A stretch of 52,469 nucleotides of DNA from Parachlamydiales bacterium (GCA_020051075.1 JAGVJP010000045.1:1-52469), one strand, 5' to 3'. Shown: positions 1-52,469, counted from the first letter of the stretch. Notes: generated from the sequence alone by a model not told the origin. Translations and numbers: made by a program.

Positions 1-163
1 AGCAGCTTAAACGGTAGGCAAAGCGGTACATGCTGGATGGATTTTTTTTTAATCCCTATTATGCAACAACGCCCTTCCGCACTCCAAACGCTTCGCGCTG
101 AAAAAATGGGTAATGGTAAGGGCGTTGCCCTGGGTATGAATAAGTTAAATATCGCAGCCTGAA

Positions 164-207
164 GAGGCTGTCAATAAATTTAACATGTTAAATTTATTGA
201 CAGCCTC
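164..207. mobile_element. 44-bp perfect palindrome, probable collapsed IS/MITE remnant with 3-bp target duplication
   Basis: GAGGCTGTCAATAAATTTAACA|TGTTAAATTTATTGACAGCCTC, flanked by GAA at 161-163 and 208-210. Confidence 0.6.
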
Positions 208-513
208 GAAAGACTGCAAGACGAAGAGAATCTTAGCTTGATGCGTATGCCTGCCTTTCCTGCGAAGTGATCTTGCCTATCCTGTTCTCCGTGCCCTCTG
301 TGCCTCTGTGTTTCAGAAAGCGTTGACATGGCTTGAATTTTCTAAGTTCGGATTATTGAGCATCCCTCATCTTCATCGAAAGCCTCATGGAGAAGGATTC
401 TGGTTCCATTGGAGCCGCCATCTTGCGATTTTTCTGTATTTTTTTTATTGTTTAATTATTTTTATTTTGTTACCATGTATTATATTAAAAAATAATACAA
501 CTTAGAAGTTTTT

Positions 514-1383
<870 letters not shown>

Positions 1384-1389
1384 TCACAC

Positions 1390-1429
1390 CTCTTTGCGTC
1401 TTTGCGTCTCTTGTACTCCTTTGCGTTAA
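1390..1429. repeat. Single arm of the CTTTGCG-type intergenic repeat family
   Basis: CTCTTTGCGTCTTTGCGTCTCTTGTACTCCTTTGCGTTAA is near-identical to 10363-10401; a shorter reverse-strand relative lies at ~6491-6515. Confidence 0.75.
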
Positions 1430-1568
1430 TAAAGGGGGAGACGTGAATGGTGAAGATATCGGAATGGATGTGAAATAATATTTTGTCAAAAAAGATCTTT
1501 CTGCTAATTTCACGGCATAACATGGAACTCAGTTGTCATAACTGAACCAAAGTCAATTTGGCTAAAAC

Positions 1569-4500
1569 ATGTTTGGAGCGGGGATGCGTTCAGATTACCA
1601 ACAGATTCTATTGATCATTGCCGGGATTGTCGTTTCAGCGCTTCTTGGCGTCTTCTTCTATCGTGAAATTTTCCCGGAATATAAAATCTACCAAGAAGAT
1701 TATCTTGCTCTAGAAGAATTTCGTTCAAGTTACACACATCAGTCGATCCCTCCATTTAAGGTAGAGGTGAAGCAGATTGTCATCGAAGATGAACGCAATG
1801 GACCTCCAGTCATTGATCGATGCACCTCCTGTCATGTGGCATTAGAAATTCCTTATTTTTCTCCGACCAAAATCGCTAAAGATTTAAATGGCAATGTTGT
1901 TCTCGATTCCGAAGGACACCCTCTTAAAATCCCTAACGAAGAGTATATCTGGAAAAAACTGGACGAAAAAATTGCCGAGTTGCGCGACGATAAAGTGATT
2001 ACACAACTCCGTGAAAATAATGAGTCAGCCGAAGTGAGCCGCCGTCAAGCTTTAGCAGACAAATACACCGCATTGAAGACAGCGCAGGTGGGTGACTCTG
2101 TCTATGATGTGACTAAAGTTCTCATGATGCATCCGTTGATGGGAAATGAAACAAGGCCTTTTGAATTCCATCCTGTTGAAGAGTATGGCTGCACGAGCTG
2201 CCATAATGGGAATGGGAGAGGTTTAGTGACAGACAAGGCTCATGGGCCTGTTTTCGACGACCAATATGACATTGAATATCTTGGCCCAGAACCTCATTTC
2301 ACCGAAATAGACCAGGCAAATGATCCTCGATTTTCAAAGGTCTTTAATCATAAGCCAGGCCATGAGTTGCTATTCCAGACAACCCCTCTCTTTGTCGGAG
2401 CTCTCATACAAGCTAAATGCATGGAATGCCATCAAACCGCCGGTTCTGAATTGCTTCAAGCAGCGAGTACTGCATCAGATTTATCCCAGCAGCGCCAAGC
2501 TCAAGTTGAGAAACTGACCACCGCCTATCAACAAGAGAAAGAGGCTGTCCTCAACTTATTAGCGTTGCTTGATAGCATCAGACGGTTAGGGTTGCAAAAA
2601 GCCATGGAAGCACTGCAGGAAAAATCTTTAGTTTATATATTGCCTGCGCAGGAGCTTGAACATATCGCTGCGCAGTTGCAATATCTCACTAAAGCCAAAA
2701 AAGGGCAGCCTTTTGGAAATGCTGCGCAGAACAATGTTTTAAACAGTATTGAGAATGACTTGACAGCTTTGATTGGTTCTTCTTCTCTTGTAGAAATTCT
2801 TGAAGGACTCTATAAGCAACAAGGTCTTTCGGCTTTAGAATCTTTTTTAAAGCAATATCAGGGCGATCCGCAGGCAAGGGGAAGCTTATTTGTCAAAGGC
2901 GAGAGGCTGGACTTAAATCAAGATCTCCTGGCCCATGCCATGGAGGCTGAGAAGTCATTGACTGTCACAACAGGGGATCAGAAGGTGATTTCGGCCCTAA
3001 GTTCAGATGTCGATGAACTCACGCGCAACTATCAGAGGGGAAAAGAATTATTCTTGTCTCAGGCTTGTTATGCCTGCCATCGGATTTCTGGCTTGGCTCG
3101 CGGAGGGGTCGGTCCGGAGCTCACTCGTATTGGTCAAAGCTATCCGTGGTATATCAAAGAATCGGTTGTTTGGCCTCAAGCTGATTTGAAGACGTCAACG
3201 ATGCCCAATATGCGGATGGATCATCATGAGTTAGAAGACTTGATGGCATTCCTCCTGGCACAGAAAGGGGGTAACCGTGCGACATCACAAACGGCCTACA
3301 AAACAGCTCTTCAAGGATGGGAAGCTGGCAAGAAAATGCCTTGGGAAAAGCCAATTTCTCCAGCACAGATTTATGACCTCCGCCACTCCATGACCATATT
3401 TGCAACCGAAGGATGTGCCAGCTGCCATCGCTTGCAAGGTTTCGATTCTAATGTCGGCTTCGCTGTTGAGAAGCAGGAACATTCCTTCGATCAGCTTTAT
3501 CAGGAGCAAACATGGTTTAGAAAGCTGTTTCCTGAAGTGATACACTATGTCGATTACGACCAAGAGCTTCCTGGATCTGAAATCGTTGCAAAAATTGAAC
3601 AGCATGCTGATGAAATTGATCGGCGCATTGCCTCCGATGTGCGAAAGAATGGTATCCTGGAAGAGATTGACAGCAAGTTTTCCGAGGCGATAGAGGCGCT
3701 ATATTCGCCTTTTAGATACGCTTCACGCGCAAAAAATAATTATTACACCACTCTCATTAGCCAAGAGAACGATCCTCTAAAGATTGCTCAACTCAAAGAA
3801 GAACATCAAGCATGGAAAGACCGAGTCCATCGCTTGCTCATGGTTTATATCCAAACCTATGGGTTGGGCCGCCTCATCGGCCCGCATCTCAACTGGACGG
3901 GGATCTACCGCTCTGACGAATGGCTGATGGAACATTTTCATAATCCTTCTGGTCATGTCCCCCGCTCGATTATGCCTGCTTTTCCTTTTGACGATTCAAA
4001 ATTTTATGCATTGACGTATATGTTAGATCAATTAAGCGTGCGTAACCGCAATGCGATCCGCCAGATATGGGATCACCAAGGCTTTGATGCGAAACAAGCT
4101 TATGAGATGTTGTGCGCGCAGTGCCACGGTATCGATATGTTCGGCAATGGCGCGATTGCTGAATGGCTTTACCCCATTCCTAAAAACCTTCGCAATGCCG
4201 AATTCCTCCGCAATCTCACTAAAGATAGGGTGGTTTTCTCGATCATCCATGGAGTGAAAGGCACTCCTATGCCTCCTTGGGGTGAATTTGCTGAGGGGAA
4301 AATCTCGGAAATTAAAGCGATCTCACACGGGACCCCAGTGCTGAAAGAAGAAGAAGTTCACTTCTTGGTCGACTGGCTTTATTCTGATTTGCCTGGAGGA
4401 GAGGTGATCAAAGGGGCCGAGGTGCTCAAATGGAAATATACCCCTGAAGATGTGATCGAAGAGCTGGAAAGAGAGGGGAGTCAACTCAAACCATTGCCAG

Positions 4501-5696
4501 AAAAATCTCGGCCAAAGAAGGCTGGAGCTGAACCGGATCTTTCGGTCTTATTGTCAGCGGACAATCAATATTACGCTTCACTTCATCCGATCATCTACCC
4601 CCAGAAGCCTGTAGATGAGAAAGTCGATGAGAAAATTTCAGACATCTTTGATGTTCTCCCAAATCCCACTGACACCCATGAAAAAAGTTATTACATTAAG
4701 AAAAGATATTACACTCCACAAAATATTGAAGCAGGAAAAGCCTTTTTCTTAGTTAACTGCGCGATCTGCCATGGCAATGAAGGGGAGGGGAGCGGCAAGC
4801 GAAGCGAGGTGATGGCGGGGGCCAAGCCGCGGATGTTGACCAACCTCGATTGGGTTCAGTCCAGAGATGACCTCAGGTTGCTGCGTTCGATCAAATACGG
4901 CGTTCCTGGAACAGCCATGACGCCATGGGGGGATTTTACCGGTTCTTTGCAGCGTCTGCAGCTGGTGATTTTTATTCGTTCCTTGTCAGAAGAGCATGAA
5001 CGGCGCGAAAAGCTCTCACAGGCTTTATACCAAGCTTATGATGTGCCGCTAGTGATAATAGAGTCAGCTCGAGTGGAAAGGAGTATAGAACTTCAGAAAC
5101 TGAAGGCTGAATTGAGGCAATCGCAAGCCAAAGAAGAGAGCCTGGTTAACTCTGCGATGAGCAGCGACCAGTCGCGGCAAGAATTCCTTCAAGTGCATGA
5201 GCAAAAGCTTTCCTTGATGAAGGAGATACAACAACTCGAAGGGGATGATGAAGAATACCTCCTGTTAAAGAAAGAGATCAGGAAAGAGCGGGAGATCTAT
5301 TTTAATCTTGGAGCCGCTCTAATCAATAAACAGGTGGAAAGCCAGCTGTTAGATGACTTCATCGAGATGATCAAGTTGAACGATCAGCGCTATGCCATCG
5401 AAAAGCAACAGCTGATCTTTCATCAGACAGATGCTGTTGATGGTAAAATTGTTGCTGTCAGACAACAAATTGTACAGGTTCTGGATCAGCAAATGGCTGA
5501 GCTGCGGAGCGCACGCCAGATTCTCGAGGGGAAGATAGCGACAGAAAGACGGCGAGAGGAGCTTGCAAACAATCAAATTGAAATCGATAGCCTGATCAAA
5601 CTTAAGGCTAAGCTGCTCACAGAGACGCAAGAAGCCTTAAGACTGGTTCAGGAACAGAAGGAAATTGTCGCCAAAATCAAATCAGGGTCAAGATGA
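1569..5696 (+). CDS. Large membrane-anchored multiheme c-type cytochrome (7 CxxCH)
   Basis: 1375 aa; N-terminal TM helix; CTSCH x2, CMECH, CYACH, CASCH, CAQCH, CAICH; class I cytochrome distal-Met motifs (STMPNM, SIMPAF, TPMPPW, TAMTPW); C-terminal coiled coil. Confidence 0.9.
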   Translation: MFGAGMRSDYQQILLIIAGIVVSALLGVFFYREIFPEYKIYQEDYLALEEFRSSYTHQSIPPFKVEVKQIVIEDERNGPPVIDRCTSCHVALEIPYFSPTKIAKDLNGNVVLDSEGHPLKIPNEEYIWKKLDEKIAELRDDKVITQLRENNESAEVSRRQALADKYTALKTAQVGDSVYDVTKVLMMHPLMGNETRPFEFHPVEEYGCTSCHNGNGRGLVTDKAHGPVFDDQYDIEYLGPEPHFTEIDQANDPRFSKVFNHKPGHELLFQTTPLFVGALIQAKCMECHQTAGSELLQAASTASDLSQQRQAQVEKLTTAYQQEKEAVLNLLALLDSIRRLGLQKAMEALQEKSLVYILPAQELEHIAAQLQYLTKAKKGQPFGNAAQNNVLNSIENDLTALIGSSSLVEILEGLYKQQGLSALESFLKQYQGDPQARGSLFVKGERLDLNQDLLAHAMEAEKSLTVTTGDQKVISALSSDVDELTRNYQRGKELFLSQACYACHRISGLARGGVGPELTRIGQSYPWYIKESVVWPQADLKTSTMPNMRMDHHELEDLMAFLLAQKGGNRATSQTAYKTALQGWEAGKKMPWEKPISPAQIYDLRHSMTIFATEGCASCHRLQGFDSNVGFAVEKQEHSFDQLYQEQTWFRKLFPEVIHYVDYDQELPGSEIVAKIEQHADEIDRRIASDVRKNGILEEIDSKFSEAIEALYSPFRYASRAKNNYYTTLISQENDPLKIAQLKEEHQAWKDRVHRLLMVYIQTYGLGRLIGPHLNWTGIYRSDEWLMEHFHNPSGHVPRSIMPAFPFDDSKFYALTYMLDQLSVRNRNAIRQIWDHQGFDAKQAYEMLCAQCHGIDMFGNGAIAEWLYPIPKNLRNAEFLRNLTKDRVVFSIIHGVKGTPMPPWGEFAEGKISEIKAISHGTPVLKEEEVHFLVDWLYSDLPGGEVIKGAEVLKWKYTPEDVIEELEREGSQLKPLPEKSRPKKAGAEPDLSVLLSADNQYYASLHPIIYPQKPVDEKVDEKISDIFDVLPNPTDTHEKSYYIKKRYYTPQNIEAGKAFFLVNCAICHGNEGEGSGKRSEVMAGAKPRMLTNLDWVQSRDDLRLLRSIKYGVPGTAMTPWGDFTGSLQRLQLVIFIRSLSEEHERREKLSQALYQAYDVPLVIIESARVERSIELQKLKAELRQSQAKEESLVNSAMSSDQSRQEFLQVHEQKLSLMKEIQQLEGDDEEYLLLKKEIRKEREIYFNLGAALINKQVESQLLDDFIEMIKLNDQRYAIEKQQLIFHQTDAVDGKIVAVRQQIVQVLDQQMAELRSARQILEGKIATERRREELANNQIEIDSLIKLKAKLLTETQEALRLVQEQKEIVAKIKSGSR

Positions 5697-5880
5697 ACAG
5701 GATCGGCAACACACATCACTTTCCAGAATACAATTAACAGGATAAGGAGGATGGGAAGGATAGGAAAAGATAATAAAATGGGAAATAAGTACCTTCTTGG
5801 ATAATAAAAGAAATAGACGATCATCCTCTATTTTTTTTATTCTTCCTATCCTGTTTTTTATCTTGCGTATCTTGTTTTCA
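5694..5880. repeat. Degenerate copy of the ACAGGAT-type palindromic intergenic repeat
   Basis: AACAGGATAAGGAGGATGGGAAGGATAGG faces CCTATCCTGTTTTTTATCTTGCGTATCTTGTTT; lies between convergent stop codons. Confidence 0.6.
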
Positions 5881-6354
5881 CTCGAGGTTGTGAGGACCAA
5901 ACGCATTGGGCAGCAAAACATCAAGAGTGGTTTCTCCTGTGATTGTCCCTTTGCTGTTAATCGTGATCACCTGCATGTGCGGTCCGAATTCATTCAAGAC
6001 TTGGCGGCAGGCTCCACAGGGGGTGCCGCCATCGCGGGTGGCAACAACAACAGCGATGAAGGAACGAACCCCTTCAGAAGCTGCCTTGAATACTGCAGTC
6101 CGTTCAGCACAATTGGTTAGGCCGTAAGAGGCATTTTCCACATTGCACCCTTTATAGATCGTGCCGCTTTCAGTCAAAAGGGCGGCGCCTACAGGATAGT
6201 TTGAATAAGGACAATACGCTTGATTTTGGGCTTCAAGAGCAGAAAGAATAAGAGCTTGTTTTTGATCAGATGAGATCATGCTTGCTCCATAGGTTAACGA
6301 AGTTGCAGAAACTAATGTAGATGTAAACAGGGCACATAAAACAGACATTCTCAT
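5878..6354 (-). CDS. cdd: Cytidine deaminase (homotetrameric type) with signal-peptide-like N-terminal extension
   Basis: AYCPYSNYPVGAA, GCNVENASYGLTNCAER, PCGACRQVLNEF motifs; GGAGG Shine-Dalgarno (SD) 6 nt before ATG at 6354. Confidence 0.92.
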   Translation of the reverse strand: MRMSVLCALFTSTLVSATSLTYGASMISSDQKQALILSALEAQNQAYCPYSNYPVGAALLTESGTIYKGCNVENASYGLTNCAERTAVFKAASEGVRSFIAVVVATRDGGTPCGACRQVLNEFGPHMQVITINSKGTITGETTLDVLLPNAFGPHNLE

Positions 6355-6639
6355 ATGAACCTCCATGCGTGTATTGGCAAGAAGGATGCATTAAAAGAAG
6401 ATTAGTTTTCAAGGATTTCGAATGATGTTGCTGAAATCTGGCATTAGACGGTCAACATCTCTGCGTTAATGATGCGCGCCAGCTCCTTTTTTTAACGCAA
6501 AGAAGGCGCAAAGAGGAGAATATATAGCCGTGGGAGGGATATGGGAGATGTTTTTTTTCGTTAAAAAAAGATAGGGATAATTCAGGATCATACGTATGTT
6601 TGTTACTTGTTGATATGAAAGACGACGTCGATTGGGGCT

Positions 6640-6686
6640 CCAAACGCTTCGCCAAGCACAAAGACTGCTAGCGCGAAGCGTTTGGA
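6640..6686. repeat. REP-like hairpin
   Basis: TCCAAACGCTTCGC...GCGAAGCGTTTGGA arms; the same TCCAAACGCTTCGC arm occurs at 83-96. Confidence 0.6.
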
Positions 6687-6746
6687 TTGCGAAAGACCTC
6701 TTTCGCTTTCTTGTGGAGAGTTTATCCTATCTCAGTTCTTAAAGGA

Positions 6747-7907
6747 TTAGAACTTTGTTTGGAATTCTCTTGTTTGCTCGACATTGAGTATGAGTTCAGT
6801 TGTTCCCGCTCCTTCTGGCGATGCGCTCTGAAACATTCCATAAACATTACGCAATTCGTGTTCAGCAATAGTTCGATGGTGTTTGCTGATGTAGGTCAAA
6901 ACGAGGTAAGGGTTGCCTATTTCATTGCGTTCAATTTTAGAAGATTTAAAACTTAGTCTGTTTATTCTTCCTGCATTTTCTACTGCCTGTTCCAGTGTCG
7001 AAGAACCTTGAATAGTTGTTGGCAATCGTGCCGCTGCTCTTGTGGGCATTTGAAAATCGGATCTGAGCTGATATGAGCTGTCTCCCATGTGGTGTGGAAG
7101 AGAGGGATATTTCTCCATTTCAGAAAGGCGCAGTGCCGCAGCTAACGCTTCTTCTTCTTGCTGTCTTTGTTGCTCTTGGAGGCTTTCTGCTGCAGTTTGC
7201 TCTTGTAATGATAAAAGCTCAGCTTGGCGTAATTGTTCTTCTTCTGAGGCCGCGAGTGGATCGATGGGCAATCGTGGCACCGAAGATGGAACACTCGGAG
7301 TTAACCGAGAAGGCTGAAATTGAGAAGTCGTCGGATATGTTGGCTGAGCACTTGGATATGTTGGCTCACCATAGGTTGGTTGAGTACTTGGATATGATGG
7401 TTGGCCATATGTTGGCTGAGCACTCGGATATTGATAATATGTTGGCTGAGCACTTGGATATGGTTGAGGCGCAGATGGCTGAATAGTCGGAATTTGCTGA
7501 GAGTGATATAATCGCGAAAGCCCTGCGAACCGTGCTAGTTCTGCTTCCTGCCGCTGCGATTGCTGATAGTCAAATTCAGAGACCAACTCAGCTAGGCGTA
7601 TTTCTTCATCTTCTGATAGCGTTGGTGTGGGGGCTGTGGTTGGAGTGGTCTGAGGGCTGACTCTTTGAGTGTGATAATGGCGTGCCATTGCATCACGCTG
7701 TGCTTGTTCTGATGCGCGCATCTGGCGTTCTGTTTCTAATCGAGAAGCCTCTATGGCAGCAGCCATCTCTGGATATTCATGTTCTGTTGATGTGCTCGCT
7801 CCATAACCATCAGGACGAGTTGTCTCTGATACCGAAGCCGCTAGAGCTGCTGCTAATTCTAAATCTTCTTTTGAGATTCTACTTGGACCAAAACCTGTTG
7901 GATACAT
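6747..7907 (-). CDS. Hypothetical effector-like protein with multiple UIM-like helices, a PSAP motif and YPS(A/T)QPTY repeats
   Basis: 386 aa; EDLELAAALAASVSE, EDEEIRLAELVSE, EEEQLRQAELLSLQE, EEEALAAALRLSEME; SD GAGG before ATG. Confidence 0.75.
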   Translation of the reverse strand: MYPTGFGPSRISKEDLELAAALAASVSETTRPDGYGASTSTEHEYPEMAAAIEASRLETERQMRASEQAQRDAMARHYHTQRVSPQTTPTTAPTPTLSEDEEIRLAELVSEFDYQQSQRQEAELARFAGLSRLYHSQQIPTIQPSAPQPYPSAQPTYYQYPSAQPTYGQPSYPSTQPTYGEPTYPSAQPTYPTTSQFQPSRLTPSVPSSVPRLPIDPLAASEEEQLRQAELLSLQEQTAAESLQEQQRQQEEEALAAALRLSEMEKYPSLPHHMGDSSYQLRSDFQMPTRAAARLPTTIQGSSTLEQAVENAGRINRLSFKSSKIERNEIGNPYLVLTYISKHHRTIAEHELRNVYGMFQSASPEGAGTTELILNVEQTREFQTKF

Positions 7908-8060
7908 GATTTTACCTCTTATTAAATTGTTTAGTTAAATTACTTGCTTATTGTATTACAATTAAATAATTTTAATGTGAATAAATCGTAAAGAAGATGT
8001 TAAGTGCAATAACTATGAAGCGCTTACGGGTAGGGCTTAATGTTTTGGAGAAGACTTTTT

Positions 8061-9268
<1,208 letters not shown>

Positions 9269-9326
9269 TAAATCGCAAAATAATCGGTTACAGCTTTTAC
9301 CTCAAGAATTATATACTCACATCGTG

Positions 9327-10220
9327 CTAACCTGAGCATTCTTCAGGGAACATCCATTTTTTTAATTCGGGGACGAAGCGAAGGATTGTAGTGTCTTCAC
9401 AGACATTAATTTCTTCCTTAGCATGTAGAAGATCATCTACGGGAAAATTCCAGAAGACTCTGAGAGGGTATTTACGATTCCAGAAGAAATCTTCATCTCT
9501 AACCCAATAATGGTTAATCCTTATCTTATCTACTTGAACATAAGGACTAAATGGACCGCTAAATTCTACCCGGTCGGTATTATTTTGTTGGTATCCAGAA
9601 CAATATTGTGCGTGATGAGGGTTTCCCATAGATATGACATAGAGAGGTTGAACAATCGACTTTATGTGGATATTTGAACGGTAATCTTTTGGAGCACACC
9701 GAGTCAGTTTTTCTATCATCAACTCATCAGGCTGCACCTTTTCGCAATTCGATGTTCCAAACATTTGCCAATTCACGCCAATCCCTGCACAATCGCGATA
9801 TTCTTCTAGTAGCTCAAGCAAAGAATCCGTTTGTACAGGAACAAGAAATTCATCTGAATCTATTATTGCTAACCAACGGCTTCTCCCTCTAGCTTTCTCA
9901 ATGGATCTGTTATAAAAAGGCATCTGGTTGTTCCAGACAAAATCTCCCTCATTTTGCATGACATCCGGATTGTTGTAGATATCTTCAACTTCAACAATGC
10001 CTATTTCTATATAGGGAGCAAGGACTTCCCGGAAGTTGTCTTGACTATTGTGATTACAGAGATAGAAATGCTGGACCCCAACGAGGATGTGATACTCGAT
10101 CCATTCTTTCAAATAGTTGGCTTCATTTCGAAAGATCATGCAAGCCGACAATTCATGTTCGAACTCCGCACTCAGGGAGGAACACGTCAAAAGCATAAAG
10201 ATGATGAATTTCTTGAACAT
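9327..10220 (-). CDS. Glycosyltransferase, GT92/GT2-like, with signal peptide
   Basis: FRNEANYLKEWIEYH...GVQHFYL, WLAIIDSDEFL (DxD), KSIVQP, RINHYW. Confidence 0.85.
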   Translation of the reverse strand: MFKKFIIFMLLTCSSLSAEFEHELSACMIFRNEANYLKEWIEYHILVGVQHFYLCNHNSQDNFREVLAPYIEIGIVEVEDIYNNPDVMQNEGDFVWNNQMPFYNRSIEKARGRSRWLAIIDSDEFLVPVQTDSLLELLEEYRDCAGIGVNWQMFGTSNCEKVQPDELMIEKLTRCAPKDYRSNIHIKSIVQPLYVISMGNPHHAQYCSGYQQNNTDRVEFSGPFSPYVQVDKIRINHYWVRDEDFFWNRKYPLRVFWNFPVDDLLHAKEEINVCEDTTILRFVPELKKWMFPEECSG

Positions 10221-10245
10221 GTGCGTCTTCTCCGTTTTCGATCCC

Positions 10246-10407
10246 CCTTTTTAAACGCAAAGGAGCACAAGAGGCGCAAAGTCTCAAAGAAGTGATGATG
10301 AAATCAACGATGTTTCTTTTTTTAAAATCTTTTAAAAAACTCTCCACCCCAATTTCTCACTGCTCTTTGCGTCTTTGCGCCTCTTGTGCTCCTTGCGTTA
10401 AAAAAGG
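10246..10407. repeat. Inverted pair of CTTTGCG-type repeat arms downstream of rplQ (may act as terminator)
   Basis: AACGCAAAGGAGCACAAGAGGCGCAAAGTCTCAAAGA vs TCTTTGCGTCTTTGCGCCTCTTGTGCTCCTTGCGTT. Confidence 0.8.
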
Positions 10408-10423
10408 AGAGATGTGCAGGTTC

Positions 10424-10852
10424 TTAGCTTGCTAAATATTCAATCAGGCAATACTGGGCGTTATCACCAATACGGTGTCCCAATTTAGTGATTCGGGTAT
10501 ATCCCCCTTGCCGGTCGGCAAAGCGGGGGGCCAGTTCATCAAAGAGCTTGCCAATGACAAATCGATCGTCATTGTAAGAAGAGGTGTTTCCTTCTTTGGC
10601 TTCTCTATTCTGCTTTGAACTTAGCTTATTGAAACGAACCATTAAGTTGGCAATCGCTTGGCGACGGGCTGCTAAGGTGTTCTTTTTGGCAAGCGTAATC
10701 ATCCGGTCTGCATAGCGGCGCAAAGCTTTGGCTTTTGGCACAGTCGTTTTTATCTTCCCTTCAGTGATTAACGACTTTAACATGTTAGCAAACATACATC
10801 TACGATGGGATGTCGTTCGACCGAGCTTACAAGTTTGATTAAGGTGTCTCAT
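10424..10852 (-). CDS. rplQ: 50S ribosomal protein L17
   Basis: MRH...[26 protein letters not shown]. Confidence 0.98.
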
Positions 10853-10866
10853 AACTGTCTAACCTA

Positions 10867-11988
10867 CTAAGCCTCTTCATTGTGTTTTAATAATTCTTTT
10901 TTCTTTTTCTTTTCTTCACGGTATTGTTTGACTTTGTCTTTGACAGTTTCGTGAGAAATGCCGAATCGAGTTAAATCCATTCCTAAATGAAGCCCCATCT
11001 CTTGCAATTTCGCTTTAATTTCATTCAGTGACTTCTTGCCAAAATTTCTAAACTCTAGCATGCGTCGTTCCGGAATACAGACTAATTCAGCGAGTGTTTC
11101 TATGTTTGCACCGGTTAAACAGTTGGCTGAACGGACAGAAAGTTCGATTTCATCAATCCCCAATGAAAGCTTATCCATCAATTCATCTTGGTCGCCATCT
11201 CGATCTCCACCTTTCTCATCAAAGGAAAGAGCAAAGTTGTTAAACTGGTCGAATACTTCAAAATGTTTAAGTCCAATCTGTGTCGCAAAACTTAATGCTT
11301 CTGCAGCGCTGATTCTGCCATCTGTGGTGATTTCTATCACTAACCGATCAAAATCTGTATCTTGCCCGACTCGCGTATTTTCAACAAAGTAACTCACTAG
11401 ACGTATAGGAGAGAAGGCGGAGTCTAATAAAATTTCATCAGAAGTTTTATCTCTAATCACATGCCGTTCAGAAGGGACATATCCACGTCCGAAAGCGATC
11501 CTTAAATCAATTTGCCGTTTCATCGGCTTCGTGACTGTAAACAAATGCAGCGTAGGGTTGACAACATCGAAATTTCCTTCTTGTACAACATCTCCAAGCG
11601 TGACTTCATATTGACCTTCATTTCGATCAAGATCTTCTTGAGTGACTTCTAGTATTTTAGTCAATATCCGAGTGTCGCGCGATCCGATGACTTCGTCGGC
11701 TGGCAGTTTTCTTAAGAGGGCTCCTTTAAAATTGAGAACGATATTTGTCATATCTTCTGCAATCCCTTCTATAGGCATGTATTCATGCGGAATCCCTTCA
11801 ATACGAATGGATATGATCGCAGGTGCTTCTAGCGAAGAGAGCATCATGCGCCTTAAGGCGTTTCCAATTGTATGCCCAAATCCACGCTCAAAAGGTTCTG
11901 CAATATAACGGGCAAAGTTAGAACCAAGCGATTCTTTATCAACAATGATCCGTTTAGGCATTTCAAACTTGCCATACTTAATTGACAT
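10867..11988 (-). CDS. rpoA: RNA polymerase alpha subunit
   Basis: EPFERGFGHTIGNALRR, ELSVRSANCL, RNFGKKSLNEI. Confidence 0.99.
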   Translation of the reverse strand: MSIKYGKFEMPKRIIVDKESLGSNFARYIAEPFERGFGHTIGNALRRMMLSSLEAPAIISIRIEGIPHEYMPIEGIAEDMTNIVLNFKGALLRKLPADEVIGSRDTRILTKILEVTQEDLDRNEGQYEVTLGDVVQEGNFDVVNPTLHLFTVTKPMKRQIDLRIAFGRGYVPSERHVIRDKTSDEILLDSAFSPIRLVSYFVENTRVGQDTDFDRLVIEITTDGRISAAEALSFATQIGLKHFEVFDQFNNFALSFDEKGGDRDGDQDELMDKLSLGIDEIELSVRSANCLTGANIETLAELVCIPERRMLEFRNFGKKSLNEIKAKLQEMGLHLGMDLTRFGISHETVKDKVKQYREEKKKKKELLKHNEEA

Positions 11989-12098
11989 GAAGTGGCTCCT
12001 AATAATTAATGTTTTCGCTTCGTTGCAAGTTTCACACTCATCTTTGAAATAATATTCAAATTGTCGATGATCATGCTCACCGTCGATGAGAGCGGTCT

Positions 12099-12506
12099 TT
12101 ATACTCTACGACGTTTGCGAGGTCGACAGCCGTTGTGAGGAACGGGAGTTGTGTCTCGAATTGCAGTAATGGCTAAACCAGCACTTTGCAGCCCTCTAAC
12201 AGCTGATTCTCGTCCGGCGCCTGGCCCTTTTAAATTCACTTCAACTTCTTTCATCCCAAAAGTCGATGCTGTTTTTCCGGCATCTTGTGCTGCTACAGTC
12301 GCAGCAAAAGCAGAAGATTTTCTCGATCCAGAAAAATTAACTTTCCCTGCGGATGACCATGCGACGACTCTTCCTGCCGGGTCAGTGATAGCGATAATTG
12401 TATTGTTGAATGTCGCTTTAACGTGTGCTATTCCAGCTGGGACGTTATGTGCGGTCTTCTTTTTAGCCTTAACAATTTTTTTGTTGGTAGCTGGTTGCTT
12501 GCTCAA
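12099..12506 (-). CDS. rpsK: 30S ribosomal protein S11
   Basis: [30 protein letters not shown]. Confidence 0.98.
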
Positions 12507-12530
12507 AGTTGAGAACTCCTTACTTACGGC

Positions 12531-12899
12531 TTATTTTTTCTTGTTGGCAACTGTCTTACGTTTACCTTTGCGAGTACGCGAATTCGTTTTTGTTCGCTGT
12601 CCTCTAACAGGTAAACCTGCTCGATGTCTCATACCGCGATAGCAATGGATATTGATCAATCGCTTAATGTTGTTCTGTACTTGCCGACGCAAATCACCTT
12701 CAACGATATACTCGGATTGCAGCAAACCGTTAATTCGTGCAATATCATCTTGGGTGAGCTTTTGCGCACGCATGTCAGGATCTAATCCAAGTTTAGCAAT
12801 GATCTCATTGCTTAGGTGGAGTCCAATCCCGAACAAGTATGTCAAACTGATTTCTAATCTTTTGTTGTCTGGTATATCGATACCTATAACTCTAGGCAT
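12531..12899 (-). CDS. rpsM: 30S ribosomal protein S13
   Basis: [26 protein letters not shown]. Confidence 0.98.
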
Positions 12900-12966
12900 T
12901 GAATTCTCCTAATTTCAGAATCGAGTGTTGTAAATTTTATAAAAACATCTAATTTTTTGCAACAAA

Positions 12967-14337
12967 TTAACGGCCTCTTACCTTTCCTTTTTTCATAAAA
13001 CCATCATACCGTTTCATGAGGAGGTGGGATTCAATTTGCTTCATCGTATCTAGGACAACTCCTACGAGGATGAGCAAAGCGGTTCCACCAAAGAAATAGC
13101 TGATCGTTTGTGAAACACCAAGGAGGCGGCTAATCATTGTTGGCAAAATTGCTATGAGAGCCAAGAACACTGCTCCGAGCAAAGTAATTCTATTCATTGT
13201 TGCTTCTAAATAGTCCTGTGTAGGCTTTCCTTGGCGTATGCCAGGAATAAAAGCCCCATTTTTTTTCATGTCAGAGGCGATTTGGTCGGGGCGGAATTGT
13301 GTTGCAGTCCAAAAGTAAGTGAAAAAGATGATCAATCCGATAAAGAGGATCAAGTAGAGGACACCCCCGGGTGAGAGCCAGCCAGCAACTTCTCCGAGCC
13401 AATTGCCCCTGCCGACGAAAGTCCCTAAAGTTGCAGGGAACATGAGTAATGCGGAGGCAAAAATGACAGGGATAACACCGGCATAATTGATTTTCAAGGG
13501 GATGTAGGATGTGCCTCCTTGAACTTCCCGTCGACCAACAACGCGTCTGGCATGTTGGAGGGGGATCCGGCGATGACCCTGAATCACAAGGATTGTGGCA
13601 ATCGTGACAATAACAAAAACGGCCGCCAAGACAAGGATCGAAGAAAAGTTCATTTGACCCGGTTCTTGAGAATCAAGATTGAGTTGCTGCAGGACTAAAC
13701 CCATTGCAGTAGGAATTTGAGAGAGGATTCCCAAACAGATGATTAAGCTGATGCCATTTCCGATCCCTCTTTCAGTGATTTGTTCGCCTATCCACATGAG
13801 GAGCATTGTTCCGGTTGTCATTGTGAAGATGGCGATGAAATAAAAGAGCCAAGGAATACCGAATAGCGTAAGGTCTATCAACTCTCCCGTCACGATGCCA
13901 GGACGTGAAAGATTGATTTGGAGGGCATATCTTGCAAACAATGCTGATTGGATAATGGATAAAATGATCGTTAAGAAGCGAGTCCAACGGTTGATTTTTC
14001 TTTTTCCCGCATCACCATTCTCTTTGACTTCACGTTGCAGGCTTGGCATCAGAGCGACAAGGAGCTGCATAATAATGGATGCAGAGATATAAGGGGTGAC
14101 ACCTAGGGCGATCACAGTCATTTGAGAAAAAGCGCCGCCGGAGAAGATGTCGACCATTTGAAACAAGTTCTGACTTCCGCCAGTGGCATGACGGAAAAAG
14201 CTCACAGCAAGTTCACCATTAATTCCTGGGATAGGAATAAAGCTTCCGATACGGCACGCTGCAAGCAGCAGTAGCGTGATAAGAATTTTCGACTTTAGTT
14301 CCGGTATTTGAAATATCCGCTGTAATCCACTGAACAT
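12967..14337 (-). CDS. secY: Preprotein translocase subunit SecY
   Basis: [32 protein letters not shown]; multiple TM helices. Confidence 0.99.
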
Positions 14338-14341
14338 CGTT

Positions 14342-14809
14342 TTACTTAGTTATGGGTTTTTTAGTGATTTCAAAATCGATTTTTGCTCGTCTTAATTTTT
14401 CTCTAACGCTGTCAGACATTGCTTGAACGCGGATAATTAATTTTTTGGTTAACTCACCATTGCCAAGTAGCTTGACGCCATGTGTCTGCCCACTGATAAA
14501 TCCTCGACTTTTTAAAGTCTCTATGTCAACAGTATCGCCATCGTTGAACACTTCATTGAGTTGTTCAAGATTGACAACATCTAATTGTTTGCGGAATCTT
14601 TCATTGCTGAATCCACGGATAGGGAGTTTCATGAAGAGAGGCATGTTTCCGCCTTCTTTTCCGTAACGCATTTTTGCTCCTGCACGAGAGCCTGCGCCTT
14701 TTTCTCCTCTTCCGGATGTTTTACCGTGTTTAGAGCCGATCCCTCTTCCCACTCTCTTGCGGCTTTTAGCAGGTCTGGATGTATTTTTCAGGTTGTCTAA
14801 TGTATACAT
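14342..14809 (-). CDS. rplO: 50S ribosomal protein L15
   Basis: [29 protein letters not shown]. Confidence 0.98.
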
Positions 14810-14817
14810 GATATTGC

Positions 14818-15315
14818 TTATGCTCCTCTTCTCTGCTTAATTTGCTCACGTGTGGAGAGCATTTCGATGGCTTTAAAAATCGCTTTGACCTGGTTGATTG
14901 CGTTTCGAGCTCCAATGTTTTTTGCCATCACATCTTTTATCCCGGCTAGTTCAAGGATAGCTCTTGGCTTTGATCCAGCAATGACTCCAGTCCCTTCGGG
15001 CGCTGGTTTCATATAAATGGTCGCACCATCCCAATGCACTTCAACTTCATGCGGAATAGTCGTTCCTTCCATTGGAATTTGGATGAGGTTCCTGCGGGCA
15101 GCTTCACCGCCTTTTCGGATCGCATCAGTTAATTCATTGGCTTTAGCGAAGCCATAGCCAACACGTCCTTTGCCGTCACCCACGAGGATTAATGCGGAGA
15201 AACTGAATTTTCGACCGCCCTTAACGACTTTGGAACAACGGTTAATGTGTAAAACTTTTTCAGTTAGTTCGCTTTCTTGCTTCTCTTTTTTTGAAGAATC
15301 GCTGCTTTTTGCCAT
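14818..15315 (-). CDS. rpsE: 30S ribosomal protein S5
   Basis: KVVKGGRKFSFSAL, PAPEGTGVIAG. Confidence 0.98.
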   Translation of the reverse strand: MAKSSDSSKKEKQESELTEKVLHINRCSKVVKGGRKFSFSALILVGDGKGRVGYGFAKANELTDAIRKGGEAARRNLIQIPMEGTTIPHEVEVHWDGATIYMKPAPEGTGVIAGSKPRAILELAGIKDVMAKNIGARNAINQVKAIFKAIEMLSTREQIKQRRGA

Positions 15316-15335
15316 GTCTTGTTGTCCTTATTCCT

Positions 15336-15707
15336 TTAGAATTGAAGACCGCCAGCACGAGCTGCATCGGCAAGCTCAGCTAGGACTCCATGATACTTAG
15401 ATGATCCTCGGTCAAAGACCACTTCTTTAATGTTCTTAGTTTTTGCTATCTCGGCAATGTGTTCGCCTAGTTTACGCGCAGAAGCCTTATTTTTTCTATT
15501 AAATTCGGTTTTTCGATATTCTTTTCCGAAAGTTGATACTGCGCCTAAAGTCAAGCCCTTCTCATCATCAATCAGTTGTACAAATAAATGACAATTGCTT
15601 TTGAATACGCATAAGCGGGGTTTTGAATCTGTCCCTCTGAGTTTTTTTCTGACTCGAAGGGCGCGCTTATGTTTTAGCTTATGATTTTTTATGGTTTGCT
15701 TAATCAT
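15336..15707 (-). CDS. rplR: 50S ribosomal protein L18
   Basis: PRLCVFKSN, VVFDRG..KYHG..LADAAR. Confidence 0.98.
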   Translation of the reverse strand: MIKQTIKNHKLKHKRALRVRKKLRGTDSKPRLCVFKSNCHLFVQLIDDEKGLTLGAVSTFGKEYRKTEFNRKNKASARKLGEHIAEIAKTKNIKEVVFDRGSSKYHGVLAELADAARAGGLQF

Positions 15708-15724
15708 ATTTCATCCTTAAATGA

Positions 15725-16267
15725 TTACTTCTTCGCTGCAGATTTCCCAGCTTTTTTACGTACGTATTCGCCAACATAGCGGATCCCTTTGCCTTGATAA
15801 GGCTCTGGAGGTCGTTTACTGCGTATGATCGCAGCAAATTGTCCCACTAGATGCTTATCAAATCCTGAAATCGTGATCAGGGTATTTTTTTCAACTTTAA
15901 TTCCTAATCCTTTAGGGATGTCAAGTTTCATTGGGTGTGAGAAACCTAGCAAGAGATCGAGTTGATCCCCCTGAACTGCGGCACGGTAACCCACGCCGAT
16001 CATTTCAAGTTTCTTTTCAAACCCTTCAGTTGTCCCAACAACCATATTACTGATTAGGGTACGATAAAGTCCATGAAAATGGCCTAAATCGCCGGCACCA
16101 TCCTCTATCGAGACGATGATTTGATTCTCTTCAATACTGACTTTAATTCCGGGTCGTACTGTCTGATGCAAAGTCCCTTTTGGTCCTTTAACAGAGACTT
16201 CTGAACCTGAAACTTTAACCTCTAACCCTTTTGGAAGAGGAATGGGTAGTTTACCTTTACGAGACAT
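15725..16267 (-). CDS. rplF: 50S ribosomal protein L6
   Basis: VKGPKGTL, GVGYRA, RPPEPYQGKGIRY. Confidence 0.98.
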   Translation of the reverse strand: MSRKGKLPIPLPKGLEVKVSGSEVSVKGPKGTLHQTVRPGIKVSIEENQIIVSIEDGAGDLGHFHGLYRTLISNMVVGTTEGFEKKLEMIGVGYRAAVQGDQLDLLLGFSHPMKLDIPKGLGIKVEKNTLITISGFDKHLVGQFAAIIRSKRPPEPYQGKGIRYVGEYVRKKAGKSAAKK

Positions 16268-16286
16268 TATCGCTTTCTCCTCAATC

Positions 16287-16688
16287 TTACCAAATCAAAC
16301 ATAATAGTTCACCGCCGATTCCCTTCTGAATCGCCTCTTTTCCGGGCATAATTCCCTGAGAAGTTGAGACAATAGAAAGTCCCATATTACCATAAAAAGA
16401 AGGGATGTCTTGGTGGCTGACATACTTGCGTAAACCAGGTTTAGAAACTCTTTTTAACCCTTGAATGACAGGCTGGCGCTTGCTTGTATATTTTAAAAAT
16501 ATACGAATCGTTCCTCTGTGCTTCTCATCGACTTTCACTAGAAAGTTTTCAACAAATCCTTGGTTCTTCAGGATTTCTGCGAGAGTTTGTTTCATCTTGC
16601 TCCAAGTGATATCGACATATCGATGTTCTGCATGGATGGAATTGCGAATCCTTGTGAGGAAATCGGCTACTGGGTCGTTGGCTGCCAT
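16287..16688 (-). CDS. rpsH: 30S ribosomal protein S8
   Basis: DPVADFLTRIRN, RVSKPGLRKY, GIGGELLC. Confidence 0.98.
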   Translation of the reverse strand: MAANDPVADFLTRIRNSIHAEHRYVDITWSKMKQTLAEILKNQGFVENFLVKVDEKHRGTIRIFLKYTSKRQPVIQGLKRVSKPGLRKYVSHQDIPSFYGNMGLSIVSTSQGIMPGKEAIQKGIGGELLCLIW

Positions 16689-16705
16689 GAATTCTTCCCC
16701 CTTTA

Positions 16706-17263
16706 TTAAGCTGCTACCGTAATCGGTAAGTTTTTAAATGGTACTCCGAGCAGACGCAAAAGCTCTACACACTCTTCATCCTTTTCTGCTGTCGTGACAA
16801 AAGTGATATGCATCCCTTGAGTTCTCTTAACTTGGTCTAAGTTAATTTCAGGGAAAATCTGTTGGTCGTCGATCCCAAGAGAATAATTCCCCATCCCATC
16901 GCATTTGGACGTAAATCCTCTAAAATCGCGGATTCGGGGGCAGACGATGTTGACAAATCTGTCGATGAATTCATACATCCTGAGGCCACGAAGAGTCACT
17001 TTGATCCCGATGGGCTGATTTTCTCGAAGCTTAAAGTTCGAAATCGCTACCTTTGCTTTCGTGATAATGGGTTTCTGTCCAGAAAGCATCGTCATTTCTT
17101 TGACGCAGTCTTGGATGGAGTTTTTATCTTTAGAAGCTTCGGCGATTCCCATATTGATGACAACCTTGACCATTTTTGGTGTCTTCATGGGGTTATCAAA
17201 ACCGAATTTCTTTAGCAATTCCTGCTTAATTTGACTGTTGTATCTCTCTTTTAACCTAGACAT
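16706..17263 (-). CDS. rplE: 50S ribosomal protein L5
   Basis: [25 protein letters not shown]. Confidence 0.98.
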
Positions 17264-17276
17264 TGGCTTCTTCTAC

Positions 17277-17645
17277 TCACTTAGGTTTTTTAACTTGACG
17301 ATAGACGACCTCTTTGCCGTCTTTTTGATAGACAAACTGGCGACTTCCGTTTTGCGATGTTGAAACTTTTAACTTCACAGCGATGTCACCATCAAGGGCT
17401 AATTTTAGATTTGAAACATGGATAGGTTGTTCAATATCGATAATTTTCCCTTTAGATCCTTCTGGAGATCCTCGTTGAGGCTTCAAATGTTTCTTACGAT
17501 AATTGAGCCCTTGAACGACAATTCTTTCTCCATTACAAGATTGAACGATTCCGCTTTGTCCTCTATGATCTCCAGAAATAGCAATTACACGATCACCTTT
17601 GCGGATCTTTTTTGATTGACTTGATTGTTTTTCCATTGTTGTCAT
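17277..17645 (-). CDS. rplX: 50S ribosomal protein L24
   Basis: KIRKGDRVIAISG (KOW), EQPIHVSNL; position between rplN and rplE. Confidence 0.96.
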   Translation of the reverse strand: MTTMEKQSSQSKKIRKGDRVIAISGDHRGQSGIVQSCNGERIVVQGLNYRKKHLKPQRGSPEGSKGKIIDIEQPIHVSNLKLALDGDIAVKLKVSTSQNGSRQFVYQKDGKEVVYRQVKKPK

Positions 17646-17655
17646 TGCCTCTTCT

Positions 17656-18024
17656 TTAGATCACTTCTGGTGCGAGCGAACTGATTTTTAAAAATTCCTT
17701 GTCCCGTACTTCACGAGCAACCGGTCCAAATATTCGCGTTCCACGCGGGTTTTTTTTATCATCGATCAAAACGCAGCTATTTGTGTCGAATCGGATCTTT
17801 GTTCCATCTTTCCGTCTAATATAAGATTTCGTTCTGATGATGACGACTTTAACAACGTCCCCTTTTTTAACGCTCCCGTCTGGATGAGCGTCTTGTACGG
17901 ATGCCACAACAACATCCCCAACGTGGGCATAACGACGTTTTGATCCACCTAATACTTTAAAGCATTTGACCCGTTTTGCTCCCGAGTTATCAGCAACTTC
18001 GAGTTCGGTTTCTTGTTGAACCAT
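17656..18024 (-). CDS. rplN: 50S ribosomal protein L14
   Basis: [28 protein letters not shown]. Confidence 0.99.
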
Positions 18025-18069
18025 GGTTTAACTACTCCACCAAATTGTTCTATTTTTATCCTCAAAACA

Positions 18070-18321
18070 CTATGCAACAACGCGCCATCTCTTCAATTTT
18101 GACAATGGCCTAGTTTCGACTATTTTTACTTCGTCGCCGATTTGTAAAGGAGAGGCGTCATGATGAGCATAATATTTCTTTGCTCGAGTGATGACTTTAT
18201 CGTATTGTGGATGTCTAAAAGTCCTTTCAACTTTGACTACAACGGTTTTTTGCATCTTATTTGATACAACGATACCCTTCTTGAACTTTCGATTTCCTTT
18301 GACTTCTTCTTTCATCGTCAT
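18070..18321 (-). CDS. rpsQ: 30S ribosomal protein S17
   Basis: [25 protein letters not shown]. Confidence 0.98.
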
Positions 18322-18324
18322 CCT

Positions 18325-18537
18325 CTATTTTGACAGACTGTTACGTTGGCGCTGCTTTTCAGAAATTACTGTTAATAAGCGCGCGATATCTTTTCGAGCA
18401 TGTTTGCGTTCATGAGGAGCGCCGCTTTTCTCGGTTACCCGTTTGTTATTCAGTTGGAAAAGTTGTTTGCAAGAATCTGTGTAGATTGCTTCAAGCTCTT
18501 CTATGCTTTGATCTCTTAACTCTTTTGCTTTATACAT
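18325..18537 (-). CDS. rpmC: 50S ribosomal protein L29
   Basis: KAKELR, RKDIARLLTV; synteny. Confidence 0.95.
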   Translation of the reverse strand: MYKAKELRDQSIEELEAIYTDSCKQLFQLNNKRVTEKSGAPHERKHARKDIARLLTVISEKQRQRNSLSK

Positions 18538-18543
18538 ATTTCC

Positions 18544-18963
18544 TCAAACTTGTTCTACTCGTTCAACAAAGCGGGTTTTTAGTCCTAGTTTAGCTGCAGC
18601 TCGGCGCAAAGCACTTTGAGCCATCTCTCTTGGAACGTTAGCCACTTCGAAAAGCACTCTTCCTGGGCGCACGACAGCTACCCAATGATCGACGTTCCCT
18701 TTTCCTTTACCCATTCGCACTTCTGCTGGTTTTTTTGTGATCGGCTTATCTGGAAATATCCGTATCCATACCTTTCCCCGTCTTTGGAAGTGACGATTGA
18801 TAGCGACGCGGCATGCTTCGATTTGCTGATTCGTAATCCAACCTCTTTCAAGCACTTGGATTCCAAATTCGCCAAAGTGTACGAAGGCGGCTCCCTTGCT
18901 AAGGCCGTCATATGACCCTTTGTGCATTTTGCGATGTTTTGTTCGTTTTGGCATTAAGGCCAT
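18544..18963 (-). CDS. rplP: 50S ribosomal protein L16
   Basis: [24 protein letters not shown]. Confidence 0.99.
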
Positions 18964-18966
18964 GAT

Positions 18967-19611
18967 TTATGCCTCCTTTCTCACTAAGTTATCTTCGCCG
19001 CGGTTGATCCAAACTTTTACTCCGATGCTGCCGTAAGTTGTTTCTGCGCGGCCTGTAGCAAAATCAATATCGGTTCTTATCGTATGCAGGGGAGTACTTC
19101 CTTCTTTATACCACTCACTTCGCGCGATTTCAGCTCCACCAATACGTCCTGAAAGCTGAACTTTAATTCCGTGTGCACCTGCATCGATTGACGATTGCAT
19201 CGCTTTTTTCATCGCACGTCTGAAGGGTACTCGTCTTTCAATCTGTTTTGCAATTCCATCAGCAACAATTTTAGCGTCTAGATCGGGACGTTTGACTTCT
19301 TCAACAGATACCCAAACTTCTTTTTTGGTAAGTTTGTGCAGTTCATTTTTAAGGACATCGATTTCAGCACCTTTTTTGCCAATAACCAGACCTGGGCGGG
19401 CAGTCACGATAGTGACTTCAATCTTTCCGCTCATCCGTTTGATTTTAATTGTAGAAAGGCCCATTAAGGCTAATTTCTTTAATAAGTATGCCCGTATGAG
19501 GTGATCTTCAATGAGGAATTCTCCAAATTCTTTTTTATTTGCGAACCATTTGGAGCGCCAATCACGTGTACGAATTAGGCGGAAACTTATTGGGTTAACT
19601 TTTTGTCCCAT
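18967..19611 (-). CDS. rpsC: 30S ribosomal protein S3
   Basis: MGQKVNP, ARPGLVIGKKG, SGRIGGAEIARSE. Confidence 0.99.
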   Translation of the reverse strand: MGQKVNPISFRLIRTRDWRSKWFANKKEFGEFLIEDHLIRAYLLKKLALMGLSTIKIKRMSGKIEVTIVTARPGLVIGKKGAEIDVLKNELHKLTKKEVWVSVEEVKRPDLDAKIVADGIAKQIERRVPFRRAMKKAMQSSIDAGAHGIKVQLSGRIGGAEIARSEWYKEGSTPLHTIRTDIDFATGRAETTYGSIGVKVWINRGEDNLVRKEA

Positions 19612-19622
19612 TCGATGACTCC

Positions 19623-19949
19623 TTACAGATTGCTTAGAATGATGGTAAAATGGCTAGTTCTCTTCATAATTGGATGTCTCCCACCCTTGTTTTTTGGTTT
19701 GGAACGTTTGAGCGTTGGCCCTTCATCTACCCGAACTTCTTTAACGATCAGATCTTCTCTTCTCAAATTGAGATTATTTTCAGCATTAGCAACAGCGCTA
19801 GCTAACGTCTTTTCGAGTAATCGACCGCCTCTTAGACTGCTGAACTTCAATTGTGCAGCTGCGTTTGAGACTGTGAGTCCGCGAATCAATCCGGCGGCCA
19901 GTCTGGCTTTACGTGGGCTGATACGTACATATTTTGTGATGGCTTTCAT
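19623..19949 (-). CDS. rplV: 50S ribosomal protein L22
   Basis: RISPRKARL, SAVANAE, VDEGPTLKR. Confidence 0.98.
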   Translation of the reverse strand: MKAITKYVRISPRKARLAAGLIRGLTVSNAAAQLKFSSLRGGRLLEKTLASAVANAENNLNLRREDLIVKEVRVDEGPTLKRSKPKNKGGRHPIMKRTSHFTIILSNL

Positions 19950-19961
19950 CTTTGCAAACCT

Positions 19962-20225
19962 TTACTTCTTAACGGGGTGTCCTTTGAATGTTCTAGTAGG
20001 GGCAAATTCGCCCAATCGGTGACCAACCATGTTATCAGTTACGAACACAGTGATATGTTTACGTCCATTGTGAACTTCAAATGTATGTCCCACCATATCA
20101 GGCGTGATCATCGAACGCCTCGACCATGTTTTGATTGGTTTTTTTGAACTTTCCTTATTTTGAACGTCTACTTTTTTCTGAAGGTGGTGATCAACAAAAG
20201 GACCTTTTTTTAATGATCTGGCCAT
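19962..20225 (-). CDS. rpsS: 30S ribosomal protein S19
   Basis: [25 protein letters not shown]. Confidence 0.99.
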
Positions 20226-20227
20226 AT

Positions 20228-21073
20228 TTACTTTTTCCTTCGATTTTTAACAATAAGCTTGTTAGATTTCTTATTCGATCTTGTGACAAGTCCCTTCGTG
20301 AAAAGACCCCATGGTGTTTGCGGAGTGTTCCCTTTGTGTTTACCTTCACCACCGCCGTGGGGGTGGTCAACAGGGTTCATTGCTGTACCGCGAACAGTTG
20401 GACGTATTCCTTGCCAACGCTTGCGACCCGCTTTTCCTTCGGTGCGGAGATTTCGCTCGGGGTTTGAGACCGCGCCGAAAGTTGCTCTGCAGTTTTCATT
20501 GACCATACGCACCTCGCCGGACGGCATCCGGATTGTTGCATATCCTCCTGAACGAGCCATTAATTGCGCTGAGAGTCCGGCGGAACGAACAAGTTTACCG
20601 CCTCTGCCTGGATAGAGTTCAATATTGCAGATGACCGAACCAAGAGGCATACATTTCAGTTTCATACAACATCCCACATGGAATGGAGGATTATCGCTCG
20701 TTTGAACAGTGTCACCAGCTTTTAATCCTTGAGGAGCGAGAATGTATCTTTTTTCACCATCAGCATAGTTAATTAATGCGATGAATGCTGTTCGATTTGG
20801 ATCGTATTCAATAGAAGCGACTTTAGCTGGTATATCTTCTTTGTCTCTTTTGAAATCGACCATCCGATAATGTTGCTTGTGTCCACCACCTTTATGACGA
20901 CAGGTGATATGTCCGTTGTTGTTACGTCCATTCGTACGTCGTTTTGGAATAAGGAGAGACTTTGTCGGTTCTACAGTCGCTCGTTCATTTACCCCGACGC
21001 GAGTCAATTGGGTATTAGCCGGAAGGACTAGCTGCCGTGTTCCTGGAGTGATTGGTCTAAATTTTTTCAACAT
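20228..21073 (-). CDS. rplB: 50S ribosomal protein L2
   Basis: [28 protein letters not shown]. Confidence 0.99.
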
Positions 21074-21090
21074 CTGTTTTCAAAGCTCCT

Positions 21091-21426
21091 TTATACGTTA
21101 TCTAGATTGTCGCCCGGACGCAAGGTGACAACAGCTTTTTTAAAAGCTTTCTTGAACCCTTGTCTTCCACGGACACGTCTAGCCTTCGCTTTGACATTGA
21201 TTGTGTTAACTGCTTCGACCTTGATTTCTCTATCTTCGTAGAGTTCTTCTATAGCTTTTGCAATTTCTTGTTTATTTGCTGATGTATCAACAATAAACAC
21301 ATATTTGGGAGATTTACAGCGCTGCAAAGAAGGGTTGCTTTGAGCGTTTTTTAAAGAGGCCAACATTGTAGACTTTTCAGTTATATGTTGGTTCTTGATA
21401 ATCTGAGAATTTTTTTTCGCTGCCAT
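21091..21426 (-). CDS. rplW: 50S ribosomal protein L23
   Basis: ITEKS, ANKQEIAKAIE, VNTINV, KKAVVTL. Confidence 0.97.
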   Translation of the reverse strand: MAAKKNSQIIKNQHITEKSTMLASLKNAQSNPSLQRCKSPKYVFIVDTSANKQEIAKAIEELYEDREIKVEAVNTINVKAKARRVRGRQGFKKAFKKAVVTLRPGDNLDNV

Positions 21427-21441
21427 TGTTACATTACCTCG

Positions 21442-22125
21442 TCAATTCAACCATTGATTTAATTCATTCAGCGCCGATTCAGTCAAAATAATATTCTTTG
21501 CAAGCATGACATCATATCCGCTGACGTTGGATGCTAACATGAACTCTGTTTTTGGGAGGTTTCGCACACTTTTGATGAATGTGTCGTGTTTTGAGCTGCT
21601 CACAGTGACCCGTTGTGTTTTTCCTTCAGTTTCGACTTCAGTGAATGTGCTTTCACCGAGAAACAGAATCCGCCCTTTTATGTCTCGTTCTTTGAGGAAC
21701 TTATAAACGGCTTGAGTTTTAGGTGATTCCATTGTCATACTGTCGATGATGATGACTCGATTTGCATTAATTTTTTCACTAATTAAAAATCGAATGGCTG
21801 CTTTGCGCTCTTTCTGGTTAATGCGTACATGTTGATCAAACTTTGGTTTTGGACCAAATACACGACCACCCCCACGATACTGAGGACCAACAAGTGATCC
21901 ATGACGTGCACGCCCTTGCCCTTTTTGAGGGTGAGGCTTTTTCGTCGTATGGCTGACTTCAGCCCGTGTTTTTGTGTTAGCTGACCATTGGCGAGCATTT
22001 GCTCGCAAAGCGACAATATAGTCTTTAATCATTTGACCATTGGCTTCTGCGTTGACAAAGCGGTCATCGACAGAGACCTGGCCTATTTCCTTTCCGGCAA
22101 GACTGAATTTTCTTAGATTAGCCAC
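21442..22125 (-). CDS. rplD: 50S ribosomal protein L4
   Basis: TKTRAEV, QKGQGRARHGS, GGGRVFGPKP; GTG start. Confidence 0.98.
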   Translation of the reverse strand: MANLRKFSLAGKEIGQVSVDDRFVNAEANGQMIKDYIVALRANARQWSANTKTRAEVSHTTKKPHPQKGQGRARHGSLVGPQYRGGGRVFGPKPKFDQHVRINQKERKAAIRFLISEKINANRVIIIDSMTMESPKTQAVYKFLKERDIKGRILFLGESTFTEVETEGKTQRVTVSSSKHDTFIKSVRNLPKTEFMLASNVSGYDVMLAKNIILTESALNELNQWLN

Positions 22126-22146
22126 AATTTACTCCACAGAATCTAG

Positions 22147-22824
22147 TTACTTTTGACTCTTCTTTTTTGTTGTTGACTTCTTTATAGATTGAGAAATGTA
22201 GACCAATCCATTACGAGGTCCAGGCACTTGACCTTTGACAATAATAAGATGATTTTCGGGATCTACTCTGACAACTTGCAGATTTTGAACAGTGACTTGT
22301 TTGTTGCCCATTTGTCCCGCTTTTTTTCCACCAGGAAGGCCACGCCCAGGTGTGGAACGCATCCCAGTCGAACCAGCATGACGATGAAATCCAGATCCAT
22401 GAGAGGCTGGACCACCAGCAAAGTTATGGCGTTTCATGACCCCTTGGTATCCTTTACCTTTCGAGATCGCTGTAGCATCGACAAATTCGATTTCGTTGAA
22501 ATGATCCACTGTGATTTCTTCTCCGACAGGAGGGGCATCTTTTGGATCTATTCTCGATTCATGAAGATGACGGCGAGGTTCGACACCTGCTTTTTTGAAG
22601 AGGCCTAGCTGAGGTTTATTTGTTCGTTTTTCAATAGTGTATTGAGACTTGCCAGGGACTTTCTCAAAAGCTAATTGGACGGCATCATATCCGTCATTTT
22701 CTTTTGTCTTGACTTGAGTCACTACATTCGGATCGGCATGGATCACTGTACACACGACTGCATTGCCTTTTTCATCAAAAAGCTGCATCATGCCGTGTTT
22801 TTTTCCCATCATTGTATACGCCAT
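22147..22824 (-). CDS. rplC: 50S ribosomal protein L3
   Basis: DGYDAVQL, SKGKGYQGVMKRHNF, SHGSGFHR; start taken at ATG 22824 after AAGGA. Confidence 0.98.
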   Translation of the reverse strand: MAYTMMGKKHGMMQLFDEKGNAVVCTVIHADPNVVTQVKTKENDGYDAVQLAFEKVPGKSQYTIEKRTNKPQLGLFKKAGVEPRRHLHESRIDPKDAPPVGEEITVDHFNEIEFVDATAISKGKGYQGVMKRHNFAGGPASHGSGFHRHAGSTGMRSTPGRGLPGGKKAGQMGNKQVTVQNLQVVRVDPENHLIIVKGQVPGPRNGLVYISQSIKKSTTKKKSQK

Positions 22825-23345
22825 AAGCACATAATCCTTAATCAAATTAATGATTGTTATTTAACTGTAAGCTTTCAGAGGAAGCTGGCATTTGCTTTTT
22901 CATTATGAGAGCATGTCAACGTTCTTTTGAAGTTCACTTAACCAAGTTCGAAGTTGCTATTTGCAGTTTTACTTTTAAACGGCTTTGAAGTAATCGTTCA
23001 GAGGCAATAGACCAATTGTTGTTTTGAAGGCTTATTTGAGAACTCTGCTAGACAGTGCGAACACTGTTTCCTTTGCAGATTGTATTTCATCTCATATTCA
23101 CCCAAAAACACTTCTCAGTTTATTTTCTGTGAACTTTACCTTTGCTACTGTGGTCAGTTACACACGAAATGTGTTCAGGCCAGAGTCAGCAAAGCAATTT
23201 CAGAGTACACGAGCATCAACTAAAATGCTAAAAGGGGAGATTATCAAATTACTGAATTTTCTACAACGATATTTTAGCAAAAAGCTGAATTTAGCAGTGA
23301 ACAAGCTCGCATCGTAGAGCAGAAAAGGTTGCACAAAACAAGATA

Positions 23346-23389
23346 AGCAAAAGGGACGAAACAGGATATCCTGTTTCGTCCCTTTTGCT
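23346..23389. repeat. 44-bp perfect palindrome of the ACAGGAT repeat family
   Basis: AGCAAAAGGGACGAAACAGGAT|ATCCTGTTTCGTCCCTTTTGCT; arm matches 26172-26193. Confidence 0.9.
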
Positions 23390-23392
23390 ATC

Positions 23393-23983
23393 CTATTCAC
23401 ACTGTTTTGCAGGAGCTTTTGTATTTATTGTTTTTTTCTGTTGGACTTGTTTCTTTTTTTTATTTGATTTCTCTTTTTTAGAGGGGACGTTGATGAGATC
23501 GCCCTCTTTCAAGTATCTTCGTTTTTTCCGGATAGATTGAATGTCAGCCTCTGGCAGAAAAGCAATTTGATTTGCAAGCTCATAAACTCGTGTTCCACTC
23601 ATGATCTGAAGCGTTCCTGGATTTTGCACAGCTCCCAAAATAGTGATTGTTAGCGGCGTTTTAGGAGGAACATAAACTGATTGTCCATCATATAATTTTC
23701 TACGGCTGTTAACTCTTGATAAGTCGGCGGAGGGGAGAGGATCTGCAAGTTCGATGAGATCTTTGAGTGTTGTATTTACATCCAATTCGTATGTCCCTGG
23801 CCGAAAGACTTCGCCTGTTATTGTCACTTGCAGCTGTGTAACAGGGTGATTTAATTCTTGGTTAGTGGTTTGGGATGCTGGATAAGACGGCTTCCGTAGC
23901 AGAGCAAAGCAAGCAAGCAGAGCTAAAATGCCGCAGAAGAGAATGATAATGCACCATTCGAAGAAGGGGAGTTTTGGGGTCAT
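23393..23983 (-). CDS. Membrane-anchored SLBB (beta-grasp) domain protein, ComEA N-terminal-like
   Basis: TM helix, then VTITGEVFRPGTYEL and ITILGAVQNPG repeats. Confidence 0.8.
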   Translation of the reverse strand: MTPKLPFFEWCIIILFCGILALLACFALLRKPSYPASQTTNQELNHPVTQLQVTITGEVFRPGTYELDVNTTLKDLIELADPLPSADLSRVNSRRKLYDGQSVYVPPKTPLTITILGAVQNPGTLQIMSGTRVYELANQIAFLPEADIQSIRKKRRYLKEGDLINVPSKKEKSNKKKKQVQQKKTINTKAPAKQCE

Positions 23984-24966
23984 TCAAGAAAAGCGGGCTT
24001 AGGGGTTTTAAGAAAAGCAATCAAACCTAAGAGTTTAGCCCAGAAAGCGAAAAAAGTAATGAAGCGAGGACTAGCCTTTCTTAAGATGGAGGTATTATAG
24101 ATAAATTCTGCTGCTGAGGCAACCAAGATCCATTTTGCATGAGAACGTTCTTCTGGATTTGTGTTGGATTCCATTAATGTGATGATGGATTGGATAAATT
24201 GCAGAGCAAAACCAATGCTCATTGAGGCACGCACATAATTGTCGAGAGTTCGAAAAGGAGAGTGTGAAGCTAGCGGAAATCGGTGTTGCACTTGTTTGAA
24301 AGAGGGGAGGTGGATCAGACGCCATTGATTGAGAAAGTCGGGGATACAGAGGATGTCAGCGATGATGAAGGCTGCGTCTGTAAGGGCGATGAGCCAATTT
24401 GTTTTTTTTAAAGGAATTCGCAGTCGTGCGAGGTCGATGTTTAATGGATCAACATCTGGGGGAATTCCTTCAGATCGGTTTATTAACCAAATTTCAAGAG
24501 CCTCACGCATTTTTTCTTCTGTAGAAAAAGCAATTTCCTCTTCTGCCATCAGCTCTAGAAAGGCTTTGAGAGAATGCCTTGCAAAATTTTGGGTTGGAAG
24601 ATTTCCTTCATTGAAACGCCAATTTTCATGAAGAACAGCAGTTAAGTTTTCGAGGAGGAGAGAGTCCTCGATTTGTTCATGGCAATAGGCATGCAGAAGA
24701 TAATGGGGCAAACGGCAAAATCCGTAGAAATCGAGGGTTTGAGAGTGATCTAGGACCTTGACAAGGCGAGGTAAATAGTTGGTCTCATAGGTTAAATTGA
24801 TCCCTTGGATGATTGAATGGACGAGGATGCAAGCTTTTTGCAAAGCATCAGGACTCGACGCAATTTGTTTCAGGTCGAAAACAGCGACCGAAAGAGAATA
24901 TTTTACAGTGTTCCAGCATGACGTGAGGCAGGAACAACCATCTAAACAGCCGATACGCATCATCAA
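23980..24966 (-). CDS. Hypothetical membrane protein
   Basis: 328-aa ORF with C-terminal hydrophobic segments; ATGA overlap with the next gene. Confidence 0.7.
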   Translation of the reverse strand: MMMRIGCLDGCSCLTSCWNTVKYSLSVAVFDLKQIASSPDALQKACILVHSIIQGINLTYETNYLPRLVKVLDHSQTLDFYGFCRLPHYLLHAYCHEQIEDSLLLENLTAVLHENWRFNEGNLPTQNFARHSLKAFLELMAEEEIAFSTEEKMREALEIWLINRSEGIPPDVDPLNIDLARLRIPLKKTNWLIALTDAAFIIADILCIPDFLNQWRLIHLPSFKQVQHRFPLASHSPFRTLDNYVRASMSIGFALQFIQSIITLMESNTNPEERSHAKWILVASAAEFIYNTSILRKASPRFITFFAFWAKLLGLIAFLKTPKPAFLE

Positions 24967-25094
24967 CCCATTGTGAATTTTAAAGTGAAGTATTGTGGCA
25001 TGTGATCAAAATAAAATCAAATTTCAAAGTATAAATTGGCAAGAATTATTTTTTTTTCTATAAGAGTTTGGTTTGGATTAATGGGGGCAAAAGC

Positions 25095-26123
25095 ATGCAT
25101 CTAGGTGTGGTTGGCATAAATCATAAATTGGCAGATCTCAAGTTGAGAGAACAATTGGCAAAAGCTTGTCAGAAGCTTTTTGGAAAATTTAACACTGTTG
25201 TTCATGACCATTACTTCGTCCTGCTTTCGACGTGCAATCGAACGGAAGTGTATTTCAGCTCTGAAGATCTTGCGAGTACGCACAGCTACATTTTCAGTTT
25301 GTTGCGTTCCGAAGTTGAAGAGGAATTTGATCATAAGCTCTACTCTTATTTTGGCGTCGATTGCTTTTATCATCTGACACGTGTAACGGCTGGTCTTGAT
25401 AGTGCAATCCTGGGAGAAACAGAAATTCAAGGACAAGTTAAAGCAGCGTATGAAGGTGCTGTGGAATATCTTGCACTTCCCAAAGAACTCCACTTTCTCT
25501 TCCAAAAATCATTGGGAATTGCTAAGAAAATCCGTTCAGATTTCGCCCTTGGAAGAGGGATGCCTAATTTAGAAGACGCCATCTATCAAACTGGACAACA
25601 TCTCTTCCATCAGCCCGAACAGGCCAATCTTCTTTTTGTTGGAGCATCCGAAATTAATCAGAAAATTTTGTCTTCTTTTAAGATGAAAGGTTTTCAAAAC
25701 ATGACGATATGTAACCGTTCAGAAACGCAATCTGCACAACTTGTTGAATTATTGGGGATTCGTCAATTGCCGTGGGAAAGACTTAACGAATGGAAGAGTT
25801 TTGACTGGATTGTTCTAGGAACCAAGTCGCCCGACTATCTTGTTAAGAAAGAGCCGGCTTTGAATTATATTGAGGAGCAAAAACTGGTGATTGATTTATC
25901 TGTTCCGCGAAACGTGGAACCTGCGGTTGGTCAGTATCGAAATATTACTCTGCTCAATATTGATGAGATTAATCGGATGTTGCAGATTCGGTGCCGCAAA
26001 ATGACCGAAGGACTTGTCGGAGTTGAACGGAAAATTTCTGAAGCAATCCAATATCACTCTTCCCGCTATCTAGATCGATCACAGTCAAAAATTGCGGTAT
26101 TGGCAGTCAGCCATTGCGGGTGA
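25095..26123 (+). CDS. hemA: Glutamyl-tRNA reductase
   Basis: [45 protein letters not shown]. Confidence 0.95.
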
Positions 26124-26160
26124 AACACTGATATGCATGATTTCAACTATTCAGCTTGAA

Positions 26161-26417
26161 AAAACAGGATAAGCAAAAGGGACAAAACAGGATGGGCAAG
26201 ATCGCAAGCGGCAGGATAGGCAAGATAAACAAAAAAACAGGATGGGCAGGATCGCTTCGCGGCAGGATAGGTAGGATAATAAAGATAGGACAGAAAAAAC
26301 AAATATAGAAAAAAATAAAATATTTAAACCTATCCTATTTTTTCACATTATCTTTCCTATCCTGCCGCGAAGCGATCCTGCCCATCCTGTTTTTTCGTTT
26401 ATCCTGCTTATCCTGTT
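26161..26417. repeat. Largest copy of the ACAGGAT palindromic repeat, with a 40-bp perfect IR
   Basis: 26232-26271 AAAAAACAGGATGGGCAGGATCGCTTCGCGGCAGGATAGG is the exact reverse complement of 26356-26395; between convergent hemA and asnS. Confidence 0.9.
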
Positions 26418-26422
26418 GGGGG

Positions 26423-27826
26423 TTAGAAGTCGGCTTTGCCAGGAACACGGGGGAATGGGATCACGTCCCGGATGTTTTCCATCCCAGTTGCAAATTGGAT
26501 GAGTCGTTCAAACCCTACGCCAAAACCCGCATGGGGAACTGATCCATATTTACGCAATTCAAGGTACCACCAATAGTTTTCAAGAGGCAAGTTGACTTCT
26601 TTAAGTTTAGCTTCTAAAACATCGAGTCGTTCTTCTCGTTGACTTCCTCCGATGATTTCGCCGATTGCGGGGACGAGTACATCCATTGCCGCGACTGTTT
26701 TTCCATCATCATTGGCTCGCATGTAGAATGCTTTTATCTCTTTTGGATAATCGGATAGGATGACAGGTTTGGAGAAATGCTCTTCAGCTAAATAACGCTC
26801 ATGCTCTGATTGCAGGTCGAGACCCCATTTGACAGGGAATTGAAAAGATTTTCCGGATTTTTCTAAAATATCAATGGCTTGCGTGTAGGTGATCCGTTCG
26901 AAAGGGGTGTTGACCACATGATCCAGCCTTTTTAAGAGGCCCGGAGAAATCAGCTTATCGAAGAACTGCATATCTTCGTGGCATTCGTCTAACGTATATT
27001 TTAGCACATATTTCAAATAGGATTCGGCACAATCCATATCATCGTTTAGATCAGCAAACGCCATTTCTGGTTCTATCATCCAAAATTCAGCAAGGTGGCG
27101 CGACGTGTTTGAATTTTCAGCTCGAAAGGTTGGACCAAAAGTGTAGATGTCTGATAGTGCGCAAGCATAGATCTCTCCATTCAGTTGGCCTGAAACAGTG
27201 AGGTAGGCTGGCTTTGCAAAGAAATCTTGAGAATAGTCGATGTCCCCTTTCTCTGTTTTTGGAGCATGAAGAGGGTCGATTGTTGAAACGCGAAACATTT
27301 CCCCCGCTCCTTCACAGTCAGATGCTGTGATGATGGGAGTGTGGATGTATAAAAAACCTCGTTCTTGAAAAAATTTATGGGTCGCAAAAGACAGCGCGTT
27401 CCTGACTCTTGTCACTGCACCAAAAGTATTTGTTCGAGGCCTTAAATGAGCGATTGTCCGTAAAAATTCAAAAGAATGCCGTTTTTTTTGCAAAGGATAT
27501 TCTTCTGGCGGGCATTTGCCTATCAGAGTAACTTCAGAAGCTTGCATTTCTAGGGCCTGTCCTTGAGCTGGACTCTCGACAATTTTTCCACGTGCAACAA
27601 TAGAAGCGCCTGTTGATAGTTCTTCAATGAGAGCTGCGTAGCTGGGGATGTCCTGTTGGATGATCACTTGTAAGTTAGATAAAGTCGAGCCATCATTCAC
27701 TTCGATAAAGGAAAATGCTTTTTGATCCCGTATTGTTCTGACCCATCCTTTGACGGTCACTTCTTGTCCAATAAATGAATTTTTTGAGCCGTTATTGGCT
27801 CTTAGCTCGATAATTTTTGTTCTCAT
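26423..27826 (-). CDS. asnS: Asparagine--tRNA ligase
   Basis: [54 protein letters not shown]. Confidence 0.99.
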
Positions 27827-27839
27827 ATTTTTTTCCTGT

Positions 27840-28691
27840 TTATACAGCGAATTTTTTCAGTTGAGTGATTTCATGTTTCCAGGCCTCTTTTCCACCTGGT
27901 GTTTCTAAATACTTTGGTAAGTGGCGTGTGCGCTTGTCGGTCATTAAGAAGCGAAAAGAGTCCAAGCCAATTAGGCCCTGGCCGAGTTCAGCATGGCGAT
28001 CGACCCGCGACCCCAAACCTTTGACGGAATCGTTGACATGGAAGGCGTAGAGATGTTGTAAGCCGATGATTTTATCGAAGGAGTTTAATGTCTCATTCCA
28101 AGCATCAGGGGTGCGGATGTCATATCCGGCAACGAAAATGTGGCAAGTGTCGATGCAGACGCCGATGGGGATGTGATTTTTGAGTTTTTCAATGAGATAG
28201 GCAAGCTGATCGAAGGAATGTCCGACGGAAGATCCCTGCCCCGCTGTCGTTTCGAGCAGTAAGCGGCAGTGACCCTTTTCTAAAAGAGGGCGGCATTGCA
28301 TGAGGTTATCGACGATCCGGTCTAAGCATTCTTGGATATCGCCATCTAACGAAGCGCCTGGGTGAAAATTGAGGTAAGACACACCTAATTGCAAGCAGCG
28401 TTCGATCTCTTCGGCAAAAGCTTGGCGGCTTTTTGTTAAGATCTCTTCCCGGGGGCCTCCTAAATTAATTAAGTAGCTGTCATGGCTCATGAGATGTGAC
28501 AGCTTGGTCTCTTGCAGAGCCTCTTTCCATGCTGCTATGATTTCTTCGGTAAGGATGCGGCCTTTCCATTGTTTTTGGTTGCTTGTGAAAAACTGGATTG
28601 TCGTTGCGCCAATTTCTCTGCCCTCCAAGAGCGCATTTTGAACACCACCAGCAGCAGAGGTGTGAGCACCGATGAGAATTTCACTAGACAT
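27840..28691 (-). CDS. nfo: Endonuclease IV
   Basis: [51 protein letters not shown]. Confidence 0.97.
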
Positions 28692-28810
28692 GTTTCTCCC
28701 TTATGGACATTTCTTGAAGGTGGATTTTATCATCAGGCAAGGTTGTTGACAAGGCTTATGCTGGCATCCGACGAATTTCTGTAATTTTTTCAGAATCGGC
28801 CTGAAAATTC

Positions 28811-28839
28811 TTGCTTCTTAATTTAAGAAAGGTTAATTT
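28811..28839 (+). promoter_or_regulatory. Probable sigma66/sigma70 promoter of tRNA-Leu
   Basis: TTGCTT-17 nt-TAATTT, ending 13 nt upstream of the tRNA. Confidence 0.45.
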
Positions 28840-28852
28840 TTTGTACTTTGCT

Positions 28853-28935
28853 GCTCGGATGGTGGAATGGTAGACACAAGGGACTTAAAATCCCTTGGGG
28901 GCAACCCCGTGAAGGTTCGAGTCCTTTTCCGAGCA
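28853..28935 (+). tRNA. tRNA-Leu(TAA), CCA not encoded
   Basis: Acceptor GCTCGGA/TCCGAGC+A; anticodon arm AGGGA-CTTAAAA-TCCCT; long variable arm GGGG-GCAA-CCCC; T-loop GGTTCGAGTCC. Confidence 0.97.
28882..28935 (+). repeat. attL: 54-bp direct repeat (3' part of tRNA-Leu)
   Basis: Identical to 52389-52442. Confidence 0.97.
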
Positions 28936-28998
28936 TCTTTAATAATCAACGATTTACGTTGAGCTACATGACCTCCTAACCATTGAAATCAAACGACG

Positions 28999-29017
28999 TG
29001 GTCCACTAGTGGTCCAC
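28999..29017 (+). promoter_or_regulatory. Putative integrase arm-type binding sites (left)
   Basis: TGGTCCACTAGTGGTCCAC (11-bp period); near-identical TGGTCCACTGGTGGTCCAG at 52252-52270. Confidence 0.7.
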
Positions 29018-29042
29018 CTCGAAACAAATGGAGGTTGTTAGC

Positions 29043-30119
29043 ATGGCATCAATTCAAAAAAGAAGAAAAGCAAACGGTGAATTTTCCTATCGAGTTCGGA
29101 TAAGGGTTGAGGGAGCTCCTCTCATTACAGAAACTTATCCTACAAGAAAGGAAGCTCAAACTTTTGCTCGACGCATGGAGTCCGAAATTCGGGCTGGTCG
29201 ATATTTTGGAAGAGAAGAAGATAAAGAAAAAACTTTTTCAGAATTCATCGATAGATATATCGAGAATGAGCTTCCGAAGAACCCTAATGCATACAAGAAG
29301 CAAAAAATGATGTTAAGTTGGTGGAAAGAGCATCTAGGCCCTTACTATCTTTGTCACATAACATCACCAATGATCGCTGAACTTCGTGAAAAGCTTCTCA
29401 GTTCTATCACTTACCGTCATACTGTACGCACGGGATCATCGACTAATCGTTTTATCTCAGCTCTAAGCAGAGCCTTTAACGTTGCTGTGAAGGAGTGGAA
29501 CTGGATTAAAGAAAACCCTGTCGCCAAAATCACACGTCCTAAAGAAGGCAGGCCTCGTGAAAGATATCTTGAAAAGGAAGAGATCGATCGTCTTCTTGAA
29601 GAATGTCGCAAAAGCAAAAGTCCCCATCTTTACACAGTTGTGAGTTTGCTCCTAGCTACAGGAGCGAGAAAAGGCGAAGTTCTCGGCTTGGAGATTGGTG
29701 ATGTCGATTTCAATCGTGCGACAGTGACCTTCAGGAGAACAAAAAACGGAGAGACGAGAATCGTTCATTTAAGCTCCCAAGTTTTAGAGTTGCTGAAAAA
29801 TGAAAGAAAGAAACGTGCGGTGATTAGCGAATATTTCTTCCCAAGTGTTGACGGTACAAAACCGGCAGACATAAGAGATGCTTGGGAGAAAGCTGTACGA
29901 GATGCAGGATTGCAAAAAGATGTTTGTTTGCATACATTAAGACATACTGTAGCATCACATTTGAGTATGAAAGGATTTTCAGTTTTAGAGATAGGAAATA
30001 TATTAGGCCATAAGTCTATGTCGATGGTGAAGCGTTACAGTCACATGTCAACCGCATCAACTGCAAAGCCGCTTAATATGTTAAATGAAGAAATTTTAGG
30101 AAGTTTAGCATATGGCTAA
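29043..30119 (+). CDS. int: Tyrosine recombinase / phage-type integrase
   Basis: Full catalytic set: GARKGE (R), RTKNG (K), HTLRH, LGHKS, RYSH (Y); N-terminal arm-binding-like MASIQKR...YRVRIR; SD GGAGG. Confidence 0.96.
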   Translation: MASIQKRRKANGEFSYRVRIRVEGAPLITETYPTRKEAQTFARRMESEIRAGRYFGREEDKEKTFSEFIDRYIENELPKNPNAYKKQKMMLSWWKEHLGPYYLCHITSPMIAELREKLLSSITYRHTVRTGSSTNRFISALSRAFNVAVKEWNWIKENPVAKITRPKEGRPRERYLEKEEIDRLLEECRKSKSPHLYTVVSLLLATGARKGEVLGLEIGDVDFNRATVTFRRTKNGETRIVHLSSQVLELLKNERKKRAVISEYFFPSVDGTKPADIRDAWEKAVRDAGLQKDVCLHTLRHTVASHLSMKGFSVLEIGNILGHKSMSMVKRYSHMSTASTAKPLNMLNEEILGSLAYG

Positions 30120-31002
30120 AAAGCTCGTTTTGCCTGAATATGATTTATCTATCGATCTTGAAGACGCTGGTTTTAACCAGCGTCTTTCTTATGAGACTTT
30201 TTTAGAGTATTTCAAGTCAATTCCTGTAAGAGATTTAGAAGTCTCAATTAAAAAATTTGACGATGAAAGGGAGAAAGTGAATCAGGTTTTAAAAAAGTCT
30301 ATTCCCATTCTTAGAGAACAACCTTTACTGGCAGCATTTTTACTTTGGTGCAAGCGCAACTATGTCAAAAAAGGATTTCCTGATTATCCTAAAATGCTCA
30401 TTGATGAGCATATCATTTCTTTTGAGGATGAAAATGGAGACTTATTGGTTATCAAAAATATTCAGAAAAAATATCTCCTAAATATCATTGAAAACATGAG
30501 ATGCAGAAAAGATTTAGATAGCTTTAAGATTGAGATGCTTGTCCTCACTTTCATGGAATTTATCAGATGGATGTTTATCACAACTCGCATGTTCACTTTT
30601 GAAATCGAAGATCCGGATAGGAGTAGGATATCTAGACGAGCGTTAGAATATGATGAGTATATTACGTTCATTTCTAAATTGGACGATAAATGTAGACTTG
30701 TTGCTAAACTTCTCTTTTTTGGTGGCAGCAGAACTCTTTCAGAAATCCTAAATATTGAAGTGAAGGATGTCAACTTCCAAGACTGTTCTATCAGCTTTGA
30801 ATCATATAAAATATCATACCCAAAACATGTTTTAGAGGACATTAGAAGTCTTTCTATAACCTCAGAAACCGGAAAAATCTTTTCTGGTCGGAAAAATGCT
30901 GCATTGAATCCCGCAACCATTTTTCGAAAATTCAAAGAAGTGTCTTTACAACTTGGTTTGGACCCTGTTTACACGCCAAAAATTTTAACAACCGATATTT
31001 AG
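30112..31002 (+). CDS. Tyrosine-recombinase-fold protein lacking HxxR and the catalytic Tyr
   Basis: LVAKLLFFGGSRTLSEILNIEVKDVNF (box I-like); ends at YTPKILTTDI where TPHxLR...Y is expected; 8-nt overlap with int. Confidence 0.7.
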   Translation: MAKKLVLPEYDLSIDLEDAGFNQRLSYETFLEYFKSIPVRDLEVSIKKFDDEREKVNQVLKKSIPILREQPLLAAFLLWCKRNYVKKGFPDYPKMLIDEHIISFEDENGDLLVIKNIQKKYLLNIIENMRCRKDLDSFKIEMLVLTFMEFIRWMFITTRMFTFEIEDPDRSRISRRALEYDEYITFISKLDDKCRLVAKLLFFGGSRTLSEILNIEVKDVNFQDCSISFESYKISYPKHVLEDIRSLSITSETGKIFSGRKNAALNPATIFRKFKEVSLQLGLDPVYTPKILTTDI

Positions 31003-31095
31003 ACAATAACCTGCCGTGAAACTCACGATATGTTATTGCAAGAAATGTTGAAACGTGTTAACTTGCCTCTTGATTTCATGCGTTAGGAGGTAAAC

Positions 31096-31290
31096 ATGCA
31101 GCAAATAGAACAACTTATGGAGTTACGAGAGTATTGTCGTACACACAAGTGGCCACGGCTCCCTCAATGGCAGCACTGGATATATTCTCGAAATCCCATT
31201 GCGATTTCGTGTGTTAAAAAGGTTGGCGGTCGATATATAATTAACTTAGAAGCCTTTCAAAATCACATTCAGAATGCCACAATCGATTAG
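31096..31290 (+). CDS. Small excisionase-like DNA-binding protein
   Basis: 64 aa; strong SD AGGAGG; wing-like VKKVGGRYIINLEAF. Confidence 0.6.
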   Translation: MQQIEQLMELREYCRTHKWPRLPQWQHWIYSRNPIAISCVKKVGGRYIINLEAFQNHIQNATID

Positions 31291-31302
31291 GATGCGGGTC
31301 AC

Positions 31303-31491
31303 ATGGATGAAGTGCTAGAATCTCTCAATGCTCCATTCTCTAAAGATTGCGAAACAATGGATTCAGATAGAACGCTAAAGAGCGTTAATGTTTTTCAAAG
31401 TACTGCTGAGGATTTGAGAAAAAATTACAAACTTGCCGACATTTATTTAATTTGGAGTTTAGGGGTTCTAGAGTTACTGAGAAAGGACTGA
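31303..31491 (+). CDS. Small hypothetical protein
   Basis: 62-aa ORF 12 nt after the previous gene; no motif recognised. Confidence 0.35.
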   Translation: MDEVLESLNAPFSKDCETMDSDRTLKSVNVFQSTAEDLRKNYKLADIYLIWSLGVLELLRKD

Positions 31492-31603
31492 CTAAACGTA
31501 ATCTATTTAAGTAAAAGAACTTGCAAAAATTTAAGAGATGAAAGAAAATCAAAAAATTAACTTGATAAATAGGGGAGAAGAAAACGGAAAATGGTTAGAG
31601 ATC

Positions 31604-31670
31604 AAAAAAAGCCAAAAAGGACTGCCATCCTTTTTGGCCCAATGAGTGTGTAGTTACAGCACTTTTTTGT
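31604..31670 (-). ncRNA. Predicted ~65-nt counter-transcribed antisense RNA in the leader of the replication operon
   Basis: Minus-strand promoter TTGTAT(31705-31700)-17-TATATT(31682-31677) with TG extension; terminator GCCAAAAAGG/CCTTTTTGGC plus 7 U. Confidence 0.55.
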
Positions 31671-31807
31671 GATCTCAATATATCAAAAGAGTAAATTTTA
31701 TACAAACAGTTGTTTGGTATTCAACCATTTAGGATATATTAGTCGAATAGATGAATATCTCTAACCGTTTTCTTCTCAAGAGGTTAAAAATCTCTTAAGA
31801 GGAGACA

Positions 31808-32080
31808 ATGTCAGAAAATCAAAAGTCTATAAGCGACATTTTCAAAGCTCGCTTGCCTGATAAGGAATTTATTTCCGTCTCAGAAATAGTGAAATCTGGA
31901 TTATTCAGATCACCAAACACAGTCTGGACATTACTACGGGCAGGTGTCTTGCCCTATTTACGAGCAAGCAAAAACACAACAACAATTCCGAAAGCGGCTC
32001 TAATACAATATATAGAACAATCCTACTCTGAATCCAGAGGACATTCATTGGGGGAGAATATCAATGAATTTGAGAATTGA
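31808..32080 (+). CDS. HTH (excisionase/AlpA-like) DNA-binding protein
   Basis: FISVSEIVKSGLFRSPNTVWTLLRAGVLPYLR...IPKAALIQYI; SD GAGGAG. Confidence 0.7.
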   Translation: MSENQKSISDIFKARLPDKEFISVSEIVKSGLFRSPNTVWTLLRAGVLPYLRASKNTTTIPKAALIQYIEQSYSESRGHSLGENINEFEN

Positions 32081-33416
32081 CTCAAATATCCTCTTAAAAT
32101 GTGATGACAAAGAAATCGTATCGAAGATCATATCTGAAAACACATTTGAGAATCCAAAGTATCTCAGCAATGAGAAGAACAGAAAGTGCAACTGGAACAC
32201 AGACCGATTCATTTCAACATGCCGTTATCAGGAAGGAAGCTTAGTCCTTCCTCGTGGATACATGAAAAGACTTAAGGAAATAATCCAAGAACACAATATT
32301 ACCGTAGAGGTTGAGGATCTCCGATCTACACAGCCAACGGAATATCCTGCATTGAAGGCAACACTGAGACCATATCAAGTGAGTGCGGTCGAAGAGGCTA
32401 TGAAGTCAGATGAAGGAGTTATAGTAAGCCCTACTGGAAGCGGAAAGTCTCTCATAGGAATTGAGATCATACGTAAAAGAGGGCAAAAGGCTCTCATCAT
32501 CGTACACCGTTTAGAGCTTGCAAAACAATGGGCTTCCGTCATCGAAGAGAGACTTGGATTAAAGGCCGGGGTCATAGGAGATGGCGAGTGGTCGGTAGAT
32601 GAGCAAATCACAATTGCGATGATTCAGACGTTAGCTTCCAGAGATGAAGAGATGAAAGCCTTGTCCAATGTATTTGGATTGATTCTACTTGATGAAGGTC
32701 ATCATGCTCCAGCATCGACTTTCTACGATGTCATAGGACTTCTCAATGCTAAATACCGATACTCAGTCAGTGCTACACCATCTCGTAGAGATGGCCTAGA
32801 AAAAATGATTTACTTATGTGTAGGACCAATTCTATCGAACATAGATAAACAAGAAGTCGAGGGAATGGGCTCAACCGTTCCGGTGACAGTTTATTCAATG
32901 AAAACAGGTTTCAAGCCTCCTTTGCTCAATTCTTGGTCAGAATATCTAGACTCCTTGACGGTCAATACAGAGAGAAACATGCGCATCATAGACCTTGTGC
33001 AACAGTCTGACGCTCCGACTCTCGTTCTAGTAGACCGCATTGCACATGCCGAGCAGCTATCAGATATGTTGACAAGACGAGACGTTAGTCATGTTGTCGC
33101 TCACGGAAAGCTAAGCAAAAGCAACCGAGAGATCGTCATGGACAAGATTAAGTCATCCAGGGTTACAGTTGGAACGACAGCTTTGCTTGGCGAGGGGCTT
33201 GACATTAGTGCTTGGAGTATATTGATAATGGCTGCCCCAATCTCCAGCGAGATTAAGTTGATGCAGGCGATTGGAAGGATTGTAAGGCCGGCTCACGGTA
33301 AAGAAAGAGCTTTTGTGTATGACCTGAAAGACGATTGCGGATTTGCTGGAGGAAGCTTTAACAAGCGATTAGAAATTTATAAGAAACACAAGATTTGGGT
33401 TGAATTCCGGAAATAA
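32064..33416 (+). CDS. SF2 DEAD/DEAH-box helicase (ResIII/UvsW-like)
   Basis: LRPYQ, SPTGSGKS, DEGHH, SATPSRRDG, LGEGLDI, QAIGRIVR. Confidence 0.93.
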   Translation: MNLRIDSNILLKCDDKEIVSKIISENTFENPKYLSNEKNRKCNWNTDRFISTCRYQEGSLVLPRGYMKRLKEIIQEHNITVEVEDLRSTQPTEYPALKATLRPYQVSAVEEAMKSDEGVIVSPTGSGKSLIGIEIIRKRGQKALIIVHRLELAKQWASVIEERLGLKAGVIGDGEWSVDEQITIAMIQTLASRDEEMKALSNVFGLILLDEGHHAPASTFYDVIGLLNAKYRYSVSATPSRRDGLEKMIYLCVGPILSNIDKQEVEGMGSTVPVTVYSMKTGFKPPLLNSWSEYLDSLTVNTERNMRIIDLVQQSDAPTLVLVDRIAHAEQLSDMLTRRDVSHVVAHGKLSKSNREIVMDKIKSSRVTVGTTALLGEGLDISAWSILIMAAPISSEIKLMQAIGRIVRPAHGKERAFVYDLKDDCGFAGGSFNKRLEIYKKHKIWVEFRK

Positions 33417-33436
33417 AAAAGCCGCCAAGAAACAAC

Positions 33437-34648
33437 TTGAACGGCCAGATAACAAAGTTTGATGATATCATTATGACACAATCCATGTCAATTAAGCAAG
33501 ATGAAACAAGAGAGAATAAGCTTCGTAAAGCTAGCGGAAGAAGAGACGTTGATAAACTCTTAAGGACTATAGGCTGTTCCAAAGAAAACAACACAGAACA
33601 AATTAAAGATGAATCTAAGGAAACAAAGAATATCTTTGAACCACGAACGTTTAAAGAACTTATAGATTTACCCCCTAAAAAATGGTTTTTAGATCAAGTT
33701 TTTGGAGCAGGGGACATTGGCATGATCTATGGTGCACCAGGATGTGGAAAAACTTTCCTGGTTATCGATATGATAATAAACCTTTGTATAGGCGGAAAAT
33801 GGTCAAATAAATTTTGCGTAAATAAGCCTCTAAATGTAGCTTATTGCGCTGGCGAAGGCATTAGTGGCCTCCCATCTAGATTTGAATCAGCAGCTAAATA
33901 TTACAACATTAAAACTCTAAATAATTTTACTTTTTTCTCAACCCCTCCACAACTTTACGAAGGATATAATAGCGTTCAAGGTACTATTAAGACGTTTGTT
34001 GAAGAATGGGAAGACCGCCAGTTGATGAAAGAAGCCGAATCTTTAGATGTTCTCGTTATCGATACTCTCCATACAGCAACTGTCTCCGCAGATGAAAATA
34101 GCGCGCAAGATATGGGTAAAGTTTTGCAGTCTTGTCGATTTGTAGCTGATAAACTTGGATGCGCAGTAATTCTCGTTCATCACACAAATAAAGGAGGAAC
34201 TTCTGAAAGAGGAAGCTCGGCAATGAGAGGAGCAATGGATTTTATGATCGAGATAAAAAAAGGTAATACAGAAGTTGAAATGATCTGCTCTAAGTTGAAA
34301 GACGGTGAGCAATGGGAAACACAAAGGTTTAGTCTTATCCCTCAAGAAGGGGCTTCTAGCGTTCGTGTGCTCTGGAATGGTCCAATCAGTGATAAGCAGG
34401 GAACTAAGACAAAAGCAGATGATAAAAAGACTATTCTAGATCAAATGGAACGGCATTCTGGCATACGCTTTAATAGTAAATCGTTATCTGAAGTGCTCTT
34501 GAAATCACAGAGCTACACAACTAAATTATTAGAAGAGTTGGTCAAAGAGAAAAAATGTCAGAATGGATTGAGTGATCCAATGAGAGAAAAAAGTAGTAGA
34601 AATCCTTGGGTCTATTGGATCGACAGTTCTAAGGAAAAAAAGAATTAA
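33437..34648 (+). CDS. RepA-like (AAA_25, SF4-type) helicase; start uncertain
   Basis: IYGAPGCGKTF, AYCAGEG, LVIDTL, DENSAQDM, ILVHHTNK, ERGSSAM, KLKDG. Confidence 0.88.
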   Translation: MNGQITKFDDIIMTQSMSIKQDETRENKLRKASGRRDVDKLLRTIGCSKENNTEQIKDESKETKNIFEPRTFKELIDLPPKKWFLDQVFGAGDIGMIYGAPGCGKTFLVIDMIINLCIGGKWSNKFCVNKPLNVAYCAGEGISGLPSRFESAAKYYNIKTLNNFTFFSTPPQLYEGYNSVQGTIKTFVEEWEDRQLMKEAESLDVLVIDTLHTATVSADENSAQDMGKVLQSCRFVADKLGCAVILVHHTNKGGTSERGSSAMRGAMDFMIEIKKGNTEVEMICSKLKDGEQWETQRFSLIPQEGASSVRVLWNGPISDKQGTKTKADDKKTILDQMERHSGIRFNSKSLSEVLLKSQSYTTKLLEELVKEKKCQNGLSDPMREKSSRNPWVYWIDSSKEKKN

Positions 34649-34656
34649 TTGTGAGC

Positions 34657-34888
34657 ATTCACTTCATTTACCACCACTTCTACGAAGTAGTGGTGGTAAA
34701 TGAAGTGAATTTTAGGTTCATTTACTGGTAAATGACTGGTAAATGAACTTAGAGAACGATTCAAAATACTGTTTAGATGTTTAAGATAGTGTCTGTCAAA
34801 ATTCATTTACCAGTCATTTACCGCACAGAATAAGCTTTAAACAGGTTTGTTGAATTTATCAAAGTTCATTTACCGGTAAATGAACTTT
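34657..34888. promoter_or_regulatory. Putative replication origin with TCATTTAC iterons in inverted arrangement
   Basis: Nine copies of TCATTTAC/GTAAATGA; 21-bp-arm IR at 34657-34710; 28-bp perfect palindrome at 34861-34888; lies between helicase and primase. Confidence 0.7.
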
Positions 34889-34926
34889 AGTAGATTAAAT
34901 TTGAGAGGATGAAAGTAAGGTAGAAA

Positions 34927-36006
34927 ATGGATATTAGAGATTTGATTGAGGAATTGGCTTACACGCCAAGAAAGAAAGCTTCAACTCATGGGGGAGAATA
35001 TTCCTCGCCGTGTCCATTTTGCAAAGACGGGGATGATCGGTTCCTTATCTGGCCTCAGAGAAGCAATTCAAATGGAGAGTATGAAGGTGGTCGGTATAGT
35101 TGCCGTATCTGCGGAAAATATGGTAATGCAATTACATTTCTGTGCGACTTTCATGGACTTGGATACAAAGAGGCCTGTGCTCAACTTAGGATCGCTCCGA
35201 AACGCCATCTTGGGATTGAGAGAAAACGATCTGGGCCTAAATTTTCGATAGCTGAAGAGCCATCAAACACATGGAAAGAGAAAGCTTTCTCCTGTGTTAA
35301 CTGGTGTCATGAGAAGCTAATGAAGAATTCTAATGCATTATCTCATCTGACAGCGCAAAGAGGACTTAATTTAGAGACGATCACTCGATTCAAGGTCGGA
35401 ATCAATCCTGGAGAATTTGGACGAGATATTTTTAGAGAAAGAGAAACTTGGGGATTGCTTCCAGATAAAAAAGAAGATGGAACGTTTAAGAAGTTTTGGT
35501 TGCCTAAAGGTATTGTTATTCCAACTTTAGGGATAGATGGATCTGTCACCAAGATTAAAGTAAGAAGAACGGCATGGAAAGAAGGAGACAAACTGCCGAA
35601 GTATGCAGAGTTATCAGGTTCAAAGAGTTGTTATTCAATATATGGAGACACATGTTTGGACGTAGGATTCGTGATAGAAAGTGAGTTGGATGCTATTTTA
35701 GTTCAGCAATTCGCTTCTGATCTCGTCTATTGCATCGCTCTTGGTGGTTCTACTAAACCTTTGGATCTACACACTTATGAGCTTCTAAAGAAAACACCAA
35801 TGATTCTTTTCTGTCCTGATTTTGATGAGGCTGGAGCTTTGGCTTGGGTTCGATGGGAAAAAATGTTTCCTGGGATTCACTGTATTTTCACTCCTGATGG
35901 AAAGTCGGCTGGAGATGCGTATTTTGCAGGAGTCGATCTTCGCGAATGGATTATGGTTAACTTAACTGAAATAAGAAGAAAAATGAAAAAAAACATAGGA
36001 GTTTGA
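34927..36006 (+). CDS. DNA primase (zinc-binding domain plus TOPRIM)
   Basis: GGEYSSPCPFC...DRF...CRIC; IESELDA, ALGGS, PDFDEAG. Confidence 0.88.
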   Translation: MDIRDLIEELAYTPRKKASTHGGEYSSPCPFCKDGDDRFLIWPQRSNSNGEYEGGRYSCRICGKYGNAITFLCDFHGLGYKEACAQLRIAPKRHLGIERKRSGPKFSIAEEPSNTWKEKAFSCVNWCHEKLMKNSNALSHLTAQRGLNLETITRFKVGINPGEFGRDIFRERETWGLLPDKKEDGTFKKFWLPKGIVIPTLGIDGSVTKIKVRRTAWKEGDKLPKYAELSGSKSCYSIYGDTCLDVGFVIESELDAILVQQFASDLVYCIALGGSTKPLDLHTYELLKKTPMILFCPDFDEAGALAWVRWEKMFPGIHCIFTPDGKSAGDAYFAGVDLREWIMVNLTEIRRKMKKNIGV

Positions 36007-36007
36007 A

Positions 36008-36322
36008 ATGAAAATTGAGAATTACAAACCAATCGGAAAAGGATTCCTTATCGGAAAGTTCGACATCAAAATCGAGAAGTGGGGTGAGTTGACACTTCGA
36101 GACTGCACGCTCTTTGAGAAGGATGGTAAAAGATGGATTTCACTGCCATCGAAAGAATTCTTAACAAAAGAGAATCAGAAGAAGCATTTCAGCTTGGTTA
36201 AGTTTTCTCCTGAAATCTTCGAGAGGTTGCAAAGAGCTGCACTAGACTTGCTTGCAAAAGAGACAGTCCAAGTCCCTCCAGCGACATACGATAACTACAC
36301 TGAACCGCAATTTCCATTTTAA
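36008..36322 (+). CDS. SpoVG-like nucleic-acid-binding protein with SSB-like C-terminal tail
   Basis: LTLRDCTLFEKDGKRWISLPSKEF; ends YTEPQFPF. Confidence 0.6.
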   Translation: MKIENYKPIGKGFLIGKFDIKIEKWGELTLRDCTLFEKDGKRWISLPSKEFLTKENQKKHFSLVKFSPEIFERLQRAALDLLAKETVQVPPATYDNYTEPQFPF

Positions 36323-36331
36323 GGAACATTT

Positions 36332-36805
36332 ATGAATATTGAAATTGTCGAATTTTTCCCAATCGAAATAGATCAAGGAACAGGGTATCTATCAGGAACA
36401 TTACGCATTTGTTTATCAGACATCGGAATCCATATCTTAGGCATTCATGTCACCAAACGGAAAAATTCCTGGTTTTTCTCATTGCCTGGAAGGGTAGCAA
36501 ACGATCATCGGAATGGAAAGCCGATTCGCTATCCGTTCATTTGTTTCGAAGATCGTGAGACCCAAAAGCAATTGATAGATGCCATTCGAGAGAAAGGGCG
36601 TGTTTTCATTGAGAAGAGACTTTCAGAGAATCCGCTTAATTCCCATCAAAAGGTAAAAGAGGATGAAGTCAATCCATTGTCACCTGAGGAGAAAAATAAT
36701 CCAGCACAGACCGAATTAAAGCCGATACCGAATACACAAAAGAGGGTTTGGGTAACTCCACCTCCACTAAAAAGAAGGCCAACAGCGTCCTATCGACGAA
36801 AATAA
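36332..36805 (+). CDS. Second SpoVG-like protein with basic tail
   Basis: MNIEIVEFFP..., IHILGIHVTKRKNSWFFSLPGR; SD AAGGA. Confidence 0.55.
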   Translation: MNIEIVEFFPIEIDQGTGYLSGTLRICLSDIGIHILGIHVTKRKNSWFFSLPGRVANDHRNGKPIRYPFICFEDRETQKQLIDAIREKGRVFIEKRLSENPLNSHQKVKEDEVNPLSPEEKNNPAQTELKPIPNTQKRVWVTPPPLKRRPTASYRRK

Positions 36806-36861
36806 GATTGAAAACATAAAGTAATTATTTCATAGTGTGAATGTAATTTATTTAGGAAGAG

Positions 36862-37359
36862 TTGTTTATGACAGAATTCGAAAAAAAATCCGAAGGCCTA
36901 AGGGCTATTGTTATCGAGTCAGATGGAAAAAGCTACGACATAAAACCAAGGAATGCATATTTCACTGAAGAAGAGCTTCGAGAGTTCTTTGTCGGGAATT
37001 TTGTTATCGACCTATTCTATGACGCAAACGTGTTGATCCACGATGAAGACTTAGGAACCATCGATTGGGATGCTCTTACAGAGAAACGAACTCCTGAATT
37101 CTTTTCGATGTCTGATTCGGAGGGCTTAGAGCAATTTGTCGATGATTTAGCCTCTCAAGGACACGATGTGAATAAGGTGGCTAGTATAATTAAAATGCAT
37201 TTTGAAGACAAAATGATATTCCCAATCATAGGACGAGCCATAATGTGTCCTATCGGCTTACTAGATCGATGCGTTCTTAAGCATATGATCTTCAGAAAGT
37301 ATCTGGAAGACAAAGAGTTTAATAACAAAGTCGCAAGCATGAGAGAGGAAGAAGGGTAA
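36862..37359 (+). CDS. Hypothetical protein resembling phage DUF3846 family
   Basis: IESDG...IKPRNAYFTEEEL...VG...IHDED...VNKVAS...IIGRAIMC pattern; start may be ATG 36868. Confidence 0.5.
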   Translation: MFMTEFEKKSEGLRAIVIESDGKSYDIKPRNAYFTEEELREFFVGNFVIDLFYDANVLIHDEDLGTIDWDALTEKRTPEFFSMSDSEGLEQFVDDLASQGHDVNKVASIIKMHFEDKMIFPIIGRAIMCPIGLLDRCVLKHMIFRKYLEDKEFNNKVASMREEEG

Positions 37360-37410
37360 TCTAGATTGTTCTTCATTTGAAAGGTTTCCGGATACTCTAA
37401 GGAGGGATAA

Positions 37411-37836
37411 ATGGTAGCACCTAGAGGACATCAGCCATACAACATATTTGGAGAAGGTGGTCGACCTAAGATTTACACTCAGGAAATGATAGAGAGCGAA
37501 GCAGATGCATTGCTTGATTGGCTATGGCAAGATGAAAAGAACTTTTTCATCGAAGATTTTTGCTTGTCGAGGGGGTATTCTTACAAGCGATTAAACGAAT
37601 GGGTGAAGGCAAACGAAAAGTTTTCAGAAGCTTATGACATGTTTAAAACTAAGCAAAGGGTTGTTTTGTACAAAGGCGGCATTTCAAAGAAATTCGGTTA
37701 TCCGATGTGTGCGTTGATTTTGTCTCACGATCACGGCATTCACCAGAAATCAGAGCAAAAAGTTACAGCTGATTTGAGCGCTAAATCACTCCTGGATGAG
37801 ATCATGGATCAATCTAGAGATTTAGTTTGTGAATGA
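37411..37836 (+). CDS. terS: Terminase small subunit (P22 gp3-like DNA-packaging protein)
   Basis: MVAPRG...GGRPKIYT, IEDFCLSRGYSYKRLNEW, EKFSEAYD, C-terminal SEQKV strand; SD AAGGAGG. Confidence 0.75.
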   Translation: MVAPRGHQPYNIFGEGGRPKIYTQEMIESEADALLDWLWQDEKNFFIEDFCLSRGYSYKRLNEWVKANEKFSEAYDMFKTKQRVVLYKGGISKKFGYPMCALILSHDHGIHQKSEQKVTADLSAKSLLDEIMDQSRDLVCE

Positions 37837-38018
37837 TCTGGAAAAACTCAAGTCCTAGTTCAAGATAACTTTTGTGTAATCAGCAAAATTCATTCATACA
37901 TACTCCCCATCGCGATTTCCGTAAGATAAATTATGCTAAAAATTACTTGATTTTTCTAGGAAAAACCTTGCTCATATGTTAAACTGGAGACTTACAAACT
38001 CCTAAGTGAGAGGTTCTT

Positions 38019-39080
38019 ATGGTTCTTCAAGTATTCGGAAGCCCAGCTCCAAGAGGTCCTAGCAAGAGTCAGATGTTTGCAGAGGCTGTGGGAGCCGGTT
38101 TAGAAGGTCTTGGCAAAGTCGTAGAGAGGAGGCAACTTTCACAAAAACTTGATGAAGAGAATGAAGCCATCAAAAATGCTTATGGAGTGGATTTGAGAGG
38201 CATACACGACAAGAAAGAAAGAATGGCCATCCTGCAATCGGAATTGGATGCTCAGCAGAAAGAGAAGCATCTTGAAAAGAAGAAAAAACTTACTGAGAAT
38301 ATATTGGGAGGCGGCCAACCAGAAGGAGGAATTTCTGTCGGAGGAGCACTTAGAGGTGAACATGGAGAGCTTCAAGAACCAGAAATAAGTTTCAGTGGTA
38401 ATACAGGGGCAAAAGATCAGCGCAGCTTTGCCGATGTTCCCGATCGTGAAATTCTCGAGCTTGGTTTGCATGATAAAGATCTTGCGAATTTCGTTCGGCA
38501 AATGAAGAATGTTGAGCTCAAAAAGCGTGCAGAAGCAAACGAAGAAGTTGCAGGAGATCAGTTTGCTCGAGGATATGATGCAATTTTGAGTGGTGATATG
38601 GACACACTCCAAGATGTTCTAAGAGATTCTAAGACACCTTTCAAGGTCAAATCACGATTAACAGAGTTGAAAGACCGTCAAGAAGTACGCAGAAGCGTTG
38701 GAGATCGAGAGGTTCGAGCACGTCAGACGATGGTTCAGAGAGCCTACCAACATAAGATTTCAAACCTTAATGCTCAGTTGAAGGGATATGTTCAATTAGG
38801 AGAGAAAAAGGACATTAAAGAGCAAATCTCAAAGCTAGAAGCACTACAGAAAGCAGACTTACAGAAGCTCACTAAAGACCCTTCTTCATATCCTAAGCTG
38901 AAAATTTGGAAAACAGATGCTGCTGAATTCCTAGAGGAGGAAGAGGTTGAAGAAGTTAATGAAGACATAGATTCCATTTTAGACAACCTTTCAGATGATG
39001 AGATAAAACAACTCATTTCCGAATCTGGTGGAGATATCGAGTTAGCCAAACAACTCGCTTTAGAGAGGTATGCGCAATGA
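38019..39080 (+). CDS. Coiled-coil protein, candidate virion DNA-ejection/pilot protein
   Basis: 353 aa; Gly/Ala-rich amphipathic N-terminus (FAEAVGAGLEGLG), charged helices, acidic C-terminus; ATGA-coupled to the 1689-aa gene; SD GAGG. Confidence 0.55.
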   Translation: MVLQVFGSPAPRGPSKSQMFAEAVGAGLEGLGKVVERRQLSQKLDEENEAIKNAYGVDLRGIHDKKERMAILQSELDAQQKEKHLEKKKKLTENILGGGQPEGGISVGGALRGEHGELQEPEISFSGNTGAKDQRSFADVPDREILELGLHDKDLANFVRQMKNVELKKRAEANEEVAGDQFARGYDAILSGDMDTLQDVLRDSKTPFKVKSRLTELKDRQEVRRSVGDREVRARQTMVQRAYQHKISNLNAQLKGYVQLGEKKDIKEQISKLEALQKADLQKLTKDPSSYPKLKIWKTDAAEFLEEEEVEEVNEDIDSILDNLSDDEIKQLISESGGDIELAKQLALERYAQ

Positions 39081-42000
39081 CAGCAGCGTTTGATCAGCGA
39101 TTCCAAAAGATAAAAAATGAGCCGAACTCATTCGAGGATAGGTTTAGAAAGCTATCTTCCGAATCTGGTCAAACGCCAAGCAATTCAAAGAATCAAGGAA
39201 AACAACCTTCATTTGAGGACCGATTCAATCAACTAGCCAAGCCGTCTTTTGAAGATCAAATCCTCGAGCAACTCCAATCATATGCTCTGCCATCAGAAGA
39301 AGAACCTGAAGAACAAAGTTTCCTCGACAAATTCACTCCAAAGCCATATGGCAAGCCTGTTTATTTCGAAGAGAAATCACCGGAAGAACGGGAAAAAATG
39401 TCTGCCTACGATCGTATGCAGTATGCAAAGGATCTCTCGACTGAACGAGAAATGAGACAGTCGAAAGGCTTCACGAAAGGTATTTTGTCTGGAGGAACTC
39501 TCGGAGCAACAGAGCATATTCCAGGTCTAAAACCAGATGAAGAAGATCTGATGGTCGGTTTAGGTGAAACCATAGGCTCATATTTACCTATTGCAAAATT
39601 GTACAATTACATTGGTAAGCCACTAGTTAGTTTAGCAGCAAAGTCTCCTATAGCTAAACAAGGTCTTCAGGCATTAGCTCGAATGACAGGATTCGGACTG
39701 ACTGGAGCAACTCACAAGGCCGGAAAGACTTTAATTCAAGGCGAGATTCCAGAGCCTAAAGAATTACTTAAAGAAGGCGCAACATGGGCAGCGATTGACG
39801 GTGTTCTTCAAACTCTTGGCCTAGGTGTGGCATTTCAGCAGTCGGTTAGCAGAATAGCCGAGCAAGAAGGTGTCACAGCAAAAGAAGTCTTAAGTAAGCT
39901 GTGGGATTCGACCAAAAACTATGTGAAATACAAGTTTGGCAGACCGCTCAAAAGTGAAGTCTTGCCTGAAGACATCGAGGTTTTGTTTGAGAAAGCTAAA
40001 GCGGCAGAGACTTCAGGATTAGCAGAGGCAGAGATTGAGGTTTCTCCTGTAGGAAATGCGAAACCAAAAGAACCGATTACCAAGCCAAAAGCAGAGACAG
40101 AATTAGCAGAGTTCAAGAGACCGGAAGGCAAAGAACCTACAAAAGAGTTGTCCCTTCCAGAAAATGCCGTACTGGAAAAACCCGAGCATGTTTCTACTGG
40201 AGCACAAGCAGGGAAAAGCGTTGCAACCATTCCAGTGAGAGAGGAAGATGAGAACGGAAAAGAGTTCTATTCTCACAAGGCTATTCCTCTCACGCAAGAA
40301 GAAAAAGAGCTTATCGACGCTTCTAACGCTTGGTCAAAGGCTGGTGATGAGGGAGAATCCTCCAAGCTAGCAGAGCAAGCAAGGCAGATGATCTTCAATC
40401 GTCTGAAGAAACAACCTGAACAGCCCGTCAAAGAAGAGTTGCCAGAAAACGAGCCAAAATACACCGAATCCGGAGTACAGAAATATTTTCCAGATGGAAA
40501 GGTCGGTGATTACATCAAAAGCCCGGAGGTGAGAGAAGCTCTGAAAGATGTTTTGGAATACCCAATAAGATTTGCCCACAAAAATATTGTTCCTGGAGGG
40601 CTTTACGTTAAAAATGAGCCGATAACGATCTCTAAGGATTATGATCATCCAGGTGGAGATTATCGTGCAAATGAGGTTGTATTACACGAAGCCATTCATG
40701 CATTGCAAGACAGAAAAGGCAGACTTCCTGTTAGACTTACACATGGAGAAAAGCAGCCTTACAAGGAGCGGCCGGAAGAGATCAGCGCGAACAAATTCAC
40801 TGATTGGGCTACAGTGAAGGAGAGAGAGTTTAATGAAAGAGCTAAGAAATCTAAAAGATTAACCGAGACAGAAGAAACTCTGGCTTCTAAGACAGCAACG
40901 AATAAACCTACTCAAGTTCATCCTAAACAAACGCGCCCTCGTCAGCCAGTGGTCGGCAAGAAGCAAGCAGTCGCTCGGTCAAAGATCATAGACCTATTCA
41001 GAAAGGCTTTCAACGATCCTATTCGTCTGGGTAAGATCAAGCAGAAGAACGCGGCAGGCATCCATAAGCTTTGGCCGAAGGTTACACGCTTACTCAAAGA
41101 TAACGATGTCGAGACGGCAGCACATGAGATCGGGCACAACCTACACACAACTCTATACGGTGGAAATGCTAAAACGCCGCAGGAACAAACTCGAAATATA
41201 GAGTCGGCGTTGACTCCATATTTAGATGAACTGAAGCCATTAGCTCATTATGAGCCTTGGGGAATGGAAGGCTTTGCTGAGTTCACACGCCTATACGTAA
41301 CCAATCCAGACATCGCAAAAGAGTTGGCTCCTAAGTTCTATGAGAAGTTTGAATCTGATCTAGGCGCACAATATCCAGAAATGAAGAATGCTCTCTTAGA
41401 AGCCCGAGACTACTACGACAAATACCTGCATGGCACACCGCAATCACGTATTAGAGCACAGACTAGTTACGGAGAAGACAAAGGCAGACTAGCGAATATC
41501 GTTGATTGGGTGAAGGATAACCTGAACCTGGATAAGCTAAAGACTCAATTCCTGGACGATGTTTTCCCTGCTAAAAGGCTAGTTGCGGAAGCTTTCGGCA
41601 TTCCACTACATGAAGTAGAGAACCTGAAGGATCCGAGAAACCTGTATAGATCCCTTCGTGTATTGAAAGGGGCTGTTGGCAAGGGAGACGTCTTCGTTCT
41701 GCATGAGACATTCAACGCAAGGACCCTAGACAAGGTTAACGGAAGCCTTAGAAGCATTCTGAAGAAACTCCCAAATGAGGAGTCATATCGCGAATTCAAC
41801 GACTATCTGATAGCTAGAAGGTCCATAGAGAAGGCTGGTCAGAAGGTCGATACTGGAATTAACTTAGGCGATGCGGTTGCAGTAGAGGAAGAACTAAGGC
41901 CAAAGTACGGTGATCTAGCCAAGGAATTAGACAAGTACAACGATACACTATTGAGATACGCGAGAGATTCAGGCCTTCTTTCCAGCGAACAATACCAAAT

Positions 42001-44146
42001 GATCAAGGCTAATAACTTGATGTACGTGCCATTCCAAAGAGTGATGGAGGCAGAGAAAGGCGGAGCAGCATCAGGCGCAGGCAGAATCCAAGCTGGCAAG
42101 CCGATCAAGCGTATGAAAGGTTCTACCCGTGACATCATTGCACCTGTAGAGTCGATTCTGAAGAACACCTATTCCATCATCATGAATGCTGAGAAGAATA
42201 TGGCAGGCCAAACCCTAGCTAAGATCGCTAAGATGAAAGATACTGGCGCATATGTAGAGCAGCTACCAACACCTATTAAGCTCAAGGGCAAGATAGAAGG
42301 CGAGCAGGTAGCAAGAGATCTTGCAAAGCGATTCGAGCAAGAAGGACTAGACGATCTGATTGAATACGACGCTGACGGAAAGCCTGTGCTAAGAGAAGAC
42401 ATCGCGGATGCTATACCAGACGTTTTCTTGAAGTTTGGTGCTGGTCAATACCCAGCAGGTGAGAACATCGTCACTGTCTTCTTTGATGGAAAGCCTCGAT
42501 ACTACCAAGTATCACCTGAGATTTATGAAATGTGGAGCAAGGGCCTTGCGCCTTATACAGCTGGACTACTCACTAAGATCTTACGTATCCCTGCAAAGAC
42601 ATTGAGAGCTGGAGCTATCCTCAATCCTAAATTCGTCCAGAAGAACTTCATTCGAGACACCTGGGGCAATTGGTTATTCACGAAGTATGGCAGATCGATC
42701 AAAGATCCAGCAGGCTTATTCATCGATACCATTTATAGCCCATTTTCTATGCTTGCAACGGCAGCAGGAAAAGGCAAGCTCTATGTCGAGTGGTTGAAGT
42801 CTGGTGGTGGAATGTCTACGATGCAAAGCTTGGATCGGAACACAATTGTGAAGAAGCTCGATGAAGTAAGACATGGCAAAAACAAATATAATGTCGTCAA
42901 TTGGCTTAGACAAGCAGGAGAAATCAGCGAAGAGATGAACCGTCTTTCTGAGTTCGGCAAAGCTTTAGCCGTGGAAGGAAACACCCGACTTGGTCGAGAG
43001 ATAGCCGCTTTTGCAGCAAGAGACCTGAGTATTGACTTTGCTAAGATTGGACTTCAAACCAAGGTGTTGAATCAGATTATTCCATTCTGGAATGCAACGG
43101 TTCAAGGCGGAGACAAGCTCATCCGCACTTTGGTTAATCCGGCAGATAGGAAGAACTTCCTACCAAGGATTCTCGGGTTCATTGTGATTCCTAGCTTGAT
43201 GCTTGCGTGGCTTAACAAAGATGATGAGAACGTCAAGGAATTCTACGAAGAAGAAAAGGATTTCAACTTCATTGTGCCTGTTAATGGTCAGTACTTGAAA
43301 ATTCCGGTTCCGTTCGAGACAGGTGTGATTGCACATGGATTGACTCAGCGCATGTTCAATTACTTCATGAAGAAAGATCCTGAAGCATTTGAAGGATTCA
43401 TGGGCAGCGTCATAGATGCGATGTCACCTAGCTTTACACCGGCATTTGCAAGCCCATTAATAGAAACCTGGGCCAACAAGAACTTCTTCACTAACTCTCG
43501 AATCATTCCTCATGGCAAAGAAGACTTGATAAGCAAGTATCAATATAAGAATCATACTTCAAGCACAGCTAGGCTTCTTGGCCGTGCAATGAGTTACATG
43601 CTTGGCCAGGATACAAGATCAAAGGCAGCATCACCGGCGATCATCGATCACTTCATTAATTCTTGGGGTGGTGGTCTCGGTCAGCTCATGATCAAGATCT
43701 CAAATGCTTCTCTGGAATCAGCTGGGTTCATCGATAAAATACAAGGACCAACAGAATCGGTTACGGAAATGTTAGGTCTTGACGCTTTCTCTGCAAGATT
43801 TCCCCGAGCAAGCACAAGGTCTATCGAGAAATTCTACGACAACTATGCTAATGCGACATCCCGAATCAAGTCATTCAAGCACGCTGAAAAGATGGATATC
43901 GAATCGGAAGCAGATCTTGAAAAGGCTTACAAGCGTTTCGATAAGATCTACGACTATGGAACGCTTCAAAGCTCATACAAGGCAATGCAAGCATGTCAGA
44001 GAGAGATAAATAACATCTGGAATGACCCTAGCATTACACCAGATCTCAAGAAGCAATTCATCGACGATTTGTATCTGGAGATGATCCAATTCGCAAAAGC
44101 GGCTAACGAAGACATTCGGAAGTATCGCATGACACGAGAAAAGTAG
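39077..44146 (+). CDS. Large polyvalent protein: two zincin-like HExxH domains and an LPD38-like C-terminal domain; candidate internal virion/ejection protein
   Basis: HEAIH (aa 537) with downstream EEISA; HEIGH (aa 683) with downstream EGFAEF; IDFAKIG...IIPFWNATVQG...YLKIPVPFETG...PLIETWANKNFFTNSRIIP...SPAIIDHFI. Confidence 0.8.
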   Translation: MTAAFDQRFQKIKNEPNSFEDRFRKLSSESGQTPSNSKNQGKQPSFEDRFNQLAKPSFEDQILEQLQSYALPSEEEPEEQSFLDKFTPKPYGKPVYFEEKSPEEREKMSAYDRMQYAKDLSTEREMRQSKGFTKGILSGGTLGATEHIPGLKPDEEDLMVGLGETIGSYLPIAKLYNYIGKPLVSLAAKSPIAKQGLQALARMTGFGLTGATHKAGKTLIQGEIPEPKELLKEGATWAAIDGVLQTLGLGVAFQQSVSRIAEQEGVTAKEVLSKLWDSTKNYVKYKFGRPLKSEVLPEDIEVLFEKAKAAETSGLAEAEIEVSPVGNAKPKEPITKPKAETELAEFKRPEGKEPTKELSLPENAVLEKPEHVSTGAQAGKSVATIPVREEDENGKEFYSHKAIPLTQEEKELIDASNAWSKAGDEGESSKLAEQARQMIFNRLKKQPEQPVKEELPENEPKYTESGVQKYFPDGKVGDYIKSPEVREALKDVLEYPIRFAHKNIVPGGLYVKNEPITISKDYDHPGGDYRANEVVLHEAIHALQDRKGRLPVRLTHGEKQPYKERPEEISANKFTDWATVKEREFNERAKKSKRLTETEETLASKTATNKPTQVHPKQTRPRQPVVGKKQAVARSKIIDLFRKAFNDPIRLGKIKQKNAAGIHKLWPKVTRLLKDNDVETAAHEIGHNLHTTLYGGNAKTPQEQTRNIESALTPYLDELKPLAHYEPWGMEGFAEFTRLYVTNPDIAKELAPKFYEKFESDLGAQYPEMKNALLEARDYYDKYLHGTPQSRIRAQTSYGEDKGRLANIVDWVKDNLNLDKLKTQFLDDVFPAKRLVAEAFGIPLHEVENLKDPRNLYRSLRVLKGAVGKGDVFVLHETFNARTLDKVNGSLRSILKKLPNEESYREFNDYLIARRSIEKAGQKVDTGINLGDAVAVEEELRPKYGDLAKELDKYNDTLLRYARDSGLLSSEQYQMIKANNLMYVPFQRVMEAEKGGAASGAGRIQAGKPIKRMKGSTRDIIAPVESILKNTYSIIMNAEKNMAGQTLAKIAKMKDTGAYVEQLPTPIKLKGKIEGEQVARDLAKRFEQEGLDDLIEYDADGKPVLREDIADAIPDVFLKFGAGQYPAGENIVTVFFDGKPRYYQVSPEIYEMWSKGLAPYTAGLLTKILRIPAKTLRAGAILNPKFVQKNFIRDTWGNWLFTKYGRSIKDPAGLFIDTIYSPFSMLATAAGKGKLYVEWLKSGGGMSTMQSLDRNTIVKKLDEVRHGKNKYNVVNWLRQAGEISEEMNRLSEFGKALAVEGNTRLGREIAAFAARDLSIDFAKIGLQTKVLNQIIPFWNATVQGGDKLIRTLVNPADRKNFLPRILGFIVIPSLMLAWLNKDDENVKEFYEEEKDFNFIVPVNGQYLKIPVPFETGVIAHGLTQRMFNYFMKKDPEAFEGFMGSVIDAMSPSFTPAFASPLIETWANKNFFTNSRIIPHGKEDLISKYQYKNHTSSTARLLGRAMSYMLGQDTRSKAASPAIIDHFINSWGGGLGQLMIKISNASLESAGFIDKIQGPTESVTEMLGLDAFSARFPRASTRSIEKFYDNYANATSRIKSFKHAEKMDIESEADLEKAYKRFDKIYDYGTLQSSYKAMQACQREINNIWNDPSITPDLKKQFIDDLYLEMIQFAKAANEDIRKYRMTREK

Positions 44147-44157
44147 ATAATAGGAGA

Positions 44158-44190
44158 GCTGCGAGACTTCAGGCTCGCAGCAAGTTTTTT
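44158..44190 (+). terminator. Intrinsic terminator after the polyvalent-protein gene
   Basis: GCTGCGAG-8 nt-CTCGCAGC followed by AAGTTTTTT. Confidence 0.55.
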
Positions 44191-44404
44191 ATCCTACTAT
44201 ATTCATAAGTTCTTTCTGAAGATTTTTCTGATCTCTATGCGCGCATTTTGCAAAATACTTATCACGCTGTTTCAGGTCCTTTGCAGCTTGATTTATTTGA
44301 ATTTTATTATATTGTTTTAGATCCTTTGCAGCCTGCTTTATTTGCATCTTATCGCGATCTTTGGCCATCCGGACTAGAGCTTTATCAATTGGACTCAATG
44401 CCAT
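44189..44404 (-). CDS. Small basic protein with an internal duplication
   Basis: 71 aa; QIKQAAKDLKQ / QINQAAKDLKQ; strong SD AAAGGAGG. Confidence 0.6.
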   Translation of the reverse strand: MALSPIDKALVRMAKDRDKMQIKQAAKDLKQYNKIQINQAAKDLKQRDKYFAKCAHRDQKNLQKELMNIVG

Positions 44405-44591
44405 GATAGCCTCCTTTAATATTAAAACGAGATTTTATCTCTTGTCCGGTAATGTACCAATGTTTTCCAAGCTTTGTTGCCTTTATTTTATTTTCCCTTA
44501 AAAGTAGGCGTACACTTGAAATCGGAAGGCTTAAGATTTTGCTTAACTCAGGCACTTTATACAGCCTGTGGTTGTCTATGCTTAAATGCAT
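44385..44591 (-). CDS. HTH_17 / excisionase-family DNA-binding protein
   Basis: LYKVPELSKILSLPISSVRLLLRENKIKATKLGKHWYI; SD AAGGAG before ATG 44591. Confidence 0.8.
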   Translation of the reverse strand: MHLSIDNHRLYKVPELSKILSLPISSVRLLLRENKIKATKLGKHWYITGQEIKSRFNIKGGYHGIESN

Positions 44592-45074
44592 ATATTTCTC
44601 CTTGAGAAAATTTCCTTTGCCATCACAACCTAACATAAAATCGGTTAACTTGACTGATTCGAATGATAGAGCACAATGCTAAACCATCTATAATGGACTC
44701 AAAAACAAGTAAACCGTAAAAAATATAGAAAATGCATTTCTAATTGAGTTGAAGATAGAATGGAGTGCCGAAAACACGACTTGACTTGTAGGCGAATGGA
44801 ATGGCTGTTTTAGCAGTGTAAACCATTCACAATGCTATTTCGGCGAAGCCTCTGATCCAATGCCATACTCAGAATGAGTTAAGAAAACTTAACATCAATT
44901 AAGATTTCTTGCAATCCAATTCCTTCAGGTATTTGCAGTTTAAGGGGTGGAAGGGGGTATCCGTCAATGCATTCCTTTTGAGACATATTTTAAAGTAGAT
45001 TCCAGAGGTTTTTTCTGATAGTTGTTCAGTATTGTCATGCGGTGAAAAACACATGGGTTATAGTAAAATATTTA

Positions 45075-45190
45075 TATATCACAATTATATGTAATACAGC
45101 AATTACTTTCTTTACAGAAAATACCCTGCATGCTGATAATACCTGTATTTTCTTCATTTATGTGTAAGCTGGTAAATATGTCAATACAGC
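45075..45190. repeat. Degenerate 9-bp tandem array, candidate centromere (parS/parC)
   Basis: TAC/TAT/TGC core at 45077, 45086, 45095, 45104, 45113, 45122, 45131, 45140 (exact 9-bp period), decaying to ~45190. Confidence 0.5.
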
Positions 45191-45267
45191 CTAGATGATT
45201 GAGAAAATGTACTTAGGATGATCGAGAGGTCATTTAATTCAATTTGAAAACTAACTTAAGGAATATT

Positions 45268-45723
45268 ATGAAAAAATTAACAGCAATGATGTTTGTGACT
45301 ATGTTTTTGACTTTTTCACTGTGTGCAGATCAATCTAATAATGAAATGCATGAAAATTTTAGCAAATTAGGTCAGTCCATTCCCTCAAATGAAGAGTCTT
45401 CGAGTGAAGATATCGATACTATGATGAAAGATCTTTTTGGATCTGGTGTAAGGTTAAAAAAAAGAAATCCGACTACTTCTTACGCTATTTCATATCAATA
45501 TACTGTTGATGGTTGGTTACAACAGGTTGCTGAATACGAAGATAGTACTATATATACAAACATGGCAGGCCCGAGAAGAGGTGCTCAGTTCATTATAGCT
45601 GATAATGGAGCTCTCATGGATATGCGTAATGAATTCACAGAGCACAGAAGTTATTTCAGTCATAAATACACCTGGGCGGAAATAAGAACCCATGAGAACC
45701 ATCAAACTGTTGTTTTTAAATAG
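45268..45723 (+). CDS. Secreted hypothetical protein
   Basis: Signal peptide MKKLTAMMFVTMFLTFSLCA; SD AAGGA. Confidence 0.7.
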   Translation: MKKLTAMMFVTMFLTFSLCADQSNNEMHENFSKLGQSIPSNEESSSEDIDTMMKDLFGSGVRLKKRNPTTSYAISYQYTVDGWLQQVAEYEDSTIYTNMAGPRRGAQFIIADNGALMDMRNEFTEHRSYFSHKYTWAEIRTHENHQTVVFK

Positions 45724-45752
45724 TAAGTAGGGGCTTCTCTCTACAATTTATG

Positions 45753-46136
45753 TTATTTTATTGGACGTCCGGGCTTAAGCTCGGACCGTCTTTTCTGGAA
45801 TGGCTTTCCATTCTTTGCTTCCGCGATTGAAAGAGCAGCTTTTAAGGCTTCTTCCACGAATTGAGCTACTGTCAGTCGATCCCAATAAACGCAATTCTTT
45901 ACTCTCTCAATAGTGTCCTTGCTAATTTGGACCGTCATACGTTCTTTTTCTTGAGATTTTTGCCTTTCAGGAACATTAAGAGAACTTAGTTGATTTCGCT
46001 TGTTTCCATTCAAGTTCATGTTCTTCGTAGACTTTTCAATCTTCTGTGTTGGCTTCGTCAAGAAGTCGATAGGGTTGCCATTAAGCTGATCCATTAAATC
46101 ACTTCCAATTTTAGTCTTTCTTTCATTTTTACTCAT
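45753..46136 (-). CDS. Ribbon-helix-helix partition adaptor (ParG/CopG-like)
   Basis: Flexible N-terminus, then KERMTVQISKDTIERVK...TVAQFVEEAL; ATGA overlap with parA. Confidence 0.7.
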   Translation of the reverse strand: MSKNERKTKIGSDLMDQLNGNPIDFLTKPTQKIEKSTKNMNLNGNKRNQLSSLNVPERQKSQEKERMTVQISKDTIERVKNCVYWDRLTVAQFVEEALKAALSIAEAKNGKPFQKRRSELKPGRPIK

Positions 46137-46894
46137 TTGTTAAGCCCTCGTTTCATAATTAATTTAGCCAACGCACGGAAATCCTCCGCACCTGCTCCTT
46201 TCGGATCATAAACAGAGATAGGTTCGCAAAATGATGGACATTCAGCTAACTTGATGCTCTCTCGAATGTAGACTGGAAGAAGCTTATCACCTAGTCGCTT
46301 CTTTAGCTCTAACAGCACATCCTGAGATAATCTGGTTCTCTTATCAAAACGACAAGGCAATATCCCGAGGATTTCTAAGTCTGGATTAAGCCTTTCACGA
46401 ACCACCTGAATCTTCTTTGTGACTTGCATAAGGCCTTGAAGAGCCATGATTCTTGTTTCAACTGGAATGAGAACAGAATGTGCTGCACTCATAGCATTCA
46501 AAGACAAAAGCCCTAACGAAGGTGGAGTGTCAATCAAGCAATAGTCCCAACTCTTCCCAAGCTTTCGAAGATGATTCTTCAATATCATTTCGGCCCCAGC
46601 TTCTGATGAAAGCGTCTTATCAGCACCAACTAACCACTGGCTAGCGGGAATAACATCTAACCCTGTAAACCTGGATTTGACGATAATATCAGTAATACTG
46701 ATATTTTCTGTAAAGACATTAAATAAGCCTTTGGAATCATTCTGGCATTTGAGCCACAAACTGCTCGAGCCCTGAGGGTTAAGATCGATAACGAGAACCC
46801 TCTTTTTCTTCTCAGCCAAAGCAGCAGCTAGGTTTACTGTAAGGGTCGATTTTCCGCAACCACCCTTCTGATTCGCTATCGTGATTATTTGCAT
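46133..46894 (-). CDS. parA: ParA/Soj-family ATPase
   Basis: NQKGGCGKST deviant Walker A, IDTPPSLG, IRESIKLAECPS. Confidence 0.93.
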   Translation of the reverse strand: MQIITIANQKGGCGKSTLTVNLAAALAEKKKRVLVIDLNPQGSSSLWLKCQNDSKGLFNVFTENISITDIIVKSRFTGLDVIPASQWLVGADKTLSSEAGAEMILKNHLRKLGKSWDYCLIDTPPSLGLLSLNAMSAAHSVLIPVETRIMALQGLMQVTKKIQVVRERLNPDLEILGILPCRFDKRTRLSQDVLLELKKRLGDKLLPVYIRESIKLAECPSFCEPISVYDPKGAGAEDFRALAKLIMKRGLNK

Positions 46895-47071
46895 GTTTTA
46901 CCAAAAATACTTCCATTTACCGGATTACTGATCATCGAGTCATTCATTGGCTGTCACGCCACCGGACGGTACCGTTACAGACAGATAATCACATAAATAC
47001 ACTCTTGACTATTTGGGACCACTTTAATATCATCTCCGCGAATTAATATTCAATCAAAACGATGGAAGATC

Positions 47072-47752
47072 ATGGAAGTCATTGGTTACATTAGAGTAAG
47101 TACAGATCAGCAAGCCGACTCAGGGCTAGGCCTGGAAGCACAAATCAAGTCTATGAAGGATTATGCTAATAAATCAGGCAGTGAAATCAGCCATATTTTC
47201 CGCGATGAGGGAATTAGTGGAGCATCATCGATAGAAGAACGCCCGGGCCTTATGGAGGCTATTAACAGACTAAAGAAAGGGGATATCCTGCTCGTTGCAA
47301 AGCGTGATCGTTTGGCACGAGGCGATCAAATGGTTCTCATTCAAATGGCGGTTAACAAAAAGAAAGCGAAAATTATCAGCTGTGCTGATGAAGGGACACA
47401 AGGCGATCAAGACGACCCTATGTCCTATATGATGCGTGGAATGACTGACCTATTTGCAGGATTCGAGCGTCTATTGATCAAATCCAGAACGAAATCAGCT
47501 TTACGTGCAAAAAAAGATCGTGGTGAGCGAGTTGGACACATTCCATTTGGATACAGACTATCCAAAGACGAAATTCATCTAGAAGAAAACGAACTAGAAC
47601 AAAGCATCCTAAATCAAATAAGAGAATTACGAGAAAGCGGTTTTTCAATTCGGAAAATAGCCTTTGAAATGAACAAAAGAGGAGCTTTTAACAGAGGACA
47701 GGCAGAATGGAATCACGCAAGCATTCATCGTATGCTAAAGATGGCAGCTTAG
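47072..47752 (+). CDS. Serine recombinase / resolvase
   Basis: GYIRVSTDQQ, DEGISGA, RPGL, KRDRLAR, FERLLIKSRT, IPFGY. Confidence 0.93.
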   Translation: MEVIGYIRVSTDQQADSGLGLEAQIKSMKDYANKSGSEISHIFRDEGISGASSIEERPGLMEAINRLKKGDILLVAKRDRLARGDQMVLIQMAVNKKKAKIISCADEGTQGDQDDPMSYMMRGMTDLFAGFERLLIKSRTKSALRAKKDRGERVGHIPFGYRLSKDEIHLEENELEQSILNQIRELRESGFSIRKIAFEMNKRGAFNRGQAEWNHASIHRMLKMAA

Positions 47753-48147
47753 AGAAGAAGTTAGATCAGTTAATCGATGATATAAAAAAGCTTCCAAACA
47801 AGCGACAGAAGTTATTGGAAGACTTAATGAAAGACCGTCTTTACGACTCCAAAGAAGCATGTGAGATCTTATCAATCTCTTTACCATCACTGCGTCGATC
47901 TATCAAAATTGGACGCATAAAAACGGTTTACGTAGGCAAATATCTACGCATACCAGCCCATGAGATTAATCGCCTAGTTAAAGGTGAAGAAGTTCTCACT
48001 GTTGAAGAAGCAGCAAGCATCCTGAATGTCGGAAAAATAATGATCAGGAATCTGATCAAGTCCGGTCAGATGGAAGCCTTCAGATTTGCCGATAAGGGTC
48101 CATTTAAGATTCCAAGAAAAGAGGTCGAGAAATTCATGAAGGGCTAA
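47707..48147 (+). CDS. Tandem HTH_17 (excisionase-type) DNA-binding protein; start may be ATG ~47827
   Basis: LYDSKEACEILSISLPSLRR... and LTVEEAASILNVGKIMIRNLIKSG. Confidence 0.8.
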   Translation: MESRKHSSYAKDGSLEKKLDQLIDDIKKLPNKRQKLLEDLMKDRLYDSKEACEILSISLPSLRRSIKIGRIKTVYVGKYLRIPAHEINRLVKGEEVLTVEEAASILNVGKIMIRNLIKSGQMEAFRFADKGPFKIPRKEVEKFMKG

Positions 48148-48219
48148 ACATCAACGGAATAAGTTCATGGCCAAAATACAAAAGGTCAAGTAATCCCGGC
48201 TGTGAAAATGATGAAGGGA

Positions 48220-48603
48220 TTAGTTTCTCGCTTCGGGAGTTTTGGGATTTGATGACATGACAACATGTATTGCTGGCAAAGTTGTCTGAACAGTATGTCT
48301 CTTCAACGTTAGTTCAATGTCATAGTTTAAATTATTCAAAAATTTCATGAGTCTTTCGATCGTAAATTCAGAAAGCAATCCTCTAATGATTTTGGAAACT
48401 TTAGGTTGATCAATTCCGATGATTTCAGCTGCTTCTTGCTGGGTCCTATTGTTCTCTTTAATGATAGCTGTAATCGCCATTGCGAGTCCTGCTTTTGTGT
48501 CCGCTTCTTGAGGATTGGGAAACCCGAAATCAGAGTAGACATTTCCTGAACCGATTGTATATTCAATCTCTTCAGCTTTATTTTTTTGTTTTCTTTTTTC
48601 CAT
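48220..48603 (-). CDS. XRE-family HTH antitoxin (HigA-like)
   Basis: GSGNVYSDFGF, TQQEAAEIIGIDQPKVSKI, FTIERLMKFL. Confidence 0.88.
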   Translation of the reverse strand: MEKRKQKNKAEEIEYTIGSGNVYSDFGFPNPQEADTKAGLAMAITAIIKENNRTQQEAAEIIGIDQPKVSKIIRGLLSEFTIERLMKFLNNLNYDIELTLKRHTVQTTLPAIHVVMSSNPKTPEARN

Positions 48604-48845
48604 AAAGTTCCTTTTGAATGGCCTCTACCCACTTTAATCTTTGGTTGATCAAGTCCATATCTGGTTTAGGGGTTGCAATACCTTTCTTGCTTTTTTTCTG
48701 AAAGATATGCAGCACATAAATTGCTTCGTCAAATCGCACCGTATAAACCTCTCTGAATGTGCTATTTCTTTCATCGGCTACGACTTCCATTATACCCGAT
48801 CATTAAACCCTTTCAAAGGCTTTGCATCTTCATGTTGGGCTCCTT
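48578..48845 (-). pseudogene. RelE/HigB (Gp49-like) toxin remnant, 5'-truncated and frameshifted
   Basis: GAQHEDAKPLKGF in one frame, then SGIMEVV...VYTVRFDEAIYVLHIFQKKSKKGIATPK in another (shift ~48800); no homologous N-terminus upstream. Confidence 0.75.
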
Positions 48846-49033
48846 CAAGAATTAATTTACTTACAATAAATATTATCGAAAACACATCCTATGCAATACA
48901 TTGCACCTCTGAAATGTTCGGTTTTTCTAAAATGAATTTCAATCATTAAATACAGCAAATACATGTTTGAAGAAATTACTTAAACGTATATCATATTCGT
49001 AATTATGATTGAAAAATATAATTTGGTGGATCA

Positions 49034-50110
49034 ATGAAATTATTAAAGAAAAGTGTTTTTATTTTAGCTACGGTTGTGTTTTTCTTCTGTCATGTAGTTT
49101 TAGAAGCATTCACATTAAAACACATGGTTGTTGATCTTGGTACTTTAGAGAGTGATGAAAGTGTTGCCTATGCGATAAACGATTTTGATCAGGTTGTTGG
49201 AACATACAAACTTAATGGAACTTCTTATGTATTTTTATGGAGCCAGAAAGAAGGGGTCTCTTTCGTTGATTTGCCAATTTCATCGACCCCAAAAGTAATC
49301 AACAACAACAAACAAATTGCAGGGCAGTATAAAGAAAACGGGTTTGAAAGAGGTTTTTTTTATGATCCTGTTACGGGATTTTGCGATATTGGTTCTTTAG
49401 GGGGAGCAAATACTTGGGTAATGGACATGAACGCCAAAGGACAGGTAGTAGGCTATTCAGAAACTGGAAACCTAAGCCATTTACGTAATAGCACTAAAGA
49501 GATTCATGCATTTATTTGGTTCGAAGGAGCAATGAATGATCTCGGAGTATTACATGGGGGTATTGGTTTAGGAGGAGATGAAAGTGTAGCTGTAGGAATA
49601 AGTGATCATGGAGATATCGTAGGCTATTCTAACTACACATTAGTTTATAAAGGTAAAACATTATCTAGCGTTTATAAAGGAGTATCGTGGAAAAACGGGC
49701 CTGCGGAAGAACTTTTTCCAGAAACTCAACCATCTTATTTTAGTAAAGCTTTGTCTATCAGCAGGGATGGGAAAATCACCCTTGTTCGTCAAATAGAATC
49801 AAATCGCTTTGAATCTCTGATGTACGATCCACTTACAAAAAATATAAAACTTTTTGGAACGTCTAGTGGTGGGCCTCCTCACGGTGTTATAAAAAATAAC
49901 GATAAGGATGTTATCATTCACAGTTATTTGGGTCATTGCATAGTATCAAAACAGGAGTCAGGTGGGTACAATGGTATTCAAATAATCCCTTCAAATCCTT
50001 TTTGGAATAAATTCGAAGTTTTCTATGGAATTAACAACGCAAACAAAATGGTTGGAAAAGCAAAAAGTATGTATGGAGAATGTCATGCAGTACTTGTTAT
50101 TCTAGAGTAA
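49034..50110 (+). CDS. Secreted HAF-repeat protein
   Basis: Signal peptide; DLGTLESDESVAYAINDFDQVVG, DIGSLGG...MNAKGQVVGYS, HAFIW...DLGVL. Confidence 0.85.
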   Translation: MKLLKKSVFILATVVFFFCHVVLEAFTLKHMVVDLGTLESDESVAYAINDFDQVVGTYKLNGTSYVFLWSQKEGVSFVDLPISSTPKVINNNKQIAGQYKENGFERGFFYDPVTGFCDIGSLGGANTWVMDMNAKGQVVGYSETGNLSHLRNSTKEIHAFIWFEGAMNDLGVLHGGIGLGGDESVAVGISDHGDIVGYSNYTLVYKGKTLSSVYKGVSWKNGPAEELFPETQPSYFSKALSISRDGKITLVRQIESNRFESLMYDPLTKNIKLFGTSSGGPPHGVIKNNDKDVIIHSYLGHCIVSKQESGGYNGIQIIPSNPFWNKFEVFYGINNANKMVGKAKSMYGECHAVLVILE

Positions 50111-50342
50111 CTCGAAATATCAATTATGGAGCAGATATTAACTTGCTTGATGGTTCTAGTAAAATCCCATAAATTCTAGCCATTGAGAAAAATAATTTGG
50201 AGATGGTAAAGCTCTTCTTTTCGTTTGAGCAATCCCTATTAATTCCCCAAGGGACTTTTGAGAAGGACCTTCGCGATTCAGAGAACCACGAAAACAATCG
50301 TCCAATTTGGCAGATCACTAAAATTCTCCTGAATGAAATCTT

Positions 50343-50783
50343 CTATAGATACTTAGAGTTTAATGCGGAATCTACAGAGAGGTTCGGAAATATTCTCTTT
50401 AATAGCGAGAGAGTTTTCAACGAAGGATTGCATTTTTTGCTTTCCAATCTTTGATAGCTATAAATATTATCAAATCCTAGCTTCTCTGCAACTTCTTTTT
50501 GTGTAAGACCTTGTTGAATTCTGTTGTATCTAACCATGAATGCAAAAGCGATTGAAGTGTCTACAGGGACTTCTACAACGCTACGCGATAGAGTAATAGT
50601 GTCATCAGGGAGAGGAGCCAATTTTTTTGAATCTTCTGGTTCTTCAATATAAAGATTCAGAGCCTCTTCCATATTTCTCCGTAGCTCCTCCATAGAATCA
50701 GCTTGAGTGAAGCATCCCGACAATTCAATACACTCTGCCCAGAATCCTTTTCCTTCTCTGTGTACTTTGAAATGATATTTCAT
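50343..50783 (-). CDS. hicB: HicB antitoxin with C-terminal XRE HTH
   Basis: FWAECIELSGCFTQADSMEELRRNMEEAL; GLTQKEVAEKLG. Confidence 0.9.
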   Translation of the reverse strand: MKYHFKVHREGKGFWAECIELSGCFTQADSMEELRRNMEEALNLYIEEPEDSKKLAPLPDDTITLSRSVVEVPVDTSIAFAFMVRYNRIQQGLTQKEVAEKLGFDNIYSYQRLESKKCNPSLKTLSLLKRIFPNLSVDSALNSKYL

Positions 50784-50796
50784 AGGTTGAATTCCT

Positions 50797-50997
50797 CTAT
50801 TTATTTTCTTCTAATTTCTTTTTAAGAGAATGTTCCAGCCCTTTTTTTAATTCCTTGTGATTAGGAATAGTTACCGTGTCATTTCCCTTAAACAGTTTCC
50901 AATGACTCCCTTTTCCTGCCCCAGGAACAAGCTCATAGCCCGCCTTATAAAAGAGTTTTCGCATTTCTTTTCCACTGATAGGCACTCTTATCTCCAA
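50797..50997 (-). CDS. hicA: HicA mRNA interferase toxin
   Basis: GKGSHWKL, VTIPNHKELKKG. Confidence 0.9.
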   Translation of the reverse strand: MEIRVPISGKEMRKLFYKAGYELVPGAGKGSHWKLFKGNDTVTIPNHKELKKGLEHSLKKKLEENK

Positions 50998-51161
50998 TTG
51001 CTATATTTCTATATTACCAAATATATTTGGTAGAGTCAATCGTTTTTTGACTCATTGCTAACCTAGCCTTTCGCGTCTAGGGATACTGTTTCGAACTATC
51101 ATCACTTAATTTTTCGATCTTCCAAGAGCACACATGGCCTTCTATCGCAAAATTTAAGATT

Positions 51162-51509
51162 TTAGAGGACCATAGGAAGAAGATCCGGGATTTTAGAATT
51201 TATGGATTTTTCAACAGCATGTGCTGCTTTTTCAGGGAAACAATAAAACAGGTAGCAAAATAAACCCGAAATGAACATGGACAGCACCAACATGCAAAAC
51301 CAAAATTTAGGACTTTTTAATAAAGCATTAATGAAAATTGTATCAGCATCTTTACGATTTCCGAGAGCCGCGAGTATTATTTGGATCGCATCTTCATGTC
51401 CGAGGCACTCAAGGATTTCCTCCTTTTTTGAAGACCTGTAAGGTTCAATGTTTGTAGTGCTGTTTGCTATAGTTTCGTATTTACTAATTTTTTGCTTTTT
51501 CTTATTCAT
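51162..51509 (-). CDS. Small single-TM protein translationally coupled to the ImmA-like protease
   Basis: ATG at 51509 overlaps the upstream stop by 8 nt; TM FWFCMLVLSMFISGLFCYLFYCF. Confidence 0.6.
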   Translation of the reverse strand: MNKKKQKISKYETIANSTTNIEPYRSSKKEEILECLGHEDAIQIILAALGNRKDADTIFINALLKSPKFWFCMLVLSMFISGLFCYLFYCFPEKAAHAVEKSINSKIPDLLPMVL

Positions 51510-51984
51510 TGAGCAAGCTCCGTCGGAAAGCAATAACTGCTTCAGAAACTCGAAAAATATTTGCAATCTCTTTATCAGAGATGTTCTGATCGACTAGATT
51601 CTGAAGAAAACAAAGAGGAACTAACAAATTTGCCGCAAAGCAATTCGCTTCCTGTTCTAATGGATTTTTCTCTCCTTCTATTGGCCTTCGGTAAAGTACA
51701 ACAAGATCGCGGTCTGCTTCAATTTCTTTTTGATGAAGAATCCAGTGGCCCAATTCATGAGCAATTGTAAATCGTTGTCGAGAAATCGAGTCATATTTGT
51801 TAACAAGAATCAGTTTTTTTTCAAAATCAATAAATCCGGAAACATTTTTTTCCGCAAACTCCGCAACAGCGAGATTTAACCCTTCCCCTTCGGCAATTTC
51901 TTCCAAATATATAGGAGGAGATGTGATAAAATTCTTATTTATTATCCTTTCGGCTTCATTCTTTGCCATGTTGAAATCTGCCAT
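51502..51984 (-). CDS. ImmA/IrrE-family (M78) zinc metallopeptidase without HTH fusion
   Basis: RQRFTIAHELGHWILH, EQEANCFAANLLVP, ANIFRVSEAVIAFR. Confidence 0.92.
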   Translation of the reverse strand: MADFNMAKNEAERIINKNFITSPPIYLEEIAEGEGLNLAVAEFAEKNVSGFIDFEKKLILVNKYDSISRQRFTIAHELGHWILHQKEIEADRDLVVLYRRPIEGEKNPLEQEANCFAANLLVPLCFLQNLVDQNISDKEIANIFRVSEAVIAFRRSLLNE

Positions 51985-52251
51985 TTGGTTACCCTTTCAA
52001 ATAAATCTTTAGTCCCTACGATCTGGGAAAAAACGTTAGCATAAAGTTGGTTTAGCGCTCAAGGGAAACAACATTAGAGAGGTTTTTTTCATCTTGATAT
52101 ATCGAATCAAAAGTTCTAAGTGTACACAGTAATTGGAAATCGTCAAGGTGCTCTTTTTTATAGGAATTTTTCGATTGTGTTTGTCATGGCCTGCGGGTGT
52201 GGTCTGATATGATTTTCAGAAAGAAGTTCGTTTTTGTTAGATCGTTCTTTT

Positions 52252-52270
52252 TGGTCCACTGGTGGTCCAG
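52252..52270 (+). promoter_or_regulatory. Putative integrase arm-type binding sites (right)
   Basis: TGGTCCACTGGTGGTCCAG, matching 28999-29017 in the same orientation. Confidence 0.7.
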
Positions 52271-52388
52271 TACACGGCGCGATTTCTCATTACGCTACCT
52301 AACAAAACAATATATTTAAAACCCGGGGCATGTTATCCTGTATCGTTGGAAAGGACGTCGTGATATGTGGCGTAATGAAGATACTGGA

Positions 52389-52442
52389 GACTTAAAATCC
52401 CTTGGGGGCAACCCCGTGAAGGTTCGAGTCCTTTTCCGAGCA
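52389..52442 (+). repeat. attR: duplicated 3' 54 bp of tRNA-Leu
   Basis: GACTTAAAATCCCTTGGGGGCAACCCCGTGAAGGTTCGAGTCCTTTTCCGAGCA, identical to 28882-28935. Confidence 0.97.
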
Positions 52443-52469
52443 AGGTGCCAAACCACCTGAGAGGGTTAG

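Follow-up and report, generated by a model that had tools for sequence, protein, structure and literature searches.

A tRNA-integrated island in a Parachlamydiaceae contig is a putative terL-less member of a family of capsid-less terS-terL elements

We analyzed a whole contig of 52,469 bp (C69, hereafter the window) of an environmental chlamydia of the Parachlamydiaceae, in which an island of 23.5 kb lies between 2 att cores. Sequence comparison places the island in a widespread and so far undescribed family of tRNA-integrating, capsid-less elements carrying terS and terL. Probably, although not firmly so, it is an integrated member of a conserved satellite family, the copy in the window being without terL; the best reading of this family is a phage-satellite lineage that would depend on a tailed helper phage.

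Results

The island is bounded by a perfect 54-bp repeat, the longest exact repeat found in the window, whose copies lie at 28882-28935 (attL) and 52389-52442 (attR), as the initial annotation had proposed. The single tRNA that ARAGORN detects in the window, tRNA-Leu(taa) (28852-28937, plus strand), contains the first copy; therefore, attL corresponds to the 3' part of this tRNA gene, the integration target, and attR to a partial copy of it. The window stops 27 bp past attR and is extended by contig C33, which shares a 91-bp overlap with its right end. Beyond attR, C33 carries decayed pieces of a similar element, among them a polyvalent-protein fragment 74% identical over 37 aa, with additional HigBA-like copies just past attR. 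Looking for reads across an attP junction, as had been advised, yielded one attP-like join, a 357-bp Logan contig of run X3 that passes from the right end of the island through att to its left end and in which 30 of the 30 letters shown equal 52359-52388. At a depth of 3.9, this contig weakly suggests a circular or tandem form of the island and could also be an assembly-graph artefact.

The left part of the island encodes integration and replication functions, all on the plus strand. A tyrosine integrase of 363 aa (29028-30119; PF00589 1.1e-34, phrog_1 3.8e-74) shares 62-66% identity with those of the related loci L015 and L013, likewise located at tRNA-Leu(taa). It is followed by a second, divergent tyrosine-recombinase-like protein of 296 aa (30112-31002; NF040815 6.4e-9), kept beside int in relatives (homologs in L013, L015, and L025), and by a small HTH_17 protein of the MerR/excisionase type (31808-32080), which precedes the replication genes; considered as an AlpA- or Stl-type regulator, the latter gives PF12728 at 9.2e-5, under the Pfam cut-off, and an ImmA protein is found at the far end of the island. 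The replication genes comprise an SF2 (ResIII/DEAD) helicase (32064-33416; PF04851 4.8e-26, phrog_16 7.6e-78) with 49-63% identity in G228, L025, L027, and L030, an AAA_25 RepA/DnaB-like ATPase that is the candidate replicative helicase (33437-34648; PF13481 4.5e-30, phrog_906 6e-40), and a DnaG-type primase with zinc ribbon and Toprim (34927-36006; TIGR01391 1.9e-14, phrog_849 7.1e-22). Between the AAA_25 helicase and the primase sits an array of 9 TCATTTACY iterons on both strands (34664-34883), the candidate origin. It holds 9 of the 10 matches in the window, for which 1.21 are expected, and a count of 10 was reached in 0 of 100 shuffles, a clustering that supports the origin annotated there. 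Three ORFs of 104, 157, and 165 aa follow (36008-37359). They had been described as SSB-like, a label for which Pfam, PHROGs, and NCBIfam offer no family match; the 104- and 157-aa ORFs are nevertheless kept in relatives (homologs in G228, L013, L025, L027, and L030). The order int, HTH, helicases, primase, and terS was borne out by the same databases, and the run is co-directional up to 44146, whereas the final 8 kb uses both strands.

The gene at 37411-37836 (plus strand) encodes a genuine small terminase subunit (TerS) of the P22 gp3/Sf6 gp1 type, an assignment made before and now resting on homolog profiles, fold match, and synteny. The protein matches phrog_3064 at 3.6e-4 and has no Pfam match itself, while 10 of its 22 homologs match PF16677 (GP3_package, best 4.7e-7). 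Its AF2 model aligns with P22 gp3 at Z 6.4 (81 residues, rmsd 3.5) and with Sf6 gp1 at Z 5.3-5.6, the best unrelated chain reaching 4.1 (comparison structures 3p9a, 4dzj, and 3hef). In addition, a large terminase subunit (TerL) comes directly after TerS in all 25 related loci: one conserved TerL of 507 aa in 20 and another TerL in the remaining 5. Conversely, of the 24 full-length TerL loci in the phylum sample, 22 have TerS adjacent.

In the window, the place that terL occupies in relatives (about 1.5 kb) is a gap of 182 bp (37837-38018), as comparison with relatives and tblastn revealed, and this is the sole terL-less locus among the 26 TerS loci examined. A TerL remnant was not detected by tblastn anywhere across the element (E<=0.1), nor was a TerL of the G228 type elsewhere in the window's genome, which does contain islands with another TerL (phrog_979) beside a P-type ATPase and an integrase. 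Considering that the 507-aa TerL is conserved in 20 of 25 loci and absent from both island and genome, we place the island in a terS-terL family as a member without terL, and its earlier description as a complete element is not supported.

Immediately downstream, the gene at 38019-39080 (plus strand) encodes a protein of 353 aa, helical throughout, whose rare family is phage-associated, as judged from its homologs and AF2 model. Four homologs were found, and a profile search of 1.84 billion representatives found 51; in six relatives they come after TerL. The model (pLDDT 78.6) consists of long helices and has no fold match, the sequence has no Pfam match, and we can only infer a scaffold- or ejection-like role. 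The next gene (39077-44146, plus strand) encodes a protein of 1689 aa with an LPD38 domain (PF18857 5.7e-36, 124.8 bits for a cut-off of 27; phrog_9854 6.9e-88) and two HExxH motifs, at residues 537 and 683. Very large, multidomain, carrying an LPD domain, and located on a mobile element, it has the features of a large polyvalent protein, and its C-terminal two thirds (residues ~600-1688) are 79% identical in L025 and L018. About 1100 of its residues, as well as the 353-aa protein, are without assigned fold and may have a structural role that went unrecognised. According to the available part of a preprint, proteomics detected gp47, a giant protein with LPD38 from the short-tailed phage phi24B, in virions; gp47 resembles the island protein in combining LPD38 with metallopeptidase motifs, in exceeding 1600 aa, and in having its gene beside packaging genes (10.64898/2026.04.10.717836). 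Unlike gp47, the island protein is encoded on an element without its own capsid, and in it LPD38 alone reaches the Pfam threshold. Together, the P22/Sf6-type TerS and the LPD38 protein fit short-tailed-phage packaging, in line with the podovirus-like character ascribed to the helper phage before.

Apart from the SSB-like label, the left arm was as first described; the right-hand 8 kb had been overlooked. This region begins with an HTH_17/excisionase-family DNA-binding protein (44385-44636, minus strand; PF12728 9.2e-8) and continues with a ParA partition ATPase (46133-46894) and its Arc/RHH-like partner (45753-46136), both on the minus strand (PF13614 5.5e-53, phrog_164 9.5e-61, phrog_2639 1.5e-3). 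On the plus strand, a serine recombinase of 226 aa overlaps a double-HTH_17 protein of 146 aa (47072-48147; PF00239 1.6e-32 and TIGR01764 1.2e-17). A HigB/Gp49-like toxin with an HTH_37 antitoxin (48220-48790, minus strand; PF05973 1.9e-12, PF13744 2.6e-21), a HAF-repeat protein, presented here as cargo (49034-50110, plus strand; TIGR02913 1.4e-19), and a HicA/HicB toxin-antitoxin pair (50343-50997, minus strand; PF07927 2e-11, PF15919 1.9e-5) come next. The last genes (51162-51984, minus strand) encode a 134-aa protein and its partner, an ImmA/IrrE M78 peptidase (51502-51984; PF06114 3.2e-19), a pair kept in L025. These 8 kb would serve maintenance, regulation, and cargo.

The ParA/RHH genes, the serine recombinase (resolvase), and the two toxin-antitoxin pairs are plasmid-like and count against a phage satellite. 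They would suit an integrated plasmid-like or mobilisable element that moves by conjugation, with a polyvalent protein delivered by conjugation and a terminase that is an incidental phage leftover. In the part of the survey available, conjugative elements account for about 40% of polyvalent proteins, those of phages being placed in portal-terminase phages (Iyer et al. 2017, PMC5512222). We nonetheless give this explanation little credence: the element has no detectable relaxase, coupling protein, or T4SS, PF02534 and PF03432 are absent from the whole genome, and the order terS-terL-353-aa protein-polyvalent protein is kept across divergent relatives, which would not be expected of a leftover. 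More generally, as the initial annotation had stated, no family match to terL, portal, capsid, tail, lysis, relaxase, or T4SS genes was found among the 30 ORFs of the island (Pfam, PHROGs, NCBIfam).

Full-length TerL of the family (at least 50% identity) was found in 23 of the 401 Chlamydiota genomes sampled, and the module order in relatives is terS, terL, a gene of about 190 aa, the gene of the 353-aa helical protein, and that of the giant polyvalent protein. Members measure 10-19.4 kb and some are bounded by att repeats: 54 bp in G228 (17.8 kb), 58 bp in L015 (16.6 kb), and 62 bp in L024 (about 10 kb). L025, a contig of 19,505 bp, has a terminal repeat of 127 bp and is therefore a circle of 19.4 kb. 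We found no match to portal, head, or tail genes in the G228 element, scanned from int to beyond attR, nor in L015, L024, and L025, where PHROGs were run on ORFs of at least 100 aa downstream of TerS, polyvalent ORFs being left out and left halves labelled by BLAST alone; likewise, none of the 23 genomes with full-length family TerL has the phrog_156 portal. It had been suggested that terL, portal, or capsid following terS in close homologs would make the island a deleted prophage. Of these genes, terL is there in 20 of 25 loci, while portal and capsid, as well as tail, are unrecognised. A deleted prophage is not the best reading, the relatives being without recognisable portal, capsid, or tail and several of them att-bounded or circular.

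Could the family instead be a small autonomous virus, with capsid, portal, and tail too divergent to recognise? IMG/VR lists relatives as viral contigs, and the stretches without assigned fold, namely the unassigned polyvalent residues, the protein of 353 aa, and about five small ORFs, leave some room for such genes. We hold this to be the least probable of the explanations considered, and very improbable in itself: the circular L025 has, besides the polyvalent protein, just two ORFs longer than 150 aa without assignment, the predicted 353-aa structure, all long helices, has neither an HK97 nor a portal fold, and related TerLs in true phage contexts adjoin readily recognised portals.

Some family members look decayed. 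TerL fragments with stops occur in many genomes of the phylum. In G235, an island bounded by 43-bp repeats carries TerS-TerL with transporter-like cargo, and BLAST finds no homolog of the window's integrase there.

The window copy itself could be a decaying and immobile remnant, stranded by the loss of terL and retained by its toxin-antitoxin and partition genes alone. Being the sole TerL-less TerS locus, in a genome without a compatible TerL, argues for this, as do the decayed polyvalent and HigBA-like pieces on C33 and the commonness of interrupted TerL across the phylum. On the other hand, int, both helicases, primase, TerS, and the 353- and 1689-aa proteins are all full-length open frames, the two att copies still match without a mismatch along their 54 bp, terL is cleanly absent, and TerS alone suffices for classical PICIs. 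We therefore consider a remnant possible but unlikely.

As for a helper, searching chlamydial genomes for a prophage with terL, portal, or capsid, as advised earlier, yielded possible helpers in the phylum and none in the window's own genome. Of the 401 Chlamydiota genomes, 16 contain tailed-phage head modules (TerL and portal, with or without major head protein), and in 8 genomes a single contig has TerL and portal within about 3 kb of each other; the G217 module includes a major head protein and a scaffold, and that of G285 is inside a chlamydial chromosomal contig of 137 kb. These modules make the implied tailed phage of chlamydiae more plausible. The window's genome (99.9% complete) is without the phrog_156 portal, the PF04860 portal, and the PF05065 capsid, no helper phage was found in it, and the phrog_156 portal is in 0 of 46 genomes of its family. 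Of the claim that the island is a complete satellite of a tailed phage, two points hold: the element is integrated and capsid-less, and it brings integrase, replication genes, iterons, and TerS of its own. Its completeness is not supported.

Discussion

PICIs and SaPIs are att-flanked elements with an integrase, their own primase/helicase and iteron origin, and TerS, without structural or lysis genes; they typically measure about 10-19 kb, and the left arm of Gram-negative PICIs is largely one-directional. The island resembles them in its terminal integrase (PF00589 1.1e-34) and 54-bp att repeats, its AAA_25 helicase and DnaG-type primase with 9 iterons between, its TerS as packaging-redirection gene, and its largely one-directional left arm. 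Structural or lysis genes have no match in its 30 ORFs, with the reservation that, from what is available on phi24B, proteins like the LPD38 protein occur in virions and that the 353-aa protein is unassigned. Unlike PICIs, it measures 23.5 kb (its relatives 10-19.4 kb) and resides in an obligate intracellular chlamydia; TerL is normally encoded as well in its family, and the island further contains ParA, a resolvase, toxin-antitoxin pairs, and a giant polyvalent protein; homologs of the PICI genes cpm, ppi, and rpp were not detected in the island. The cf-PICIs encode both terminase subunits, capsid, portal, protease, and head-tail connectors. The family shares with them both terminase subunits and differs in that capsid, portal, protease, and head-tail connectors are unrecognised in the island and its bounded relatives.

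Marine VEIMEs and tycheposons resemble the island as integrative elements that bear tyrosine or serine recombinases and primase/helicases, in some cases with TerS; they are found inside virus particles, and Verrucomicrobia are among their hosts (Eppley et al. 2022, PMC9618062). The available portion of that paper speaks of small terminases and 'motor-like ATPases', mentions neither a terS-terL-polyvalent module nor chlamydial hosts, and contains 'chlamydi' 0 times. In chlamydiae, Bertelli et al. (2016, PMC5010888) reported a terminase in PnaK_GI2, a genomic island of Protochlamydia naegleriophila, and Koestlbacher et al. (2021, PMC7846284) 'phage group' genes on plasmids; the likeness to our family is that Parachlamydiaceae carry terminase genes on plasmids or on islands linked to tRNAs. 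As far as the accessible text of the two reports goes, the terminase is named in passing, and satellite-type architecture, TerS, or a family are not described.

Members of the family enter the 3' ends of tRNA genes by means of a tyrosine integrase, rely on a helicase and primase of their own and an iteron origin for replication, and bear a packaging module of phage type. In the satellite reading that we prefer, the element's own terminase would, after excision and replication, recognise element DNA and pack it into procapsids of a tailed helper phage, the polyvalent protein being co-packaged and then injected with the DNA. The window copy has every conserved part of this system except terL; therefore, it would either borrow the TerL of a helper, as classical TerS-only PICIs do, or be packaging-defective. 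The lack of terL, with no G228-type TerL in the genome, counts against the reading, and this copy may be a dead end.

To our knowledge, the only characterised phages of the Chlamydiales, which are obligate intracellular bacteria, are ssDNA microviruses. We tentatively propose that the Chlamydiales host widespread satellites with TerS and TerL, a virion-injected polyvalent protein, and no capsid, helped by uncultured tailed phages, and that the member in the window dropped terL. If this is true, the TerL-portal-head modules seen in some chlamydial chromosomes would belong to the uncultured tailed phages that these satellites parasitise.

An integrase-type insertion at tRNA-Leu(taa)

The tRNA-Leu(taa) gene at 28852-28937 is the only tRNA that ARAGORN detected in the window, and the longest exact repeat of the window, 54 bp, links its 3' part (28882-28935, attL) to a partial copy located 23.5 kb downstream (52389-52442, attR). 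A repeated tRNA 3' part is the classical signature of integrase-mediated insertion, and the att repeats that the initial annotation had placed at the island borders hold, as an exact match whose first copy lies inside the tRNA 3' part. The assembly (GCA_020051075.1, hereafter G000) comprises 2.94 Mb in 133 contigs and is 99.9% complete with 5.7% contamination. SecY (12967-14337) shares 86-87% identity with proteins named Parachlamydiaceae bacterium, Parachlamydia sp. or Chlamydiales bacterium, which places the host in the Parachlamydiaceae; no synteny of the flanks with named Parachlamydiaceae MAG loci was seen beyond the tRNA. The ORF 514-1383 contains 7 tandem copies of an 18-bp unit (686-847); it encodes a host protein with repeats that has no relation to the island.

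The window is the entire contig C69, which ends 27 bp past attR, and a 91-bp overlap with contig C33 extends the sequence. Directly past attR (C33:1-4277, L010) we found a fragment of 37 aa with 74% identity to the C-terminus of the island's 1689-aa polyvalent protein, together with additional copies of a HigB/HigA-like pair (90-97% and 67-86% identity). These remnants of a similar element suggest tandem accretion and decay at tRNA-Leu(taa). Moreover, the last 140 bases of contig C113 (L011), read as reverse complement, hold an att-like copy with 1 mismatch preceded by the same 17 bases, with SNPs in its right flank and other genes upstream. It would seem to be a further element at this tRNA, from a co-assembled strain, a reading consistent with the 5.7% contamination.

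Gene content of the island

We scanned 30 ORFs of the island with Pfam and PHROGs, and 24 of these also with NCBIfam. All genes of the left arm lie on the + strand, in the order tyrosine integrase, divergent recombinase-like protein, two small ORFs, HTH_17 protein, SF2 helicase, AAA_25 RepA/DnaB-like ATPase, a 279-bp spacer, DnaG-type primase, three unassigned ORFs, the small terminase (TerS) candidate, a 353-aa protein and the 1689-aa protein, in which an LPD38 domain scores 124.8 bits. The spacer holds an iteron field, as 9 of the 10 TCATTTACY matches of the window fall in 34664-34883, compared to 1.21 expected window-wide, and the replication origin proposed earlier stands on this cluster. 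The SSB-like label given to 36008-37359 lacks support: no family matched there by Pfam, PHROGs, NCBIfam or relaxed Pfam, and on the unassigned ORFs the relaxed Pfam thresholds returned only noise, with neither an SSB nor a MuF domain.

The right arm (44.2-52.4 kb), absent from the initial annotation, has genes on mixed strands. It encodes an excisionase-type HTH protein and ParA, the latter accompanied by a small RHH-like partner; next come a serine recombinase plus a double-HTH ORF, a HigB/Gp49-HTH_37 pair and a HAF-repeat protein, and finally HicAB and an ImmA/IrrE peptidase, which has a partner of 134 aa. Families of the large terminase (TerL), portal, capsid, tail, lysis, relaxase or T4SS gave no match in the 30 ORFs (Pfam and PHROGs; NCBIfam on 24), in agreement with what had been read between the att sites.

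The gene at 37411-37836 encodes a small terminase

Family profiles, predicted structure and, decisively, gene context identify the product of 37411-37836 as TerS. Its own match is weak (phrog_3064, 3.6e-4, in PHROGs), and its profile found no match below E 0.1 among PDB sequences. With its 21 homologs the family can be aligned, and 10 of the 22 members match PF16677 (GP3_package; best 4.7e-7). The AlphaFold model (pLDDT 71.9) returned nothing significant by Foldseek alone (E about 3), and only re-alignment with VIA set terminase chains apart: the best alignment was the P22 small terminase 3p9a (Z 6.4, 81 residues, rmsd 3.5), followed by the Sf6 small terminase at Z 5.3-5.6, against 4.1 for the best unrelated chain.

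We then considered 25 related loci (13 genome contigs and 12 from IMG/VR). Results showed that in 20 of them the TerS homolog is directly followed by a homolog of a 507-aa protein (50-73% identity in 19, 34% in one), which is a large terminase (phrog_2, 3e-32; phrog_2472, 1.3e-87). In the remaining 5 loci the next large ORF is a TerL from another PHROG family. The initial TerS assignment is thus confirmed by the PF16677 matches of homologs, the P22/Sf6 fold alignment and the TerL next door in relatives.

The island is a terL-less member of a capsid-less family

In the window, a mere 182 bp separate terS from the gene of the 353-aa protein (38019-39080). No TerL remnant was detected across the element (tblastn with 36 TerLs, E<=0.1), nor any homolog of the 507-aa type in the entire G000 genome. 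Among 400 scored genomes of the phylum, a homolog of the 353-aa protein was found in G228 only, in an element of 17.8 kb bounded by a 54-bp repeat at tRNA-Tyr, whose gene order matches that of the window: integrase, integrase-like, primase-helicase, SF2 helicase, TerS, TerL, a 358-aa homolog of the 353-aa protein, and a 1479-aa LPD38 protein. By profile, a member of the 353-aa family follows TerL in G228, L027, L018, L013, L019 and L025. Close relatives of the window's own proteins were met on a contig of 8,954 bp, which encodes a TerS with 67% identity (P0006) and a 353-aa family protein with 72% identity (P0002).

Other relatives are delimited in the same manner, the left halves of those other than G228 being labelled via BLAST. 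L015 has a 58-bp repeat at tRNA-Leu(taa) and 16.6 kb, and L024 a 62-bp repeat at tRNA-Tyr and about 10 kb, containing just integrase, replication genes, TerS and TerL. L025, an IMG/VR contig of 19,505 bp, is a circular assembly, as it carries a 127-bp terminal repeat; it encodes integrase, integrase-like, helicase, primase, TerS, TerL, ORFs of 189 aa and 282 aa, an ImmA pair and a polyvalent protein with 79% identity to that of the window over the C-terminal two thirds (residues 597-1687). A full tRNA-Tyr-like gene adjoins its integrase (L025:2266-2341), so its attP holds an entire tRNA copy and not the 3' part alone.

Portal, head and tail families had no match in G228 (Pfam and PHROGs, from the integrase to past attR) or in L015, L024 and L025 (PHROGs, ORFs of at least 100 aa downstream of TerS other than the polyvalent ORFs). 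The same PHROG scan found portals directly after related TerLs in L028, L029, L031 and L036, and for L036 it added a major head and a tail protein. That the island and its family are autonomous viruses with unrecognised structural genes appears very improbable. The initial annotation had asked beforehand whether relatives carry terL, portal or capsid genes between terS and 38019, which would make the island a deleted prophage. Since relatives do carry terL after terS, this applies to terL; portal, head and tail genes were not matched. Relatives that are att-bounded or circular and have no such matches argue against their being prophages. Overall, they look like one stable family that is capsid-less and conserves its packaging module, and not like products of repeated random decay.

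In L018 we observed a TerL split into 303 + 225 aa (516-2088) and a polyvalent gene split into 225 + 1344 aa (4450-9354), so that some members of the family may carry frameshifts or be decaying. The window copy itself might be a stranded remnant, as it lacks the terL that its relatives keep; its perfect att repeats and full-length terS speak against this. We regard this as possible, yet rather unlikely. The explanation that we moderately favor, for this element as for its family, is a satellite mechanism. The description of the island as a complete PICI (phage-inducible chromosomal island) is partly supported: the island is satellite-like, but a terL-less member of a terS-terL family is not complete.

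The two genes downstream of terS

The 1689-aa protein (39077-44146) is a large polyvalent protein. It carries LPD38, has HExxH motifs at residues 537 and 683, and shows weak signals of SprT and of a peptidase. In ESM Atlas its residues 1-1100 matched other polyvalent clusters only, all below 0.9. Portal-terminase phages account for about 35% of polyvalent proteins in Iyer et al. 2017 (PMC5512222), with packaging into the phage head as the presumed fate, and conjugative elements for about 40%. The latter share would suit a conjugative or plasmid route of transfer for the island, which we consider improbable given that its ORFs match neither relaxase nor T4SS families. In the short-tailed phage phi24B, an LPD38-bearing protein of 2811 aa, gp47, was detected in virions and an ejection role was proposed, as stated in a 2026 preprint (10.64898/2026.04.10.717836).

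The 353-aa family is rare: a search of 5.8 billion proteins gave 4 matches and a profile search of 1.84 billion representatives gave 51, and none of 28 members matched a Pfam family. The model (pLDDT 78.6) shows long helices and an acidic linker, with three short helices at the C-terminus, and it had no Foldseek match at E<=0.001. ESM Atlas gave viral hypotheticals at 0.89 and a cluster named phage DNA ejection protein at 0.86. As these are all leads below 0.9, a scaffold-like or ejection-like role may at most be inferred. 

Signs of mobility

No sequencing run contained half of the sampled words, the best share being 0.20, and the att junctions were followed on Logan contigs. Depths around att in run X2 were 27.8 (host left), 24.7 (element left), 26.9 (element right) and 35.5 (host right), and such similar arm depths fit an integrated state in a related strain. 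For the attP junction, run X3 provided one contig of 357 bp that proceeds from the right end of the element through att to the left end up to 29184, and the 30 letters shown are identical to 52359-52388. This attP-type junction hints at a circle or a tandem, but at a depth of 3.9 it is possibly a graph artefact.

Distribution in the phylum and tailed-phage modules

A family TerL was matched at E<=1e-5 in 58 of 401 sampled Chlamydiota genomes and was full-length with at least 50% identity in 23 (about 6%), many others having fragments with stops. A TerL of 440 aa or longer occurs at 24 loci, 7 of which duplicate loci of our collection, and 22 of the 24 have a family TerS adjacent. The portal phrog_156 was present in 16 of the 401 genomes (about 4%), in none of the 23 TerL genomes and in none of the 46 from the window's own family. 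In 8 genomes the portal and a TerL share a contig, no more than about 3 kb apart. For example, G014:C46 encodes TerS, TerL (42% identity), portal (1.5e-146) and two virion structural proteins, and G217:C16 TerL, portal, scaffold and major head protein (4.7e-64). In G285:C1:49000-80000 (L082-L084), a block of roughly 30 kb devoid of G000 homologs lies inside a 137-kb chlamydial contig and holds a 692-aa portal, a RusA homolog and a TerL broken into two pieces that lie 3.5 kb from each other. To its right (83.5-95 kb), genes are 45-71% identical to G000 chromosomal genes; to its left, G000 matches are confined to a few scattered ORFs, and no run of housekeeping genes was observed. Given these flanking host genes, the block is prophage-like and integrated; it does not obviously represent a mis-binned phage contig. 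Tailed-phage modules thus exist in the phylum, but the tailed helper phage proposed in the initial annotation is still hypothetical. PF02305, the microvirus capsid family, was matched neither in G000 nor anywhere in the control search.

In a quick maximum-likelihood TerL tree of 36 rows, 4 rows are labelled as portal-linked, and the G014 row (L072) is portal-linked too. The portal-linked L028 and L029 nest within the capsid-less clade (L013, L024, L019 and others; SH-aLRT 100), and the TerLs of G014, L036 and G217 form long branches outside it. No capsid was recognised by the PHROG scan in the 5-6 kb after the portal of L028 and L029.

We also noticed, in a complete genome belonging to the same family as the window's host, a 15.2-kb island delimited by a 43-bp repeat at tRNA-Thr(cgt) (G235:C1:2793753-2808966; L085, L086). 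It carries the family TerS and TerL with transporter-like cargo, and BLAST found no homolog of the window's integrase in it; it has the appearance of a family member that was domesticated or has decayed.

Other chlamydial terminases and implications

Two further G000 contigs, C84:345-7721 (L008) and C95:2-3337 (L009), each have RusA, a ParB-methyltransferase fusion and a phrog_979 TerL (6.6e-164 and 5.5e-129, respectively), after which no portal was found on either contig. On C84 TerL is preceded by an ORF of 162 aa, for which the listed C95 ORFs offer no equivalent, and is followed by a P-type ATPase and an integrase; C95 may be a strain variant or duplicate of C84. Chlamydial terminase genes are already in print, since Bertelli et al. 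2016 (PMC5010888) note a tRNA-Thr island of Protochlamydia that carries a terminase and a potassium transporter, and Koestlbacher et al. 2021 (PMC7846284) a "phage group" with terminase on two chlamydial plasmids. In the main texts of open-access papers and bioRxiv, we found no description of satellite-type elements or tailed helper phages for Chlamydiota.

Little is understood of how genes travel between chlamydiae, which are obligate intracellular bacteria; the known carriers are plasmids and a few conjugative islands, and the phages characterised so far are microviruses. Unlike classical PICIs, which have TerS only, the present family combines TerS and TerL; unlike capsid-forming PICIs (cf-PICIs), which encode their own capsid, it has no recognised capsid gene. 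A terS-terL pair without capsid would represent a new satellite design, between PICIs and cf-PICIs. The loci, att sites and marker genes supplied here are concrete handles for a helper-phage hunt in cultures and viromes. As elements with packaging genes occur in about 6% of genomes and head modules in about 4%, these data point to a transduction-like traffic by tailed phages and satellites in amoeba-associated chlamydiae.
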